From NCBI GenBank assembly GCA_016208915.1, contig JACQXE010000051.1, forward strand, positions 619-64,618: a stretch of 64,000 nucleotides of DNA. The letters are read 5' to 3'. This document shows, one piece after another, positions 1-64,000 of the stretch (the stretch's first letter is position 1; the number at the start of each line of letters is the position of its first letter). Both the position numbers and the translations under genes were made by a program. The notes under the pieces are model-generated. The model was not told the DNA's origin, made no database searches, and saw only the letters and a list, made by a program, of their open reading frames with translations. The DNA comes from Nitrospirota bacterium (lineage in GTDB: Bacteria > Nitrospirota > Thermodesulfovibrionia > Thermodesulfovibrionales > UBA1546).

Positions 1-377
1 TCTTATCTTTTTTCTTTCTTTATCCGTCTGAGGTAAAAAAGAGGGAACTGAAATTTTTCCATGTCCTTGACGAAGATGAGATTCCCCAAAGAGGGGTTAA
101 AAGAACTGATTTTTCCTATGAACAAGGCAATAGGGTTATAAATACAAAGACATTTATTGTAATGACAGCGAAAGGCCTTATTGCCTTCTCACCTGTATGC
201 ACCCATTTAGGATGCCTCGTAAACTGGGACAGGAATAAGAATGAGTTTTTGTGCCCATGTCATGGCGGAAGGTACGATAAGGAAGGAAATGTCATAGCAG
301 GCCCTCCGCTGGCGCCTCTCGCAAAACTTCCTATCCAGATAAAAGACGGCAAGGTATTGGTGGGCATAAAGGTCTGA
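1..377 (+). CDS. Rieske 2Fe-2S protein (5' partial)
   Basis: CTHLGC and CPCHGG motifs; frame is open back to the window start. Confidence 0.9.
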   Translation, partial: LSFFFLYPSEVKKRELKFFHVLDEDEIPQRGVKRTDFSYEQGNRVINTKTFIVMTAKGLIAFSPVCTHLGCLVNWDRNKNEFLCPCHGGRYDKEGNVIAGPPLAPLAKLPIQIKDGKVLVGIKV

Positions 378-387
378 CAAATATATC

Positions 388-1104
388 ATGAAAGACTGGA
401 AGGATAACATAAGTTTTGTGCTTGTCGAGCCTAAGGAGCCGGGCAATATAGGAGCCTCTGCAAGGGCAATGAAGAACATGGGATTTCAAACCCTTGAACT
501 GGTAAAACCTAAACGATTCATGACTGATGAAGCAAAGTGGATGGCTTGCAATTCGCTCGACGTGCTTGAGAATGCAATTGTTCATCTGAGTTTAAGGGAT
601 GCGATAAAAAACAAAAGTTTAATCATAGGAACGACAAGAAGGCTGGGGAAAAGAAGAGGACTTATTCTTCAACTGAGAGATAGCATCAAAAAGATAATCA
701 GTGCTGCAAAAAAGAATAAGGTTGCACTACTCTTTGGAAGAGAAGATAAAGGCCTGAACAATAAAGAAGTTGAGGAATGCGGTTTTCTGATAACAATCCC
801 CTCGGAGCCATCGATGCCGTCGCTTAACCTTGCGCAGAGCGTATTGCTTGTTGCATATGAACTAAGTCAAAAGACATACAAGGCAGAAACCCCTTCTTTA
901 GTCTTGCATGAAAAACTTGAAACGCTGTACACTCATATACGATCAACGCTTAAAATGCTTGAATACATACCCCGGGGCAACAGAGATATTGAAGTGAGGA
1001 TAATGAGAAACCTAAAACATCTCATAGGCAGATCAGGACTCACAGATTGGGAATTACAGATGCTTCATGGGATATGTTCACAGGTGGAAAAAAGATTAAA
1101 ATAA
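388..1104 (+). CDS. trmJ: TrmJ/LasT family SPOUT RNA methyltransferase
   Basis: VLVEPKEPGNIGASARAMKNMG, LFGREDKGL, SLNLAQSV motifs. Confidence 0.85.
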   Translation: MKDWKDNISFVLVEPKEPGNIGASARAMKNMGFQTLELVKPKRFMTDEAKWMACNSLDVLENAIVHLSLRDAIKNKSLIIGTTRRLGKRRGLILQLRDSIKKIISAAKKNKVALLFGREDKGLNNKEVEECGFLITIPSEPSMPSLNLAQSVLLVAYELSQKTYKAETPSLVLHEKLETLYTHIRSTLKMLEYIPRGNRDIEVRIMRNLKHLIGRSGLTDWELQMLHGICSQVEKRLK

Positions 1105-1168
1105 AGGGTTCTTCTGGGATTAGAGTGGATAAAACATTGTTCCCCTTTGGCAAAGGTACACCCATTGA

Positions 1169-1202
1169 TCCCCCCTTTGAAAAAGGGGGGTAAAGGGGGA
1201 TT
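1169..1202. repeat. REP-like palindrome CCCCCCTTTGAAAAAGGGGGG..AAAGGGGGA
   Basis: Hairpin-forming; related copy at about 38205-38248. Confidence 0.65.
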
Positions 1203-1385
1203 ATAGAACTGGACGGAGGACAGCATTATACAGAAGACGGCAAAGCAAAAGACATGCGAAGAGACGAGTTTATGAGAAGCATACGATTGCGGGTTTTGAG
1301 GTTTTCTGATAGGGATGTATTTGACAATATGGACAAAGAGGGGGCTCTACAGGAAAGTCGGAAGAACCTAAAAAAGGAGGGCTGA
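1203..1385 (+). pseudogene. C-terminal remnant of DUF559 (Vsr-like) endonuclease
   Basis: Translates IELDGGQHY...DMRRDEFMRSIRLRVLRFSDRDVFDN; in-frame TAA at 1191 and no start codon before the motif. Confidence 0.7.
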
Positions 1386-1399
1386 ATCAGCCCTCCCTT
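1374..1399. terminator. Intrinsic terminator-like hairpin between convergent genes
   Basis: GGAGGGCTGA/TCAGCCCTCC inverted repeat. Confidence 0.6.
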
Positions 1400-1430
1400 A
1401 AGAATCTCGCTAAAAGCAAATGTCCTTTTT

Positions 1431-3105
1431 TTAATTTATCGTTATCAACTTAGACTTTGTATTGTTTCCATCATTCATCTCAGGCACTACTCCATCTGCA
1501 TCTGCTGCACAAAAGATATAGTATTTGCCCGGAAGTGTGTCAGATGGAATAAGACAAGTCATACTGCCTGCGTTTGATTCTCCTACTGCAAGTGGGATCA
1601 CTGCCCTAAAGCAACCAAGCGGTTTATCCCAAGGAAACAACTTAGTGTCAACAGACAGATAAAACTTGTTGGTAGATGCCCCTGCATCTCCTGTTCCGTT
1701 ATTTTTTGTTGTATTACCTATTGTGATTGTTGTTCCTGCTTTTGCAGTAGAAGGTGCAGTAAGAGCTGATATTATAAGATCAGCGCCTATCTTAATCGAG
1801 TCGTTCTTTAAGTTATTGATCTCGTTTGTCTCAGCAACTACATTATCAGCATCTGCAATAGCTAAAATATAAAACATATCTGCATCTGTTATGCCGCAAG
1901 GAAGGGTACATTCTGTACTTCCTGTATTCTGAGTGATTGGGCCAAGCGGTGGAATAACTCTGCTGCAAATAAGTTTGTCTTCTGCGCTGTATGTGGCATC
2001 AGTAGAAAAGTAGAACTTTGTTGTTGATGTGCCTGCTGGGCCTGTGCCTTGATTCTTGGTTGTATCAGTAACAGTTATGTTTTGACATGCCGCACCGGTT
2101 AATGGGACTGAGAAAGCAGAGACGATAAGATCAGAGGTTGAGGGCTGGCAATTTGGCTCAGGATTAGGACTAACTGTGTCCCACTTGCCATTGCAGTTAT
2201 TGTCTTTTCCGTCACTGCATATGAAACTACCATATGGCCCCTCTATTACTCCGGGGTTAATTGTAGCATCACTGTCATTACAGTCATTGCCGGGTGTTGT
2301 TTGACATCCAGCCGGCACACAGCCAGCTCCTGTGCACGTTCCGTCTAATGATGCGTTTATGTGTAAGTCGTTGTCTTTGTCACAATAGTAAGTGAACGGA
2401 ACAGCACAGTTAGGGTCTGTATAGAACCACCAAACTGGACTCGAAATATCTCCAGTTGGAGTATGAGCTACGACTCCCCAATAATATGTCTTCCCTGTTT
2501 CCAATGTCGGGAATAGACATAAAGGCGATGATACATTATCACAAATCTTCACAGCTGGATACATTGTAATGTAATCTAAAATATATACGTCATAACCTGT
2601 AGCTCCCGACACAGGATCCCAGCTAAACGAACCGTTCAAATTACACACGCTTGCACCATTTGCAGGAGAAGGGTTATAGACGCCAGGACGTAAGGCGGTG
2701 GGAATCTTGGATAGAGAAATATTGTACGTTCCCGCAGAGTTAACACCAAAATCGCGTATGACTATGGTATAAAGCCCTGTCTGCGCAAGTTGGTGATCGA
2801 GGACGTCACCACCACAGTAATTGCCGTTACCACAGGTCTGCCTCGGCTGGCCCTCCACCTGGTGGATATAGGACTATATGCGTGTCTAAAGCCCCCGAAA
2901 TCGTCACTGCGTTAATGATTACCTGATCACCTACGTTACCCGTAAATGTCCATGTATCCATGTATGAAGGACCAACGAGATCAATACCTATTTTGGTCTC
3001 ACCTGAATTTATCGGTCCCATATCAGCAGCCCAACCTAAAGAAAAACAACTACACACAAAAATCACAACTAACAGCAGAAATAAAAATCTCTTCCCCATA
3101 CCCAA
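1431..3105 (-). pseudogene. Exported PPC-like / Cys-rich metal-binding motif / 2x CARDB protein, frameshifted near 2835
   Basis: Signal-peptide ORF 2827-3105 continues out of frame into ORF 1431-2858; DCND...CSDGKDNNCNG motif; two DLIxSA...E(T/M)NxxNN CARDB-like repeats. Confidence 0.75.
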
Positions 3106-3218
3106 TTTCCTCCTTTAAATTAGTATTTTGATTTTATGCTTCCCCCAAACAAAAAATCCCTTTCCTTTCCCCCAAAACCTTTTTTTCATCTCATAAACTT
3201 CCCTCCTTTTTAGTAAAA

Positions 3219-3280
3219 CAGCTTTCAGCGTTCAGCTTAATAAAGAAGCTATCAGCCATCAGCGGTCAGCTCTCAGCTTC
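3219..3280. repeat. Degenerate heptamer array (NNTCAGC) at 3' flank of four-helix gene
   Basis: cagctttcagcgttcagct and gctatcagccatcagcggtcagctctcagct. Confidence 0.75.
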
Positions 3281-3618
3281 TGAATAAAAGATGCAAGCAT
3301 CTTCTTTACGTCAATAACTTCACTCTCAAGTCGTTCATAGTCAGTCATGCTAATAAACTTGAGATCTCTTGCAAGCAATAAATGATATTCGAGTTCACTT
3401 GCCGAACCCATAGCCATCTGAATAAAACGCGCCATATCGGCGTCTCCTTTCCTGCCGCATCCTTCCGCAATATTCGCAGGGACAGAGGATGCAGCGCGCC
3501 GGAGCTGACTTGTCAGCCCATACAATTCATCTTTTGGAAATGCTTGCGTAGTCTTATAAACCGTCAACGCAACCTCATGCGCCTTTTCCCAAACTTTCAA
3601 ATCTTTAAAGCTTTTCAA
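3259..3618 (-). CDS. Four helix bundle protein (23S-IVS protein/Avd-like family)
   Basis: FKDLKVWEKA...FPKDELYGLTSQLRRAASSVPANIAEG...GSASELEY signature. Confidence 0.9.
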   Translation of the reverse strand: MKSFKDLKVWEKAHEVALTVYKTTQAFPKDELYGLTSQLRRAASSVPANIAEGCGRKGDADMARFIQMAMGSASELEYHLLLARDLKFISMTDYERLESEVIDVKKMLASFIQKLRADR

Positions 3619-3636
3619 TATTGAACTCCGTTAATA

Positions 3637-3737
3637 GCTATCAGCATTCAGCTATCAGCTTAATAATAAACAGCTTTCTGCAATCTGCTCTCTGCTTTCT
3701 GCTTTTGGTTTTTTACTGAACGCTGAGTGCTGATTGC
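3637..3737. repeat. Degenerate heptamer arrays at 5' flank of four-helix gene
   Basis: gctatcagcattcagctatcagct; tctgcaatctgctctctgctttctgct; inverted ctgaacgctgagtgctga. Confidence 0.75.
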
Positions 3738-3812
3738 CTCCATAACGTTTTTATCTCCATGCTATTGCTTCTCTGACATATCCTATGCTATGTTTATACA
3801 AAAGGAATAGAT

Positions 3813-4040
3813 ATGCTTTCTTTAAAAAAACAATTAAATGCTTTACCTGCTCAGGTGTCTTCAAGGAAACTTGAGGCTTTGAAGTCACTTTCAAAGTTGG
3901 GCCTGAAATTATCTGATGGCTATGATTATTCCCTTTGGGAATACGCCTCTCCTGAAACAACCCTTGCTGATGTACAAAAGCGGCTTTCTTCCATAAAAAC
4001 CTCTTTATCAGACGATATAGTTGAAGAAAGAAACAGATAA
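3813..4040 (+). CDS. Putative antitoxin (VapB-like)
   Basis: Small ORF ending SLSDDIVEER, TAATG-coupled to a PIN toxin. Confidence 0.65.
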   Translation: MLSLKKQLNALPAQVSSRKLEALKSLSKLGLKLSDGYDYSLWEYASPETTLADVQKRLSSIKTSLSDDIVEERNR

Positions 4041-4468
4041 TGCCTTTGTATTTCTTTGACACCAGCGCTCTGGTCAAGAGATACCACATTGAATCCGGCT
4101 CAGAAAAGGTAAATGAGATATTTAATAACCCTGACGGCGTCTTTATCGTTACCAGCCTCACAGTAACAGAGTTTGTATCCGCCTTTGCAAGAAAACTGCA
4201 TGAAAAGGTCATATCAGAAGATGATTTCCGCTTCTGTTTATCAGAGTTTGCAAAAGACATCATTTCTCTCTTCTGGATCATAGACCTTGAAAGAAGCCAC
4301 ATTAACAAATCCATCTCTTTGATAATCAAACATAATCTCAGAACCCTCGACAGCCTCCAGCTTTCTGCATTTTTAGACCTTTCATCTCTCAATCCAATAA
4401 TGATTACCTCTGATGAAGCATTATTCGATGCTACTGTTAAAGAAGGTTTTTCAGCTATAAAACCCTAA
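4040..4468 (+). CDS. vapC: PIN-domain VapC toxin
   Basis: FFDTSALVKRY..E, LRTLDSLQL, TSD acidic PIN residues. Confidence 0.85.
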   Translation: MPLYFFDTSALVKRYHIESGSEKVNEIFNNPDGVFIVTSLTVTEFVSAFARKLHEKVISEDDFRFCLSEFAKDIISLFWIIDLERSHINKSISLIIKHNLRTLDSLQLSAFLDLSSLNPIMITSDEALFDATVKEGFSAIKP

Positions 4469-4515
4469 AAATTCCATACCTCTTTAACAAACAACCAACT
4501 ATTAAGATAACAATC

Positions 4516-4548
4516 AAAAAACAAAAAGGGCAGTATTAACCGCCCTTT
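4516..4548 (-). terminator. Terminator-like hairpin in conserved leader (copy A)
   Basis: AAAGGGC..GCCCTTT followed by a T-rich tail on the minus strand; homologous to 15329-15364. Confidence 0.55.
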
Positions 4549-4715
4549 AAATCTATGACTTAAAATGTTTTCTTGCTGCTTTATAAAAGCTACTCGAAAA
4601 ACTCCTTACCCCATTTAGCCTCTCCTAATCCCCCTGAAAACTGATAAATAACAACACATTCAGATAAAAACTGTCAAGGATAAAGCAAAAGACATTCTTA
4701 TCCACTAATATCAAA

Positions 4716-4842
4716 AGCAACATCCATGCCAGATTTATAACACATTGATTCTAAACTATTTTATGAAAATAGGTTTTAAATGGATATCAAAAGTGTAAAA
4801 TTTTCCGACACTTTTAGTCTTGAACTGTCAGGTTTCTTTACA
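4716..4842 (-). promoter_or_regulatory. Sigma54 promoter + IHF site + enhancer-like TGT-N11-ACA boxes (copy A)
   Basis: TGGCATGGATGTTGCT (4731-4716); AATCAATGTGTTA (4750-4738); TGTAAAATTTTCCGACA 4794-4810 and TGTCAGGTTTCTTTACA 4826-4842. Confidence 0.75.
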
Positions 4843-4883
4843 CTTTTAACGAGGGATAACAGATAAAGGTAAAATATCTGACG

Positions 4884-5210
4884 CTATCCTGTGACTTCTT
4901 TTAGCCACTTCAGATAATCATATGAACCCTCAACAATCGGCACGCCGATAATCTCAGGGACTGTATAGGTGTGAAGCTCCTTGACTCTTTTTGAGATGTT
5001 ATCAAAAAGCCTGCTCTGGGTCTTGGCAATCAGCAGAACTTCCGGTTCATCATGAATTTTTCCCTGCCAGCTATATATTGACCGCATATTTTTTATAATA
5101 TTAACGCAGCCTGCAAGCCTTTCTTCGACAAGAGTCTTTGCTATCTTTGAAGCCTCTTCCTCATTGGGAACTGTTATAAATACAACGACATTATTAGTCA
5201 GGTTTCCCAC
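4884..5210 (-). CDS. cutA: Divalent-cation tolerance protein CutA
   Basis: LVEERLAGCVN, SIYSWQGK, HTYTVPEII. Confidence 0.9.
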   Translation of the reverse strand: MGNLTNNVVVFITVPNEEEASKIAKTLVEERLAGCVNIIKNMRSIYSWQGKIHDEPEVLLIAKTQSRLFDNISKRVKELHTYTVPEIIGVPIVEGSYDYLKWLKEVTG

Positions 5211-6330
5211 AGAATTTTCCTCCTAGCATTAGAGTCTCCTTTTTGCTGCCTTGACGAAACAATGTTACCGTTGGGCTGAAAAATACAAAATCCTGATGGA
5301 ATGGAGTGTTGATATTTCCTCCGAATGAGCTATTGTCTCCAAGCGCAATATGGATTGTGCCGAAGATTTTTTCTGATTCAAGTATATTGTCAGGTCTCTT
5401 AGCCATATTATTGGTGCCTATCCCGAGTTCTGCTATGTTTGCATTTTCTTTTCGTTCAGAGAGCTTTGCCCTCAGATAATCAGCGTATTCTTCTGTTCCT
5501 GATACCATAGAGACGAGACCCTTTTTCACAGTCAATGTAATAGGCGATTTCAGTTGCCTTGTAGGCGCCCATTCTATGACAAGCTTGCCATTGGCTGTGC
5601 CTTCAACCGGCGCAAGATAAACCTCGCCTGCAGGAAGATTTCCGAAGGCCCCGGGCTTTGTGAGTATCCCTGTGTCTGACTGTGCCTTCCTGCCTTTTTT
5701 TGAAAATGAAATTTGCGTGCCATTCGGCGTCTTTATCTCAACAAATTCAGATTTGTTTACTTTCATTGCAATATTTTTTGTGGTCCTTTCAAGCGCTTTC
5801 CAGTTCACATTCATAGCGCCTTCAAGCATTGACGCATCAAACAGGGGCATACTCGCATACCTGGCCCCGCATATTCTTGTGAGCAGGTCCCTGAACCTCG
5901 TATGGCTTGTAGAGTAATTTGATAAGGCAATGACAGCAGCCACGGCATATTTCCTGTATTTTGATACGATATACTCAATTTTTTCTGTTTCAGACCGGTG
6001 AATTTTTTTCCTTATGAGCGGATTTAAAAGTCTTTCTTCTTTCAGTGTCTTTAATGACTTTTCTCCGAATGCCATGCCCCAGAGTTCTTCAGGAGGCTCT
6101 GCACCGTGATTTCCGGTGGCGCTATATTCATGATAAAAGACATTTTTGCAAAAACCCTTTCCTATCTCAGAAAAGAGTAGGGCTATATCCCTGAGCCTTT
6201 CTCTCCTGCAGCTGTCCGCTTCTTCGAGAACCTCTTTAATGGATATCCTGTCTGTAAAGATGAGAACATTTTCTGATTTTTTGACATTTAGATTTATCCT
6301 GAAGATATTCCTTATTGTCTGTGTTATCAA
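5194..6330 (-). CDS. M29-type (thermophilic metalloprotease/leucyl) aminopeptidase
   Basis: NLPAGEVYLAP, IAELGIGTN, EKIFGTIHIALG, HQD. Confidence 0.8.
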   Translation of the reverse strand: MITQTIRNIFRINLNVKKSENVLIFTDRISIKEVLEEADSCRRERLRDIALLFSEIGKGFCKNVFYHEYSATGNHGAEPPEELWGMAFGEKSLKTLKEERLLNPLIRKKIHRSETEKIEYIVSKYRKYAVAAVIALSNYSTSHTRFRDLLTRICGARYASMPLFDASMLEGAMNVNWKALERTTKNIAMKVNKSEFVEIKTPNGTQISFSKKGRKAQSDTGILTKPGAFGNLPAGEVYLAPVEGTANGKLVIEWAPTRQLKSPITLTVKKGLVSMVSGTEEYADYLRAKLSERKENANIAELGIGTNNMAKRPDNILESEKIFGTIHIALGDNSSFGGNINTPFHQDFVFFSPTVTLFRQGSKKETLMLGGKFCGKPD

Positions 6331-6339
6331 GCCTGTTCT

Positions 6340-7638
6340 CTATGAGCCGTCATCTGTTTTGATATGCGGTGTTATGAATATGAGAAGCTCAGTTTTATCT
6401 TTTCTTTTAGTTTCTTTTTTAAAAAGCCATCCGAGCAGAGGTATTTTGGATAATAAGGGCACGCGGTTTTCCCCTTCAGTATCAGTCTCAGTATAGATAC
6501 CGCCTATAACTATTGTTTCTCCGTTTTTGATAAGAACTCCTGTCTGGGTCTCACGGCTAGTCTTTGGAGGGATGCCTAAAACAGAACGGCTGAAATCAAA
6601 TTCTTCTTTTTTTGTCAGAATCTTCAACGACACCTGTTCAAGATCTATTATCTTAGGTGTAACTGTCAAACGTAAAGAGGCTTCCTTTTCTGTAGTGCCT
6701 GTAACCTGCGAACTGCCTCCTGATATCGTTGTCGTAGGGATTATAATCTGCGTGCCGCTTGAAATTGTTGCCTCCTGGTTATCCAAAACCATTACCTTCG
6801 GGCTGGAGAGTATCTTTGCCTTGCCCTCTGCCTCGAGCGCAGAAAGCTGCAAATCCAATGTCAGCTTGTTAGTTAATAAGCCTATGCCTATTGCTCCGCC
6901 ACTTCCTGCGCCAACTGCCGCAGGAAGATTTACGTTAAATGCATTTCCTGAATAGCCTATTCCGCCGGTTAATGCAATTGCAGCTGTATCGGTTGATGTT
7001 GTCTTTGTGGCGCCTCCAAACACTAATACGTCTCCGGTCCGATACATAGTGCCCCATTGGATGCCTAACTCTTCTCTCGCATTAGTACTGATCTCAACAA
7101 TCTGCGCCTCGATCATTACCTGTTTTGTCTTTATATCTACCTGTTTCAATAGCTGAGCTGCCCTGTCTATTGCTGATGGAGTATCCTTAATGACTATCGT
7201 GCTGCTCCTTATATCTGATGCCACTGTGCCTTTTTTGCTCAAGGCCTTTGTAATTACAGGTTCGAGTTCTTTCGGGTTCGCATATTTGACAGTCATTGTG
7301 CGGGTTATAAGGTCAGCATCATCTTCCAATGGGACTATACTTACAATATTGCTCTCTTTGATGTAAGAATACCCTTTCCCTTTTAATATGGAGTCTATCG
7401 CATCCCAGAGCGGAACATTTCTGAGACTGACAGTCACCTTCCCGGTTAGCTTTTCATCGACAATGATGTTGATACCGTGCTCCTGTCCTATCGCCCTCAT
7501 TACGTCCCGAAGTTCAACATCTCTGAGTTCTATCGAAACAAGCGGACCCTTATCCTCGGCATAAGCAGTAAACAGTGAACAGTTAATAGTAAACAGTAAA
7601 AAAATAATATGTAAAGCATAGCGCCTTTTCATCTTCAT
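6340..7638 (-). CDS. pilQ: Type IV pilus secretin PilQ-like (short, no AMIN domains)
   Basis: QVMIEAQIVE, ILSSPKVMVLDNQEA, GETIVIGG, VPLLSKIPLLGWLFK. Confidence 0.85.
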   Translation of the reverse strand: MKMKRRYALHIIFLLFTINCSLFTAYAEDKGPLVSIELRDVELRDVMRAIGQEHGINIIVDEKLTGKVTVSLRNVPLWDAIDSILKGKGYSYIKESNIVSIVPLEDDADLITRTMTVKYANPKELEPVITKALSKKGTVASDIRSSTIVIKDTPSAIDRAAQLLKQVDIKTKQVMIEAQIVEISTNAREELGIQWGTMYRTGDVLVFGGATKTTSTDTAAIALTGGIGYSGNAFNVNLPAAVGAGSGGAIGIGLLTNKLTLDLQLSALEAEGKAKILSSPKVMVLDNQEATISSGTQIIIPTTTISGGSSQVTGTTEKEASLRLTVTPKIIDLEQVSLKILTKKEEFDFSRSVLGIPPKTSRETQTGVLIKNGETIVIGGIYTETDTEGENRVPLLSKIPLLGWLFKKETKRKDKTELLIFITPHIKTDDGS

Positions 7639-8102
7639 CTTCTCCCCCCCTTCTGTCCGCCTAAGGCGGATTCAATAGCGAATTTCTCTATTCCAAGATA
7701 AAACTTTTTCCCGCTTTTTTCTAAAATGACCCTGTCCTTGTTTATGCCTACTATCATGAAGTCATTGACCTTCTCGTTTTTCCTGTAAAATCCTCCGTTT
7801 ATTATTGCCAATGCCCTTTCTCCGTCAGATATTATACCCTCAACCTTCAGACCTATTGAGACGTCTTCCTTTTGTATTCTTTCCTTTTTCAGCACGCTGT
7901 CTTCATATCTTATGAACGGGTCTCTCCCCCACTTTTCCTTTATTATTTCCTTCACAGGCGACTGCAATGCACTGAGTTTTATATCAGAAAGATTTTCTGC
8001 ATAAGAAAGTGAAAAGTGAAAAGTGAAAAGTGAAAAGATAAAAATCATGGAAAATATTTTTTTTGATCTTTGTAATTTGCAAGTTGCAACTTTTCTCTTC
8101 AT
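7635..8102 (-). CDS. PilP-like accessory protein
   Basis: RDPF motif, GII..G...AIING; position between pilO and pilQ. Confidence 0.55.
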   Translation of the reverse strand: MKRKVATCKLQRSKKIFSMIFIFSLFTFHFSLSYAENLSDIKLSALQSPVKEIIKEKWGRDPFIRYEDSVLKKERIQKEDVSIGLKVEGIISDGERALAIINGGFYRKNEKVNDFMIVGINKDRVILEKSGKKFYLGIEKFAIESALGGQKGGRR

Positions 8103-8659
8103 TGCTTTTTCCTCAGATAGGTCACAACCTTCAAAATGGCTATGCCTGAAGGATACAAGGCGCTGTTGGTCTCGAACTTGAGTTCCCGTATCAGAAACAA
8201 TCTGTGTCTTAATTCAATACTTCTGAGAAAATCATACATCTCCCTGAATCTGACCCTTAACTCTATCTTTACCCTCATGATAATAAAATTATCCTTATAT
8301 TCGAACCCCTCAGGCGCTATGGATATGAAATCCACTCTTGCCATGCTTGCCTCACGGCTTATTGCCGCCAGCAAGCCTGAAAGGTCCTCTGCTTCCGGAA
8401 GTTTCATATCTTCGGCAATTTGATTTTTCTGAAGTGAAACCTGCGAAGACAGGGCAGTGTTTACAACCTCAATATCATTTTTCAGCGTCTGCAGAGTCTG
8501 CTGTTTTAAGTTTGCCTTCTGTGAAGCAGGCTTATACAGCAGAATATAGAAACCGCCTACTACTATAAATACCAGCATTAATACGCTGATAACCCTTTCC
8601 CTTCCTGAAAGGCGGTCTATCCTGCCGGCTATAGTTTTTCTCAAAGACTTTAGGTCCAT
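8099..8659 (-). CDS. pilO: PilO-like protein
   Basis: LSGRER + TM, KLPEAEDLSGLL; synteny. Confidence 0.7.
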   Translation of the reverse strand: MDLKSLRKTIAGRIDRLSGRERVISVLMLVFIVVGGFYILLYKPASQKANLKQQTLQTLKNDIEVVNTALSSQVSLQKNQIAEDMKLPEAEDLSGLLAAISREASMARVDFISIAPEGFEYKDNFIIMRVKIELRVRFREMYDFLRSIELRHRLFLIRELKFETNSALYPSGIAILKVVTYLRKKQ

Positions 8660-9186
8660 TTCAGTTTTGTCTTTAGTTCAAAGGAGATTTCCTTTTCTCC
8701 CTTTTGAGAAAATACGATTTCGACGTCGTAGAAGTACTGCGACGCCTCAAGCGCAGATATGAGATTCGCCACGCCAAGCTGTGTAGTTGTGAAGCCCTTT
8801 ACGCTCATCAGCTTTATCCCTCTCTCATCTTTTGATTCGATGGAAGAGAGCCACACATTTTCAGGCACAAGAATTGATATCTCACTTATGATAAAGCTCC
8901 ATCTGGGTGTTTTTCCTATAGCATCAAGTATCTCTCTGTCGACTGATGAGATGGTCTGGACAGGCGCAGATGCAACCAGTAATTTTTGCTGTAAATCTGT
9001 TTTATGTTTGTTTAGCTTGTCCAGTTCGATATCAACCTTTCTGATCTCAATGCCCTTAAAAAACCAGAGAACAATTATTGTTATGATATAAACTGCAAGC
9101 CCCGGGAAAATGTAATAAAACAGGCCCTTTATTTTAGGCTCGCCTGTTTTAACCTCTATTGGCAGAAGATTCAGCGTTTCCTTCAA
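8650..9186 (-). CDS. pilN: PilN-like protein
   Basis: LNLLP N-terminal motif, VPENVWLSSI. Confidence 0.8.
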   Translation of the reverse strand: MKETLNLLPIEVKTGEPKIKGLFYYIFPGLAVYIITIIVLWFFKGIEIRKVDIELDKLNKHKTDLQQKLLVASAPVQTISSVDREILDAIGKTPRWSFIISEISILVPENVWLSSIESKDERGIKLMSVKGFTTTQLGVANLISALEASQYFYDVEIVFSQKGEKEISFELKTKLKWT

Positions 9187-10136
9187 GAACCCCTCCTCGC
9201 AAGACCTATTGCCACAGAGAACATTGAACCTAACTTTCTTATTTTCTCATCTTTAAGAACAAGGCCGTTAAAAGGATTAGGTGCGCTGACCGGAACATCG
9301 AATACGCCTGAGAAATATTCCCTTATTGCAGAACTGACGGCAACCCCTCCTGTCAGAATCACCGCTTCAAATGTCTTTTCTTTAAATGTGGCTTTATAAT
9401 AATCTATGGACCTGAATATCTCTTTCAGTATCTGATTCAATATGTCTCGCATCTTTTCCGCAGGTCCGTTCATCAGTATGTTATCTGCCTCTTCTTCTGA
9501 AAAACCCTCATTAAGAAGATGGTTCTTCAGATGTTCTCCTCCCATATCTACGGATCTGGTCAGCCTCAAAGCCCCTGCCTTGACTATATCTATCTCCATC
9601 ACCTTTGCGCCTATGTCTAAGATTATTACATTTCCGGGACTGTTTAGAGGGATCGCCCTGATCAAACACAAAGGGTTTATGTCAACAGATGTTATACGGA
9701 GACCGGATTCCTTTAAAGGAAAGATATGGCGATTAATATTTTCTCTTTCTGTAGAAGCGAATGTTACTATGATGCCGTCAGCCCCTTGCTTTGCAACATA
9801 ATCATAGACTGCATTCTCGGCAGAATAAGGCAACTGTCTTTTTATCTCCCATCTTACAGCTTCCTTTAATTCGCTCTTCGGCATGAGGGGCAGGGTTATG
9901 GTTCTTATAAAAGAAAAACTGCTGGGTATCTGTACTGAAGCCTCTTTGCCGATAATATTCAGTTCTTTGAAAAAATTGTGCAGGCTGTTTATGAAAAGTG
10001 TATCGTCTTCCCTCTCAGAGGAAGAAATATTCATGGAGGCGGCAATGGAAACTTTATTTGTTCTGAGTCCTATGACCTTTATAGAACCACTGCCAAGATC
10101 TACCCCTAAGGGAGCAGGTCGAAACAGTTTTACCAT
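9183..10136 (-). CDS. pilM: PilM-like actin-fold protein
   Basis: GVDLGSGSIK, ILDIGA, ILTGGVA, VAIGLA. Confidence 0.8.
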   Translation of the reverse strand: MVKLFRPAPLGVDLGSGSIKVIGLRTNKVSIAASMNISSSEREDDTLFINSLHNFFKELNIIGKEASVQIPSSFSFIRTITLPLMPKSELKEAVRWEIKRQLPYSAENAVYDYVAKQGADGIIVTFASTERENINRHIFPLKESGLRITSVDINPLCLIRAIPLNSPGNVIILDIGAKVMEIDIVKAGALRLTRSVDMGGEHLKNHLLNEGFSEEEADNILMNGPAEKMRDILNQILKEIFRSIDYYKATFKEKTFEAVILTGGVAVSSAIREYFSGVFDVPVSAPNPFNGLVLKDEKIRKLGSMFSVAIGLARRGS

Positions 10137-10363
10137 CAGTGCCTCTTCGTAAAATAATATGCCATAAAAAACATGAATATTGAGATAAGCATGAGCGAAA
10201 CACCGAATCCAATTCTATAGGAAAAAGTAAAGCTGTCAATCCTCGCTACCATTTTGGCTGAAATATCATTAAGTCTTCGCAACGTCCCGGGCGCAACTAA
10301 GAAGAGGACGCCGATTACGAAAGCCAGAACCCCTATAACTACAGAAAAGGTAACAATTGACAT
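10136..10363 (-). CDS. Small two-TM membrane protein
   Basis: Two hydrophobic helices; TGATG coupling to pilM. Confidence 0.65.
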   Translation of the reverse strand: MSIVTFSVVIGVLAFVIGVLFLVAPGTLRRLNDISAKMVARIDSFTFSYRIGFGVSLMLISIFMFFMAYYFTKRH

Positions 10364-10506
10364 AAGTTCGCCCTCCTGCCTAAAGTTCTACTTTAAAAGA
10401 ATATCTGTTAATCTTCAAAATGTCAAGGATTTATTTGATTTTATCGGAGGTCTGTTTTGAGGATTTTAAAGAATCTCAGAAAAAAATAGTTGGCATATAG
10501 GAAAGC

Positions 10507-11418
10507 TTATCTCCGGACTATCAAAAACAAGGTAATGAGTAAGATTAAGATTATTATCCCTATTCCTATATTTTTTATCCACCCGAATCGTCTTGACTCA
10601 ATGTATATCATTTTCTCATAGGATTTTACGCCTTCATTTTCATATCCGGCAGCTTGTCCTTCATCATTGGAAGGCTCCTTTGTACCCTGATCTAATGAAT
10701 CCCGGTCAGCAGAAAGCCTTGAGGTCTTATCCTTATACTCTGAGACGACCTGATCTCTTTCGCTCTTTATTTCTTCCAACCGGTTTTTCATTACTGATAT
10801 TTCATTATTGAGGGAAAGATTCTCTTCTGTTTTTTCATGAACCAGACCCCTCAGTTCAGTTATTATCCTTTTGAATTCTTCAATCTCATTTTGTTGTTCG
10901 CTCCCCGAATCTGTTTTTTTAGCCGGCTCGCTGCTCAGTGAATCGAGCCGTTCTTTGAGTTCATCATTCTGCGCCTCTTTGAGTTCAAGCTCTTTTTTCT
11001 CAACTTCAGCCCTCAGATCATCAATAGTTTTTTCCAGGTCTAAAATATTTTCATTGAGGTGTTTATTCTCTTCGAGCAAAGTATTTTCACGATCCTGAAT
11101 GCTTTCAATTCCTTGCTTTAGCTCTAATATCTCCATATTCCGCAGTATGTCAAGGTCTGCCAGCCTGTCATGCAGTATTTTTCTTTCCTCGAATGCCTTA
11201 TGCAATGCGTGTATGAGCCTGTCTTTTTCTTTGGCGGATATTGCTATCTGGGTATTCTTATCTTCTGTTATCTCTTCAAGATGTGCTATCTCTTTAAGGG
11301 CTTTTAAGAGTCTTTCTCTGAGGTTTTTTGTATCAGGTTGTTCTGAGGGTGTTTTATCCTGTCTTTGCCGGAACGGGTCATCAGGCTGAAGCTCATCAAG
11401 CACAAAATCAGAATCCAT
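10507..11418 (-). CDS. Coiled-coil protein with C-terminal TM anchor
   Basis: E/K/L-rich heptads, hydrophobic tail IGIGIIILILLITLFLIVRR. Confidence 0.7.
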   Translation of the reverse strand: MDSDFVLDELQPDDPFRQRQDKTPSEQPDTKNLRERLLKALKEIAHLEEITEDKNTQIAISAKEKDRLIHALHKAFEERKILHDRLADLDILRNMEILELKQGIESIQDRENTLLEENKHLNENILDLEKTIDDLRAEVEKKELELKEAQNDELKERLDSLSSEPAKKTDSGSEQQNEIEEFKRIITELRGLVHEKTEENLSLNNEISVMKNRLEEIKSERDQVVSEYKDKTSRLSADRDSLDQGTKEPSNDEGQAAGYENEGVKSYEKMIYIESRRFGWIKNIGIGIIILILLITLFLIVRR

Positions 11419-11549
11419 ATTAAAACACTCTATGCTTTATCATTTTTCAAAAACATATCCTATCTCTCTGACAAAGTCAAGCTTAAATGTCTTGCCGCAA
11501 ATCTATGCCCTGATGCAAAATAGATAGATTATTTTATATAATTAAAGCA

Positions 11550-11681
11550 ATGGAATGCAGGGAATGTAAAGGGAGCTTAAAACTGTACATAGGGTGAAAG
11601 GCAGTGAGTCTGCGCTGCATGGGATGCGGCAGAATATATCCTCCCTTGTTTATATTTGATAGAAAAAGGCGATTAATATGA
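11550..11681 (+). CDS. Candidate dual-CXXC small selenoprotein (in-frame UGA at 11595)
   Basis: MECRECKGSLKLYIG-UGA-KAVSLRCMGCGRIY; hairpin right after UGA; stop overlaps ccsA start (ATGA). Confidence 0.6.
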
Positions 11682-12550
11682 CAGCAGAGGAAATACTTTC
11701 GAGAGATGCATTTTTGCTCGGCATGGAACTCAGGCTTTTCTGGCTTGTTGCCTTGCTCTATGCTATAAGTTTTCTAATAGGAATTTCTTATCTTCTCTCA
11801 TCAAGAAAGGCTGCTGGAAGGTTTCTGACAGTCAGTCTATGGTTCACTGCAATTGTTCATACGTTGCTTATTATATTCAGGACGATCGAGGGTCAGAGAC
11901 CGCCGTTCCAGACCCTTTACGAGACGCTTTCATGGTTTGCATGGTCAGCAAACATAACATATCTATTTGTCCAATCAAGATGGAAAGAGATACATTTTCC
12001 GGGAATCTTTGTATCAGGCATTGCAATGGCTGCATGTCTTTACAGCATTTTCACAAGAAGCCCTGAGATAATTCCTCTGCCTCCTGCCCTGCAGAGCCCA
12101 TGGTATGAGGCACATGTGATTATCGCATTTCTTGCCTATGCTGTATTTGTTGTCAGTTTTGCCGTAGAGCTGACGCATCTGATATTTGAAAGGACTTTCA
12201 GAAATAATGCGCTTGTGTTCGGTTTCCCTTTTGAAGGGTTTCACAGGTATGCGCACAGGCTTGTGCTTTTTGGATTTCCACTTATGACATTCGCTGTATT
12301 TTCGGGCGCTGCATGGGCAAATGATGCATGGGGAAGGTACTGGTCTTGGGACCCTAAGGAGACATGGTCATTGATTACATGGACGGTCTATGCAATGTAT
12401 CTTCACAGCAGGGCAATAGCAAGATGGAGAGATAATCCTGCGTCATTCCTGAATATCTTGGGTTTTATATGTATGATAATGACATTCCTCGGCGTGAACT
12501 GGCTTGCTAAACTGCTAAATATACCGAGCATGCACACATATGGCGTCTAA
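11678..12550 (+). CDS. ccsA: Cytochrome c biogenesis system II protein CcsA/ResC
   Basis: WWD motif GAAWANDAWGRYWSWDPKETW, MHTY. Confidence 0.92.
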   Translation: MTAEEILSRDAFLLGMELRLFWLVALLYAISFLIGISYLLSSRKAAGRFLTVSLWFTAIVHTLLIIFRTIEGQRPPFQTLYETLSWFAWSANITYLFVQSRWKEIHFPGIFVSGIAMAACLYSIFTRSPEIIPLPPALQSPWYEAHVIIAFLAYAVFVVSFAVELTHLIFERTFRNNALVFGFPFEGFHRYAHRLVLFGFPLMTFAVFSGAAWANDAWGRYWSWDPKETWSLITWTVYAMYLHSRAIARWRDNPASFLNILGFICMIMTFLGVNWLAKLLNIPSMHTYGV

Positions 12551-13949
12551 CAGACTCTATAACACATTTTCATCGTTAAAGACATCCGTAGTGATACTCG
12601 CTGCCATGTCAGTGTTTTATATCCTCGGGACGATATTTCCACAGGGCGGAGATGTCGGAGACTATATGAAGGCAGGCGGAAAATATATCACGATTGTTAA
12701 GGCCTTCAGTCTGCTTAATATATTTACGTCGCCATTATTCTTAATGCTCTCTATGCTCCTTTCTGCCAACCTTGTCATATGCATCTATGAAAGGTTCAAG
12801 ATGATGAAGGCAAGGGCTAAAGTGATCCCTCTGGAATCGATTATGAATAATCCGAACCTTATAGAGATAGGCAAGGGAGAATACAGCAATACAATTTTTA
12901 GCCGTTTGAAAGGCATGAGGTTCAGACTTATTGAAGAAGGAGAAGGTTATTATGTTTTTGGAAAAGGATTACCCTACTGGTGGCTCTCATGGATATATCA
13001 TTTAGGTATAGTAGTTGCCATTATCGGGTTTCTGCTGACAGCGCTTATGTCATTCGAGAAAGAAGCGACGCTGTATAAAGATACGCCTGAAAAAATCTCC
13101 CTGTATAGCCAGGAGACAAGGCTTAATGAATATCTGAAAAAGCTCGGTCTCAATATACCGAAAGAAGACAAGTCAAAGGAATATTTCCTGATATTAAAAG
13201 ATTTCAAGACCGAATATTATCAGTCCTTGAAATTCGAATATCCCAAGGAAAAACTTTCGCGGCTGGCAACAGTCATCGGCTGGCGGCCAATAGAGCCGTC
13301 AAAAGAGGGCGGACTTTCTCCCAAGATGTGGAAGACAGCGCTTGAGCTGAAGACTCCTGATAACAAAACAAAGGAGGCATCTTTATGGGTCAATCATCCG
13401 TTCAGATACAGAGGGCTTACGCTTTATCAGATGGGCTTCGAACAAAAGATGAGTATGGTTGTGGCAGGCAGAACCGTTGAGATAAATTCGATGGAACAGT
13501 TCGAAATCCCGGGCATAAAAGGAAAGTTTATAACATCGCCTGTCAAGACCGGAAAGGTTTTCAAAAAAGACGGTACAGAAGATAATGTGAAACCATTTTT
13601 TGACCTCTCATATATACCTGAGGGCAAGAAAAAGGAAAAATTGAAAGAGGTATATCTCGGCAGACAGGAAGACATTCGTGGTGTAAAAGTCCTGTTCAGG
13701 AATCTTAAAGAAGGAAGCTCATTGAGTTACAGGGTTGATCCTGGGGTTCCATTGATAGGGATATCAACGCTTCTTGTCTTTCTCGGCCTCTTAGTGAGGT
13801 GCCTTGGCTACTGGTACAGGGTTTATATTGTAATAAAGGGAAGGAAGATATTCACTCTTATAAGCACGAGGGGATTGTTCGCAAACAAAGACAGAATTCT
13901 AAAAAATATCCTGAATTCTGAAAGAAATGTCCTACTAGATAAGCACTAA
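12540..13949 (+). CDS. resB: Cytochrome c biogenesis protein ResB/CcsB
   Basis: GTIFPQ, HLG, VNHPFRYRGLTLYQ, DPG; adjacent to ccsA. Confidence 0.85.
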   Translation: MASNRLYNTFSSLKTSVVILAAMSVFYILGTIFPQGGDVGDYMKAGGKYITIVKAFSLLNIFTSPLFLMLSMLLSANLVICIYERFKMMKARAKVIPLESIMNNPNLIEIGKGEYSNTIFSRLKGMRFRLIEEGEGYYVFGKGLPYWWLSWIYHLGIVVAIIGFLLTALMSFEKEATLYKDTPEKISLYSQETRLNEYLKKLGLNIPKEDKSKEYFLILKDFKTEYYQSLKFEYPKEKLSRLATVIGWRPIEPSKEGGLSPKMWKTALELKTPDNKTKEASLWVNHPFRYRGLTLYQMGFEQKMSMVVAGRTVEINSMEQFEIPGIKGKFITSPVKTGKVFKKDGTEDNVKPFFDLSYIPEGKKKEKLKEVYLGRQEDIRGVKVLFRNLKEGSSLSYRVDPGVPLIGISTLLVFLGLLVRCLGYWYRVYIVIKGRKIFTLISTRGLFANKDRILKNILNSERNVLLDKH

Positions 13950-14015
13950 ATAAGGCAGCAAAACGTATCGAAAAATAAATTTTTCTCAACATCTGCATTA
14001 TTTTAAAAGTGTAAA

Positions 14016-14091
14016 GGGCGGTTAGCTCAGCTGGGAGAGCGCCACGTTCGCAACGTGGAAGTCGGGGGTTCGAATCCCCTACCGTCCACCA
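14016..14091 (+). tRNA. tRNA-Ala(CGC)
   Basis: 76-nt cloverleaf, G3.U70 pair, anticodon arm CCACG-TTCGCAA-CGTGG, TTCGAAT T-loop, encoded CCA. Confidence 0.95.
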
Positions 14092-14295
14092 TTTTTTACT
14101 AATAAAATCAAGGGTTGATACCCCTAAAAAACCGTCAGTAAACCGTCAGTAAACTATAAAGTAGATGCGTGGGCTTCTGGTCGGGATATTTTCTGCTACA
14201 AATTTGCTACACTCACCACGCACCATGATAGTCTGTAACTGAAACTTCCCGCCGCAGAGACGGCGGGGTATCTTAAGAAAATTTAACCATCGTGT

Positions 14296-14352
14296 TGTCA
14301 TTCCCGCTTGTCGGGAATCCTTCAGAAAGATTCTGGACAAGCCAGAATGACA
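14296..14352. repeat. REP-like element TGTCATTCCCG..CGGGAATCC...GAATGAC (copy 1)
   Basis: Double hairpin; second copy 23793-23896; flanked by related CCC..GCAGAGAC..GGGGTAT palindromes. Confidence 0.75.
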
Positions 14353-14567
14353 GAAATTAGGAAACCCCACAGCAGAGACTGAGGGGTATTGAAAATTAAT
14401 AAAGCATACTCCTGAAACAGCACGAACAATTTTCCCATAAAATACGAAATGCTATTAAACTGTCTCTCTGTAAACCTGTTCCATTGCAGACATTGCGCTT
14501 AAAGACCGAGAGGTGAAGAACTTTTCCCCTCATTATCCGCAATGTTAGAAATGAGAGATGAAAAAAG

Positions 14568-14789
14568 TGTCGGATTTCTTTACACTTTTTAGTTTGCCTT
14601 TTTATAGCCATTTTGAAAAAATCCTTTAAAATCAATATAGATAAAGATTGGGGTTGTAAAGATGTAAAGTTTTCGACACTTTCCTACGCTTTTTTTCTGA
14701 GAAACTTTACACTTTTGATAGAGAATAAAAAGGCATTTTTGAAATATTTTTTAAAATCAATGAGTTATAAATCAGGTACAGATATTGCT
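14568..14789 (+). promoter_or_regulatory. Sigma54 promoter + IHF site + enhancer-like boxes (copy B)
   Basis: AGGTACAGATATTGCT 14774-14789; AATCAATGAGTTA 14755-14767; TGTCGGATTTCTTTACA 14568-14584; inverted homolog of the 4630-4842 region. Confidence 0.7.
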
Positions 14790-14938
14790 TGAGATGTTAA
14801 TGGATAAGAACGTCTTTTGTTTTATCCTTGACAGTTTTCATCTGAATGTGGTGTTATTTATCAGTTTTTCAGGGGAAGCAAGAGGAGCAACAGCCTAACT
14901 GTAATGGCGCTACATTTTTAAAAGACATATGATAGCAG

Positions 14939-15217
14939 ATGGATAGAGATAAGCTAAAAGCATCAGTAAAAAATATGGGAACTAAAGCATTGACGGATAA
15001 GTGTCCGCTCTGTGGAGGCATCAAAAAGGCAGGGAAAAGTACTTTTACAGTAGATTTAGGTTTTGGTGTCGTTGTAGTAAGAGATGTGCCTGCAACTGTA
15101 TGCTCCCAGTGTGGCGCAGACTGGATTGAGGATGCGGTTGCATCAAAGTTGGAAGGGATTGTGAATGATGCCCGGCAGAAGCACCTTACAGTAGAGATCA
15201 CAACGCTATCTGCTTAA
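14939..15217 (+). CDS. YgiT-type zinc finger (MqsA-like antitoxin), orphan; start may be 14975
   Basis: CPLCGG...VVRDVPATVCSQCG. Confidence 0.8.
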   Translation: MDRDKLKASVKNMGTKALTDKCPLCGGIKKAGKSTFTVDLGFGVVVVRDVPATVCSQCGADWIEDAVASKLEGIVNDARQKHLTVEITTLSA

Positions 15218-15328
15218 GGCAAGGATTTTATCGAGTTTTTTTGGGGGATGAAGAGAGGCAAAATGGGGTAAATAAATCTAAGGCATCAATTCTGCAAAGA
15301 TTCAAGAAATTCTTTTTAATTTTGAATT

Positions 15329-15364
15329 AAAGGGCATGTATAAAACATGCCCTTTTTGTTTTTA
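15329..15364 (+). terminator. Terminator-like hairpin in conserved leader (copy B)
   Basis: AAAGGGCATGT..ACATGCCCTTT followed by TTGTTTTT. Confidence 0.6.
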
Positions 15365-15444
15365 TAAAGAGTAAGATGAAATAAGAGAAAATAATTTTCT
15401 CTTATTGAGATTTAAAAAAGGAAGGAATTATAAAGGAGAGTAAT

Positions 15445-18400
15445 ATGAAGCTGCTAAAAATGAATTCTTCAAGAAAGTTAATGGTTATATTTTTTATCTT
15501 CTTTATTTTTGGATTCGCACGAAATGGTTTTTCAACGTTATCTGATAATGCAGGTGGGCAGCCTTCTGTAAGACCCTTAGATTTAACGAAATATCCGACA
15601 TCAGAAGAAATCACGGCGGCCGGTCAGCTTGGAGGCCCTATCTATCCCACTCATGAAATACAGGATAAGAGCAGAAGAGAGGTGATAAATCTTTCTTTTG
15701 GTAAAGCCATACAGGAATGGAACAGGCATGAATATGTGACGGCTGTCCAATTGTTCCAGGAACATATCCAGGAATTTCCAGACAGTCCGTGGGTATCTGA
15801 AGCAATCCTCCATATAGGCTGTGATGCCCATTACAATGGAAGATACAATGAGGCAGAAGAAAGCTTCAAATGGATAATAGAGGAGAATAAAGACAAAGAT
15901 TACGATGGCGCCAGAAGACTGCTGAACAAAGCGAGGCTGCGGCTCGGCGTATTGAGTGTCGAACAATACAAGTTTAGTGAAGCAAAAGAGCTGTTCCATG
16001 AACTTAAAAGAGAAGGTTCTGATTGGCGCGAACGCACCTATGCGGCTCACTGGATACAGCGCCTTTCCAGATATTCGGCCAATGAGCTTGCCATGCTTAA
16101 TTGCGGGACAAAGGCTCTTGCGTATTTATTAGAAAAAGAGGGGAAAAAGGATGAGGCGCGTAAGGTGATGGAACAGTTGCCTGAAACCAGCCAGGGCCAC
16201 AGCATGAAGGCCCTTTCCGATATCGCTTCCAGATACGGATATAGCATGGCTGTCCTCAGGGTTACGCTGAAGGAACTGAAAAAACTGCCCCTGCCCGCAA
16301 TTGTTCACTTGGGCGCGAAAACGCCGGGAAGGGGCGGACACTACTGGATTTTGGAGAAGATTAAGGAAGACTCCGTTGAATTACATGATCCGCAATCAGG
16401 CCGCAGGTTCGGGCAGAGCCTCAAAGCATTCGCAAAGGAATGGAGCAGCCGTGCACTCGTATTTTCAGACAAAAAAGACCTTCCCGGCATAAAGCTGACT
16501 GAAGGTGATATGAAACAGTTCTATGGCGGATGCTGCGGAGTCCCAGCTCCGGAAGATGGCAATGGAGATCCGGGCCGCAACGGAGGGCCAGACCCTAAAG
16601 GAGATTGTCCAGGCCCCTATGGTTCTCCGGGCTGGTCTGTGAATATCATCAACTTGAATCTCTATGTACACGATATTCCATTATGGTATAGGAGCACTTT
16701 AGGCCCCTCAGTAGAGATTTCACTGAGCTACAATTCCCAATCGGCTATAGCCTATAACGAACCCTTCGGTAATAAGTGGCAGTTCAATTACGGCAGTTAT
16801 CTCGTTGTTGATACCTCAGGGAATGTGACTGTATTCATGCCGGACGGCAGACGTGATGAGTATACAAAGAATTATTCAGGGGATTACAATCATCCCTATC
16901 AAGTATTCAATACGCTCACCAAGATTGGTGAAAATCATTATGAATTGAAATTCCATAATGATACAGTTTATGTATATAACATTCCTTCGGGAACGAGTTC
17001 TCTCCAGCCTTTTCTTGTTGAGATACGCGACCGTCAAGGGCAAAAGCTCACCTTTAATTATGATACGAATGTCCGATTAACGACGATTAACGATGCACTC
17101 GGAAGGACAACTAACCTTACATATAATGCGCAAGGACTTGTAACACAGGTTACAGATCCCTTCAGCCGTTCCGCTGCATTTGAATATGACGCCGATAGGA
17201 ATCTTACGAAAATTACTGATATGGGCGGATATTGGTCAACAATCAGCTACGATGCGGACGTTTACATCACGAGCATAGAGAACCAGAAGGGAAAGTGGTT
17301 ATTTTATATCGAGCCGGCTGACGGGATTCCAAACGGCTCAAATGATTACCCGCCGCCGGGTGGAACTATGTGGCAGGATTACCGTATTACGATCACGAAT
17401 CCGTTAAACGATAAGGAAGAGTACCATTACACCGGCAATCTCGTGTATGCCTGGTATGTGTCTCCCAAACATTATGTTCCATATGCGAGCAGTTCTGTTA
17501 ACAACTTCAGAAGCGCTTTTAAAACCGTCTTTCACAGTACTGTCATATCCGGACGCGGTGAGATCGGCACAATCCAGGACCCTGAAGGAGTTACTGTTAC
17601 TTTCGGCTATGACCCTAACGGCAACAGAACGAGCATCAAGGATGCGAATGGCAACACAACATCGATTGCATATGACACACAGGGCAATATTACGAGCATT
17701 ACAGATCCGCTCAGCAATCTGGTTCAGTTGAATTACGACAGCAACAATAATCTCACCAGCCTGATCGATCCGGCAGGAAATATTTATGCCTATACCTATG
17801 ATCCTGGCAACAATATCGATTTAACAAAGATTACTGATCCAAAAAGCGGCGAGACAACCTTTACCTATTATTCCTATGGCAAGCTAAAGACACTGACAGA
17901 CGCAAAGGGGCAGACAACCTCGTTCGAATATGATAGCCAATGGAATCTTACGAAAGTGATAAGCCCCGGCGGGACTGACATTTATGCCTATGATGCTGTG
18001 GGAAGGGTTGAATCTCATACCGACCCGAAAAGCAATACCCTCCATTACACCTATGACAATTTAAATCGTCTATTGCACATCACATATCCCGACAGCTTCA
18101 TAAAAGAATACGCTTATGACTGCTGCGGGTTTGACAGCGTTACGGACAGAAACGGGACAGTCACATTCTCACATGATGATATGCACAGAATCTCCAGTGT
18201 CACTGACGTATACGGCAACCTGATATCCTATGCCTATGATAAAAACAGCAACCTTTTCACTCTTACCTATCCCGATAGCAAGCAAGTCGTTTATGCATAT
18301 GACAACGCGGACCGCTTGATCAATGTTACAGACTGGCTGAATAATGTGACATCTTACGTATATGATTCTGTCGGTGCGCTTGTCGGCACAATATTGCCCG

Positions 18401-19518
18401 ATAATTCCATCACAATGTATGAATATGATAAGGCACAGAGGCTTACATCGTTTCTGGATTTCGCAAGTGATGCGAGCGTGAACGCTGTCTTCAAATATAC
18501 GCTCGATAAGCTGGGGAACAGGACAGCTATCAACTTCTATCAGCCGCTCAACATGGTTTCGCCTTTGCAGAATACCAGCTATACATACAACAGCGACAAT
18601 AGATTGCTCACAGCCGGAAGCACATCCTATAGTTATGACAATAACGGGAATCTGATAACTAAGACACAGGGAGGCAATGTTACAAACTATTCATGGGACT
18701 TCAACAACATGCTTGCTCAGGTTACAGTTGGTGGAAACACCTATGGATACAAATATGACGGCCTTGGGAACAGGATTGCAAAAACAGTGAATTCTGTTGA
18801 GACAAGATATGCAGTTGATCCAAAAGGTGGATTGTCAAAGGTTCTGGCAGAAACGACAGCAACCGGAAGCATCACTTCTTATTATGTCTACGGACTTGGT
18901 CTTATCTCAAAAATAACCCCTTCCGGGCAGGCATATTACTATCATTATGATGGTATAGGCAGTACCATTGCTATAACCGATTCATTAGGAAACACAGTCA
19001 ACAAATATGCCTACGATGCATTCGGAAAAGTCATAAGCCAGACAGAAACAATCCCAAATCCATTTAAATATGTCGGAAGGTTTGGCGTGATGGATGACGG
19101 GAATGGATTGCTCTATATGCGGGCAAGATATTATGACCCTGAGGTTGGGAGGTTTATAAATAAAGATCCTGTCAGGTTTATAGACGGATCGAATACTTAT
19201 GTTTATGTGGAAAACAATCCAATAAGATTTATCGATCCTCTTGGAAACGACCTATTAGATGTCTCTCTTTCATGTGTGGCGGCAACTCTTGGAACGTTCT
19301 TCCCAGAGGTTGGTGCGGCGGCGGCGATTCCGTTAGCAGGATTGGCATGTGCGATTTCAACAGATGCGGCTTCAATTGGACTAACTTTGGGCGGTATCTT
19401 AAATCCGGTGGTTGGATGGGCCAGCTGTGTTTACGAAATAAGTAGAATACTTAAAGAATTGAGAGACGAGCAGCGAAGGATAAATATAGAAACCTATGGG
19501 TTGGAATACTATCATTAG
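15445..19518 (+). CDS. Rhs/YD-repeat protein with signal/TM, TPR-like region, C39 peptidase domain and hydrophobic C-terminal extension
   Basis: NCGTKAL..GHY..HDP; YD repeats; Rhs core YMRARYYDPEVGRFINKDP...YVENNPIRFIDPLG. Confidence 0.88.
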   Translation: MKLLKMNSSRKLMVIFFIFFIFGFARNGFSTLSDNAGGQPSVRPLDLTKYPTSEEITAAGQLGGPIYPTHEIQDKSRREVINLSFGKAIQEWNRHEYVTAVQLFQEHIQEFPDSPWVSEAILHIGCDAHYNGRYNEAEESFKWIIEENKDKDYDGARRLLNKARLRLGVLSVEQYKFSEAKELFHELKREGSDWRERTYAAHWIQRLSRYSANELAMLNCGTKALAYLLEKEGKKDEARKVMEQLPETSQGHSMKALSDIASRYGYSMAVLRVTLKELKKLPLPAIVHLGAKTPGRGGHYWILEKIKEDSVELHDPQSGRRFGQSLKAFAKEWSSRALVFSDKKDLPGIKLTEGDMKQFYGGCCGVPAPEDGNGDPGRNGGPDPKGDCPGPYGSPGWSVNIINLNLYVHDIPLWYRSTLGPSVEISLSYNSQSAIAYNEPFGNKWQFNYGSYLVVDTSGNVTVFMPDGRRDEYTKNYSGDYNHPYQVFNTLTKIGENHYELKFHNDTVYVYNIPSGTSSLQPFLVEIRDRQGQKLTFNYDTNVRLTTINDALGRTTNLTYNAQGLVTQVTDPFSRSAAFEYDADRNLTKITDMGGYWSTISYDADVYITSIENQKGKWLFYIEPADGIPNGSNDYPPPGGTMWQDYRITITNPLNDKEEYHYTGNLVYAWYVSPKHYVPYASSSVNNFRSAFKTVFHSTVISGRGEIGTIQDPEGVTVTFGYDPNGNRTSIKDANGNTTSIAYDTQGNITSITDPLSNLVQLNYDSNNNLTSLIDPAGNIYAYTYDPGNNIDLTKITDPKSGETTFTYYSYGKLKTLTDAKGQTTSFEYDSQWNLTKVISPGGTDIYAYDAVGRVESHTDPKSNTLHYTYDNLNRLLHITYPDSFIKEYAYDCCGFDSVTDRNGTVTFSHDDMHRISSVTDVYGNLISYAYDKNSNLFTLTYPDSKQVVYAYDNADRLINVTDWLNNVTSYVYDSVGALVGTILPDNSITMYEYDKAQRLTSFLDFASDASVNAVFKYTLDKLGNRTAINFYQPLNMVSPLQNTSYTYNSDNRLLTAGSTSYSYDNNGNLITKTQGGNVTNYSWDFNNMLAQVTVGGNTYGYKYDGLGNRIAKTVNSVETRYAVDPKGGLSKVLAETTATGSITSYYVYGLGLISKITPSGQAYYYHYDGIGSTIAITDSLGNTVNKYAYDAFGKVISQTETIPNPFKYVGRFGVMDDGNGLLYMRARYYDPEVGRFINKDPVRFIDGSNTYVYVENNPIRFIDPLGNDLLDVSLSCVAATLGTFFPEVGAAAAIPLAGLACAISTDAASIGLTLGGILNPVVGWASCVYEISRILKELRDEQRRINIETYGLEYYH

Positions 19519-19605
19519 CAAAGCAATTTAAAGGCAAGAAACAGATAAAGGAAGATAAACGGTTCTATTTATGACGACAAAGTGAAACATACGGAGGGCT
19601 GAGAG

Positions 19606-22010
19606 ATGATAATAAAATCTAAATTGCAGTTTTTTATTCTTTTCATTTTCATAGGGGTGATGGCCTTGTTGAACTCCAACGCCTTTGCCGCAACGCCGAT
19701 TGACTGCGGGCAGACTACTCCAGGTTCTATTAGTGTGATAGGGGAAAAAGATGATTATACATTCACTGCAAATCCAAATGATGGCGCCCTTATCACGGTT
19801 GTCAGGACATCGGGAGACATGAACCCTTACATAGAGCTTTATGACTCAGCCGGTACGAAGATTGCGGAGTATAATTCCTATTCCGGCAATTTCGCCTTAA
19901 TCAACAAGGGCACCTATACTGTGGTTGTTTACGATTACGGCAACAACGGCACCGGCACCTATAACATCAGATACCAGAACTTGACTACTGCCTGCAATGA
20001 AACAGCCATAACCTGCGGTCAAAGCACCCCTGGCTCTATAAGTCCAACAGGTGAGATAGACTTCTATAGCTTTACCACAACGACTGCGGGTAATAAGGCG
20101 AGCATCAGGCTCTCTGCCACCTCAGGCACAGCAGACCCTTATCTGAAGTTATACAATTCAGCAGGCACAGAGGTCACCCCTTCCTTCAATATTTATACCC
20201 TTACGTCGGCAGGCGCCTATACCATCATGGTTTATGACGACGGTCATGACGAGACGGGCGGATACAGCCTTACTTATCTGAACCTGACCACGGCCTGCAA
20301 TGCAACAACCGTATTGATCCGTCTATGGAGCTTTACGATAGCTCTGGTGCAAGGATTGCATATCAATACTCTTCATCGGGAGGTTCGGCCACGATAACCC
20401 AAACCCTATCTGCAGCAGGCACTTATTTGATAATTGCTTCGGACTACGGCAATAACGAGACCGGCAACTATTCACTGAAAATACAGAAGAACGGCAACTC
20501 TTGTCCTGAAGTTATTGTAGCTTCGCCAAATGGCGGTGAGATAGTTGAGGCTGGCACCACGTTTCCGATTACATGGACATCTACAAGTCCAAGCGGTATT
20601 ACCTCTCAGGAAATCAGATTATCAACTGATGGAGGCGCCACATTTCCGACTGTGCTTGCTGCCGGATTGGCAGGCAGTGTTCAGTCTTATACCTGGCCTA
20701 TTTCCTCGGGGTTGAAGACTGTACAGGGGCGCATTCGGATTACAGTGACGGATACTTCGGGGGCGACTGTCTATGATGACAGTGACAACGATTTCATAAT
20801 ACTGCAAAATGTCCCCAAAGTCTCACGCACATACGAATATGATGAACTCAATCGGCTGACAAAAATAACTAATGAGGACTCCTCAACTATCACCTATAAA
20901 TATGATGCTGTGGGTAATAGAACGGCCCTCACATTCAAAAAGACAAACTTAGACCTCATAATCACAGCAGTGACAGGGCCAACAACAGCAGTGCCGGGTT
21001 CAACCATCACAGTAGGTGACACAACAAAGAATCAGGGAGCAGACACAGCAGGAGCTTCAAAAACAAAATACTACTGGTCAACAAACAACACATACAGTGC
21101 GGATGATCTATACCTTGGAGAGAGGTCAGTTCCACCACTTGCGCCCGGAGCATCAAACACAGGAACAATATCAGTAACAGTTCCAGATACCTGTACAGAT
21201 GGCAAGGTAGCCTTCTACATCATAGCAAGGGCAGATGCAGACAATGTAAACCCTGAGACCAATGAGAATAACAATAACAAGGCAAAATCAATGAAGATGG
21301 GGCCAGACCTTATAGTATCAGCTATTACAGCTCCAACAACGAGCGGAGCAGGAAAAACCATAACAGTGAATGATACAACAAAGAATAATGGTGGATGCCC
21401 GACAACTATTGATACAACAACAAAGTTCTATCTTTCAAGCAATTCAACATGGGATGCTGGAGATACATATCTTGCAGAAAGGCCAGTGCCAGTACTTCCT
21501 CCAAGTGGTACAGACACAGCTACCACGCCTGTTACCATTCCAGCAGGCACAGCAACAGGAACATGGTACATAATTGCAAAGACAGATGCGACTGGAGCAG
21601 TATTAGAGACAAGCGAAACAAACAACACCAAGAACAAATCAATTAAGATAGGCCCTGATTTCATAGTATCATCAATCACTGCTCCAACAAGTGCAGCACG
21701 AGGCGCGACAATCACAATAGGAGACACAACAAAGAACAGTGGCGGAGGAAGCACAGTGGTCACTTCAACAACAAAACTCTATCTGTCGATTAACACAACA
21801 TACGATGCAGGAGATAAACTTCTTGTCAGCAGGACAGTGCCTGTTCTTGATGCAAATGGCACAAGTACAGTAAGCGGGTCTGTAGTGATACCGACAGATG
21901 GTTGTACAAACTCATGCTACATCATAGCTATATCAGATGCGAATGGAGAAGTTACTGAGACTAATGAGACAAACAATACAAAGTATAAGGCGATAACGAT
22001 AAATCCGTAA
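19606..22010 (+). pseudogene. Exported PPC-like repeats / Ig-like / single YD unit / 3x CARDB protein, frameshifted near 20310
   Basis: ORF 19606-20397 (signal peptide, repeated CGQ..PGSI..D.Y.F modules) continues out of frame as IDPSMELYDSSG in ORF 20325-22010. Confidence 0.75.
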
Positions 22011-22027
22011 CTCAGAAAAATATTGGA

Positions 22028-22056
22028 AGGGATGCCGTTAAAAGAACGGCATCCCT
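22028..22056. terminator. Intrinsic terminator-like hairpin
   Basis: AGGGATGCCGTT..AACGGCATCCCT. Confidence 0.7.
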
Positions 22057-22291
22057 GATTTATCTAAGAAGAGAATCTTGTGAAAGGGATTCTTGAGAAG
22101 GTTGGTTTGATCAATAGGTTTATCAACAAAATTCCCGCCGTGAAGCAAGAGAACTAAATCATAGTTCCAGCTTAACTGCCCTGTCAGCGGTCGCCTGAGG
22201 CACTTGTCTATCCCAAGGGAATAAAAAGAATGTCATAGCATTGTTTCAAGAGAAAAATAAAAATCATTAAAGCTCAATAGCAACAAGTTCG

Positions 22292-22531
22292 TTAAGCGCT
22301 CTTTTTATGTTGTGAGGCATATAAATCTATTAGCCGCCGAATCATTTTTTGATATGAAGTATGATACCGTTGAGCTTCTCTTTTGAAAAACTCAATGCTC
22401 GATTTGTTCAGTGCAATAGTTACCTTTACATTTTCTTCTTTCAAGACCAATTGTTCCGGCGGCGGAAGAAAGTCTTTAATTACTTTCAGCTTGCCCATTG
22501 GCTCATCAGTATATTTTATTTTGCTCTTCAT
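22292..22531 (-). CDS. BrnA/CopG-like antitoxin
   Basis: DFLPPPEQL..KVTIAL..YQKMIR; overlaps BrnT; probable start MKSKIKY. Confidence 0.8.
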   Translation of the reverse strand: MKSKIKYTDEPMGKLKVIKDFLPPPEQLVLKEENVKVTIALNKSSIEFFKREAQRYHTSYQKMIRRLIDLYASQHKKSA

Positions 22532-22793
22532 ATATCTTCCTCCCTTTTCTCCAATATCCGGCACCATAGATGCGGATGATATTTTCTCTATATGTAAATC
22601 TGACAGTCATAATGCCGTCACCAACACGACCAATACAGTAAAACCGTTCTTCTTCTGAACTGTGAGTGATATCTTTAACTACGACGCGATGAGGATCGAG
22701 AAAAGCATGTTGTGCCAATGCAAACGAAACATTGTGCTTAGCTTGATTATCCCTGTCTTTCTCCTCATCCCATTCAAAGATGGTTTTCTTCAT
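22506..22793 (-). CDS. BrnT family toxin
   Basis: FEWDEEK..N..KH.VSF, HS..EER, VRFTYR..IRI. Confidence 0.88.
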   Translation of the reverse strand: MKKTIFEWDEEKDRDNQAKHNVSFALAQHAFLDPHRVVVKDITHSSEEERFYCIGRVGDGIMTVRFTYRENIIRIYGAGYWRKGRKIYEEQNKIY

Positions 22794-23000
22794 AGAAATA
22801 ACATACTACAAATATGTAATAATAGCAATATAAAAGTATGGGTCAATTAAATAGGGTCAGCGCCCATTTTAAACCCATCTTCTTCGATAAAAAATCTTCC
22901 ATTAGCTTAAAATCAAAATTCATGCCATGAAGCAAGCAATAGTTCAGGAATTCAAAAATCCAGAAGTTCCATAGATAGAAATAAACCAAGCATCTTGAAT

Positions 23001-23312
23001 TTAACTGGCTTTCTTCATCTCTTTGCAGTATTTTATATGCCTCAGAATATCTTTCTTTTTCTCCTTCACCCTGTAAAGATCATACTGGTTCTGAAGGTTC
23101 AGCCAGAGTTCCTCTGATGTGCCGAAAAATCTTGAAAGCCTTATAGCCATTTCCGGCGTGACGCCTCTTTTCGCATTAAGTATCTCATTTACAGTTCTGA
23201 AAGTGGTCTTAAGTTTTTTTGCCAATTCTGTTTGAGAAATGCCAAGAGGCAAGATGAAATCCTCTTTTAGTATCTGCCCCGGATGTGTTGGTGTTCTCTT
23301 TAAATCAAGCAT
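23001..23312 (-). CDS. higA: HigA family antitoxin
   Basis: PTHPGQILKEDF, VTPEMAIRLSRFFGTS..WLNLQ. Confidence 0.9.
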   Translation of the reverse strand: MLDLKRTPTHPGQILKEDFILPLGISQTELAKKLKTTFRTVNEILNAKRGVTPEMAIRLSRFFGTSEELWLNLQNQYDLYRVKEKKKDILRHIKYCKEMKKAS

Positions 23313-23327
23313 GGATGCCTCCTCCTT

Positions 23328-23609
23328 TTAATGATAGTCTGTAATTTCTACTTCATAAGCATCAGAATCGATAAATCTGAAAATAATCCTGTACTGGTCA
23401 TTAATCCTGATGCTGTGTTTCCCTTTTAAATCACCTTTTAAAGCCTCAAGCCTGTTACCCGGTGGAGCATTCAGGTCTTCAAGTCGTATCGCTGCATTCA
23501 AATAATCCAGTTTCCTTGATCCTGCTTTGCAGACGGAGACGGAAAATTTTGCGCTCTTTCCTGTAAGATATAGTCTCTCAGTTTCTTTGTCTGCAAAGGA
23601 CTTAATCAT
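23328..23609 (-). CDS. higB: HigB/RelE family toxin
   Basis: MIKSFADKETE, PPGNRLEALKG, SIRINDQYRI, EITDYH. Confidence 0.9.
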   Translation of the reverse strand: MIKSFADKETERLYLTGKSAKFSVSVCKAGSRKLDYLNAAIRLEDLNAPPGNRLEALKGDLKGKHSIRINDQYRIIFRFIDSDAYEVEITDYH

Positions 23610-23620
23610 TTATATAACAA

Positions 23621-23639
23621 TATAACACTTATCGTTATA
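23621..23639. promoter_or_regulatory. Putative HigA operator
   Basis: TATAAC-N7-GTTATA palindrome directly upstream of higB. Confidence 0.5.
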
Positions 23640-23792
23640 ACTGGCAATACGAAAGATCAATTGACCCTCTTGTTAAATAAGGTTTCTAAAATCAAAATTT
23701 CTGCCGTGAAGCAAAAGAACCAAATCATAGTTTCCGCTGAAGTGTCCCTGCAAATGTCTTACTAAGGAGTTCATTATTAAAGCCTCATAATT

Positions 23793-23896
23793 TGTCATTC
23801 CCGTTCTCCTCGGCGAATCCGCCTGAGTGCGGACAAGCAAAGCGTGTCGGGAATCCTTCTGAAAACAAAGAAAGATTCCGGACAAGCCGGAATGAC
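23793..23896. repeat. REP-like element copy 2, interrupted by a second palindrome type
   Basis: Same termini as 14296-14352 with extra CCTCGGCGAATCCGCCTGAGTGCGGAC inside the first hairpin. Confidence 0.7.
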
Positions 23897-24069
23897 GGAA
23901 TAAGCGAAACGGAATAAGTGGAACGGAATAAGTGGATATGTTGCTTTACTTTTGATCTCATTAGTAACTGTTAAATTCCGGTTTAAAAAGGCTGGCTGTC
24001 AGTGAACCGTCAGTAACAGCCTGAAAACCCTTAGAGCAGTAAGGGCTGGAGGGGGTCGTCCACCATTTT

Positions 24070-24375
24070 TTATTTGTTATCCTTCAGTTTGTTCAGCAGG
24101 GTGGCGGAGAGTATAAACTCTGTGCCCTCCTCATTTTTTACAAGCTGATAAAATTCGCATTCCTTGCAGCCTTTGAATTTCTGCGCAAAGAATCCCTGAA
24201 CCTCTCCCTTACAGAATGTACCGGCAACAATCCAGCATGCCCTTCCTGCATTTTTGCCTCCGTGGATGCCATCAAGCTTTTTCTCTCTGGTAGCAGAGCA
24301 TATACCTAGGTCTTCAACTCGCTCTCCGCCAGGCTGTCTTCCGCAGTTTTTGAATTCCCAGCAATTTTTTTTCAT
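24070..24375 (-). CDS. Small Cys-rich protein with two CW motifs
   Basis: NCWEFKNCGR, GRACWIVAGTFC, CKECEFY; stop codon lies in the att repeat. Confidence 0.75.
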   Translation of the reverse strand: MKKNCWEFKNCGRQPGGERVEDLGICSATREKKLDGIHGGKNAGRACWIVAGTFCKGEVQGFFAQKFKGCKECEFYQLVKNEEGTEFILSATLLNKLKDNK

Positions 24376-24523
24376 GCCTTTAATCCTCCATGCCGTTTTA
24401 ATAGCAGTATGACACGGCAAAATGTGTTTTTCGTTTTCATATTGGGATTAACCCTTATTGACCTCTTGTATCTTAATATCTATAATGTCATCTATGCCGC
24501 AGAAACATTTTAGGATAATATTT

Positions 24524-24775
24524 ATGAAAAAAGCTTTTTTTACGGCAATAGCTTTATCTGTCATTTTTGCCTTTAGCATTAGTTTTTCCGCTGATAAGGA
24601 AAGCTTTCAAATAAAAAAACAGCCTGAGATTCAGCAGGTAAAGCCCAAAAAGCCTGTTAAGATAAAACTCAAGCGCTCAGCAGAAGGTAGATACACATGG
24701 GAACTTTCTGGGGATGATGCTGATGAGATCGCGAGGGTTGATAAAAAGCTGAGGAAACTTTTAAAGGTAGAATGA
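24524..24775 (+). CDS. Small exported hypothetical protein
   Basis: Signal peptide MKKAFFTAIALS..FSA. Confidence 0.65.
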   Translation: MKKAFFTAIALSVIFAFSISFSADKESFQIKKQPEIQQVKPKKPVKIKLKRSAEGRYTWELSGDDADEIARVDKKLRKLLKVE

Positions 24776-24785
24776 AAAAGAATAT

Positions 24786-24937
24786 ACAACAGCATGTAGT
24801 ATTCTCGCTCATTCTCGTCCGCCTCGGCGGACTCCGAGGTATTTCGCCTCTCAGTAATTCTTATTCTTATTCTTATTCTTATTCTTACTGTCGGAATATC
24901 GGCGAAATAAAACCGCTTAAATACCACATGCTATTGT
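24786..24937 (-). repeat. Structured intergenic element, copy 1
   Basis: Outer stem + TCGCTCATTCTC-hairpin-TCCGAGG + inner stem + CCGCTTAAAT; (ATTCTT)5 in loop. Confidence 0.8.
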
Positions 24938-24963
24938 TTTGAATTGATCAAAAGGAGGGTTAA

Positions 24964-26163
24964 ATGAAGATTGTTCTTGCATATTCAGGAGGGCTTGACA
25001 CATCTGTTGCAATAAAGTGGCTTAAGGAAACCTATAATGCAGAGGTTATTGCCTTTTGTGCAGACCTTGGTCAGGGAGAAGACCTTAATGCAGCAAGAAA
25101 AAAAGCATTAGGCACAGGCGCATCAAAGGTCTATATTGAAGACCTGAGAGAAGAGTTTGTGAAGAATTACATATTCCCAATGTTAAGGGCAAGTGCTGTA
25201 TATGAAGGCGTCTATCTCTTGGGCACATCTATTGCACGCCCGCTCATAGCAAAGAGACAGATAGAGATAGCTGAGAAAGAAAAGGCAGGCGCTGTCTCCC
25301 ATGGCGCCACAGGGAAGGGAAATGATCAGGTGAGGTTTGAGCTTACATACTATGCATTAAAGCCTGACATCAAGGTAATCTCGCCGTGGCGTGAATGGCC
25401 TTTTGACTCAAGGCAGTCACTTATAAAGTATGCTGCAAAACACAGGATACCTGTTACTGCGACAAAGAAAAAACCCTATAGCACAGACAGAAATCTTTTT
25501 CATATAAGTTACGAGGGCGGGATACTCGAGGACCCATGGAAAGAACCGCCTTCAGATATGTTTGCAATGACAGTCCCTCCCCAGAAGGCGCCGGATAAAA
25601 CATCCTATTTAGATATAACATATGACAAAGGCAATCCTGTTGCGCTAAATAGCAAGAGAATGTCTCCGGCAAAATTGCTCGATAGGCTCAACAATATCGC
25701 CGGCAAAAATGGAATCGGCAGGGTTGATATGGTAGAAAACAGATATGTCGGCATGAAATCGCGCGGCATATATGAAACCCCGGGAGGGACAGCGCTTCAT
25801 ATTGCGCACAGGGCAGTTGAATCCATAACTCTTGACAGGGAGGTTATGCACCTGAGGGATTCCTTGGTGCCGAGATACGCTGAGTTGGTATATTATGGTT
25901 ACTGGTTTTCTCCGGAGCGGAAGATGCTTCAGACGCTTATAGATAAGATTCAGAATGTTGTGACAGGAACAGTAAGATTAAAACTTTATAAAGGCAATTG
26001 TCAGGTTGTTGGAAGGAAATCTCCAAGGTCGCTTTATCATCCTGAACTCGCAACATTCGAGGCTGAAAAGATATATAACCAGAAAGATGCAGAAGGATTT
26101 ATAAAACTGAATGCCCTGAGGCTGAAGATAGCAAGAATAACAAATAAAGGATTCAAGGGGTAG
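24964..26163 (+). CDS. argG: Argininosuccinate synthase
   Basis: [34 protein letters not shown]. Confidence 0.97.
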
Positions 26164-26236
26164 AGGTGTCAAGGGATCGAGCGAGACGCTGAGAAACAAA
26201 TCACTCGAACCCTCGAATCCTTGACCACTATTAAAC

Positions 26237-27322
26237 ATGTCTGACCTTAAATACTGGATTGCCTTGACAGAGGTCCCTGATATAGGGCCTGTGACAGCAA
26301 GGAAACTGCTTGCTGTCTACAAAAAACCTGAAGATATATTCAGCGCTTCGCAGAAAGAGCTTCGGAGCGTAGAAGGAATAAGCGCAAGAAAGGCAAAAAA
26401 CCTAAAGGAATATTCAGGCTGGGAAAGTATAGAGAGGCAGATTAAAAAACTCGAGAATAAAGGGATAAGGGTAGTAACATTAAGGAGTGACGACTATCCT
26501 GAAGCATTCAGAGAAATAGAAGATACTCCGCTCATTCTCTATGTAAAAGGCAATATAGAGCGTGATGACAGATATGCTGTTGCAGTTGTCGGCTCAAGAA
26601 AACTTACTCCATATGGCCAGTTTGTCGCTGAAAAACTGTCATCAGAACTTTCTTCAATAGGAATGACTATTGTCAGCGGCATGGCAAGGGGGATTGATAC
26701 CGCAGCTCATAAGGCAGCCATAAACTCTGGCGGCAGAAGCATTGCTGTATTGGGTTCCGGGATTGATGTGCCATATCCTCCTGAAAATAAGATTCTGATG
26801 GATAAGATAGCCAATTCAGGATATGTTATGAGCGAGTTTCCTCCCGGCACACAGCCTGAGAGAGAAAATTTTCCCAGAAGGAACAGGCTTATAAGCGCAT
26901 TGTCTCTCGGCGTGCTTGTTGTGGAGGCAACTGCTGACAGCGGTTCATTAATCACAGCGAATTATGCAATGGAGCAGGGTAAAGAGGTCTTTGCCGTGCC
27001 GGGCAATATTAACTCCAAAAATTCAGAGGGTACAAATACCCTTATAAAAAATGGCGCAAAACTTGTTCAGACTATGGAAGATATAATAGAGGAACTTGCG
27101 CTTGTGCTTAGAGGCTTCATAAAGTCAAAAGTAAAATCAAAGATAGTACTTTCAGATGAGGAGAAAAGGGTTTGTGATATAATGACACCAGAACCAAAAC
27201 ATATTGATATGCTCTCAAGAGAGAGCGGAATGCCTGCGTCAAAGTTGCTCGGCATTCTCCTCCACCTCGAATTAAAAGGCGTTGTGAAGCAGGTTGAGGG
27301 CAAAAAATTCTATCTGCTATAA
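26237..27322 (+). CDS. dprA: DNA-processing protein DprA
   Basis: VVGSR, IVSGMARGID..AH, FPRRNRLISAL. Confidence 0.95.
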   Translation: MSDLKYWIALTEVPDIGPVTARKLLAVYKKPEDIFSASQKELRSVEGISARKAKNLKEYSGWESIERQIKKLENKGIRVVTLRSDDYPEAFREIEDTPLILYVKGNIERDDRYAVAVVGSRKLTPYGQFVAEKLSSELSSIGMTIVSGMARGIDTAAHKAAINSGGRSIAVLGSGIDVPYPPENKILMDKIANSGYVMSEFPPGTQPERENFPRRNRLISALSLGVLVVEATADSGSLITANYAMEQGKEVFAVPGNINSKNSEGTNTLIKNGAKLVQTMEDIIEELALVLRGFIKSKVKSKIVLSDEEKRVCDIMTPEPKHIDMLSRESGMPASKLLGILLHLELKGVVKQVEGKKFYLL

Positions 27323-27343
27323 AAACAGGAGGCAACAGAACAG

Positions 27344-29662
27344 ATGAATTCAGTAGTTATTGTTGAGTCACCGGCAAAATCAAAGACGATAAACAAGATA
27401 CTTGGCAAGGGATTTTCAGTAAAGGCATCAATTGGTCATATAAAGGACCTGCCTCAAAAAAAACTCGGGGTTGATGTTGAGAAGAACTTTGAACCCTCTT
27501 ATGTTGTCATTCCCGGCAAGGAGAAGATAATAAAGGAATTGAGAGGTTCTGCAAAAGAGGCGGATAATGTCTACATAGCAACAGACCCTGACAGAGAGGG
27601 AGAGGCAATAGCCTGGCATATCGCTGAGGTAATTGAAGGCAATCCGGAAAAGGTCTTCAGGGTTGTGTTCAATGAGATTACAGAAAGGGCTGTGAAAGAG
27701 GCAATAAAGAATCCTCGTCGTATTGATATGAATCTTGTTGACGCACAGCAGGCAAGAAGGATACTCGACAGGCTTGTAGGCTATGGCCTGAGTCCTCTTC
27801 TGTGGAAAAAAGTGAGAAAGGGATTGAGCGCAGGCAGGGTGCAGTCAGTGGCTGTAAGGCTTGTTGTTGACAGAGAACGCGAGATATCTGCATTCCAGAA
27901 AGAAGAGTACTGGTCAATAAATGCGCAGTTTGAGGGCGCTAAACCACCACAGTTTTGGGCACGGCTGTCAAAGATCAGTGAAAAGACAGGAATCAGCAGT
28001 CAGAAATCAGAAGCAGAAAGAAAATTTCTTATCCCGAATGAGGAAAGCGCAACTAAGATTGTTGATTATCTAAAGGGCAAAGAGTTCATACTTCAGAAGA
28101 TAGAAAAAAAGAACAAAAAGCGTATGCCTTATCCTCCTTTTATTACCAGCACGCTCCAGCAGGCAGCTGCGCGGGAATTAAGATTTACAGCAAAAAAGAC
28201 AATGTCTATCGCACAACAGTTATATGAGGGCATAGAGGTGGGCAAGGAAGGCTCTGTTGGTCTTATAACATATATGAGGACAGACTCCCACAGAGTTGCG
28301 CCTGAGGCTCAGGAATGGGCAAGAGAACTTATCGGGAAGACATTCGGAAAAAACTATGTCCCTGAAAAACCTCCTGTATACAAGAGCAAGTCATCTGCTC
28401 AGGACGCGCATGAGGCAATAAGACCTACATATGCCAACATGAAACCTGAGGATGTAACGACATATCTTTCAAAGGAGCAACTCGTCCTTTACACTCTGAT
28501 ATGGAATCGTTTTTTATCAAGCCAGATGGCGCCTGCTCAGCTTGAACAGACAACATTTATAATAGGTACGAGGCTGCAGGGGTCTGTTGATATTGATGAA
28601 GGAAACGACTTCAGGGCATCAGGCACAGTTATCAGGTTCCGTGGTTTTATGGCGTTATGTACAGAGAGTAAAGAAGAAACAGAGGATGAGGAAACCAAGA
28701 TACTCCCTGCTCTGAAAGAGGGAGAAAGGCTTAAACTTCTTGAACTCCTGCCCAAGCAGCATTTTACCCAGCCGCTGCCGCGTTATTCTGAGGCAACACT
28801 GGTAAAAGTACTCGAAGAGAAGGGCATAGGAAGACCGAGCACCTATGCGGCAATATTATCCACAATACAGGACAGAAAATATGTGCATAAGGAAGAAGGA
28901 AAGTTTGCTCCCACAGAACTCGGGATTGTAGTTAATGATATGCTGGTTGAAAAATTTTCAGATGTTCTGGATATAGGCTTTACTGCAAAACTCGAGGACA
29001 GGCTTGATAACATAGAAGAAGGAAAGATAAGGTGGGTAAAGGTGGTGAAGGATTTCTATAAGCCGTTCAGTCATGATCTTACAGAGGCAACAAAGAGCAC
29101 AGACAGGGTAAAACCACAGGATATTCCGACTGAAGAAAAGTGCGATAAATGCGGTCAGCCGATGGTGATACGATGGGGCAGGCACGGCAGGTTTATGGCA
29201 TGTTCTGGTTATCCTGAATGCAAAAACACAAAACCGCTTGAGGGTCAGGAGAGAAAAGACCAGCCAGCAGCAAGCAGCCGGCAGACAGATGAAAAATGTG
29301 AGAAATGCGGCGCCCCGATGGTCATTAAGGCAGGGAGATATGGAAATTTCCTCGCCTGCTCAAAATATCCTGAGTGCAAGGCTACAAAGCCTCTGCCAAC
29401 AGGCATCAAATGCCCGCTCGATGGCGGTGATATCATTGAGAGGCGGACAAAAAAAGGTAAGCTTTTCTGGAGTTGCAGCAATTATCCTAAATGCAAATTC
29501 GCGTCCTGGTACAGACCTGTTCCTCAGATATGTCCAGAATGCAAATCACCTTATCTCATGGAAAGACGGGGGAAAGACGGGACAGTAATTATTGTTTGTC
29601 CAAACAAAGAATGTGACTATAAGACTGACGTAAAGACCACAGAGCAGGGACAGGGAAAGTAG
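27344..29662 (+). CDS. topA: DNA topoisomerase I
   Basis: VIVESPAK, ATDPDREGE, SAGRVQS, ITYMRTD, C4 zinc ribbons. Confidence 0.97.
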   Translation: MNSVVIVESPAKSKTINKILGKGFSVKASIGHIKDLPQKKLGVDVEKNFEPSYVVIPGKEKIIKELRGSAKEADNVYIATDPDREGEAIAWHIAEVIEGNPEKVFRVVFNEITERAVKEAIKNPRRIDMNLVDAQQARRILDRLVGYGLSPLLWKKVRKGLSAGRVQSVAVRLVVDREREISAFQKEEYWSINAQFEGAKPPQFWARLSKISEKTGISSQKSEAERKFLIPNEESATKIVDYLKGKEFILQKIEKKNKKRMPYPPFITSTLQQAAARELRFTAKKTMSIAQQLYEGIEVGKEGSVGLITYMRTDSHRVAPEAQEWARELIGKTFGKNYVPEKPPVYKSKSSAQDAHEAIRPTYANMKPEDVTTYLSKEQLVLYTLIWNRFLSSQMAPAQLEQTTFIIGTRLQGSVDIDEGNDFRASGTVIRFRGFMALCTESKEETEDEETKILPALKEGERLKLLELLPKQHFTQPLPRYSEATLVKVLEEKGIGRPSTYAAILSTIQDRKYVHKEEGKFAPTELGIVVNDMLVEKFSDVLDIGFTAKLEDRLDNIEEGKIRWVKVVKDFYKPFSHDLTEATKSTDRVKPQDIPTEEKCDKCGQPMVIRWGRHGRFMACSGYPECKNTKPLEGQERKDQPAASSRQTDEKCEKCGAPMVIKAGRYGNFLACSKYPECKATKPLPTGIKCPLDGGDIIERRTKKGKLFWSCSNYPKCKFASWYRPVPQICPECKSPYLMERRGKDGTVIIVCPNKECDYKTDVKTTEQGQGK

Positions 29663-30508
29663 ATGCTTGCCAAAAGAATAATCCCATGCCTTGATGTTAA
29701 AGACGGCAGGGTTGTAAAAGGCGTGAGTTTTCTGAATCTCAGGGATGCCGGGGATCCTGTTGAGAACGCAAAATTCTATGATGAGCAGGGCGCTGACGAG
29801 CTTGTATTCCTCGACATAACAGCCTCTCATGAAAAAAGGAATATCATTATTGATGTTGTTATGAGGACTGCTGAAGATGTCTTTATGCCTTTGACCGTTG
29901 GAGGAGGCATAAAAACACTCGATGATATAAGAGAACTTTTGAAATCAGGGTGCGATAAGGTCTCTGTAAATACTGCAGCTGTCAAGGATCCCATTTTTGT
30001 AAAAAGGGCGGCAGAGAGATTCGGGAGTCAGTGCATTGTTGTTGCGATTGATGCAAAACGCGTAATTGCAGGGATGACATTCACAGAGGATGAGAAGTGG
30101 ATGAACGAATCATCTTTAAGAGAAGTGACTCTCCGAGATAATGAAGAAGCCAGTGATCTCAGGTGGGCTATATCTACACACGGCGGAAGAAAGATGAAAA
30201 GGATAGATGCTGTAAAATGGGCAAAAAAGATGGAAGACCTTGGCGCAGGAGAGATCCTTCTTACGAGCATGGACAGGGATGGAACAAAGGACGGTTATGA
30301 CATCGAACTCACAAGGACAATAGCTGAGGCTGTATCCATCCCGGTTATAGCATCCGGCGGTGTAGGCACGCTTGAACATCTGTACGAAGGCCTTGTGCAT
30401 GGCAAGGCAGATGCAGCCCTCGCTGCCTCGATATTCCACTATAGAGAGTATACAATTAAAGAAGCAAAGGAATATCTCAAAGCCAAAGGCGTGGCTGTAA
30501 GGCTGTAG
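29663..30508 (+). CDS. hisF: Imidazole glycerol phosphate synthase cyclase subunit
   Basis: [31 protein letters not shown]. Confidence 0.96.
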
Positions 30509-30612
30509 ATTCTACTCTTCAGTCCCGTATCTCTGCCTTTCCAAACTTCCTGTTATCCGCACATTTAGAATCTGCTATAATTTTCAATAGTACAGATAAA
30601 AGAGAGGGAAAT

Positions 30613-30840
30613 ATGGCAGAAAGGAATAATAAACTTGATGAAATATCAAATCAACTTAACGAAAATATATTAGCCGTAAAGGGAACATTAGAACTCATAG
30701 ATACCTCAGTTACAGAAGACGAACTGCAAGAACTTTTGCATAAGGCAATTGAAAGGATGGACGTGATTCAGGGACTATCTAACAATATGCTTGCTGTTTT
30801 AAAAAATTGCTTTGACAAATTAGGTGAGACTAAGAAATGA
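30613..30840 (+). CDS. Small helical hypothetical protein
   Basis: RBS-like GAGGG, 75 aa amphipathic helices. Confidence 0.55.
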   Translation: MAERNNKLDEISNQLNENILAVKGTLELIDTSVTEDELQELLHKAIERMDVIQGLSNNMLAVLKNCFDKLGETKK

Positions 30841-30968
30841 CAAGTGCCGCAGTTGAATGTTGCAGTAGTTAAAATATAATGTTAGCCTGCAAATTTCTCC
30901 TGTTACTCTTTATTTTGGGATATCTCTAAAATTGCTGACAAATAGGTGTAATGACCGATTTTGCTTTA

Positions 30969-32771
30969 TTACTCCACCGGCATGTCGGTCTTGATATGTA
31001 GTTCTTTGAGTTGTTTCGGTTCAACTGTTGATGGAGCTCCTGACATCATACAGAATGCTTTTTGGGTCTTCGGGAAGGCAATTACATCTCTGATTGACGT
31101 TGCTCCAACCATTATCATCACAAGCCTGTCAAGGCCAAGTGCCAATCCGCCATGCGGAGGCGCGCCATACTGAAGCGCATCGAGCAGGAATCCGAATTTC
31201 ATCCTTGCCTCTTCATCAGGCATATTCAGAACCTCGAACATCTTCTTCTGGACATCCTGCCTATGTATACGAATGCTTCCTCCGCCTATTTCATATCCAT
31301 TAAGGACAATATCATATGCCTTTGCTCTTAAACCAGTGAACAGTGAACGGTGAACAGTGAACAGTTCCGGATCTGACAGATTCAATGAAAGCATCTTCTC
31401 CATATCCTCATTCATTGGTGATGTGAATGGATGGTGCATTGCCTGAAATCTTGCTTCTTCTTCATCCCATTCAAGAAGAGGAAAATCGAGTATCCATGCA
31501 AACTTGTATCCGGGCTGAATGAGTTTTAATCTTTTGCCGAGTTCTAATCTTAGTCGGCTCAGGATGTCGTAAGTCACTTTTGGCTTATCAGCAATAAAGA
31601 GCATAATGTCACCTTCTTCTGCTTCAAGCCTTTGAGCCATCTGTCTTAAAACATCCTCAGGGAAGAACTTTGACATTGGTGATTCAAAACCATTTTTGAC
31701 CTTTATCCATGCAAGGCCTTTTGCGCCGAATAACTGCGCCTCTGCTGTGAGCATGTCTATGTCTTTCCTTGAAAGCCCTGCCATTCCTTTTCCAGTGATT
31801 GCCTTAACCATCCCGCCTGATTGGAGTGCATCGAGGAACACCTTGAATGTGCCTTTTGAAGCGAGATCTGCCATGTCTTTAAGTTCAAGCCCGAATCTTA
31901 AATCTGGTTTGTCATTGCCGAATCTCTCCATTGATTCATGATAGCTTAATCTTTGGAATGGAATTTCTATCTCTGTGCCGAGCACTTCCTTGAAGAGCTT
32001 TCGCATCATCCCTTCTATAAGTGAGAGGATATCCTCCTTGTCAATAAAAGACATCTCTAAATCAACCTGTGTAAATTCAGGCTGCCTGTCTGCGCGGAGG
32101 TCTTCATCACGGAAGCATTTTACGATCTGAAAATATTTTTCTAAACCTGAAACCATCAGTATCTGCTTGAAAAGCTGTGGTGATTGTGGAAGCGCATAGA
32201 AATGTCCAGGATTCAGACGGCTTGGGACAAGATAATCCCTTGCTCCTTCAGGAGTTGATTTTGTGAGCATTGGCGTTTCGATCTCGAGGAATCCCCTCTC
32301 ATCAAAGTAGTCCCTTACGACCTTCGTGATTTTATGACGCATGATTAAATTCTGCTGCATCTCAGGTCTTCTCAGATCAAGATACCTGTGCTTTAATCTC
32401 AGCACCTCCCCTGCATCAGCAGCCTCCTCCATGTTATACGGAAGTGGCGATGCCTCATTCAGGACTTCGAGTTTCTGAACATACATCTCTACCATTCCTG
32501 TTGGGATTGAGGTATTTTCTGTGCCTTCAGGTCTTTTTCTGATTTCACCTGATACAGCGATGACATACTCTGCCCTCAGGTCATGCGCCATAGAATGCGC
32601 ATCACCTGCAATATCAGGGCTGAATACAACCTGACACAGGCCGCTCCTGTCTCTGAGATCTATGAATATAAGTCCGCCGTGGTCTCTTCGCCTAAATATC
32701 CATCCAGCAAGATTTAGACTTGAGCCAATGTCAGATTCTTTTAGTTCACCACACCCTTTATCTCTTTTCAT
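30969..32771 (-). CDS. aspS: Aspartate--tRNA ligase (likely non-discriminating Asp/Asn)
   Basis: [29 protein letters not shown]. Confidence 0.97.
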
Positions 32772-33486
32772 TGGATACTTCTTTCTTTATCTTTTTAACC
32801 TCATCAGGAGTGAGATATCTTATTTCTCCTGGTGGAAGCTTTCCAATATTGATCCCGTTAATTCTCACGCGTTGTAGCTTTATGACAGAGTGCCCGACCT
32901 TTTCGAGCATTCTCCTTATCTGCCTTTTCCTTCCTTCATAAATCGTGATCTCAATCCAAGAGTTCTCCTCTGCTTTGCGGAGCTTTTTAACTTTAGCAGG
33001 AGCGGTCATGCCATCCTCCAGTTTAACGCCTCTTTGCAATTTTTCTATCTGAGAGTCATCTAAAAAACCTTTTATTTTAACATGATACGTCTTGGAAATC
33101 TTCTTTGAGGGATGAAGAATTGCATGTGCAAAATCGCCGTCATTTGTTAGAAGGAGAAGACCTTCTGAATCATAGTCAAGCCTTCCAACAGGAAAAACCC
33201 TGTAGTTTATTCTTTTCAGAAATTCTCTTACAGTTGGTCTTTCTTCAGATTTGGAAAGGGTAGTGATTACACCCCTCGGTTTGTTCATCATAAGGTATAC
33301 CTTAGGCTCTGGTTTTGTGAGGAGTTTCCCGTCTAACTTTATATGGTCTTTTGTGATATCAGCCTTCATGCCGAGAATTGCCACCTGCCCATTCACAGTG
33401 ACCCTTCTTTCGAGGATGATATCTTCTGCAGCACGGCGTGATGCAATCCCCATTTTTGCAAGTATCTTCTGAAGCCTTTCTTCCAT
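32758..33486 (-). CDS. rluB: rRNA pseudouridine synthase RluB/RsuA family
   Basis: ERLQKILA S4 domain, [17 protein letters not shown]. Confidence 0.9.
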
Positions 33487-33615
33487 AGTGTATAATGATA
33501 ACACAAAAACATCAGTTTCTATTTAAAATGTCTGTAAATTAGTATATATTTATATCAAATCTCGAATCTGAAGTTTAGAAGTTAAATTGAACAAGAGAAC
33601 AGAAAGAATTATCCA

Positions 33616-35840
<2,225 letters not shown>

Positions 35841-35857
35841 TTGAAAAGGAATTTATT

Positions 35858-36208
35858 ATGCATATTGATAGTTACAGCTTCGGGAAGATAGTCATAAATA
35901 GCAAGACCTACACCTCTGATGTAATCATGTATCCTGGAAGGGTTGATTCTTCGTGGTGGCGTAAGGAAGGGCATTATCTTCAGACGGTTGATTTGGAAGA
36001 CGTAATAAATGCAAAACCAGATATTTTGATAATCGGCACGGGGCATGATGGCGTCATGAGGGTGCCTGATGAAACACTGAAGCTTATTAAATCAAAAGGC
36101 ATCAATGTTTATATTGATATAACCGGCAGGGCAGTGGAAGAATTTAATAGATTGCAAACTGAAAAGCCTGAAAAAGTTATAATTGCAGCGCTGCATTTGA
36201 CATGCTGA
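35858..36208 (+). CDS. Mth938-like domain protein
   Basis: IDSYSFG, IIGTG, AALHLTC. Confidence 0.85.
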   Translation: MHIDSYSFGKIVINSKTYTSDVIMYPGRVDSSWWRKEGHYLQTVDLEDVINAKPDILIIGTGHDGVMRVPDETLKLIKSKGINVYIDITGRAVEEFNRLQTEKPEKVIIAALHLTC

Positions 36209-36312
36209 GAAAAACAATACTCTGGTATATCGTTCTCAAAAGGTTTGAAATGCGACAGAATATACAAGCAGATTTCGAATCCTTATTCGAAAAAATATGA
36301 AATGTGGTTTGA

Positions 36313-36400
36313 ACCTTCGACTAAAGTCTCCGGTTACATAGGATTTGGAATGTCTGTTAGCCAAGGCTTCTCCGCCTCTGCGGATTCGCTGAGGCGAAAA
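36313..36400. repeat. Cluster of short REP-like palindromes
   Basis: CCTTCGACTAAAGTCTCCGG and TCCGCCTCTGCGGATTCGCTGAGGCG, the latter related to 23808-23835. Confidence 0.5.
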
Positions 36401-36456
36401 GGTGTCGCTTCAAAACTTTTTCGCCCGACATACCAGAGTATTACAACTAAAATTAC

Positions 36457-37095
36457 ATGAAAAACAAAAAACTCATTGAGATTTACAAAAGATTATATAA
36501 ATCCTTTGGTCCTCAGCACTGGTGGCCGGGTGATACTCCTTTTGAGGTGGCTGTGGGTGCGATACTTACCCAGAACACGAACTGGGGGAATGTTGAAAAG
36601 GCGATAAACAACCTCAAGAGAGAAAAACTTCTTAATGCAAAGGCAATCCATAAGATGCCTGTAAATAAACTGGCTTCACTCATAAGGCCTGCGGGTTATT
36701 TTAATGTGAAAGCAAAGCGTCTGAAATCATTTATTGATTTTCTTATGAACGATTACCATGGAAGCATGGGAAAAATGAGAAAGGGCGAGATGTATTCCCT
36801 GAGAGAAAAACTTTTAAGTGTGAATGGCATTGGCCCTGAGACAGCCGATTCAATCCTTCTCTTTGCGCTTGCTAAGCCCATCTTTGTGATAGATGCATAT
36901 ACCAAGAGAGTTCTTTCAAGGCATGATATACTTGATCACGATGAATCTTATGATAAATTTCAGGAACTTTTCCATTCATCTTTAAAAAAAGATGTTAAAC
37001 TCTTTAATGAGTATCATGCGCTTTTTGTTAGGGTTGGAAAAACTTTCTGTAAAACAAAACCGGTTTGTGGTGAATGTCCTTTGAATTCGATATGA
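36457..37095 (+). CDS. Endonuclease III-related HhH-GPD protein
   Basis: GPQHWWP, AILTQNTNW, GIGPETADSI, C-x4-PVC..CPL. Confidence 0.88.
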   Translation: MKNKKLIEIYKRLYKSFGPQHWWPGDTPFEVAVGAILTQNTNWGNVEKAINNLKREKLLNAKAIHKMPVNKLASLIRPAGYFNVKAKRLKSFIDFLMNDYHGSMGKMRKGEMYSLREKLLSVNGIGPETADSILLFALAKPIFVIDAYTKRVLSRHDILDHDESYDKFQELFHSSLKKDVKLFNEYHALFVRVGKTFCKTKPVCGECPLNSI

Positions 37096-37098
37096 CGG

Positions 37099-37214
37099 AC
37101 AGGCAAGGCATAACATCCTCGCTCATTCTCGGTCGTTCCAACCTCCGAGGTGAATTCTGTCCCGTCTTAAGGCTGGCAGAATTCAAAGCCGCTCAAATGT
37201 TATACCTTGCCTGT
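37099..37214 (-). repeat. Structured intergenic element, copy 2
   Basis: Same conserved core and nested stems. Confidence 0.8.
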
Positions 37215-37245
37215 TTTGTCTATAATAAAGAGTGTAGGATTTAGG

Positions 37246-38079
37246 ATGAAAACCTTATCTCTAGGTTACTCTCCATGCCCCAATGATACATTTATCTTCT
37301 ACGGTCTTGTGCATGCCAAGATAGATACAGACAATCTGCAATTCAAGGAAATCCTTCTTGATGTCGAGACTCTGAACCAGATGGCTGTTAAGGGCGAGCT
37401 CGATATCACAAAGGTCTCCTTTAATGCATTCGGAAATCTCAGGGACAAGTATTGCCTGTTACGCTCAGGCGGAGCATTGGGCAGGGGATGCGGGCCTCTT
37501 GTCGTATCTCTTAAAGGATATGAGATGAAAGATTTGAAAGGCAAGAAGATTGCTATTCCTGGAAGAATGACAACAGCATATCTTCTTCTTCAGTTATTCG
37601 ACCCTTCTTTTAAGGATAATGTAAAGATTATGGCATTCAGCGATATTATGGATGCTGTTAAAAAAGGCGAGGTTGATGCAGGGCTTGTCATCCATGAGAG
37701 CAGGTTTACTTATAGGTCCTATGGACTTAAGAAGGTTATAGACCTCGGTAAGTGGTGGGAAGAGGAAACAGGACTTCCTATCCCTTTAGGATGTATTCTT
37801 GCCAAGAGAACTCTCGGAACCGATTTGATACACAGAATAAGCAACCTGATAAAGAAGAGCGTTATCTTTGCAATGAGCAAGAGAAATGAGCCTAAAAAAT
37901 ACATTAAAAAGCATTCTCAGGAATTCAAGGATTCTGTTATAGATGCCCATATAAATCTTTATGTAAATGATTACACCGTAGATATCGGCGAGGACGGCGT
38001 TATGGCTGTAAGGCTGCTTTTTGATATGGCAGAGAAAAAGGGAATAATTAAAAAATCATCAACTCCGATATTTATTTAG
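37246..38079 (+). CDS. mqnD: 1,4-dihydroxy-6-naphthoate synthase
   Basis: GYSPCPNDTFIF, GALGRGCGP, IHESRFTY, HINLYVN. Confidence 0.93.
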   Translation: MKTLSLGYSPCPNDTFIFYGLVHAKIDTDNLQFKEILLDVETLNQMAVKGELDITKVSFNAFGNLRDKYCLLRSGGALGRGCGPLVVSLKGYEMKDLKGKKIAIPGRMTTAYLLLQLFDPSFKDNVKIMAFSDIMDAVKKGEVDAGLVIHESRFTYRSYGLKKVIDLGKWWEEETGLPIPLGCILAKRTLGTDLIHRISNLIKKSVIFAMSKRNEPKKYIKKHSQEFKDSVIDAHINLYVNDYTVDIGEDGVMAVRLLFDMAEKKGIIKKSSTPIFI

Positions 38080-38104
38080 CTTTTTTCAATGAAAAGTTTA
38101 AATA

Positions 38105-38295
38105 TGAGAGGGAGCTTTCTTTTTGCTCATTCCCTGCCTGCCGCCTGCCTGCCGGTAGGCAGGGCCGGCAGGTCGGCCTTTCGGCCTGCGAGGTTTTTGC
38201 CTTACCCCCCCTAAAATCCCCCCTTGATAAGGGGGGACTAAGGGGGGGTGTTGAACTATCGGCAAAAAAATCCGCTCAAAGAAAGCTCCCTCTCA
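38105..38295 (-). repeat. Structured intergenic element, copy 3, with nested palindromes
   Basis: Perfect outer stem; nested CCTGCCTGCCGGTAGGCAGG and CCCCCCTT..AAGGGGGG. Confidence 0.8.
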
Positions 38296-38316
38296 AAAAA
38301 ACAATAATAATTGCCA

Positions 38317-39345
38317 ATGCGCCGAATCCTTCACATAGACATGGATGCTTTTTTTGCTGCTGTTGAGCGGAAGCGGCATCCTGAACTGGCAGGCAAACCT
38401 GTTGTAATAGGCGGGAGTGGAGACCCCAGAGAAAGGGGTGTTGTCTCAACAGCGTCTTATGAAGCGAGAAAATTCGGTATCCGTTCTGCAATGCCTCTGA
38501 GGACTGCGTACAAACTCTGCCCGGAAGCAATTTTTCTTTCTGTGGATTATGAGGAATATTCAAGGGTTTCGGGAGAGGTCAAGAATATTCTCAGGGAGTT
38601 CAGCCCGGTGATGGAAGATGTGGGTATTGATGAGGCATTTCTTGATATTTCAGAGAGACCTGAACTGTCGGAGGATATAGGAAGAAAGCTAAAAGACGTG
38701 ATAAAAAATAAACTTGATCTTACCTGCTCAGTAGGTGTTGCACCGAACAAGCTGCTTGCAAAGATTGCATCTGAAATGCAGAAGCCTGACGGTCTTACTA
38801 TAATCACTGAAGGGGATATGGAAAAACTTGTCTGGCCATTACATGTAAGAAAGCTCTGGGGAGTTGGTCCTAAAACAGAGATGCATCTTAAAGGTATCGG
38901 CATAAAAACGATAGGTGAGCTTGCAGCAGTGCCGATTGAAAGATTAAAAGAACAGTTTGGAAATTCTTATGGAAATTATCTCTATGAAGCGTCAAGAGGC
39001 ATTGATGAAACTCCGCTCATAACCCACTGGGAGCCTAAGTCATCAAGCAGGGAAATCACATTCCAGAGGGATACAAATGACTGGCAGACGATTGCAAGGA
39101 CACTCGCAGATCTTACAAAGAAAGTTGCCGATGATATGAGGCATTCGGGTTATCTGTGCAGGACAGTTACAGTTAAGATAAGATTTGAAGATTTTACGAC
39201 CTATACGAGGGCAAAGACATTGTCCGAATTCACAGACTCAACAGAGGTGATAAGAAAAGCAGCCTTTGAGGCATTAGGTAGGTTCGAATTAAAAAACAAG
39301 GTAAGGCTGATTGGGGCCAGGGTCAGTAATTTTAAGAAAGTTTAA
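38317..39345 (+). CDS. dinB: DNA polymerase IV
   Basis: HIDMDAFFA, SYEARKFG, IDEAFLD, KPDG. Confidence 0.95.
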   Translation: MRRILHIDMDAFFAAVERKRHPELAGKPVVIGGSGDPRERGVVSTASYEARKFGIRSAMPLRTAYKLCPEAIFLSVDYEEYSRVSGEVKNILREFSPVMEDVGIDEAFLDISERPELSEDIGRKLKDVIKNKLDLTCSVGVAPNKLLAKIASEMQKPDGLTIITEGDMEKLVWPLHVRKLWGVGPKTEMHLKGIGIKTIGELAAVPIERLKEQFGNSYGNYLYEASRGIDETPLITHWEPKSSSREITFQRDTNDWQTIARTLADLTKKVADDMRHSGYLCRTVTVKIRFEDFTTYTRAKTLSEFTDSTEVIRKAAFEALGRFELKNKVRLIGARVSNFKKV

Positions 39346-39448
39346 TTCTGATTTTCGTGTTGCTGAAATAAAAACAGTAAGCTATACTTTATAATTATTA
39401 ATTTTTGCTCGGGTATGTTGTCAAAATATTGAATTGGAGACCCAGACA

Positions 39449-40711
39449 ATGCCTTTCTTCGGTGAGCTTTTCGTAAGCGAGATTTTAAGAAAGCCGGTGC
39501 TCGATCCCAAGGGAGAAGAGATAGGCAAGGTTAAAGACCTGATTATCGTTAAGGGCGAGCCCTTGCCTAAGGTATCGAATCTGCTTATTGAAAGAAAGCG
39601 CAAGCTCTTTAATCTTTCATGGACAGAACTGAATATCTTTAATAAGAGAATAATCTCTGCAAATATTTACAGCGAAAATCTGCAACCTTATGAGTTTAGA
39701 GAGGATGCGCTCCTTCTGGTAAGAGATATCTTTGATAAACAGATAGTCGATGCAAACGGTGCAAAGGTGGTCAGGGTGAATGATGTAAAGCTTGAAGGGC
39801 TTAATACTGAGGCTGTGCTCATAGCCGTTGATGTTGGTATGAGAGGGATAATGAGAAGGCTGGGAGTTGAGAGAGGCGGCGAAGACCTTATGCGGCTGTT
39901 CAGATCACATCTGCCGTACAATCTTATAAGCTGGAATTATATCCAGCCGCTTGCGCCAAAGCTAACTGCTATTTCATTAACAGTGCCGAGGCAAATGGTT
40001 TCGGAACTGCACCCTGCGGATTTAGCAGCAATAATAAGCCAGGTCTCTCACAAGGAAGGCGCCACATTCTTTCAAGACCTTGATGTTGAGACAGCTGCAG
40101 AGGCCTTGTCTGAACTTGAGCCTGATACTCAGGCAGCGATAATAACAGGCATGGATACAGAAAAGGCTGCTGACATAATAGAAGAAATGCCTCCTGATGA
40201 GGCAGCTGATGTAATAAGCGACCTGTCTGTAGAAAAGGCTCAGGAAATTTTGGAAAGCCTTGAGAAGGAAGACGCCGAGGACATACAAGAACTGTTAGGT
40301 CATGAAGAGGATTCTGCAGGTGGTGTTATGACAAATGAGTTCATAGCATACAGGCCTGAGATAACTGTAAAAGAGGCTATTGATAAGTTCAGACAGGATG
40401 CAGAAGAGGTAGAGACGGTCTATTATATATATGTCACAGACGATGAAGAGAAACTCAGGGGAGTCGTCTCTCTAAGGGATATTCTGCTTGCATCGCCTGT
40501 TACGAAACTCTCGGATATAATGGAAACCAAGCTAAAGACAGTTGCTCCGGAGACTGATGAGATGCAGGTTGCAGGGATTATTTCAAAATATAATCTTGTT
40601 GCCATTCCTGTCATTGACAGCGAGGGATATATGCTCGGTATAGTAACAATTGATGATATCATAGACAGAATTCTGCCGCCGGCAGCAAAACGCAAGAGGA
40701 GGAAGGTGTGA
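39449..40711 (+). CDS. PRC-barrel / MgtE N-domain / CBS protein
   Basis: LHPADLA, MPPDEAAD, SAGGVMT, CBS pair; no TM domain. Confidence 0.85.
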   Translation: MPFFGELFVSEILRKPVLDPKGEEIGKVKDLIIVKGEPLPKVSNLLIERKRKLFNLSWTELNIFNKRIISANIYSENLQPYEFREDALLLVRDIFDKQIVDANGAKVVRVNDVKLEGLNTEAVLIAVDVGMRGIMRRLGVERGGEDLMRLFRSHLPYNLISWNYIQPLAPKLTAISLTVPRQMVSELHPADLAAIISQVSHKEGATFFQDLDVETAAEALSELEPDTQAAIITGMDTEKAADIIEEMPPDEAADVISDLSVEKAQEILESLEKEDAEDIQELLGHEEDSAGGVMTNEFIAYRPEITVKEAIDKFRQDAEEVETVYYIYVTDDEEKLRGVVSLRDILLASPVTKLSDIMETKLKTVAPETDEMQVAGIISKYNLVAIPVIDSEGYMLGIVTIDDIIDRILPPAAKRKRRKV

Positions 40712-41949
40712 GGCTGTACAGAAAAATAGCCTTATTTATTGCCGTTATGGGGCCGGGTATAATTACCGCCAACATAGATAATGACGCGAGCGGCATAACA
40801 ACCTATTCTGTCGCAGGGGCAAGATTTGGATACGCGCTTCTCTGGACACTTATCCCCACAACAATAGCGCTTGTTGTCATACAAGAGATGGTGGCAAGAA
40901 TGGGTGTTGTCACAGGCAAGGGTCTTTCAGACCTGATAAGGGAAAATTATGGTGTGAGGTCAACATTCTATATGATGCTGGGTCTTCTTGTCGCAAATTT
41001 TGGAAATACAATTGCAAATCTTGCAGGGTGGGCAGCGAGTATGGAGATATTCGGCTTGAGCAAATATGTTATGGTGCCTGTTGGCGCAATCGGCATATGG
41101 ATATTAGTGACTAAGGGAAGCTACAGGTTTGTTGAAAGGATACTTTTGTTCGCCTGTCTCCTTTATTTCGGATATGTGCTCTCGGGGTTTTTAGCAAAAC
41201 CTGACTGGATGCCTGTTTTTAAGAGTACTATCACTCCGCAGATAAAATGGAACTCTGAATATATAATGCTCAGCATAGCGATAATCGGGACGACAATAAC
41301 ACCATGGATGCAGTTTTATCTCCAGTCTTCAATAGCAGAGAAGGGCATAAGAAAAGAGGAATATAAGGCCTCGAGACTTGATGTGATTATTGGATGTTCA
41401 ATAACGGATATAATCGCATTTTTTATTATGGTTACATGTGCTGTCACCCTTTTCCCTGCCGGGATAAGGATAAACGAGGCATCAGAGGCAGCTATTGCCC
41501 TCAAACCATTGGCTGGAGAGTATGCATCATTTATCTTCGCCCTATGCCTTGCAAACGGTTCACTTTTAGGAGCGATAATAGTGCCATTGGCAACTGCCTA
41601 TTATATCTGCGAGGCAATGGGATGGGAAGCAGGGGTTAATAAGACATTTAAAGAGGCGCCTCAGTTTATGTGGATATATACGTTGACAATAGCGCTGGCA
41701 TCATTTGTGATCTTAATACCCGGAGCGCCGCTGGTTTTTTTAATGGTTTTGTCAGCTGTGATTAATGGACTGTTGCTGCCATTCGTTCTTGTTTATGCCT
41801 TATTGCTTGTCAATAATAAAAAATTAATGGGAGAATACACCAATCCAAAAAGTTACAATTACATTTCATGGGGAACAGTGGTAGTTATAATCGGGCTTAC
41901 AGCATTTCTGGTTTTTATAAATATTATTCCAGCAGGGGGAAAGATCTAA
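40708..41949 (+). CDS. Nramp-family divalent metal transporter
   Basis: GPGIITANIDNDASGI, GTTITPWMQF; coupled to the MgtE-N gene. Confidence 0.88.
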   Translation: MRLYRKIALFIAVMGPGIITANIDNDASGITTYSVAGARFGYALLWTLIPTTIALVVIQEMVARMGVVTGKGLSDLIRENYGVRSTFYMMLGLLVANFGNTIANLAGWAASMEIFGLSKYVMVPVGAIGIWILVTKGSYRFVERILLFACLLYFGYVLSGFLAKPDWMPVFKSTITPQIKWNSEYIMLSIAIIGTTITPWMQFYLQSSIAEKGIRKEEYKASRLDVIIGCSITDIIAFFIMVTCAVTLFPAGIRINEASEAAIALKPLAGEYASFIFALCLANGSLLGAIIVPLATAYYICEAMGWEAGVNKTFKEAPQFMWIYTLTIALASFVILIPGAPLVFLMVLSAVINGLLLPFVLVYALLLVNNKKLMGEYTNPKSYNYISWGTVVVIIGLTAFLVFINIIPAGGKI

Positions 41950-42046
41950 TTATCGTGGGTTTTAGCCTGTGATTTTAAGACAAAGAAATGGTAGAGAATT
42001 TCGATAAATTAGAACGTAGATAAGGGAAAAGAGAACCTCAGAACTA

Positions 42047-43303
42047 ATGAAACAGCGAGACCAGTTATTCAATAACAAACTAACACATACGTCTATCGTC
42101 AATGAAGTATTTGGAAAAGACTTGCTATTGCTTAACTCAGTTAATGAACTTTTTGAGCTTGAACTTGCATTGATAGAATCTCGTTCCTTGTCTCGTCAAG
42201 AATTATTATTACGTTCTGCTTTTTTTAAATCTGTCGATGGCAACTTAACAAACCACTATAAAATATGCCGACCATTTGATGGTCATATTCCCGATGATAG
42301 GTCTGCACAAACTCAAGCATATTTTCAAGAAGGGAAATATGCAACTGGTTACGCAACTCATGGACTCTTTCCATATCGTGGAAAGTTCCATCCACAGCTT
42401 ATCAAAGGTCTGCTCAATATCCTTGAGATTAAACGAGGAGATATTGTTCTTGACCCGATGTGTGGAAGTGGAACACTAAATGTTGAAGCTTCTTTATTAG
42501 GAATTGATTCTATCGGCGTGGATGTTAGCCCGTTTTGCCGACTATTGGCGAGGGTAAAATGTGAAAGTTTGTCCTTAACGCCTGAGTATGTTGAAGCGAT
42601 GTCAAACAATCCAGACAAATGGTTTAATTATTTTTCAACCGGCAATATATACGATAAATTAAGAAAGATCAGGGAACCCGAGAAGCTCAAAATTTATGAA
42701 CTGGTTTTATTAGCTTATCTTGATGCAATGGGCTATGCCCGTAGAGTTACCAAGGCGAGCCACAAAGAACTATTTGAAAAAGTTTTGAAACGCTATCAAG
42801 TTTCTGTTCTTCAAACAATTACAAATTCAGTCATAAAATCATCTCAGCGTGGAACTCCAAATATTTTGGCGGGCGATGCGCGCTGTCTGCCGCTTGATGA
42901 TTCAAGCATTGATTGTATTATCACTTCTCCACCGTATTCCTTCGCGATTGATTACGCAGAAAATGACGCCCCTCAACTTGCATTTCTTGGCTATAATGTT
43001 GATGAACTTCGCACTCAAATGATAGGGCTTGCCGGTAGAACTAAACAACAAAAACTACAGCGTTATTTTGATGACATGAAAACGGTTGCTCAAGAAATTG
43101 TCAGGGTGTTAAAATCTCAGAAGTTTGCTATTATAATCATAGGTTCAAACACAAATCAGACGGGAGGAATTCGTTTAGAGCAAACAATTATAGACCATTT
43201 TGATAATTTTAAGGCATCGCTTGTAAAAAGCATTATTAAGCCTATTAAAGGCATGAGAAATACTATGAAAGATGAATATATATTAATTTTCCAAAAAAAC
43301 TGA
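42047..43303 (+). CDS. DNA amino-methyltransferase, likely N4-cytosine
   Basis: HGLFPYRGKFHPQL, DPMCGSGT then TSPPY. Confidence 0.85.
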   Translation: MKQRDQLFNNKLTHTSIVNEVFGKDLLLLNSVNELFELELALIESRSLSRQELLLRSAFFKSVDGNLTNHYKICRPFDGHIPDDRSAQTQAYFQEGKYATGYATHGLFPYRGKFHPQLIKGLLNILEIKRGDIVLDPMCGSGTLNVEASLLGIDSIGVDVSPFCRLLARVKCESLSLTPEYVEAMSNNPDKWFNYFSTGNIYDKLRKIREPEKLKIYELVLLAYLDAMGYARRVTKASHKELFEKVLKRYQVSVLQTITNSVIKSSQRGTPNILAGDARCLPLDDSSIDCIITSPPYSFAIDYAENDAPQLAFLGYNVDELRTQMIGLAGRTKQQKLQRYFDDMKTVAQEIVRVLKSQKFAIIIIGSNTNQTGGIRLEQTIIDHFDNFKASLVKSIIKPIKGMRNTMKDEYILIFQKN

Positions 43304-44279
43304 TGAGAACCAACGAAGAAAAATTTACTACCGTTATACAAAAGAACACTTTCTATTTTTTCAATCCCGATTTTGAGCAACGCTATGAAGTTCAAAATCT
43401 GAATGCCCTTAACAACCTCTTACAACTTGTTCAAACTAAAGTTCAGCAAGAAGGTGTTAAAAAAATGAGTTTTTTGAAGAGTTGCTGTTACATCCTAATG
43501 GGTTGAAGGCGCTTTTAGCCCTCAATGGTTTTTCAAATGAAAGCCTAAAGAGATTAACCACATTTCTCAGAATTATTGATGATGCAGTGTTAGACACATT
43601 GACATTTAAATCCCACTGGCTTAAATCCGAAAATCGTGAGGAAATCAAAGAATGGTCTGATGCAACGATTGAAAAACTCGTTAGGGACAATCAATATTTT
43701 CGTAAGGGGCTGGTAAACCTATTCTTTGAGGGAGCTTCTAATCCTCTTTTAGGACGTGTGCTCCCGCCATTTGAACTCCGAAAGCTGAGTATTGATAAAC
43801 TCAGCTTTCGACCGGAACCAATGATTGATACTCTCGTGCGATATAAGGAAAAAGGATCGTATTCCGGTTTAAAAGAGAACAACCCTGAAACAGTCATTGA
43901 GAAGATTCTGAAGAACCTCGGCCTAAAGTATACGAGCGGTGATTTACAAAGATTAGTTGGTGTCGTTGATGATAAAAAAAGAACAATGGATTTTATCATC
44001 CCTGATCAAACCAATGCAAAAATTATTGCGGAGAGTTCTTTTTTGGTAACTACTTCCTCCGGTCAAGGTGATAAGTCAAAAACAGAGATATCAATTCGTG
44101 ATTTAATTTCTGAGCATTATCCTCAAGCTAAGTTTATCGGTTTTGTTGATGGTATTGGTTGGTATGCAAGACAAAATGATCTTAAGCGTATGGTTTCTGC
44201 ATACGATGATGTATTTACTTTCCATCCTGACGAGCTTCAACGGTTCAATCAACTGCTTGTGGAGACTTTTGGACTATGA
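43303..44279 (+). pseudogene. Type II restriction endonuclease (PD-(D/E)XK-like), frameshifted at 43459-43475
   Basis: ORFs 43303-43506 and 43482-44279 join by a -1 shift; MDFIIP..AESS, FVDGIGW; lies between two methyltransferases. Confidence 0.7.
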
Positions 44280-45256
44280 ATCTCAATGCTATTCTTCATG
44301 GCGATTGTTTAGAAATCCTGCGCACGATTCCAGACAATAGCGTGGATATGACTTTCGCTGATCCACCATTCAACCTTAACAAAAAATATAACAGTTACAG
44401 TGACCGCAGGAGCTTGGATACTTATTTGTTTTGGTGTAAGCAGTGGCTTACTGAAATGGTTCGTATTACAAAACCAACCGGCAGTATTTTTGTCCATAAT
44501 ATCCCAAAGTGGCTTACATATTATGCTTCATTTCTTAATGAGATTGCCGACTTTAAACATTGGATTTCGTGGGATGCAATGAGCACACCACTTGGAAAAT
44601 CTTTGATGCCTACTCATTATGGCATTTTGTTCTATGCAAAAGACAGAAAGTTAAACAAGTTTTATGAAGTCCGCCATCCGCATAAGCGTTGCCGAAAGTG
44701 TAATGTACTCTTGAAAGATTACGGGGGCAAGAAAGCCGGGCTACATCCATTTGGACCTTTGCTTTCTGATGTTTGGACAGATTTACACAGAATCAAACAC
44801 GCTAAAAATAGAGATGCACACCCGTGTCAGCTACCCGAAACAATTCTTGAACGTCTGATTCTAATGACTACTGACGAAAGGGATATCATTCTTGACCCTT
44901 TTAATGGAACGGGAACAACTGTAATAGCTGCAAAGCGTCTTGGAAGAAAATACATCGGGATTGAACTCGACAAACAATATGTTGCTATTGCTGAAGAAAA
45001 GCTCAGAAATGTTCGGCCAGATTCTCATATTGAGGGTGTTTGGGTTAGCAAGTATCTTAATGGAATAGCTACCATTCGAGATAAAGACTGGGATGTTCTT
45101 CAATCGCATTTTGACATTCCCAATCCAATTCCTCTGCTTGAATATAAAAACATTGTTTATAAAAATGGGAAGATTCATAAACATACACATATCATGGACA
45201 AAACAGAGAATCTTCTTGTGCTTTCATTTGATGATGTGATGTTTGTAGAGAGGTAG
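44276..45256 (+). CDS. Beta-class DNA amino-methyltransferase
   Basis: FADPPFN, HPCQLP, LDPFNGTGTT. Confidence 0.9.
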   Translation: MNLNAILHGDCLEILRTIPDNSVDMTFADPPFNLNKKYNSYSDRRSLDTYLFWCKQWLTEMVRITKPTGSIFVHNIPKWLTYYASFLNEIADFKHWISWDAMSTPLGKSLMPTHYGILFYAKDRKLNKFYEVRHPHKRCRKCNVLLKDYGGKKAGLHPFGPLLSDVWTDLHRIKHAKNRDAHPCQLPETILERLILMTTDERDIILDPFNGTGTTVIAAKRLGRKYIGIELDKQYVAIAEEKLRNVRPDSHIEGVWVSKYLNGIATIRDKDWDVLQSHFDIPNPIPLLEYKNIVYKNGKIHKHTHIMDKTENLLVLSFDDVMFVER

Positions 45257-45299
45257 AGCGATTGGAAAAGTCTGAAGCTAAATAGGATAAGGAGATTTA

Positions 45300-46358
45300 A
45301 TGGTAAAGGCAATAGAATGGAAAGACGGCAAGGTCATAATGCTTGACCAGAGCAAACTGCCGATAGAGGTGCAATATATAGAATGTACAAATTATGAGAT
45401 TATCGCTGAGGGCATAAGAAAACTCTGGATAAGGGGTGCTCCTGCAATTGGAATCGCTGCAGCAATGGGGATTGCGCTTGGTGTACAGGATATAAAGGCA
45501 AAGAGCTATAAAGAACTCATCAAAGGGCTTGACCCTGTATTTAATACATTGCTTTTAACAAGACCGACTGCAGTAAATATAAAATGGGCTGTTGAAAGGA
45601 TAAAGAAATTTCTTCGTGATAATAAAAATGAATCAGTTCAGAGACTGAAAGAACTCCTTATCGAGGAGGCACAGAAGATACACAAAGAAGACATAGAGGT
45701 TAACAAGGCAATTGGAAGGTGGGGATCCCAGTTTATAAAAGATGGGGATACAGTCCTTACTCACTGTAATGCTGGCAGTCTTGCAACAGGCGGATACGGA
45801 ACAGCAACAGCCCCGATACTGGTTGCAATGGAGCAGGGTAAAAAGATCCAGGTCATAGCTGACGAGACAAGACCTGTGCTTCAGGGGGCAAGGCTTACAG
45901 CATGGGAACTCATGCAGGCAGGTGTGCCTGTCACCTTGATAACAGACAATTCCGCAGGCGCCCTCATGAAAAAGGGAGAGATAGATCTTGCTATTGTAGG
46001 CACTGACAGGACTGTCAGAAACGGGGACGTAGCCAATAAGATTGGAACCTATTCGGTTGCAGTGCTATGCAAGGAGCACAAGATTCCTTTTTATGTTGCA
46101 GCGCCTATGAGCAGCATTGATTTTTCGATTCCTAAAGGAGACAGGATTCCCATAGAGGAGAGGAGCGCTGAAGAGGTTACCCATGTATTTAATAAATGTC
46201 AGATTGCTCCTGATGGGGTTCGAGTAAGGAATATGGCATTTGATGTTACACCTGCAAAATATATTACAGCTATAATTACAGAGAGGGGTGCATTCAGACC
46301 AAAAGACTTGAGAAAATTAATGAAAAAAGATATTAACCTTGATGAAATAAGGCTCTGA
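45300..46358 (+). CDS. mtnA: Methylthioribose-1-phosphate isomerase
   Basis: [35 protein letters not shown]. Confidence 0.95.
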
Positions 46359-46369
46359 AATAACAACTA

Positions 46370-47359
46370 ATGACTACTGATAGTAAAAGAATGGCTATAA
46401 AAAAGGTTTTTGATGCGTATGAGAGGGAATTAAGTCTCGTTGAGGTTAAACTTGAAGGACTGTTCCAGAGCGAAGCTCCTCTTATACCCCTTATAGGCAA
46501 GTATCTTCTTGACGGCGGGGGAAAGAGGCTCAGACCTCTTTTCCTGCTTTCGAGTGCAAGACTTACAGGATACAATGGTGATGAACATATAATGCTTGCA
46601 AGCATTATAGAGTTGATACACATGTCATCGTTGTTGCATGACGATGTAGTTGACGGCGCCCAGATAAGAAGGGGGAGGCCTGCAGCACATTCCATATGGG
46701 GAAACCAGATCGTCATTCTGGTCGGGGATTTTCTTTATTCGAATGCGCTCAAGAAAGCTGTCTCTTTCAAAAGTCAGAGGATAATGGAGGCGCTTTCCGA
46801 GGCTACAACAGGTATGACAGAGGGCGAGATACTTCAGCTTCAGAAAACTGCTGACATAAGCATTACAGAGGATGAATATATAAAAATAATTTCTGCCAAG
46901 ACAGGCTATCTAATATCAGCAGCATGCATGATAGGCGCAATACTGGGCAAAGTCTCCAGTGAAAAAGAGGATGCCCTTGCAATGTTCGGGCTTAAGGCAG
47001 GGACAGCGTTTCAGATGACGGATGATATTCTTGATTATATGGCTGAAGAGAGCGAACTTGGTAAAAGGCTTGGAAAAGACATCGAAGAAGGGAAAATAAC
47101 ACTGCCTCTGATCTATTTATTCAGAAACGCATCTGACAGCGAGAAGATAGAGATAAAACAGATAATAGGGCACTTCTCAAACGAGGGGCTGAAAAGAGTT
47201 TTATCATTGTTTAAACAGTATAAAGTTTTAGAAAAGTCGCTTAACAGGGCACGCAGAATTGTCGAGGAAGCGAAATCTCAACTCTCGGTATTCCCCGACT
47301 CTGCAGAAAAAGATCTTCTGCTCAGTATCGCTGAATATGCAATCTATAGGGAGAAATGA
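46370..47359 (+). CDS. Polyprenyl diphosphate synthase
   Basis: [23 protein letters not shown]. Confidence 0.92.
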
Positions 47360-47360
47360 T

Positions 47361-47870
47361 ATGCATTCGCTGGTGAAACTCGCAAAAGAAGCGATTGAGA
47401 TATACGTTAAGGAAGGCTTTGAAATATCGCCTTCAACTGATCTAATCCCTGAGATGAGGGAAAAGGCAGGTGTTTTTGTTTCAATCAAAAAGCACGGAGA
47501 ACTAAGGGGCTGTATCGGGACCTTTATGCCTGTATGCAGAAATGTTGCATCAGAAATCATAAAGAATGCAATATCTGCTGCAACTCAGGATCCGAGATTC
47601 AATCCTGTTCAGCCTGCAGAGCTAAATGATTTGGTCTACTCTGTGGATATCCTTACTCCTCCTGAAGAAGTGAAGGATATAAAGAAAGAGCTTGATCCGA
47701 AAAAATATGGAGTAATAGTTTCTAAGGGTCTTAGGAAGGGATTGCTTCTTCCGGACTTGGAAGGCGTAGATACGGTTGAGGAACAGTTAAGTATCGTAAA
47801 AATGAAGGGAGGCATCTCTCAGGAAGAGGATGTAAAGATTTTCAGATTTGAGGTCAAGAGGTATAGATAA
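47361..47870 (+). CDS. AmmeMemoRadiSam system protein A (AMMECR1 domain)
   Basis: GVFVS..LRGCIGT, DPRF, GLLLP. Confidence 0.88.
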
Positions 47871-49339
47871 TGGGTAAGGAGATCCCATTAAAAGGCAGTC
47901 TTAAAAGTCAAAATCTTCCAAGGGTTCTGGTGCACCTTAACAGAAAGCGGGCAACAGGGACTCTTGAGATCAGCACGCCTTACTTTTCAAAAAAGGTATA
48001 CATAGTAAAGGGTGATGCTATCTTTGCCGCATCTACATATGAAGATGACAGACTTGGCGAGATGCTTCTTAAGGCAGGAAAGATCACAATAGAGCAGTAC
48101 GATAAGTCTGTGGAGCTTTTAAAAACCACGAAAAAACGTCAGGGTGCGATACTGGTAGAACTCGGCTATTTGACCCCAAAAGACCTTTTCTGGGGGGTTA
48201 AATATCAGGTTAGAGAGATAATCTACAGTCTCTTCCAGCTTGAGGATAACGAATATGAATTCATAGAAGGGAAAGTTCCTGCTGACGAGGTCATCACGCT
48301 TAAGATGAGCATGGGTAATCTTATTTATGAAGGTGTAAAGAGAATAGATAATTGGACAAGGATAAGAAGGGAAATGCCTGATACAGGTGCGGTTCTGAAG
48401 CTCTCAGAGGACCCGATGAGCTTATATCAGAATGTAGAATTAAGCCCTGAGGATAAGAAGATGCTTCCGCTGATAGACAGCAGTAAGACAATAAAAGAGA
48501 TTGTTGACAGCTCATGGACTAACTCATTCGAGGCGATGAAGACTCTTTATGTGCTTTTGGCTGTAGGAATCCTTGAGGCAAAAAAGGATGCGCATGAAGA
48601 GGCAAAAGAGGGCGAGATGATATCCCTTGCTGATATGCTTCAGCCTTTTGCTGAAGAAGAGGATGCATTTATAAAAAGAGTTGATGAAATTTATTCTAAC
48701 CTCGGCAGGCTCAGGCTGGATGAGCTTATTGAAGTTAATGAAGCTTCCGACCCTGAAACTGTGAAAAAGAATTATTACAGACTTATGAGGGAATTTCACC
48801 CTGATAGATGCTTCAGTGCGTCAGATACAACATTGAAGGACAAGCTTACAACTATATGTGATTCCATAACGAATGCATATGATACACTCAGGGATGATGA
48901 GAGCAGGAAGAAATATTTCAGCTCGTTTGCTGGTCCTATGAAAGGAAAAGAGATTAGCTCTGGGGAAAGGGCAGTAATCAATTTGCAAAAGGCTGAAGAA
49001 CAGTTCAAGAAAGGCGTCAAGGAGTTCAAAACAGGCAGTTTCAATGAAGCTGCTGACTCTTTCAGGGAAGCTGCAACAATAAATTCCAAACGCTCACAGT
49101 ACTGGAGCTATCTGTCATTAGCGCTTTCAAAACTTCCCAATAGATTGCAGGAGGCAGAAGATGCCCTGCTTGAGGCAATAAAGCTGGAGCCTTTAAATGG
49201 TGAAAACTATGCAAACCTTGGTCTTTTGTATCTGAAGGAAGGACTCAAAAAGAAAGCAGCAGATCAGTTTGAAAAGGCATTGAAACTTGATCCCGGGAAT
49301 GTGAGGGCACAGAAGGGATTGAAACAGTTGAAGGGATAG
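47870..49339 (+). CDS. DUF4388-like / DnaJ / TPR protein
   Basis: RLGEML, FHPD J-domain motif, C-terminal TPRs. Confidence 0.8.
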   Translation: MGKEIPLKGSLKSQNLPRVLVHLNRKRATGTLEISTPYFSKKVYIVKGDAIFAASTYEDDRLGEMLLKAGKITIEQYDKSVELLKTTKKRQGAILVELGYLTPKDLFWGVKYQVREIIYSLFQLEDNEYEFIEGKVPADEVITLKMSMGNLIYEGVKRIDNWTRIRREMPDTGAVLKLSEDPMSLYQNVELSPEDKKMLPLIDSSKTIKEIVDSSWTNSFEAMKTLYVLLAVGILEAKKDAHEEAKEGEMISLADMLQPFAEEEDAFIKRVDEIYSNLGRLRLDELIEVNEASDPETVKKNYYRLMREFHPDRCFSASDTTLKDKLTTICDSITNAYDTLRDDESRKKYFSSFAGPMKGKEISSGERAVINLQKAEEQFKKGVKEFKTGSFNEAADSFREAATINSKRSQYWSYLSLALSKLPNRLQEAEDALLEAIKLEPLNGENYANLGLLYLKEGLKKKAADQFEKALKLDPGNVRAQKGLKQLKG

Positions 49340-49340
49340 C

Positions 49341-49471
49341 ATAGAGGGGATAGCATTTTCGCTCATTCTCGGTCGTTCCGACCTCCGAGGAATTTTGCCT
49401 CTTTTATTATTTGTATTACATACTGTCTGAATATCGGCAAAATAATGCCGCTCAAATACTATTCCCTCTAT
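49341..49471 (-). repeat. Structured intergenic element, copy 4
   Basis: Same conserved core and nested stems. Confidence 0.8.
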
Positions 49472-49477
49472 AGTCTG

Positions 49478-49963
49478 TTAAGGATTATTTTTTCTCTTAA
49501 ACTCTCCGCTTTTTCCGCTTCGTTTCTCAACAAGCATAATGTCAGAGATAGTCATCTCCTTATCAACTGCCTTGCACATATCGTAGATTGTAAGGGCAGC
49601 GGCAGATACAGCAGTGAGGGCTTCCATCTCCACACCTGTCTGCCCGGTTATCTTTACCCTCGACTCAATCACTATCCTGTTTTTTCTCTTATCGAGATTA
49701 AAAGTGATGTCTGCTGATGTTATGTTCAGCGGGTGGCAGAGAGGAATAATATCCGCTGTCCTTTTGGCAGCCATTATTCCTGCAATCTTGGCAGTGCTGA
49801 GAACATCCCCTTTTTGAACGCTGCCTTCGGTTATTAGCGTGAAGGTTTCTTTCTTCATGTACACAGAGCCTTTTGCAACAGCCTCTCTCTGTGTCGAAGG
49901 CTTTGAGCCCACATCAACCATCTTGGGCAGTCCTTTTTTATCTATGTGAGTGAGTTTTTTCAT
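49478..49963 (-). CDS. moaC: Cyclic pyranopterin monophosphate synthase
   Basis: LTH, MVDV, IPLCHPL, TGVEMEAL, YDMCK. Confidence 0.95.
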   Translation of the reverse strand: MKKLTHIDKKGLPKMVDVGSKPSTQREAVAKGSVYMKKETFTLITEGSVQKGDVLSTAKIAGIMAAKRTADIIPLCHPLNITSADITFNLDKRKNRIVIESRVKITGQTGVEMEALTAVSAAALTIYDMCKAVDKEMTISDIMLVEKRSGKSGEFKRKNNP

Positions 49964-50017
49964 GAAATTAATATAACACCTGTAAAGATTTGAATCAAAC
50001 AAATATAGAAAAGATTT

Positions 50018-50683
50018 TTATTTGCAGCTGTTGCATGTGCAAGAAATGGAATTGCTTTTAGCCTTCTCGAATGCCTCCTGCCCTTCTCTGAATGAGAGCA
50101 CTGCGATAAATATTGCGCCTGCTGAATCAAGCCATCCAATGTCTGTTATTTCATAACCTATACTCGAGAAAAAAAGAACAGCAGAAAGATACATGCATGC
50201 CTTTGTGCAGTTCGCATCTGCAAGTATTGCCTGAGAATTAAGCTGCCTGCCGACCTTGAGCTTATAGTGTATAAGAAACCACATTGAAAGGATGGACAGA
50301 ACAGAGATTATAATTCCCCAGAATGTAGTCTCGGGCTTGTGCCTATTGTAAAGGTTTACCATAGAGCTTGCGATAAGTCCTGCAAAGAGGATATAAAATG
50401 CAGTGCCTGTGACTTTAAGCGCATCCTTCTCAAACCTGTCAAGGGTTTCGTTCCCGTTTCTTTTCACGCGCTTGATCATATGCCATATCCCTATACCGGA
50501 TATGACCTCAACGAAAGAATCTATGCCAAAGCCGAAAAGAGCCAGTGTGCCGTCTTCCATGCCGAAAAATACAGATACAATGCCTTCTAATATGTTGTAA
50601 AAAATCGTTATCAGAGCCAACGCATAAGCCAGATTATAAAGATGAGAGTTTTTCTTGGAAAGATTTAATGAAATCGTTGCCAT
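50018..50683 (-). CDS. Cation efflux (CDF-like) membrane protein
   Basis: FGIDSFVE, ILADA, multiple TM helices, Cys-rich tail. Confidence 0.75.
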   Translation of the reverse strand: MATISLNLSKKNSHLYNLAYALALITIFYNILEGIVSVFFGMEDGTLALFGFGIDSFVEVISGIGIWHMIKRVKRNGNETLDRFEKDALKVTGTAFYILFAGLIASSMVNLYNRHKPETTFWGIIISVLSILSMWFLIHYKLKVGRQLNSQAILADANCTKACMYLSAVLFFSSIGYEITDIGWLDSAGAIFIAVLSFREGQEAFEKAKSNSISCTCNSCK

Positions 50684-50747
50684 TTAATATTTTAACAGAT
50701 TATTCTTTTCTTGCCCCAGGATTAATTAAACGGATACAATATTGAAT

Positions 50748-50942
50748 ATGAATATAATGATTGATGAGGAAAAGTGCATTGGCTGCAGAACATGCGAGCA
50801 GATATGTCCTGCTGTTTTCCATCTCAATGAGGTGACCGGAAAGTCAGAGATTGTGGACCCTGACGGATGCGATTATGCCGGCTGCTGCGAGGCGGCAGAA
50901 GAGAACTGTCCTGTGGAGGCGATAATTCTTGGGGATAATTAA
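50748..50942 (+). CDS. Single-cluster ferredoxin
   Basis: CIGCRTCEQICP...CPVEAI. Confidence 0.88.
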   Translation: MNIMIDEEKCIGCRTCEQICPAVFHLNEVTGKSEIVDPDGCDYAGCCEAAEENCPVEAIILGDN

Positions 50943-51090
50943 TCAAGCATATTCATAGTTGTCCAAAACAAGAATTATGAAAAGGCTGAACGCTTCATAA
51001 ATACGATGAATCGACAGGATATTAAAATGTGCAACCTCGTATTTCTTCTGCATTCAGCCTTTTTGAAAATTGTTTTGAACAGTCTGATTA

Positions 51091-51238
51091 AGGATGGGTA
51101 TGGTATTTGAGCGGATTTTTTGCTCGCAATTCCTACAGCAAAAAAACAGAATATCAAAGCGGGCAAAACCTCGGAGGGCGGAACGACCGACCTGCCTGCT
51201 GGCAGGCAGGGAATGAGCGAAAATATTGTGCCCATCCT
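51091..51238 (+). repeat. Structured intergenic element, copy 5 (opposite orientation)
   Basis: TTTGAGCGG..CCTCGGAG..GAATGAGCGA with G.U-containing stems; nested CCTGCCTGCTGGCAGGCAGG. Confidence 0.8.
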
Positions 51239-51252
51239 GTATGAGTATTTAT

Positions 51253-52125
51253 TTAAATCAGCCTGTAATCCTTCAATACTTTTTTCAGCTTGTCTCTGTT
51301 TGCATCAGACATCTCGCAGAGCGGAAGCCTGAATTCTTCCTTGATTTTCCCCATCATGGCAAGGGCGGTCTTTGCCGGAATAGGATTGGTCTCTATGAAC
51401 ATTGCGGCATTCAGCGGTTCTAATTTATAATGCAGCTGCCTTGCTTTATGTATATTCCCTGCTGTCCATGCAGAGCACATCTCTGATAGATATCTTGGAG
51501 CAACATTTGCAGAAACAGATATGACGCCTTTTCCCCCGAGTGCAAGAAGAGTGAGTGTCGTAAAGTCATCACCTGATATAACTGAAATCCTGTCACCGCA
51601 GAGTCTTATAACCTCGCTTACTTGCTTCATATCACCTGTCGCCTCTTTTATGGCTACTATATTTTTTATCTCGGCAAGGCGTGCAACTGTTGAAGGAAGG
51701 ATGTTTGATGCGGTCCTTCCGGGAACATTGTAAAGGACCAGAGGAATAGCAACTGTCTTTGCAACTTCCTTATAGTGCCTGTAAATGCCTTCCTGGGTAG
51801 GCTTATTGTAATAGGGTGAAACAAGGAGTGCTGCATCTGCTCCGACCTTCTCAGCCTTCCTGGTTATCATTATTGTCTCATCGGTTGCGTTTGCTCCTGT
51901 TCCCGCAATTACAGGAAGGCGCTTGTTGACAGTCTTCACTGTTATCTCTATAACCCTGATATGTTCGTCGTAATCAAGCGTTGCAGACTCTCCTGTTGTG
52001 CCACAAGGCACAATAGCTTTGGTTCCTTCTTTTATATGCCATTCTATTAAATTACACAGTGCCTTTTCATCAACTTTACCTTTTTTGAAAGGCGTGACGA
52101 TTGCAACTATCGATCCATTGAACAT
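51253..52125 (-). CDS. dapA: 4-hydroxy-tetrahydrodipicolinate synthase
   Basis: GTTGES, YNVPGRT, IKEA, SGDD. Confidence 0.96.
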   Translation of the reverse strand: MFNGSIVAIVTPFKKGKVDEKALCNLIEWHIKEGTKAIVPCGTTGESATLDYDEHIRVIEITVKTVNKRLPVIAGTGANATDETIMITRKAEKVGADAALLVSPYYNKPTQEGIYRHYKEVAKTVAIPLVLYNVPGRTASNILPSTVARLAEIKNIVAIKEATGDMKQVSEVIRLCGDRISVISGDDFTTLTLLALGGKGVISVSANVAPRYLSEMCSAWTAGNIHKARQLHYKLEPLNAAMFIETNPIPAKTALAMMGKIKEEFRLPLCEMSDANRDKLKKVLKDYRLI

Positions 52126-52142
52126 AAGACCTCCTAACATTT

Positions 52143-52418
52143 TTAAACGAATTTGATCCCTATGCTATACGCGTTTTTGTTTTCCAAAAGGGTGCTCCAT
52201 CTTACTATTCCGACTTTATGTTCCACGCCTGTATTAAGCATTAAAACATGGCCGGGTTCAAGAGGATAATTTGTACGCATCCCCATACCTTCTTCGCTGA
52301 TGTCGGTAGAAATAGCATCCATAAGCACTCTTTTTATCTCTTTGAAGTCGAGGATGTTGACAGAGTAATCAATAGGTTTTATAAAAGGTCTCCTTTGAAA
52401 ACGCCTCATCTCCTTCAC
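52143..52418 (-). CDS. PilZ domain protein
   Basis: RRFQR and DISEEG motifs. Confidence 0.8.
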   Translation of the reverse strand: MKEMRRFQRRPFIKPIDYSVNILDFKEIKRVLMDAISTDISEEGMGMRTNYPLEPGHVLMLNTGVEHKVGIVRWSTLLENKNAYSIGIKFV

Positions 52419-53271
52419 TGATACCTCCCCTTTGGTTTATTTCCCCTGTGAATACTTCTACTGCAGGACCTGTCATGTAAACATGGTTATTGTCAGACCA
52501 TTCGATATAAAGGTCACCACCGGCAAGATGAATCGTGACATTTTTCTCTGTAAGCCTTTTGATATGCGATGCAACTGCAGATGCAGATGCGCCTGTGCCA
52601 CATGCCGGGGTTTCGCCTGCACCTCTTTCCCATACCCTCATTCTGATCTCTGATGAGTTCAACACCTCTATGAACTCCACATTTGTTTTTTTCGGAAAAG
52701 CTGCATGCCTTTCAATCATAGGTCCGTAATAAGTTACAGGGAAATCATCCAGATTGTCAACTGCTATGACAGTATGAGGATTGCCCATGGAAACACATGT
52801 GATATTGAATTCCCTGTCTCCAATTTTTAGAGGATAATCAAGCACAACTCCTAACTTTGAACTTTCAACTTTTATAGGGATCTTCTCAGGTTCAAAGACA
52901 GGCTCTCCCATATCAACCCTGACCATGTCGCCTTTTTTCTCAGGTCTTATTATTCCTGCAAGGGTTTCTATATCAAGGATGGATTTTTGGGATATGCCTC
53001 TGTCCCAGATATATTTTGCGAGGCACCTGACGCCATTGCCGCACATCTCAACTTCACTTCCGTCTGCATTGAATATCCTCATCCTGAAATCGGCAATCGC
53101 AGACGTACAAAGGAGAAGTAATTGGTCAGCGCCTATCCCGAATCTCCTGTGGCATAATTTCTTGCTTAAATCGCTGAAGGCTGAAGACTGAAGGCTGAAG
53201 GCTTGGGATATGCAATCAATGAGAATAAAGTCATTGCCGAGGCCATGCATCTTGGAAAAATGAATTGCCAT
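52369..53271 (-). CDS. dapF: Diaminopimelate epimerase
   Basis: KMHGLGNDF, MCGNG, GNPH, ERGAGETPACGTG. Confidence 0.96.
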   Translation of the reverse strand: MAIHFSKMHGLGNDFILIDCISQAFSLQSSAFSDLSKKLCHRRFGIGADQLLLLCTSAIADFRMRIFNADGSEVEMCGNGVRCLAKYIWDRGISQKSILDIETLAGIIRPEKKGDMVRVDMGEPVFEPEKIPIKVESSKLGVVLDYPLKIGDREFNITCVSMGNPHTVIAVDNLDDFPVTYYGPMIERHAAFPKKTNVEFIEVLNSSEIRMRVWERGAGETPACGTGASASAVASHIKRLTEKNVTIHLAGGDLYIEWSDNNHVYMTGPAVEVFTGEINQRGGISEGDEAFSKETFYKTY

Positions 53272-53321
53272 TATCCGGCTTTATTGATTGTTGAGCTCAC
53301 GGCTCAGCAGGAGGAGACGCC

Positions 53322-53516
53322 TCAGCCGCCACTGAAACTGCTCGGAACAGAGGTAGAAAAATCCTTTCCTTCGGAACAAGAACAGGCAAATGTAGAGAGC
53401 AGTTTTTTCGTGTCTTTGGAACTGCATTTGGGACATTTTGTGTCTGTAGTCCCCACTTTTTGCAGTACTGAGAAAGCCGCATTACATTTTTTGCATCTAT
53501 ATTCATAGATAGGCAT
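53322..53516 (-). CDS. FmdB family zinc ribbon protein (possible UGA readthrough)
   Basis: MPIYEYRCKKC...CPKC. Confidence 0.85.
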   Translation of the reverse strand: MPIYEYRCKKCNAAFSVLQKVGTTDTKCPKCSSKDTKKLLSTFACSCSEGKDFSTSVPSSFSGG

Positions 53517-53600
53517 CTATAACCCCCGCTTATAAGTTAATTATTAATTTTGCATTATCTTTGCCTTTAAAGTCAAATGCCGCTCTGTTATAATTTAGTC

Positions 53601-54614
53601 ATGAAAGAGGCAATGCTATACCAAAAGACTGGCGATAAAAAAGTCAGGTGTTTTCTGTGCGCACATAGCTGCATTATCTCGCCCGGCAAAAGGGGCATAT
53701 GCGCTGTCAGAAAAAACGTTGATGGAACCCTTTACAGCCTTGTTTACGGGAAGGTTATATCCGCAAACATAGACCCCATAGAGAAGAAGCCATTATTCCA
53801 TTTTTATCCAGGTTCTGCTTCATTTTCCATAGCAACTGTTGGATGCAACTTCAGGTGCGAACACTGCCAGAATTATGAGATATCCCAGTTTCCCAAAGAA
53901 AGGCCTGACATTTTGATCCCAGGTAATGACATGACTCCTAAAGAGATTGTTGACCTTGCATTACGGCATAATTGTAAAAGCATCTCCTATACCTATACTG
54001 AACCTACGATATTTTTCGAGTTTGCATACGACTGCGCAAAGCTTGCACATGAGAGGGGGATAAAGAATGTATTTGTCAGCAACGGATATACAAGTCCTGA
54101 GGCAACAAGGCTGATAGCGCCTTATCTTGACGGTAATAACATTGACCTCAAGGGCGGGTCAGAATTCTATAAGAGGATATGTCATGCAAAGGTCGAACCT
54201 GTCAAAAATACAATAAGGCTTATGAAAGAGCTCGGTATATGGGTTGAGATTACAACACTTATAATACCGGGACATAACGACTCTGAAGATGATTTAAGGA
54301 GTATTGTTGAATTCATAAAGTCTGTTGACACTGCAATCCCCTGGCATGTCACGCAGTTTTATCCAACATATAAATTGATAAATGTTCCCCACACGCCGCT
54401 CAAAACACTAAGATTAGCAAGGCAGATGGGCATTGAGACAGGGCTTAAGTATGTTTATGAAGGAAATGTCCCTGGCGAAGGCGGTGAAAATACCTACTGC
54501 CCAAGCTGCGGGGAATTGCTTATACAGAGATATGGCTTCAGTATAGGTGAAAACAAAATCAGTGGCGGAAGGTGCTCTAAATGTTCAGCATCAATAGAAG
54601 GGGTATGGATCTGA
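53601..54614 (+). CDS. AmmeMemoRadiSam system radical SAM enzyme
   Basis: DPIEKKPLFHF, CNFRCEHC, YTYTEP. Confidence 0.9.
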   Translation: MKEAMLYQKTGDKKVRCFLCAHSCIISPGKRGICAVRKNVDGTLYSLVYGKVISANIDPIEKKPLFHFYPGSASFSIATVGCNFRCEHCQNYEISQFPKERPDILIPGNDMTPKEIVDLALRHNCKSISYTYTEPTIFFEFAYDCAKLAHERGIKNVFVSNGYTSPEATRLIAPYLDGNNIDLKGGSEFYKRICHAKVEPVKNTIRLMKELGIWVEITTLIIPGHNDSEDDLRSIVEFIKSVDTAIPWHVTQFYPTYKLINVPHTPLKTLRLARQMGIETGLKYVYEGNVPGEGGENTYCPSCGELLIQRYGFSIGENKISGGRCSKCSASIEGVWI

Positions 54615-54678
54615 TTGACAGATCTGATTGGCAGCTTGAATTTTTTAATGCATTCTGTTAAGATTCTTTTCATAAAAC

Positions 54679-55818
54679 ATGGCACTCGAAGACATTGCTA
54701 AATTAAAAGAAAAAGTCGAGAAAGACCCTAAGTCAAAACTCTTTGTTCCCCTCGCCGATGAATACCGAAAAGCAGGAAAAATAGATGATGCCGTATCTGT
54801 TCTGTTGAAAGGCCTTGCTGACCAGCCAGAATACATGAGCGCAAGAGTGTCTCTGGGCAAGATATATCTTGAGAAAAAAATGATAGCCGAGGCTAAAGAC
54901 GAATTCGAAAAGGTAATAAAAGCCATATCAGACAACCTTTTTGCTCATAAGAAATTGGCCGAGATATACAGAGATTCAGGAGAAAGTGACAGAGCAATAG
55001 CTGAATATAAGGCAGTGCTCAGGCTGAATCCATTTGATGAAAATGCTGTGTCAAACCTTGGGGCGCTTCAGAGCACGGCACAGAGATACGCTCCAGAACC
55101 GTCTTCTGCCACGCTCTCATTTGGTGAGGTACCCGAAGAAAAGATATCAGGAGTGGGAGTTTCTATGGAGGCAGTTCCGGCAAAGGAGATACAAAAGGAA
55201 ACAGCAGAGGAAAAATTAGTAGAAATAGCAGAGAGAGCAACAGACGAGGTAGAAACAATAGTAGAGGAAGATATTACGGTGCTTTCTGAAGGTATGCCCA
55301 CACCGCTTGAAGAAGAAAAACAGGTAGCTGGACATGAAGATGAGTTCGAAAAGTTCAGGAGATCATTTGATGAGCGTGAGGAAAAGATTAAGGAGGCTGT
55401 TACTGAAGATATCGGAGAAGAAATAATATCCGAAGAGGAAATAGGAGACTTAGGAGAAATAGAAAAAGAGGCAATTGCATATGTGGATGTATTAAAGGAG
55501 CCTAAGCCTCTGTCAACCAATGTCTTTGAAGCACTGGAACAGGCAGAAGAAGAGCCTGAAGCAGTAAAATTTGCTGAAAAACCCGGGTTAAGTAATGCAG
55601 ATGAATTAGTACGAAGAGGCAATTACACTGAGGCGATGAAGATATATATTAGATTGTTAAAAGCCGACCCTGATGACAAAAATATGCGACAGAAGGTTGA
55701 AGAGTTAAAGATGCTTCTTCGGATGCTCGGCAAGACAGGAGATGTAATCATTGAGAAACTAAAACTATTTGAAGAGGGGTTAAAGAGAAGGAAAGATGAG
55801 TTTCTCGGAAATTCTTAA
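54679..55818 (+). CDS. TPR protein with acidic linker
   Basis: DPKSKLFVPLADEY, TPRs, Glu-rich middle. Confidence 0.8.
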   Translation: MALEDIAKLKEKVEKDPKSKLFVPLADEYRKAGKIDDAVSVLLKGLADQPEYMSARVSLGKIYLEKKMIAEAKDEFEKVIKAISDNLFAHKKLAEIYRDSGESDRAIAEYKAVLRLNPFDENAVSNLGALQSTAQRYAPEPSSATLSFGEVPEEKISGVGVSMEAVPAKEIQKETAEEKLVEIAERATDEVETIVEEDITVLSEGMPTPLEEEKQVAGHEDEFEKFRRSFDEREEKIKEAVTEDIGEEIISEEEIGDLGEIEKEAIAYVDVLKEPKPLSTNVFEALEQAEEEPEAVKFAEKPGLSNADELVRRGNYTEAMKIYIRLLKADPDDKNMRQKVEELKMLLRMLGKTGDVIIEKLKLFEEGLKRRKDEFLGNS

Positions 55819-56152
55819 GGAAACCGTTGATAGGGTTGACGGCGCTGTTTCTGCGATGATAATCGGAGCTGACGGCATGCCTGTTGAGGAATATGCAAAT
55901 GAAAAGCTTATTAACCTCGAAGACCTCAGCGCAGAGGCATCAGCAATGATCAAAGACATAGGCAATGCAGCAGAGACACTCGGGCTTGGAGAGGCAAAGG
56001 AATTTTCGATAATCTCTGAAAAGTGCGGGATAATAATGAGGAAGATAAATTCCGAGTATTATCTGGCGCTTATCATAAAGCCTGAAGGTAATTACGGTAA
56101 GGGAAGGTTTGTCCTCAAGAATACGATACCTAAGATAGAAAAAGAATTTTAG
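55796..56152 (+). CDS. Roadblock/LC7 domain protein
   Basis: VDGAVSAMIIGADG, GNYGKGRF. Confidence 0.8.
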   Translation: MSFSEILKETVDRVDGAVSAMIIGADGMPVEEYANEKLINLEDLSAEASAMIKDIGNAAETLGLGEAKEFSIISEKCGIIMRKINSEYYLALIIKPEGNYGKGRFVLKNTIPKIEKEF

Positions 56153-56158
56153 GCAGGG

Positions 56159-57346
56159 TTAGTTTTTGGATAAAGAATCTGTCTTTTGTTTGTCTCTTCC
56201 AAAAGGCGAAAACTGTCGCAGTTCTTTTATAATCGCAGGCATGACTTCAATCACCTTGTCTACCTCTGCCTCAGTATTATAACGACTCAGTGAAAATCTT
56301 ATGGAGCCATGTATTGCAGTTGCAGGCACGCCCATTGCCCTGAGGACATGTGAAGGCTCCAGAGAGCCTGATGTGCATGCAGAGCCTGATGAGGCGCAGA
56401 TGCCGAATTCATTTAGCCTTAGCAGGATAGCTTCTCCTTCAACATATTCAAAGCTGATATTTGTAGTATTGGGCAGCCTGTTATTTGTATCTCCGTTTAT
56501 TATTGTATTAGGGCATAGTTTTAAGAGCGCATTTTCGATCTTGTCTCTTAATCCCTTTAGATATTGCATCTCTTTGTAAAGGTTCTCTCCTGCAAGCTCG
56601 CATGCCTTTCCGAGAGCAGCAATCGAAGCTACATTCTCTGTGCCTGCCCTTCTTCCATGCTCCTGATGTCCTCCTATTATATAGGGATGGAATCTTGTGC
56701 CCTTTCTTACATAGAGGGCTCCGACACCTTTCGGTGCATGGAGCTTATGTCCTGATAAGGAGAGCATATCAACAGGCATTTTGCTGATGTCTATTGGGAC
56801 TTTTCCGACTGCCTGAACAGCATCTGTATGGAGCAGTATTCCCTTTTCCTTAAGGAAATCAACTATCTCTGCGATAGGGAATATGACGCCTGTCTCATTA
56901 TTTGCATACATAAGAGATACAATAAGCGTATCTTCATCAAGCGCCTTTAAAAGTTCGTCCATATTGATCTGACCATGTTTGGTCACAGGGATATAAGTGA
57001 CCCTATAGCCTTTCCTTGCGAGATGCTTGCAGAAGTTAAGCACAGCAGGATGTTCAACACGCGATGTGACGATATGCCTTTTGTTTGGGAAAGATTCGGC
57101 TGCGCTCATAATTGCAGCATTATCACTTTCTGTCCCGCAGCTCGTAAATATTATCTCCTCAGGCTCAGCGCCTATGAGTTTTGCAACCTTCTGCCTTGCC
57201 TCTTCTATCTTTCTGTGCAACTGGCCGCCAAATGTATGCATGCTCGACGGATTCCCGTAAAATTCCCTGAGATACGGGAGCATCTCATTGAGGACTTCAG
57301 GCGCTATATTTGTTGTGGCATTATTATCAAAATATATTGTATCCAT
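56159..57346 (-). CDS. nifS: Cysteine desulfurase NifS
   Basis: YFDNNATT, SGHK, SSGSACTS. Confidence 0.93.
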   Translation of the reverse strand: MDTIYFDNNATTNIAPEVLNEMLPYLREFYGNPSSMHTFGGQLHRKIEEARQKVAKLIGAEPEEIIFTSCGTESDNAAIMSAAESFPNKRHIVTSRVEHPAVLNFCKHLARKGYRVTYIPVTKHGQINMDELLKALDEDTLIVSLMYANNETGVIFPIAEIVDFLKEKGILLHTDAVQAVGKVPIDISKMPVDMLSLSGHKLHAPKGVGALYVRKGTRFHPYIIGGHQEHGRRAGTENVASIAALGKACELAGENLYKEMQYLKGLRDKIENALLKLCPNTIINGDTNNRLPNTTNISFEYVEGEAILLRLNEFGICASSGSACTSGSLEPSHVLRAMGVPATAIHGSIRFSLSRYNTEAEVDKVIEVMPAIIKELRQFSPFGRDKQKTDSLSKN

Positions 57347-58176
57347 TATTGTGCCTCCACTATTATCTCTTCGCTAACCAGTTCCTTTAGTTTATCCTGA
57401 ATTCCTTTTATTGTAACATCTGCCATAAGACAGCCTGTGCACATTCCCCGAAGCGCAACGATTACCTTGTTGCCGTCTATATCTACCAGCTCGATATCGC
57501 CGCTGTCAGCCTGCAGTCCGGGTCTTATCTCTCTTTCTATTATCTCCTGTATCAGAGCTATTTTCTGGAGATTTGTAATTTTTTTTTGGACAGCAGGCTT
57601 TTCAGGTTTCTTTAGTGACCAGATGTCCCTGAGTATCGCCTCAATCTCTCCACTGCATTCACCGCATCCTCCGCCTGCCTTTGTATAGTCTGTAATCTCA
57701 TCAACTGTTGTAATGTGGTTTTCTATTGCCACTTTTCTGATTTTTTCTTCTGTGACATTAAAACATTTGCAAAGGATTCTGCCCTCTTCTTCTACGACCT
57801 TCGGCTGTCCTCTGTAGTTTGCAACAGCTGCCTCAAGCGCTTCTCTGCCCATCACAGAGCAGTGCATTTTTTCTTTGGGAAGACCTCCAAGGAATTCTGC
57901 GATGTCCTGATTTGTTATCTGAAGCGCCTCGTCAATGTTTTTTCCCTTAATAAGTTCGGTAAGGGCAGATGAGCTTGCTATTGCGCTCGCACAGCCAAAT
58001 GTCTGAAACTTTGCATCAATTATTCTGCCTGAATCTTTGTCAACCCTCAGATAGAGCCTTAGCGCATCGCCGCAAACAATACTGCCTACATCTCCCACAG
58101 CATCAGGATTTTCTATCTCCCCGATATTTTTGGGATGTAAAAAATGCTCTTTTACCTTGTCAGTATATTCCCACAT
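57346..58176 (-). CDS. nifU: Fe-S cluster assembly protein NifU
   Basis: IscU domain (CGD, FGC, KMHC), CKC..CGEC, Nfu CTGC. Confidence 0.93.
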   Translation of the reverse strand: MWEYTDKVKEHFLHPKNIGEIENPDAVGDVGSIVCGDALRLYLRVDKDSGRIIDAKFQTFGCASAIASSSALTELIKGKNIDEALQITNQDIAEFLGGLPKEKMHCSVMGREALEAAVANYRGQPKVVEEEGRILCKCFNVTEEKIRKVAIENHITTVDEITDYTKAGGGCGECSGEIEAILRDIWSLKKPEKPAVQKKITNLQKIALIQEIIEREIRPGLQADSGDIELVDIDGNKVIVALRGMCTGCLMADVTIKGIQDKLKELVSEEIIVEAQ

Positions 58177-58324
58177 TTTCGCTTACCTGAAATTATATCA
58201 TAAAAGGATACCTTAGAAGACTCTTCTATATTCATGCGCTATCCTTGTGAAAGTAAGAGATAGTATTTAATAATACGGTTCAGGGGTCTTGATAATATTG
58301 AAAGATTCTGGTTTCATTATAACT

Positions 58325-59317
58325 ATGATAAAGAAAATCGTACTCGGGCTGATCGCAGTTGTATTTATATCGCTTTTAGGTCTTGTCCTGTTTTTTCCTC
58401 TGGATTCATTTGTTAAGAAAAAGATTTATGACAGCATAGGCTCTGCTGTTTCATTCAGCGGCTTAAGGATAGGATGGAGCAAAATAGCAGCAGATAATGT
58501 TTTGATAAAGACTTCTGAAGGAACTGATTTTCTCAGGATAAAACAGCTTAGACTTAGTCCGCACCTGTGGGGACTCTTTCGGAAGAGGCTGGAGATAAAA
58601 GAAATAGAGCTTGATTCGCCGGAACTTTTTATGAAAAAGACCAAGAGTGGCAGATGGCTTTTCCCTGAATTCAAGAAAAAAGACAAAGGGAAGTCATCTA
58701 TTGAACTTATTGTAAAGGAATTCAAGGTTGATGAAGGGAAAATATTTTTAGCTGATGAAGTTGCTGGCTTTAATATGAATCTCACCGGTGTAGTTGTAAA
58801 GATAAAAAACAGGATATCCTTTTTCCATTCTGGCAAGACAGCCATTGATGCCGCTGCACAACTTCCCTCTTCAGGAAGGATTTCTTTTGTATCTGAGGGC
58901 AATATGAATGATAAGAGCCTTAAAGGAGTTTTTTCTATTAATAACATGGACATGGTTATTTTAAGACCTTACATGAAAGGAGATGTGAGGGTGAATAAAG
59001 GCAGGCTGAATCTGAATTCGACGTTCAATCTTGATAAGGGATACCTGAAAGCACCGTCTGTTCTCAGGGTAAAGGATATTGATATTGAGACGAAAGGTGT
59101 TTTTCTAGGCGTGTCTGCTCCGCTTGTGTTGGAACTTGTAAAGAAGAGAGGTGAGATTGATCTGGATTTTAATGTGTGGGGCAGATGGAATAATCTCCAG
59201 AATGATCTAAAGGAATCATTCAAGAGAAAGGTTTTTGAAGAGGTTGGCAAGACGTTAGTCTCACCCCTTGAAGATGTTGTAAGAGAAATTGAAGGCATAC
59301 TGCCATTTAAAAGATAG
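58325..59317 (+). CDS. AsmA/DUF748-like protein
   Basis: N-terminal TM followed by beta-rich region. Confidence 0.6.
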   Translation: MIKKIVLGLIAVVFISLLGLVLFFPLDSFVKKKIYDSIGSAVSFSGLRIGWSKIAADNVLIKTSEGTDFLRIKQLRLSPHLWGLFRKRLEIKEIELDSPELFMKKTKSGRWLFPEFKKKDKGKSSIELIVKEFKVDEGKIFLADEVAGFNMNLTGVVVKIKNRISFFHSGKTAIDAAAQLPSSGRISFVSEGNMNDKSLKGVFSINNMDMVILRPYMKGDVRVNKGRLNLNSTFNLDKGYLKAPSVLRVKDIDIETKGVFLGVSAPLVLELVKKRGEIDLDFNVWGRWNNLQNDLKESFKRKVFEEVGKTLVSPLEDVVREIEGILPFKR

Positions 59318-59324
59318 TAGGGGG

Positions 59325-59354
59325 ACGGCTGCACTCTCGAGAGGGTGCAGCCGT
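59325..59354. terminator. Hairpin between convergent genes
   Basis: ACGGCTGCACTCTC/GAGGGTGCAGCCGT. Confidence 0.65.
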
Positions 59355-59406
59355 ACTGCTATGAGAGGCTGTTAGCAGTTCTAAGATATTAGTTTCCTAA
59401 CAATTC

Positions 59407-60462
59407 TTACCATCTTCCCGACTTTGTCACATAGTGAGGATTCGTGGAGCTGTAATGACACGTACCGCAGATATCGCCCATGTTGGTATCTGTTGTCTTG
59501 TTCTTATGGCAGACCTCGCAGTTGTTGTTCACGCCATCACCCCAGTTTGTAGGCTTTGTCTCCATATGCATTGAGTTGTGGCAGGTAATACAGAGAACTT
59601 TTGGAAGTCCGCTTCTTTTTCTGCCATGACCTACAGAGCTCTTGAACTCTGTATTCGCGTTCTGTGCATAGGGAACAGGCTGATTCTGGAGGCTGGTATG
59701 ACAGTTCTCACAGCGCGGGAAACCTGCCTGACCGGGTGTTTTCATGATGCCGTTTGCTGCATCCACCAGAGTTCCATGGCAGGTTACACAGCCAATAGGA
59801 TCGTTGGGGAACTTATCTTTATGAATGCCTCCATAACACGGAGATGGATGGCATCTGTAGCATCCATCAGAAGTGGTCTGTTCACTACTGGGCACCCTGT
59901 ATGCATGCGATGACATCATCTTGGCGCCTAATACATGACAGTTACGGCATAAGCTTGTGCCTGGTGTCGTTGCCTGATTAGCTATTGCATGGGGAGGCGG
60001 AACTGCATGGCAGCCGTCGCACTTTGCATTCCAGCGCCGGATAACGCCTGTGAAAGTCTTGCCGTCTGCGGTGTACGTAATTTCGGAGTCACCGCTATAG
60101 ACCATGACGGCCTGCAGACTCGTCGGAGTAGCGGTGTAAACCTTGTTTGTCGAATCGCCGATTGTCATAGTCCCTGTCTGGCCGGTAGATGTAACTTTCC
60201 AGGTTACCCCGGTGCTTGGAAGTAACACATATCCTTCAGCATCAAAGACCTGCGCTTTTACAGGTGTCCCATTACTCCAGACAAATATCTTGTATCCTGC
60301 GTTAATCCACCCTGCAGGATCAGCGCAGTACATTCCCTTTGCCGGACGGCCGACAATAAGATTTGTTGGCGGTGGAACAGGTTTTCCTGCGTATGCTATC
60401 GTAAAACCTGCTATCACCGAGGCTGCTACTAACAAACTGATTAAAATTTTGTATTTTTTCAT
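59407..60462 (-). CDS. Exported multiheme cytochrome c (8 CXXCH)
   Basis: Signal peptide; CDGCH, CRNCH, CYRCH, CVTCH, CENCH, CITCH, CEVCH, CGTCH. Confidence 0.9.
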   Translation of the reverse strand: MKKYKILISLLVAASVIAGFTIAYAGKPVPPPTNLIVGRPAKGMYCADPAGWINAGYKIFVWSNGTPVKAQVFDAEGYVLLPSTGVTWKVTSTGQTGTMTIGDSTNKVYTATPTSLQAVMVYSGDSEITYTADGKTFTGVIRRWNAKCDGCHAVPPPHAIANQATTPGTSLCRNCHVLGAKMMSSHAYRVPSSEQTTSDGCYRCHPSPCYGGIHKDKFPNDPIGCVTCHGTLVDAANGIMKTPGQAGFPRCENCHTSLQNQPVPYAQNANTEFKSSVGHGRKRSGLPKVLCITCHNSMHMETKPTNWGDGVNNNCEVCHKNKTTDTNMGDICGTCHYSSTNPHYVTKSGRW

Positions 60463-60624
60463 CTTTCTCGTTCCTCCTTACTTCTAAGTTTTCAACTTTT
60501 TGTGTGATTACTTAATTGTTCAAAATATAGCCCCGCAATCTCACATTGCTTTATCACCCCCCCCATTCTATAGATTGTTTAGTCATTTGGTATCCCAGAA
60601 ATCTGTTATTCATATTAAGCATTA

Positions 60625-60860
60625 AGCAAAGGATATGCCAAAAATTCCCTAAAATAATTCTTCATAAAATCAGCGTGTTGTAATTAGGAAAAAGTTTAAT
60701 GGTGTTATGTTCGGTGAAATAACCAAATGCACTTGGTTATTTCACCGATAAGTTCTAATAAAATTCTTTGTGCTGGAAACCTGAAATTATAAAAGGTGCT
60801 GATAATAAAAACTTTGGAATCAACCAATGACCGGATTTGCACGATGGTATGGTAATTGCT
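60625..60860. promoter_or_regulatory. Divergent sigma54 promoters with shared palindromic enhancer
   Basis: Minus TGGCATATCCTTTGCT (60640-60625); plus TGGTATGGTAATTGCT (60845-60860); IHF-like AATCAGCGTGTTG; perfect 16-bp inverted repeat 60711-60748. Confidence 0.75.
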
Positions 60861-60896
60861 TGTCTTTATTAAGACAGGGATAATTTAGGAGGAAGA

Positions 60897-61283
60897 TTGA
60901 ACAAGATACTGATAGTTGATGATGAACCCTTACTAAGACGCAGTCTTTCAAAGGCAGTTCACAGCAATTCTGTTGAGGTTATGCCTGTCAGCACTGGCGA
61001 GGATGCGTTAGTTGAGATTGGTTCCTGTTTCTACAGTCTCTGCTTTCTTGATATCCATCTGTCAGGTACAAATGGCATTGATATCATGAAAAAGATAAAG
61101 GAGATATCCCCAAAGACTAAAGTAGTAATAATGTCAGCGCATGAGATAACGGATGATATGAAGAAAGAGATAGAAAAAAGTGCTTATCTTTTTGTCCCGA
61201 AGCCTTTTGACCTGTCGCATGTCAAGGCAATTGTATCTGAGGTTTTGGGTGATAACTATTCTAATCCGAATTTTTTTATCTGA
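60897..61283 (+). CDS. Single-domain response regulator
   Basis: ILIVDDE, LDI, MSA, KPF. Confidence 0.88.
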   Translation: MNKILIVDDEPLLRRSLSKAVHSNSVEVMPVSTGEDALVEIGSCFYSLCFLDIHLSGTNGIDIMKKIKEISPKTKVVIMSAHEITDDMKKEIEKSAYLFVPKPFDLSHVKAIVSEVLGDNYSNPNFFI

Positions 61284-62644
61284 TATCTGAGGGAGTCATA
61301 GCTTACATTCAGCAGCTTTGCGGCTATGGTTTTATTATTCCGTGCTTTTTTAAGAGCCTGAAGGATAAGGTTTTTTTCAAGCTCATCGAGATTTATGCCT
61401 GTTTCCGGCAGGATGAAGCTATCCTTTAATTCAGTTTTAGCAGTCAGGGCAAGCGTTGTAAACTCCTTAGGCAGGTGTTCTGGGAGTATCATTTCTGTAT
61501 TTTCTAACACAACAATCCTTTCTATAACATTTTTTAACTCCCTTATATTCCCCGGCCAGTTATAGGTGAGCATGCATTGTTCTGTCTCAGATGAAAAGCC
61601 TTTAATTGTCTTTTTGTTATACCGTGTAGAAAAGTATGAAAGAAAATATCTTGCAAGAATAGGGATGTCCTCTTTTCTGTCCCTTAGCGGTGGTATATGC
61701 AAAGAAAATGTGTTAAGTCTGTAGAACAGATCCATTCGGAATTCTCCGCGTTCAACCGCCTCTGACAGATTTCTGTTTGTTGTGGATATTACAGTTGCAT
61801 TTACAGGAATTTCTTCCTTTCCGCCAATGCGTCTTATCGTTCTTTCTTCTATCACCCGTAGCAGCTTGCTCTGCAGGCTCATTTTCATTTCGCCTATCTC
61901 ATCTAATAAAAGAGTGCCTTCTCCAGCAAGCTCAAAGAGTCCTTTTTTGTCGGATTTTGCATCTGTAAATGCCCCTTTTTCATATCCAAAAAGCTCGCTT
62001 TCGAGTAGTAATTCAGGCAGGGCGGCACAGTTTATGCCGATGAAGGGTGCATAGTGCGAAAAGCACAGACTGTGAAGAGAATAGTGAATATGCCTTGCTA
62101 TTAGTTCTTTTCCCGTACCACTTTCCCCTGTTATGAGTATGGTCGAGACGTGTGCATCTGTTATCTTGTCGATTTTGGATTTTAATCCTTTGATTATAAT
62201 CGATTCTCCGATGATATCCTTCTCAAAAGACTCGCAGTTTACCTTTCTCAGAAAGTCAACTTCCTGTTTGAGACGTGTTTTTTCTATGGTATTATTTATG
62301 ATAATTTTTACCTCTTCTATATTGAAAGGTTTAGTCAGATAATCAGCAGCTCCAAGCTTCATAGCCCTGACGGCAGTCTCTGCAGTATCATCTGCGGTCA
62401 GCATTATTACCTGGGTATTCGTTCCCATGCCTTTGATTTCCTGGAGGATGTCTATTCCGCTTTTTTCAGGAAGATTTATGTCTAGCATAACTATATCGGG
62501 AGACAGATTCTGAATCTTGTTGATAATATCATCTGCTGTGGTTTCTGCAGAAACTTCATATCCTTCACTATTCAAAGCTCTTGAGAGCATTGAGGTAATG
62601 AGTTTGTCATCGTCTAACAGGAATACCTTCCCTTTGCTTCTCAT
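61256..62644 (-). CDS. NtrC-family sigma54-dependent response regulator
   Basis: Receiver domain, GESGTGKE, ESELFG..GAFTDA, WPGNIREL, Fis-type HTH. Confidence 0.93.
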   Translation of the reverse strand: MRSKGKVFLLDDDKLITSMLSRALNSEGYEVSAETTADDIINKIQNLSPDIVMLDINLPEKSGIDILQEIKGMGTNTQVIMLTADDTAETAVRAMKLGAADYLTKPFNIEEVKIIINNTIEKTRLKQEVDFLRKVNCESFEKDIIGESIIIKGLKSKIDKITDAHVSTILITGESGTGKELIARHIHYSLHSLCFSHYAPFIGINCAALPELLLESELFGYEKGAFTDAKSDKKGLFELAGEGTLLLDEIGEMKMSLQSKLLRVIEERTIRRIGGKEEIPVNATVISTTNRNLSEAVERGEFRMDLFYRLNTFSLHIPPLRDRKEDIPILARYFLSYFSTRYNKKTIKGFSSETEQCMLTYNWPGNIRELKNVIERIVVLENTEMILPEHLPKEFTTLALTAKTELKDSFILPETGINLDELEKNLILQALKKARNNKTIAAKLLNVSYDSLRYQIKKFGLE

Positions 62645-62661
62645 GTTTTTATCACCTTTAT

Positions 62662-64000
62662 TTACTGATATACAGGCAAAGCGATTTTAAACGTAGTTCC
62701 CCTGCCTTGTATGCTATCTACGCTTATACTGCCTTTCTGTTCTTCAATAAGCCGTTTAGTGATCGCCAAACCCAGTCCAGTCCCCTTAGCTTTAGTAGTA
62801 AAGAAAGGCTGAAATACCTTGTCTATGATTGCTTTTTCGATCCCTCTGCCTGTATCGGCTATCTCTATTTTAATGGTGTTCTCAGATGAATCATATGATG
62901 TCTTTGCAGTTAGAGTGCCGCCCTCTGGCATAGCATCAATGGCATTCAGCAGCAGATTCAGAAATACCTGTTTAAGTTGCATTGGATCAGCCATGGTCTC
63001 AGGAAGATGGCTATCAAAGTCTTTTATGATATTTATGGTATCTGACTTATCTGGAGAAAATAAGCTTTTGATAGAAAGAGAGAGTGAGGCGTCAAGCAGA
63101 GTGTTTACATTAACCAGGTTGAACTGTGGTTTGGGTGGTCGGGCGAAACTAAGCAAATCCTTCAACAATGCTTCTATACGCTTTATCTCGCCAATAACTT
63201 TTAATAGTACATCCCTGTCTTCTTCTGGAAGAGTGTTTTCTGTGGAGAACACTTCCATTGATATCTTAATGGCTGCAAGGGGATTTTTGATCTCGTGGGC
63301 AAGTCCTATTGCAAGTTCTCCGCACATATTCATCTGTTCGGTGCGCTGCATTTTGATCATATGTTCTTTTAGTGAACGTGCCATATCATTTATGGATTCA
63401 GCCAATTCTCCGAATTCATTTGTTAGCCCTTTTATCCTGTGGTCCAAATCCCCGCTTTTGAATATTTTTGTTGCGTTCAGAAGTTCGCTGATAGGATGTG
63501 TGAAACCTTTTATAAAAACAAGAGCCAATCCTGTGGCTAATATAGGACCTGCTGCCACAAGTATGAAGAGCAGGACTTTTGTATCATGAATATCTTCGAG
63601 AGTTGACCGAGTTTTTGTCTCCAGCCTGCCGCTTGCGAATGCTATCATATTATTGAGTTTTATTATGAGTTCTTCGCCGAGGTTAAAGGCGTTATCCTCC
63701 TCTCTTGCTAACCTCTCTGCATTGGCTCTTATGGTAAGAATCCTGCTCAGTGCATTTTTATAATATTCAATATTGTTCTTCAGATCTGAGAGTCTTCCTA
63801 TGACATTATCTGAATGATGGCAGCCGAAACACGCATTGGCTGTATGTTCCATGTCCCGAAAATCAGTCATAATAGTGTCAATGCTTCTTGCGTAGCGAGT
63901 GTTCTTTAGATTGATGTCAGCCTGCACCCTTTTGATCTGTATCAGGAGGTGCTCTCTGAGTATTTCGACCTGGTGTAGCACTATGAGCTTGTCAAGTCTT
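62662..64000 (-). CDS. Sensor histidine kinase with CXXCH in the sensor domain (5' partial)
   Basis: CFGCH, TM, HAMP, AHEIKNPL, GTGLGL; frame open to the window end. Confidence 0.9.
   Translation of the reverse strand, partial: RLDKLIVLHQVEILREHLLIQIKRVQADINLKNTRYARSIDTIMTDFRDMEHTANACFGCHHSDNVIGRLSDLKNNIEYYKNALSRILTIRANAERLAREEDNAFNLGEELIIKLNNMIAFASGRLETKTRSTLEDIHDTKVLLFILVAAGPILATGLALVFIKGFTHPISELLNATKIFKSGDLDHRIKGLTNEFGELAESINDMARSLKEHMIKMQRTEQMNMCGELAIGLAHEIKNPLAAIKISMEVFSTENTLPEEDRDVLLKVIGEIKRIEALLKDLLSFARPPKPQFNLVNVNTLLDASLSLSIKSLFSPDKSDTINIIKDFDSHLPETMADPMQLKQVFLNLLLNAIDAMPEGGTLTAKTSYDSSENTIKIEIADTGRGIEKAIIDKVFQPFFTTKAKGTGLGLAITKRLIEEQKGSISVDSIQGRGTTFKIALPVYQ

Follow-up and report, generated by a model that had tools for sequence, protein, structure and literature searches.

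The gene at 15445-19518 raises the question of whether an Rhs protein can carry, in one chain, both a bacteriocin-type leader peptidase and the site that this peptidase cuts. It lies in a 64,000-nucleotide stretch of contig JACQXE010000051.1 of a Nitrospirota bacterium (GCA_016208915.1), called the window here. A preliminary description had interpreted the protein as a Sec-exported Rhs cage whose built-in C39 domain removes the N-terminal module at a double-glycine site, and this interpretation is supported by the sequence analysis. Sec export followed by C39 self-cleavage after G362, together with the usual C-terminal self-cleavage of Rhs proteins, is considered reasonably probable, but well short of certain.

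Domain organisation, family and genomic setting

The order of parts described earlier (signal peptide, TPR-like region, C39 domain, GG|CC, YD repeats and an Rhs core running to DPLG) is confirmed, its domains by Pfam and NCBIfam profiles. The positions given for the key residues are likewise all correct: Cys220 at 16102-16104, His299 at 16339-16341, Asp315 at 16387-16389 and G361-G362 at 16525-16530. The features are collected in Table 1.

Table 1. Features of the Rhs locus, with positions in the window.
Feature	Positions	Strand	Basis
Terminator-like hairpin, end of upstream unit	15329..15355	+	11-pair stem, then T run
Shine-Dalgarno GGAG, 6 nt 5' of ATG 15445	15435..15438	+	Read directly from sequence
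Rhs gene, 1357 aa + stop: signal peptide, TPR, C39, GG|CC, Rhs shell, C-terminal tail	15445..19518	+	ORF reading, domain searches
Sec-type signal peptide, residues 1-30	15445..15534	+	K/R-rich start; 12-residue hydrophobic core, mean Kyte-Doolittle 3.1
Conserved strand/helix, residues 41-70, including A-A-G-Q-L-G-G (58-64; 15616-15636)	15565..15654	+	Family conservation, AF2 pLDDT 83-90
TPR-like all-helical domain, approx. residues 75-212, with Cys126 (15820-15822)	15667..16080	+	Profiles, AF2, Foldseek
Peptidase C39, residues 219-344; triad Cys220, His299, Asp315	16099..16476	+	Pfam, sequence, fold
Built-in double-glycine 'leader', residues 351-362; predicted scissile bond G362|C363	16495..16530	+	Conservation, AF2, background rate
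Cys363-Cys364, predicted new N-terminus (P1', P2')	16531..16536	+	Family conservation
Pro/Gly/Asp-rich linker, residues 365-396, with C388	16537..16632	+	AF2 pLDDT <50, predicted disordered
Rhs/YD-repeat shell, residues 397-1267	16633..19245	+	Pfam, NCBIfam
DUF6531, residues 423-472	16711..16860	+	Pfam
Rhs-associated core, residues 1190-1267	19012..19245	+	NCBIfam Rhs_assc_core TIGR03696, 81.7 bits vs cut-off 32.5
C-terminal tail, 90 residues 1268-1357, polymorphic cargo	19246..19515	+	Approx. 55 Ala/Gly-rich hydrophobic residues, then charged helix

Downstream of the hairpin, the Rhs gene appears to begin a transcript of its own. Its distribution is sporadic and it adjoins toxin-antitoxin pairs. 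The next gene downstream, starting at 19606, encodes a secreted PPC/CARDB protein, which would be untypical as an immunity protein, and no immunity gene is evident downstream in a survey that covered small ORFs in part. No ABC exporter is encoded within 10507-30508 around the gene, and no VipB/TssC sheath or PAAR match was found in the genome, which is 98.8% (98.76%) complete; the earlier statement that no T6SS or ABC exporter gene is nearby agrees with this.

The signal peptide is probably cleaved at G-F-S|T, as placed by the -3/-1 rule, and a Sec-like N-terminus was recognised, with a crude criterion, in 155 of 202 members of the family. The short segment that follows is strongly conserved (G60 in 237/237, G63 in 224/236, G64 in 220/238, L66 in 233/239 and P68 in 229/240). 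Weak Pfam TPR matches at residues 88-190 and NCBIfam matches of the YbgF/BamD/PorW type identify the next region, whose helices are modelled at pLDDT 83-98 and which resembles the YbgF TPR domain 2xev (Foldseek, E 8e-4).

At the other end of the protein, the Rhs shell has 14 RHS_repeat stretches (PF05593, E 1e-71) and 11 YD_repeat_2x stretches (NCBIfam), and holds a conserved internal pair, Cys893-Cys894. The core ends in P1259-xxxx-D1264-P-L-G1267 (19234-19245), with Asp1241, the other Asp of the predicted autoprotease pair, lying 23 residues upstream. The DPLG end noted earlier is therefore real, but it is followed by Asn and not by the usual Leu, Trp or Phe (excerpts of PMC8765631). Among relatives with the strict motif, Leu follows in 82 of 116 and Asn in only four, which makes the C-terminal cut less certain here. 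The tail beyond it has a hydropathy of 1.0-1.6 over residues 1268-1320 and matches no Pfam family, and ESM Atlas gave nothing reliable for it; the tail is likely to be a small toxin that acts on membranes. Tails are unrelated in sequence among the 30 closest relatives, and their median length is about 133 aa (131 proteins), as measured by a regular expression that misplaces a few of them.

The Rhs protein belongs to a large family that has no name. When its N-terminal 420 aa were searched, all of the at least 120 matches listed carried both PF03412 and PF05593, and the 150 cluster representatives at E <= 1e-30 include an Rhs core in nearly all of the long ones. The collection of C39-Rhs homologues that the preliminary description had called for bears out its expectation, and the refuting outcome named there, a GG that varies among homologues, did not occur. 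The triad and the motif L(-12)...E(-8)-M/L(-7)...hydrophobic(-4)...G-G|C-C-G are kept in 112-113 of 120 close relatives, the remaining 7-8 having an extra N-terminal domain that pushes the region beyond the 560-aa cut, and they persist across the 218 relatives, the most distant at about 30% identity, on which the conservation counts below are based.

The C39 domain and its adjoining double-glycine segment

The C39 domain is identified by PF03412 at 66.9 bits against a cut-off of 22 (E 2.1e-18). In phmmer alignments, its Cys220, His299 and Asp315 match the catalytic Cys, His and Asp of ComA in register, and ComA and PCAT1 are the only C39 matches found by sequence search. Structural comparison by Foldseek agrees, with PCAT1 matched at E 1e-6, LahT150 at an rmsd of 2.0 A over 124 columns and the ComA peptidase (PEP) at a TMt of 0.76. 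Structures of this type occupy ranks 1-14, whereas toxin-type C39 structures (9l5u, 8ssm and 8ssk, of the Cpe1 type and StbD) appear at rank 17 and ranks 29-32; non-catalytic C39-like domains (3zua, 3b79, HlyB) are also among the matches. No ABC transmembrane or ATPase domain was found in the protein by Pfam or NCBIfam, and the NCBIfam bacteriocin_ABC models match the peptidase part only (27.5 bits against a cut-off of 524).

The triad is kept throughout the family: Cys220 in 218/218, His299 in 214/218 and Asp315 in 206/218, with Asn in a further eight. ComA-type enzymes have a proposed oxyanion residue, a Gln located six positions ahead of their catalytic Cys. This Gln is not conserved in the present family, where the position is Glu214 in the protein under study and, among 113 members, E in 35, K in 32, R in 19, Q in 15 and G in eight. 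An oxyanion role for that Gln is itself questioned in excerpts of the LahT150 structure paper (PMC6363468).

The segment that follows the domain has the make-up of a C39 substrate. It begins seven residues downstream of the domain and has L351 at -12, D355 at -8, M356 at -7, F359 at -4, Tyr at -3 and G361-G362 at -2 and -1. Substrates of C39 enzymes have the leader consensus LSXXELXXIXGG, and Ala or Ser is accepted at -1. The family shows the same preferences: G361 is kept in 217 of 218 relatives and G362 in 200 (Ala in eight more, Ser in three, Thr or Gln in seven), with L/M/I at -12 in 201, E/D at -8 in 173 and M/L at -7 in 155. The segment thus combines GG or G-A/S at -2/-1 with hydrophobic residues at -4, -7 and -12 and an acidic residue at -8, the double-glycine leader rule given in excerpts of PMC6363468. 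It is, however, internal (351-362 of 1357), whereas a leader proper extends the N-terminus of a small exported peptide.

Such a motif is rare by chance. In the same genome, over every open frame of 100 aa or more (1,032,636 residues), the pattern L-x3-[ED]-[LM]-x2-[ILVFM]-x-G-G occurs three times (2.9e-6 per residue), and one of the three is the G361-G362 site; GGCC is present in no other Rhs protein of the genome. Given this rarity and the conservation in the family, the motif is judged, from sequence, to be more than chance. The two residues after the predicted cut are also strongly conserved (C363 in 214/218, C364 in 206/218). Ordinary C39 substrates have no need of Cys at P1' or P2', and a near-invariant pair would therefore demand a function beyond plain cleavage.

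AF2 models the leader segment at pLDDT 89-90 in a construct of residues 31-470, and at 95 and 82 with the C39 domain only. It forms a short helix at 353-356 (-10 to -7) and is extended at 360-361 (P3-P2), and confidence drops directly after the Cys pair. This geometry is that of LahT150 with a leader, as described in excerpts of PMC6363468. It is indirect support for docking of the GG segment in the C39 site, the outcome that the preliminary description had proposed to look for by modelling.

Proposed processing and alternative readings

In the favoured reading, the signal peptide would take the protein over the inner membrane. Beyond the cytoplasm, the TPR and C39 regions would fold together, and the 12 residues after C39 would occupy its groove like a bacteriocin leader: as the model suggests, the short helix would present the hydrophobic side chains at -12, -7 and -4, and Y-G-G would reach into the active site in extended form. 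The catalytic triad would then cleave the chain behind Gly362, in the simplest case in cis, splitting off the TPR-C39 module, so that the Rhs cage would begin with Cys-Cys. Finally, as in other Rhs and Tc proteins, the core may cut at PxxxxDPLG and so release the 90-residue tail within the cage, as membership of the Rhs family implies. The sporadic gene, its toxin-antitoxin neighbours and the variable tails of its relatives are what a toxin used in competition between bacteria would be expected to show.

Several alternatives have to be weighed. The GG segment might lie uncut in the groove as a pseudo-substrate latch, keeping the protease silent; the real substrate would then be something else, such as a GG-containing protein of the target cell, and the TPR-C39 module would itself be a payload or a processing enzyme for another protein. 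C39 toxins do occur in polymorphic systems (Tox-PL-C39, PMC3482391), StbD-CT and Cpe1 are described as cleaving GyrB/ParE in excerpts of a preprint (bioRxiv 10.64898/2026.05.07.723447), structures of that type are among the Foldseek matches, and an invariant Cys pair at P1'/P2' is odd for a plain cleavage site. Such a latch or second effector is nevertheless unlikely. Exporter-type domains rank first by fold and stand alone by sequence, the full leader rule is kept as a true substrate needs (PMC6363468, excerpts), and StbD-CT, as excerpted, itself cuts its own GG. Moreover, the module is N-terminal, where trafficking and processing parts sit, and the variable toxin tail is C-terminal. Cleavage in trans, by a stand-alone C39 protein of this genome or a PCAT exporter, with the fused domain serving another role, is very improbable. 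The genome does have two further C39 genes (G000 C64:22052-22513 and C61:15369-15932), the latter 6.4 kb from another Rhs gene, but GG|CC and an intact fused C39 occur together in every family member examined, and neither C39 nor GGCC is present in the two remaining full-length Rhs proteins that the genome encodes. The AF2 models suggest that the segment docks on the fused C39, and a Sec signal peptide conflicts with export by a cytoplasm-facing PCAT.

The cysteines suggest another possibility: that G-G-C-C-G is a disulfide or metal turn stapling TPR-C39 to the Rhs shell, the leader likeness being a by-product and the C39 domain either inactive in an oxidising compartment or a binding module like the C39-like domains of RTX exporters, of which the non-catalytic matches would be precedents. 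Cys126 of the TPR region (201/218) and Cys364 are both present in 201 relatives and both absent in 12, while Cys126 never occurs alone. Of 157 relatives, 125 have an odd number of linker cysteines, CC included, so that the total with Cys126 is even, and three proteins without Cys126 and Cys364 retain two linker cysteines. Even so, a purely structural turn is improbable. The co-loss represents only 3-5 independent events and does not reach significance when relatedness is taken into account, and a TPR-less relative, P0253, still carries CC. Conservation of Cys220 and His299 argues that catalysis is under selection, whereas the catalytic Cys is missing from the C39-like domains known to serve in binding; nor would a disulfide turn explain the conservation at -12, -8, -7 and -4. 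What the invariant pair and its link to Cys126 may hint at is redox control of the cut: disulfides among Cys126, CC and one linker Cys could, speculatively, set up the cut or hold its products together, with release tied to redox state.

Some points also count against self-cleavage after G362 followed by release of the tail. G362 is Thr or Gln in the seven relatives mentioned, and Asn follows DPLG. The missing oxyanion Gln, the Cys pair at P1'/P2' and the lack of an evident immunity gene downstream belong here as well. Beyond the cytoplasm, a protease that relies on a thiol may become oxidised. In excerpts of the preprint, StbD-CT shows no self-processing when reductant is absent (bioRxiv 10.64898/2026.05.07.723447). 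The reading must also account for how a periplasmic Rhs protein would cross the outer membrane.

Comparison with known systems

The closest relatives of the domain are the AMS/PCAT exporters (ComA PEP, PCAT1, LahT150; C39 in MEROPS and Pfam), which have the same fold and triad, and whose substrates likewise have a short helix with hydrophobic -12/-7/-4, an acidic -8 and GG at -2/-1. In contrast to these, the Rhs C39 has no ABC transporter joined to it and follows a Sec signal peptide, which should place it beyond the cytoplasm. One chain of 1357 aa holds both the enzyme and its 'leader', the leader being internal and C-terminal to the enzyme, and the cargo is a cage of about 1000 aa instead of a peptide. 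The invariant Cys-Cys at P1'/P2' and the loss of the putative oxyanion Gln also set it apart.

Cis self-processing by a C39 domain has a precedent in StbD-CT (CdiA-like), which, according to excerpts of the preprint, cleaves itself in cis at a GG and needs Cys183 and G157/G158 to do so; the same excerpts infer a cis self-cut at a shared site for Cpe1 (T6SS) (bioRxiv 10.64898/2026.05.07.723447). In both, as excerpted, a C39 domain that is part of a polymorphic toxin cleaves the chain it belongs to at the GG of an adjacent linker, and the redox-governed cut frees one part from another. The C39 there is the C-terminal toxin with GG upstream, carried by CdiA or PAAR, whereas here it is an N-terminal module of a Sec-dependent Rhs protein, its GG lies downstream, and a separate C-terminal tail is the toxin. 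More generally, in Tox-PL-C39, StbD-CT and Cpe1 the C39 domain is a variable C-terminal toxin with an immunity protein, while here it is N-terminal and conserved and the C-terminus varies; StbD-CT and Cpe1 are also structurally more distant from the Rhs C39 than PCAT-type domains. The earlier statement that no characterised example was known therefore needs a qualifier: it may stand for Rhs proteins, but not for C39 self-processing at GG in general.

Sec-dependent teneurin-like/YD proteins share the YD shell, Sec signal peptides, small polymorphic tails (some membrane-damaging) and patchy distribution. In the excerpted account of them, no GG|CC site is described, peptidases appear only as C-terminal domain types and 'C39' is absent from the main text (PMC13018210). 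A built-in leader peptidase is not known to have been described for Rhs toxins.

The T6SS Rhs effectors share the YD cage, the DUF6531-type plug region, the C-terminal aspartyl self-cleavage at PxxxxDPxG and the polymorphic tail. Tse5 and Rhs1 are reportedly T6SS Rhs effectors with two self-cleavages. In RhsA of P. protegens and in TseI, an additional N-terminal cleavage detaches the cage from its delivery module, and is attributed in excerpts of PMC8765631 to two Glu residues (TseI) or to an undefined mechanism (RhsA), whereas here a dedicated protease domain would perform it. Their N-termini are PAAR, prePAAR or VgrG adaptors; here a signal peptide takes that place, in a genome where no VipB or PAAR match was found. 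If the favoured reading is true, this Rhs toxin would trim its own front end after export, by a bacteriocin-type protease acting at an adjoining cut site.

Gene layout and the conserved double-glycine site

The Rhs gene of the window is intact and encodes a protein of 1357 aa (P0001), with a GGAG 6 nt upstream of its ATG and a terminator-like hairpin that ends the preceding unit. The preliminary description had seen in this frame a C39 peptidase on an Rhs protein, with a double-glycine site adjoining the peptidase. This observation is confirmed, and the coordinates assigned to the triad, to G361-G362 and to the two cysteines that follow (Cys363-Cys364, here CC) are all right. The TPR region also shows YbgF/BamD/PorW-like similarity, under the NCBIfam cut-off. 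When the C39 region was compared with PDB sequences by phmmer, only ComA and PCAT1 aligned, and the Cys, His and Asp of ComA sit opposite Cys220, His299 and Asp315.

Features of P0001 and its surroundings. Unless another total is given, residue counts are from the 218 relatives that span every key column; negative positions are counted back from the predicted cut after G362.
Feature	Window position (strand)	Residues	Evidence or conservation
CARDB protein with MopE-type metal-binding motif	1431-2858 (-)		
Secretin with PilO/T2SS-M, PilN, PilM	6340-10136 (-)		PF00263, E 3e-49
Terminator-like hairpin	15329-15355		
Rhs gene	15445-19518 (+)	1-1357	
A-A-G-Q-L-G-G	15616-15636	58-64	G60 237/237, G63 224/236, G64 220/238
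TPR		88-190	Pfam, weak signals
Peptidase_C39		219-344	Pfam, E 2.1e-18, 66.9 bits vs cut-off 22
Cys220	16102	220	218/218
His299	16339	299	214/218
Asp315	16387	315	206/218, Asn in 8
Position -12			Leu 175, Met 15, Ile 11 of 218
Position -8			Glu 157, Asp 16 of 218
Position -7			Met 109, Leu 46 of 218
Position -4			Ile, Val, Leu or Phe in 140/218
G361-G362	16525-16530	361-362	G361 217/218; G362 200/218 (Ala 8, Thr 5, Ser 3, Gln 2)
Cys363		363	214/218
Cys364		364	206/218
G365		365	205/218
DUF6531		423-472	Pfam
RHS repeats			Pfam, 14 repeats
Cys893-Cys894 (Y-x-Y-x-C-C)	18121-18126	893-894	105/109 aligned relatives
Rhs-associated core		1190-1267	NCBIfam, 81.7 bits vs 32.5
Core end P1259-xxxx-D1264-P-L-G1267		1259-1267	then 90 residues to C-terminus
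Overlapping downstream ORFs	19606-20397, 20325-22010 (+)		
Strong terminator-like site	22028-22056		
Two type II toxin-antitoxin pairs	22292-22793 (-), 23001-23609 (-)		BrnT/BrnA (BrnT E 5.5e-21); HigB + HTH antitoxin (HigB E 6e-20)

Two alignments describe the site. The first took the initial 560 aa of 120 close relatives and covers the region in 112-113 of them; the remaining 7-8 have an extra N-terminal domain, and the motif is present in these too in the full-length alignment (A1). In the second, 266 proteins were aligned to an HMM of the module, that is, of the TPR, C39 and GGCCG region, and 218 of the 265 matching proteins span every key column. The triad and the LxxxxMxxxxGG/C motif, whose conservation in homologues had been set beforehand as a check, are kept in most of these 218 proteins, at the frequencies tabulated. 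The Asn found in place of Asp315 is the papain-type alternative; in one clade it is accompanied by replacement of Cys364 with Tyr or Phe. As read from the alignment, the conserved pattern at -12, -8, -7, -4 and the two glycines is the rule for C39 substrates, and mutation of the residues of this rule abolishes C39 cleavage according to PMC6363468.

In the genome of origin, a relaxed form of the leader pattern turns up just three times among the 1.03 million residues encoded by open frames, and GGCC is absent from every other Rhs protein. The other two full-length Rhs proteins (1902 and 1442 aa) have signal peptides and carry neither C39 nor GGCC. The same genome has two stand-alone C39 peptidase genes, on contigs C61 (15369-15932, minus strand) and C64 (22052-22513, plus strand); the former begins with a lipoprotein-like L-S-G-C and lies 6.4 kb from the Sec-type Rhs gene for the 1902-aa protein (C61:3222-8930).

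Two alternative readings of glycine motifs in P0001 were considered. Y-G-G-C could be taken for a lipobox; this was ruled out by reasoning, as it lies 330 residues past the signal peptide and lacks a Leu at -3. The near-invariant A-A-G-Q-L-G-G soon after the signal peptide, which follows a short helix and has a modelled pLDDT of 83-90, might be a second C39 site, and was rejected as such, since the spacing of its hydrophobic and acidic residues misfits the -4/-7/-8/-12 rule.

Predicted structure, probable self-cleavage and cysteines

An AlphaFold2 model of residues 31-470, built with 48 relatives, has a mean pLDDT of 75.7, with block means of 68-98 over residues 41-360, 89-90 in the leader-like segment and values below 50 from about residue 366. 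The C39 domain and segment modelled by themselves (residues 205-372) give a mean pLDDT of 86.3 and a pTM of 0.84; here pLDDT is 95 for residues 345-354, 82 for 355-364 and 44 afterwards; residues 353-356 form a helix, and 360-361 are extended. Modelling had been proposed as a check on the Gly-Gly segment, and because this segment is ordered with the C39 domain alone, it is predicted to dock on its own C39 domain. The leader-like segment is predicted to take the conformation known for real leaders, with order stopping exactly at CC, and from the model we infer that the Gly-Gly segment would touch Cys220. A complex prediction with the C39 domain (205-343) and residues 344-403 as separate chains scored 0.36, against 0.44 for the control, and weighs neither way. 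By Foldseek, the nearest structures to the C39 domain are PCAT1 (E 1e-6), LahT150 in complex with its leader (rmsd 2.0 A) and ComA PEP, which rank above the toxin-type C39s 9l5u, 8ssm and 8ssk and above C39-like domains that are non-catalytic. The TPR part is similar to YbgF.

With this site and these models, GG-directed self-cleavage of P0001 seems fairly probable. Every in-silico test available supports the preliminary description's interpretation of a Sec-exported Rhs cage whose N-terminal module is removed by a bacteriocin-type protease, the cleavage itself being predicted.

The conserved cysteines are Cys126, CC, a further linker Cys, two that co-vary within an insertion, and the shell's internal CC, a pattern that argues for an extracytoplasmic life of the protein. 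Cys126 and Cys364 are both present in 201 of 218 proteins and both missing from 12; five have Cys364 alone and none has Cys126 alone. The number of linker cysteines, CC included, is odd in 125 of 157 relatives, and three proteins without Cys126 and Cys364 have exactly two. This co-loss and parity suggest disulfides between Cys126 and Cys364 and between Cys363 and a linker Cys. The raw Fisher test for the coupling of Cys126 with Cys364 gives p = 3.5e-16; on a FastTree phylogeny of the 218 rows, C126, C364 and C363 change five, three and four times, and an independent-pairs sign test is not significant. CC is also kept in P0253, a relative whose module has no TPR domain. The coupling is thus a lead, not a result, and it matters because of the precedent of reduction-dependent self-cleavage in the C39 toxin StbD-CT.

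An extension of the self-cleavage reading, which we regard as unlikely, is a redox-gated release of a disulfide-tethered cage. Periplasmic oxidation would bond Cys364 (P2') to Cys126 of the TPR, and Cys363 (P1') would be bonded to a linker Cys. C39 would cut the backbone after G362, or would be poised to cut, and the Rhs cage would stay covalently tethered to the TPR-C39 handle until it met a thiol or reducing environment. There, for example at or inside a target cell, the bond would be broken and a cage with a Cys-Cys N-terminus freed. If true, one Sec-dependent Rhs toxin would combine the bacteriocin leader-peptidase pair with a redox switch, and a T6SS-independent delivery route would be present in at least 150 sequence clusters from Nitrospirota, Desulfobacterota, anammox Planctomycetota, Thiomargarita, cable bacteria and others.

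The shell has its own vicinal pair, Cys893-Cys894, both members of which are lost in three relatives. A link between this pair and the N-terminal CC was rejected: P0039, P0042 and P0075 lose the shell pair and keep the N-terminal CC, and the reverse is seen in P0046, P0048 and P0052.

Distribution, cargo and gene neighbourhood

With residues 1-420 as query, 236 matches were obtained at E <= 1e-3 among the candidates scored, and PF03412 and PF05593 occur together in all 120 matches listed. Searched exhaustively with HMMER, 1.84 billion cluster representatives yielded 1108 matches at E <= 1e-3, of which 289 reach <= 1e-10 and 150 reach <= 1e-30. Named sources include Nitrospirae/Thermodesulfovibrionales, Desulfobacterales, Syntrophobacteraceae, Syntrophales, Kiritimatiellales and Poribacteria MAGs, Candidatus Electrothrix and Candidatus Scalindua; genome contigs add Brocadiaceae, Thiomargarita nelsonii and Thiotrichaceae. 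With its 150 cluster representatives (E <= 1e-30) the family is large, and it resides in uncultured anaerobes of ecological importance and in sulfur bacteria that are giant or filamentous.

The TPR-C39-GGCCG module is portable. All new representatives of at least 600 aa match the Rhs core of P0001 except P0132, P0177 and P0259. P0259 yet retains DUF6531, while P0132 carries the module on a non-Rhs cargo of CarboxypepD_reg and TSP_3 (thrombospondin type 3) repeats. In P0004, P0006, P0008, P0013, P0016, P0022 and P0025, a glycoside-hydrolase-like domain (precomputed Pfam PF02836) lies between signal peptide and TPR.

Within the phylum the gene is rare: at E <= 1e-20, two of the 301 genomes sampled have it, its own counted, and none of five other genomes of the same taxonomic family does. 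GC is 0.465 inside the Rhs gene (window 16001-18000) versus 0.39-0.42 in the flanks, which fits either horizontal acquisition or an Rhs-specific composition. Sporadic distribution and GC offset together fit a mobile polymorphic toxin gene.

The tails after PxxxxDPxG are wholly different among the closest relatives. In P0001, DPLG is followed by an unusual Asn (4/116; Leu in 82/116). Its 90-aa tail, some 55 Ala/Gly-rich hydrophobic residues and then a charged helix, matches no Pfam family; our guess is a small membrane-active toxin. GRDA, colicin and Gly-zipper were dropped as tail neighbours, the ESM Atlas recognition of 1779 being below the useful range and the matches unreliable.

The N-terminus of P0001 looks like a Sec signal peptide, and a crude hydrophobicity/charge rule finds Sec-like starts in 155 of the 202 family members whose N-termini are complete. 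The earlier remark that no T6SS or ABC exporter is nearby holds: VipB/TssC and PAAR have no match in the 98.76%-complete genome, and no ABC exporter is among the neighbours of the Rhs gene. These neighbours are housekeeping (cytochrome c assembly, argG, dprA, topA, hisF and the secretin-PilMNO cluster). Nine close loci were reached with a single-protein query. ORF-by-ORF BLAST of the window against six related loci (L004-L008, L010) found no shared neighbours with one exception, the product of 19606-20397, a homologue of which follows the Rhs gene in L004 (Brocadiaceae).

A frameshift appears to have broken a single secreted protein into the two overlapping ORFs downstream. This protein has a signal peptide, three CARDB domains, an Ig-like domain and a single pair of YD repeats, and its PPC-like repeats run on past the break. 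No terminator-like site separates the ORFs from the Rhs gene and a strong one follows them; co-transcription with the Rhs gene is possible. The product is not obviously an immunity protein. The adjoining toxin-antitoxin pairs are typical of a variable genomic region. The secretin/PilMNO cluster, 5 kb upstream, probably encodes a type IV pilus module; its position beside the Rhs gene is not shared by related loci. With the further CARDB protein upstream, such proteins lie on both sides of the region.

Relation to known systems

Few bacterial toxin containers are as widespread as Rhs cages. The present family bears on two questions about them, N-terminal processing and deployment without a T6SS. 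It gives the N-terminal cut an obvious, testable enzyme and site (Cys220, G361-G362), and could reveal whether Rhs activity generally depends on N-terminal release. The bacteriocin leader/C39 pair, known from small peptides at ABC exporters, would here also serve a Sec substrate of 150 kDa.

The searchable literature, which excludes subscription papers and supplements, describes no Rhs protein that bears an N-terminal C39 together with its own double-glycine site, and database names are generic only ('RHS repeat-associated' or 'C39 domain-containing'). P0001 is therefore filed as a variant that combines known kinds, an Rhs polymorphic toxin with predicted N-terminal processing by a PCAT-type C39 on an internal leader. 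The earlier claim that no characterised example exists stands, within that literature, for an N-terminal C39 on Rhs; it does not extend to C-terminal toxin C39s, which have been shown to self-process.

C39 domains of polymorphic toxins have been catalogued solely as C-terminal toxins (PMC3482391). As stated in bioRxiv 10.64898/2026.05.07.723447, StbD-CT cuts itself in cis after Gly157-Gly158, at a site common to Cpe1; the cut needs Cys183 and the glycines, occurs in reducing conditions only and is required for intoxication. StbD-CT thus self-processes as a C-terminal toxin, whereas the C39 of P0001 is N-terminal. N-terminal cleavage is also known in the Rhs cages of T6SS effectors, where PMC8765631 attributes it to two Glu in TseI and states that the mechanism in RhsA is unknown; in P0001, by contrast, a dedicated PCAT-type C39 is proposed. 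Alongside the StbD-CT result, the family suggests that GG-directed, redox-coupled self-cleavage may be a recurring control element in polymorphic toxins.

Follow-up and report, generated by a model that had tools for sequence, protein, structure and literature searches.

A dispersed intergenic repeat family with a conserved three-way-junction core and a preferred folded strand

Small palindromic repeats are usually lineage-specific and are defined by their conserved ends. The ERIC, Correia (NEMIS) and BOX elements are small, dispersed and intergenic, are co-transcribed as long RNA hairpins and come in size variants that arise by internal insertions; their terminal inverted repeats are conserved, a TA duplication is often present, and their host range is narrow. 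IS200/IS605 elements carry two separate subterminal hairpins and use a fixed target word, and their orientation follows replication. Integron attC sites conserve their fold and little of their sequence, are recognised in folded single-stranded form, one of the two strands being chosen, and are found, with AAC/GTT core sites, in tandem cassette arrays beside the integrase. REPINs are thought to be mobilised by RAYTs, and IS200/IS605 derivatives by TnpA. A published study of REPINs predicts that they form a long hairpin as ssDNA or mRNA and describes compensatory changes on both sides (PMC3116915).

The 64-kb stretch of DNA analysed here (the window) holds five copies of an element that has likenesses to all of these. 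Like a REPIN it is intergenic, about 100 bases long, non-autonomous and present in about 100 copies in either orientation, and it is predicted to fold into a long hairpin with compensatory changes. REPINs, however, have conserved ends (REPs) and a variable middle, whereas this element has variable ends and an invariant central junction, and its core spans phyla while REPIN families are lineage-specific. It shares with ERIC, Correia and BOX the small, dispersed, intergenic habit, a putative co-transcription with adjacent genes as long RNA hairpins, and the size variants from internal insertions, but has a branched three-stem core, variable termini and no duplication or target motif, and occurs in several phyla. 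A strand-specific fold without sequence-level terminal inverted repeats or target duplication recalls the ends of IS200/IS605; here, though, there is a single closed three-way junction, without a target word or skew-linked orientation, and an ssDNA element of that type was rejected for want of a fixed short target word and of replication-tied orientation. The conserved fold and preferred strand are also found in attC sites, a candidate that was set aside since the conserved words differ and the copies are single and scattered between housekeeping genes. A literature search gave no described repeat or RNA family that corresponds to the element. The reading that we favour, at about an even chance, is that the five stretches are small non-autonomous mobile repeats with a lifestyle like that of REPINs, ERIC or Correia, acting as a folded single strand (RNA or DNA).

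Fold of the element and its copies in the window

One strand of the element folds into a three-way junction, in which a long stem on the outside (P1) encloses a GAGCGG/GAGCGA duplex and the hairpins P2 and P3. P1 is 13–29 bp long and free in sequence, with pairing kept, and ends on the inner side in UUU:AAA pairs. The GAGCGG/GAGCGA duplex is non-canonical; we read it as two G-C pairs with G.A pairs on either side. P2 is a variable hairpin, and in P3 a CUCG:CGAG base and a GAG bulge are combined with a variable hairpin, the loop of which is often GNRA-like, e.g. GAAA or GUAA. The conserved core includes a single-stranded stretch, AAUGA. About 25 junction nucleotides, unpaired or non-canonically paired, are invariant and strongly conserved over phyla; the termini are the least conserved part of the element.

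A covariance model made from other copies of the genome detected exactly five copies in the window (Table 1); a sixth match, at 15378–15408, was weak (E 0.36) and was left out of the count. Sequence inspection and alignment located all five copies, and the order of their parts, as an earlier sequence-only reading had described them, and the outer stems, as it had claimed, vary in sequence among copies with pairing kept. GAATGAGCGA is exact in four of the five copies, copy 3 differing from it at a single position; with up to one mismatch it matches nine times in the window, five of these in copies, at a shuffle mean of 4.4. TTTGAGCGG is likewise exact in four copies, with TTTAAGCGG in its place in copy 1.

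Table 1 Copies of the element and modules nested in them (window coordinates; bits and E values from the covariance model).
Feature	Position	Strand	Bits	E	Remark
Copy 1	24783-24940	-	111	5e-27	
Copy 2	37097-37216	-	95	9e-23	
Copy 3	38101-38299	-	71	2e-16	
Doubled G+C-rich palindrome module (CCTGCC.../...GGCAGG type)	38133-38172				Nested in copy 3; flanked by P3 and the GAATGAG motif
C-tract/G-tract hairpin module	38214-38249				Inside the copy-3 P2 loop
Copy 4	49337-49475	-	126	5e-31	Canonical form
Copy 5	51087-51242	+	86	2e-20	Contig orientation opposite to the others
Single 20-base G+C palindrome module	51191-51210				Nested in copy 5, after CCGA

Copy 1 lies between an ORF that ends at 24775 and the ORF 24964–26163, and carries a run of AAGAAT-type hexamers in its P2 loop. 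Copy 2 is a short form, in which P2 is GAATTCTGCC...GGACAGAATTC, and copy 3 is a long form with two nested modules. The first of these, the CCTGCC/GGCAGG palindrome, is inside elements in 27 of its 28 occurrences in the genome (up to two mismatches allowed); the C-tract/G-tract hairpin is a separate repeat family, with 22 of 63 genome copies inside elements. Copy 4 begins immediately 3' of the stop codon of ORF 47870–49339. One contig of a related population skips 50935–51243, the region of copy 5, and has 11 other letters in its place.

According to the ORF list, the folded strand is antisense to the plus-strand flanking ORFs in copies 1–3, in agreement with the earlier description, and copy 5 is likewise antisense to its neighbours; the ORFs flanking copy 4 are convergent. 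The G.U bias seen before in the five copies was recovered at nearly the same size, about 9 G.T against 1 A.C inside stems (10 against 2 in the earlier count).

Covariation and strand asymmetry

Covariation was assessed against controls that ignore the relatedness of the copies; one alignment, A3, was fitted to the model. Among 57 aligned copies of the genome 92.5% of cells were paired and 300 had changed on both sides, compared with 78.8% and 79 in shuffles, and 91 matches from 77 of 80 loci in other genomes had 91.9% of cells paired and 884 double-side changes, compared with 246 in shuffles. None of 500 shuffles reached the observed values in the first set or the number of double-side changes in the second, and sliding the partner columns of the 57 copies left only 33–50% paired. 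The proposal of an unannotated structured family with real covariation is therefore upheld both within the genome and across phyla.

The idea of a preferred folded strand also gained support, since G.U exceeds A.C genome-wide and in other genomes. P1 mismatches in this genome favour G.U on the folded strand, 131 against 38 A.C, and in 82 of 97 copies the more stable fold is that of the forward strand. Each of the four gene contexts shows the asymmetry, with a ratio of 55 to 8 for copies whose neighbouring genes are oppositely directed; in other genomes the P1 counts are 36 and 8 for copies of high G+C, and 103 and 34 for those of low G+C. In four pairs of orthologous copies, all five P1 substitutions keep the forward-strand pairing.

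Complementary stems could in principle be maintained at the DNA level, by template switching or gene conversion between the arms, in copies that are inert relics and whose folded strand has no function. The outer half of P1, in which 49% of positions differ between copies independently of core similarity (Spearman -0.16), fits such a process, and one subfamily, in which the core appears flipped relative to the outer extension, is compatible with recombination between arms. The process leaves unexplained, however, that the junction words are unchanged while the G+C content of the element ranges from 0.36 to 0.71 across hosts, that the short stems P2 and P3 covary across phyla, and that G.U exceeds A.C on one strand, and we regard it as improbable.

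Genomic distribution and turnover

The whole-genome search that had been proposed disclosed a dispersed family of about 100 copies. A profile search of the 2.51-Mb genome with nhmmer gave 126 matches (E ≤ 1e-3) on many contigs, 106 of them near full length and 97 with both anchor motifs; a strict regular expression found 47 copies. Basic copies measure about 110–150 bases (typically about 130) and those with nested modules up to about 240. They are intergenic, usually 0–40 bases from ORF ends, just past stop codons and in either orientation. With a crude ORF caller, the 97 copies fell into gene-orientation classes of 37, 23, 21 and 16, the first two being antisense and sense copies in tandem gene contexts and the last those between divergent gene starts. 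In one genome the element lies between rpoB and rpoC.

A position just 3' of stop codons is what ordinary intrinsic terminators would have, and on the reverse strand A+T-rich copies have a U-rich run after the P3 hairpin. A terminator scan of 36500–52000, however, flagged one of four copies (copy 3), on the reverse strand only, and its 15 terminator-like sites equal the shuffle expectation (13.2). Copies in G+C-rich hosts have no U-run, and the 16 copies between divergent gene starts and the one between rpoB and rpoC are not explained. Plain terminators or chance palindromes are thus already contradicted and have next to no probability; the three-stem core far exceeds what a terminator needs, as the sequence-only reading had maintained.

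Truncated copies are common, internally deleted ones are present, and some have been invaded by three other small repeats; such decay and nesting is typical of selfish repeats. The nearest pair of cores in the genome differs by 7%, so that no recent burst is visible in it.

The element was found in all 19 genomes of the host's taxonomic family and in 12 of 151 genomes sampled from the host phylum, with 1 to at least 81 copies in the relatives that have it. Genomes labelled Planctomycetota, Gemmatimonadetes and Deltaproteobacteria gave at least 96, 42 and 9 matches, respectively, and genomes labelled Latescibacterota and Parcubacteria 5 each. At six of the 20 loci listed (e.g. L123, L134 and L141) the element is 13–23 points G+C-richer than its surroundings, a difference that would fit a recent arrival.

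Within one genus (about 92% DNA identity) each of four sites examined is filled in some species and not in others. The "empty" alleles are not clean, however: filled alleles extend past P1 by a further 3–28 bases, and among the four "empty" sites two resemble deletion remnants, one remnant ending exactly after TTTGA, so that loss is better shown than gain. Other copies are retained at orthologous sites in different species.

This persistence, together with about 25 junction nucleotides that are invariant across phyla while the stems covary freely, would likewise fit a structured RNA with a cellular role, such as a protein-binding or processing module within transcripts or a multi-copy small RNA gene, kept by selection on the host and not by mobility. 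An RNA is suited by the excess of G.U and by orthologous copies whose substitutions preserve wobble pairs, GNRA-like P3 loops are frequent, and copies are tolerated in essential operons such as rpoB-rpoC. On the other hand, orientation to genes is near random, the bias towards G.U is undiminished, or even greater, at copies of which host transcription would yield the other strand, and there is no conserved promoter, promoter-like words occurring only in A+T-rich hosts and without excess in a scan. Relatives have anything from 0 to about 100 copies, and many copies are truncated or invaded. A cellular RNA is a possible account of the family, if an unlikely one.

The element matches no Rfam family. 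Against Rfam 15, the window gave only a tRNA at the gathering threshold, and six copies together with one G+C-rich copy gave only scattered sub-threshold matches of hairpin or miRNA type at E ≤ 10, all of them well short of the respective threshold; the lone low E-value belonged to BSnc120 (32.5 bits, threshold 114), outside the element. Rfam includes the known self-cleaving classes (hammerhead, twister, twister-sister, pistol, hatchet and HDV-like). This bears on the idea of a new class of catalytic RNA, self-cleaving or other, that would ride on a repeat, for which the three-way junction, the invariant nucleotides, the covarying stems, the multi-copy state and the tandem G.A pairs beside a helix would argue. 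Hammerhead-like ribozymes similarly have three helices round an invariant core, with tandem G.A pairs stacked on one helix, but their core words differ and the ribozyme models of Rfam found no match at E up to 10. With random orientation to genes and no reverse transcriptase (0 RVT_1 matches in a genome of 98.8% completeness), we consider such an RNA very unlikely.

Partner genes and the proposed mode of action

A co-occurring transposase, reverse transcriptase or nuclease, which the sequence-only reading had suggested looking for, was not found with the element, and no autonomous parent could be linked to the family. A Y1_Tnp search of the genome gave 10 matches, seven of them RAYT-like proteins of about 226 aa. 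At least five of these seven genes are flanked by an inverted repeat of their own, of the GGGACA...TCCC type and unrelated to the element, which is in the immediate flanks of none of the seven. Other multi-copy protein clusters (≥60% identity, crude ORFs), known by size and number only, are not transposase-like in these respects, and no half-elements were found to pair across a gene.

Mobilisation as ssDNA by a Y1 (HUH) tyrosine transposase, with cleavage beside the two direct TGAGCG words, would agree with the Y1_Tnp matches, with RAYT-like genes in 25 of 30 relatives that have the element compared with 4 of 11 that do not, with strand-specific folding and the absence of target duplication, and with the remnant that ends after TTTGA. 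REPINs, however, adjoin their RAYT, and here the RAYT-like genes carry a different repeat. The genome's two IS200-like loci have none of the element's words. Element-rich genomes without any Y1 gene exist, unlike in the REPIN-RAYT system: a protein query found no RAYT-like gene or Y1 match in the relative G003 (10 copies, 100% complete), and a PF01797 search none in G043 (the genome labelled Gemmatimonadetes, 42 copies) or G045 (5 copies). With GC skew as a proxy for replication direction in this draft genome (skew tracks gene strand in 67 of 87 windows), the 97 copies divide 41/56, 44/53 and 49/48 at 5, 10 and 20 kb, none significant; such independence argues against fork-dependent transposition of the IS200/IS605 type. 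Empty P1 hairpins, as expected after excision, were not found; there were three stray matches, none with P1-like arms. We consider a Y1 route quite improbable, and a REP/REPIN-RAYT system was rejected because RAYT genes are not flanked by the element and Y1 is missing from some carriers.

No target-site duplication, target motif or base preference, and no flank or terminal consensus, was detected in 88 copies for which the P1 end could be set, nor was a target duplication seen at the four orthologous filled and unfilled sites. A classical MITE (a deletion derivative of a DDE insertion sequence) was rejected for lack of conserved terminal inverted repeats and of target-site duplication.

The sequence-only reading had left the choice between a structured, possibly catalytic RNA and a mobile folded strand. 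Nothing points to catalysis, and the mobile alternative is better supported by about 100 copies in both orientations, site occupancy that differs between species and a patchy spread over several phyla. On our best reading, the element is a new kind of REPIN/ERIC-like non-autonomous element with a junction that is recognised in single-stranded form. Selection would preserve the three-way-junction fold of one strand, and the element would spread, or be kept, via the folded single-stranded form of the "forward" strand. The invariant junction nucleotides would be the recognition site for a factor supplied in trans, with the stems serving only to present it. While the family, its fold and covariation, the asymmetry of strands, the differing site occupancy, the multi-phylum spread and the lack of an adjacent partner gene are shown by the data, self-standing mobility, recognition at the junction and the nature of the strand, DNA or RNA, are inferred. 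The missing partner gene, the lack of target duplication or motif, ends unlike ordinary transposon ends and the absence of a burst count against this best reading.

More speculatively, the junction could be the active centre of a new class of structured single-stranded nucleic acid, whether an RNA or DNA that processes itself or one on which an as yet unrecognised, widespread host enzyme acts, by which a protein-less element of 130 bases copies itself and crosses phyla. We think this rather improbable; if true, it would be a new mode of mobility and not another MITE.

In contrast to repeats defined by conserved ends, what characterises this family is a branched core that is conserved, while its ends are free. 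Genomes of unrelated phyla have up to about 100 copies, with copies inside essential operons and no visible partner gene. A mobile element would have a mechanism in which a common host enzyme may take part; a functional RNA would be a widespread class that Rfam lacks. Copies in operons right behind stop codons also form part of the mRNAs, in which they are stable hairpins, and may secondarily affect the transcripts that carry them. Annotation of intergenic regions in these uncultured groundwater lineages should mask or model the element, and our covariance model (R1) can be used for this directly. Short-read assemblies are broken by the element, with contigs that end at copies.

Fold and strand preference of the element

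In the five window copies the parts follow a common order, as seen by direct reading and in the alignment. In the orientation of copy 5, the 5' arm of the outer stem is followed by a conserved word (TTTGAGCGG, or TTTAAGCGG in copy 1), a P2-type hairpin that begins with TTTTGCC and ends with GGCAAAA (GAATTC... in copy 2), the word CCTCGGA (CCTCGCA in copy 3), a second hairpin that is short and G+C-rich, a further word (GAGAATGAGCGA, or GGGAATGAGCAA in copy 3 and GGGAATGAGCGA in copy 5), three purines and the 3' arm, which is the complement of the 5' arm in all five copies. When the window was searched with a covariance model derived from further copies in the genome, exactly these five were recovered (E 5e-31 to 2e-16), the sole additional match being weak (E 0.36). 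The five-copy layout described in the sequence-only reading is thus borne out by direct reading, alignment and model search, and the ORF list agrees that the folded strand is antisense to the flanking genes in copies 1-3.

The fold was derived with RNAalifold from 57 of the 97 copies with both anchor words, those no longer than 150 bases, and a version refined by hand was then scored on the same alignment. The long outer stem, P1, has about 17 bp plus UUU:AAA. At the three-way junction G23.A and A24.G stand opposite the GA of GAGCGA and are followed by two G-C pairs; therefore the two direct GAGCG words pair as a short antiparallel duplex. P2 is a hairpin of 8-11 bp, P3 consists of CUCG:CGAG, a GAG bulge and a hairpin of 4-7 bp, and AAUGA is single-stranded. 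Over the 57 copies, paired cells amounted to 92.5% against 78.8% after shuffling, and cells changed on both sides numbered 300 against 79; these values were reached in none of 500 shuffles, and sliding the partner columns left 33-50% paired. Double changes were seen in 20 of 22 P1 pairs, in keeping with the earlier claim that the outer stems vary in sequence yet stay paired, and also in the lower part of P2 (6 of 8 pairs) and the upper part of P3 (3 of 4). No covariation at all was seen in CUCG:CGAG and GC:GC, hence their pairing is deduced solely from invariance. Folding z-scores of six copies were -3.2 to -9.3 relative to shuffles, on both strands.

The preferred folded strand, proposed from a G.U excess in the window, was recovered over the whole genome. 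Over the first 16 positions of P1 in the 97 copies, the forward strand (oriented as copy 5) shows 131 G.T mismatches against 38 A.C (binomial 4e-13), or 101 against 33 when the commonly wobble position 2 was left out. The folding energy was lower on this strand in 82 of the 97, with one tie. P1 positions 1-7, adjoining the junction, carry most of the asymmetry (31 against 17 at positions 8-14). The asymmetry is independent of gene context: G.U and A.C numbered 55 and 8 in copies antisense to tandem genes, 35 and 10 in sense copies between tandem genes, 23 and 13 between convergent genes and 18 and 7 between divergent genes. In other genomes, whose matches were found by a G.U-preferring model, the counts were 103 against 34 (low G+C) and 36 against 8 (high G+C) in P1, and 42 against 8 and 15 against 3, respectively, in P2. 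Forward-strand pairing was kept by all five P1 substitutions (UUU:AAA counted) in a small sample of four orthologous copy pairs from congeneric species.

Coordinates of element copies and other features (G000, the window's own genome; C, contig)
Feature	Sequence	Position	Remark
Element copy 1	window	24783-24940	- strand
Element copy 2	window	37097-37216	- strand
Element copy 3	window	38101-38299	- strand
Element copy 4	window	49337-49475	- strand
Element copy 5	window	51087-51242	+ strand
Hexamer run	window	24868-24890	ATTCTT, + strand; P2 loop of copy 1
20-base G+C palindrome	window	38133-38172; 51191-51210	
C-tract/G-tract hairpin	window	about 1145-1215	genome C27:1788
C-tract/G-tract hairpin	window	38214-38249	nested
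Contig ends	window	38154-38208; 49383-49433; about 51184	
tRNA gene	window	14016-14088	
Large paralogous ORF	window	20325-22010	C27:20943-22628
RAYT-like genes	G000	C34:11051-11722; C23:18472-19140; C14:37065-37727; C57:62-733; C24:60-719; C67:28492-29151; C71:9002-9622	
GTCATTCC...GGAATGAC repeat	G000	C7:13879-14033; C44:23587-23633; C47:4215-4262; C7:10793-10841	
Outer-extension subfamily	G000	C62:1652-1851; C64:102510-102704; C83:29713-29907; C18:37706-37910	and others
Element copy at locus L239	G045:C16	5376-5517	sense
Second copy at L239	G045:C16	9153-9298	inverted

Family size, distribution and turnover

The genome (2,513,032 bases in 88 contigs, 41.6% G+C; the window is C27:619-64618) holds 47 copies by a strict regular expression and 126 nhmmer matches at E<=1e-3. 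Near full length is reached by 106, and 97 carry both anchor words; the remaining matches are truncated, internally deleted or interrupted by other repeats. According to a crude custom ORF caller (2300 ORFs, 87% coding), 37 of the 97 are antisense and 23 sense to tandem neighbours, 21 have convergent neighbours and 16 divergent ones. The distance is usually 0-30 bases to a stop codon and 15-40 to the following start. We judge it unlikely that the conserved AUG is coding, since in 58 of the 97 the adjacent 3' gene is oppositely oriented. Element orientation across the 97 was unrelated to local GC skew or majority gene strand, and no link to replication was seen. P1 spans 13-29 bp (mode 17) in the 88 copies with a settable stem end, among which neither a flanking direct repeat nor a base preference was found. 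P1 similarity between copies is unrelated to core similarity; the closest cores are 7% apart, yet the arms of those copies are quite different.

A covariance model of 136 positions and 41 pairs, R1, matched in 30 of 41 genomes of a set of relatives, the window's own included; matches in a genome range from 1 to 81 or more, with at most 81 candidates scored, and within the same family all 19 further genomes have the element. Under stricter filters, with 22 candidates per genome scored, 12 of 151 genomes of an even phylum sample matched, mostly from the same order, and two large families (f23 and f24) gave none in 45 genomes. When one genome per species was scanned for the exact pattern, at least 116 stretches were obtained, with 80 loci listed; 77 of these loci are confirmed by R1, with 91 matches at an element G+C of 0.36 to 0.71. 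The record titles among the matches listed, which are depositors' labels and could reflect mis-binning, are mostly Nitrospirae, Nitrospirota or Thermodesulfovibrionales. Other titles are Planctomycetota, Latescibacterota, Gemmatimonadetes, Parcubacteria, Saccharibacteria, Elusimicrobiales, Nitrososphaerales (one record) and Deltaproteobacteria, Desulfobacterales, Desulfobacteraceae or Thermodesulfobacteriota. Whole-genome searches gave at least 96 matches in a genome titled Planctomycetota, 42 in one titled Gemmatimonadetes (G043), 9 in one titled Deltaproteobacteria, and 5 each in one titled Latescibacterota and in a 0.5-Mb genome titled Parcubacteria (G045). Viral contigs yielded only two pattern matches, and plasmid and phage collections no blastn match.

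Element G+C mostly tracks that of the host, lying 13-23 points above it in 6 of 20 loci checked. The G+C-rich copies retain GAGCGG-N-UU, CCUCGGAG and CGAGAAUGAGCGA with all three stems rewritten, and the alignment from other genomes, fitted to R1, contains 884 double-changed cells against 246 after shuffling. The repeat family is real, high in copy number and strongly structured; its fold is strand-specific, and its junction is conserved across phyla. In one G+C-rich subfamily, with L079, L086, L116, L129, L134, L147 and similar copies, the P2/P3 apical loops are AGGAU or AGGGAU, in ACAGGAUGU-like hairpins that resemble CsrA-type binding hairpins. A CsrA-like reading of the GGA loop was dropped, as GGA occupies the P3 loop in just 4 of 13 pattern-fitting G+C-rich copies and is not found there in A+T-rich copies.

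Relatives, in which the sequence-only reading had suggested looking for empty sites, differ in which sites are filled. For four sites filled in G001, the counterparts in up to five further species of one genus were examined, the flanks being about 92% identical. Site S1 is filled in G001 and G013 and unfilled in G014, G007 and G009; site A is filled in G001 and G009 and unfilled in G013, G014 and G007; site C is filled in G001 and G016 and unfilled in G009, G014 and G013. At site D, filled in G001, the alleles of G009, G007 and G014 retain only the 5' arm and TTTGA. Unfilled alleles have 5-55 unrelated bases where the element would be, and filled alleles have 3-28 further bases beyond P1 without counterpart in unfilled ones. 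The unfilled alleles of site C keep a word resembling the outer extension; because of these remnants, sites C and D are best read as losses, and S1 and A may represent gains or losses. Copy 5 of the window is absent from a contig of a related population, in which 50934 is joined to 51244 with 11 other letters between. A P1 that was a pre-existing hairpin entered by the core was ruled out, since the genome has no core-less P1 hairpins and the unfilled orthologous sites no palindrome. Copying of the outer P1 from the target was likewise ruled out, its words being absent at unfilled orthologous sites.

Partner genes and nature of the element

The genome has no match to RVT_1 (reverse transcriptase) or to a TnpB-type zinc ribbon, and besides the RAYT-like genes no transposase-like multi-copy cluster (at least 60% identity) is visible among its crudely called ORFs. 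Its ten matches to the tyrosine transposase family Y1_Tnp are two IS200-like genes, seven diverged RAYT-like genes (~226 aa) and one weak match. The IS200-like loci have no words in common with the element. At least five of the seven RAYT-like genes are bracketed by their own inverted GGGACA...TCCC-type repeat; this is a classical REP-RAYT arrangement and unrelated to the element. Among relatives, RAYT-like genes occur in 25 of 30 genomes with the element and in 4 of 11 without it, a loose association, and the RAYT/Y1 association breaks down in three genomes (G003, G043 and G045).

No protein family recurs beside the element at the 80 loci from other genomes. The largest neighbour clusters, ABC-transporter ATPases and two-component proteins, cover 9 of the 80 loci, and recurrent neighbours were rejected as partners; the other clusters sampled comprise TPR, aconitase, DNA polymerase III delta', DHODH and aminotransferase proteins. 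Neighbours of single-copy occurrences, in five genomes with one or two matches, are ordinary ORFs and were also discarded. In the Parcubacteria-titled genome, one copy lies between rpoB and rpoC and a second directly after rpoC, so that two inverted copies (0.60 G+C, within DNA of 0.37) flank rpoC with rpoB upstream. A composite arrangement was rejected here, the bracketed rpoC being no mobile cargo. The co-occurring transposase, reverse transcriptase or nuclease for which the sequence-only reading had suggested looking was not found linked to the element in the genome or at the 80 outside loci.

Rfam gave no match to the element, at gathering thresholds or at E<=10. Literature searches by sequence string returned unrelated primers only, and searches by words, whose scope left out supplementary repeat-motif lists, no description of the family. 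Among described elements REPINs come closest; a single-stranded intermediate and compensatory changes on the two sides of their hairpin have been proposed (PMC3116915). The element's conservation pattern is that of the REPIN reversed, and the REPIN's link to RAYT is not upheld. The reading with most support is a non-autonomous selfish element, of which a folded single strand would be the working form; to our mind this is an even call. The main rival to the selfish element, a role as a cellular RNA, we consider rather unlikely, and there is a modest chance that the element is something categorically new.

Nested modules and assembly breaks

A 20-base perfect G+C palindrome lies inside elements in 27 of its 28 genome occurrences, always 3' of CCGA, at two different element positions and at times within another copy of itself; its behaviour resembles that of a very small site-specific insert. 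A C-tract/G-tract hairpin with C-runs and G-runs, two of each (ACCCCCC..CCCCCCTT-loop-AAGGGGGG..GGGGGGT), has 63 genome copies, of which 41 stand on their own and 22 lie in P2 loops of the element. Some element copies are interrupted by a third repeat and by runs of CCGCCTCAGGCGG-type hairpins. The P2 loop of copy 1 holds a short tandem hexamer run, and a small repeat, GTCATTCC...GGAATCCAG...CTGGATTCC...GGAATGAC, is inserted in, or substitutes for, the P2/P3 part of several copies.

About 10 of the 97 copies have an extra outer inverted extension beyond P1, containing TTATGAAT...GTGGG and with an 8-base asymmetry, and the same extension adjoins copies in two other genera. Compared with the C62 and C83 copies, the core of the C64 copy is flipped relative to the extension.

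Among the sequencing runs listed as containing the sequence, none is recorded as RNA. When contigs from four DNA runs were compared with the window, short-read contigs of a source-like run were found to end at three of the copies; the repeats therefore fragment the assemblies of this organism. The window also contains a tRNA gene, its sole Rfam match, and one of seven large paralogous ORFs (at least 60% identity, some >1300 aa), the other six being at further loci in the genome.
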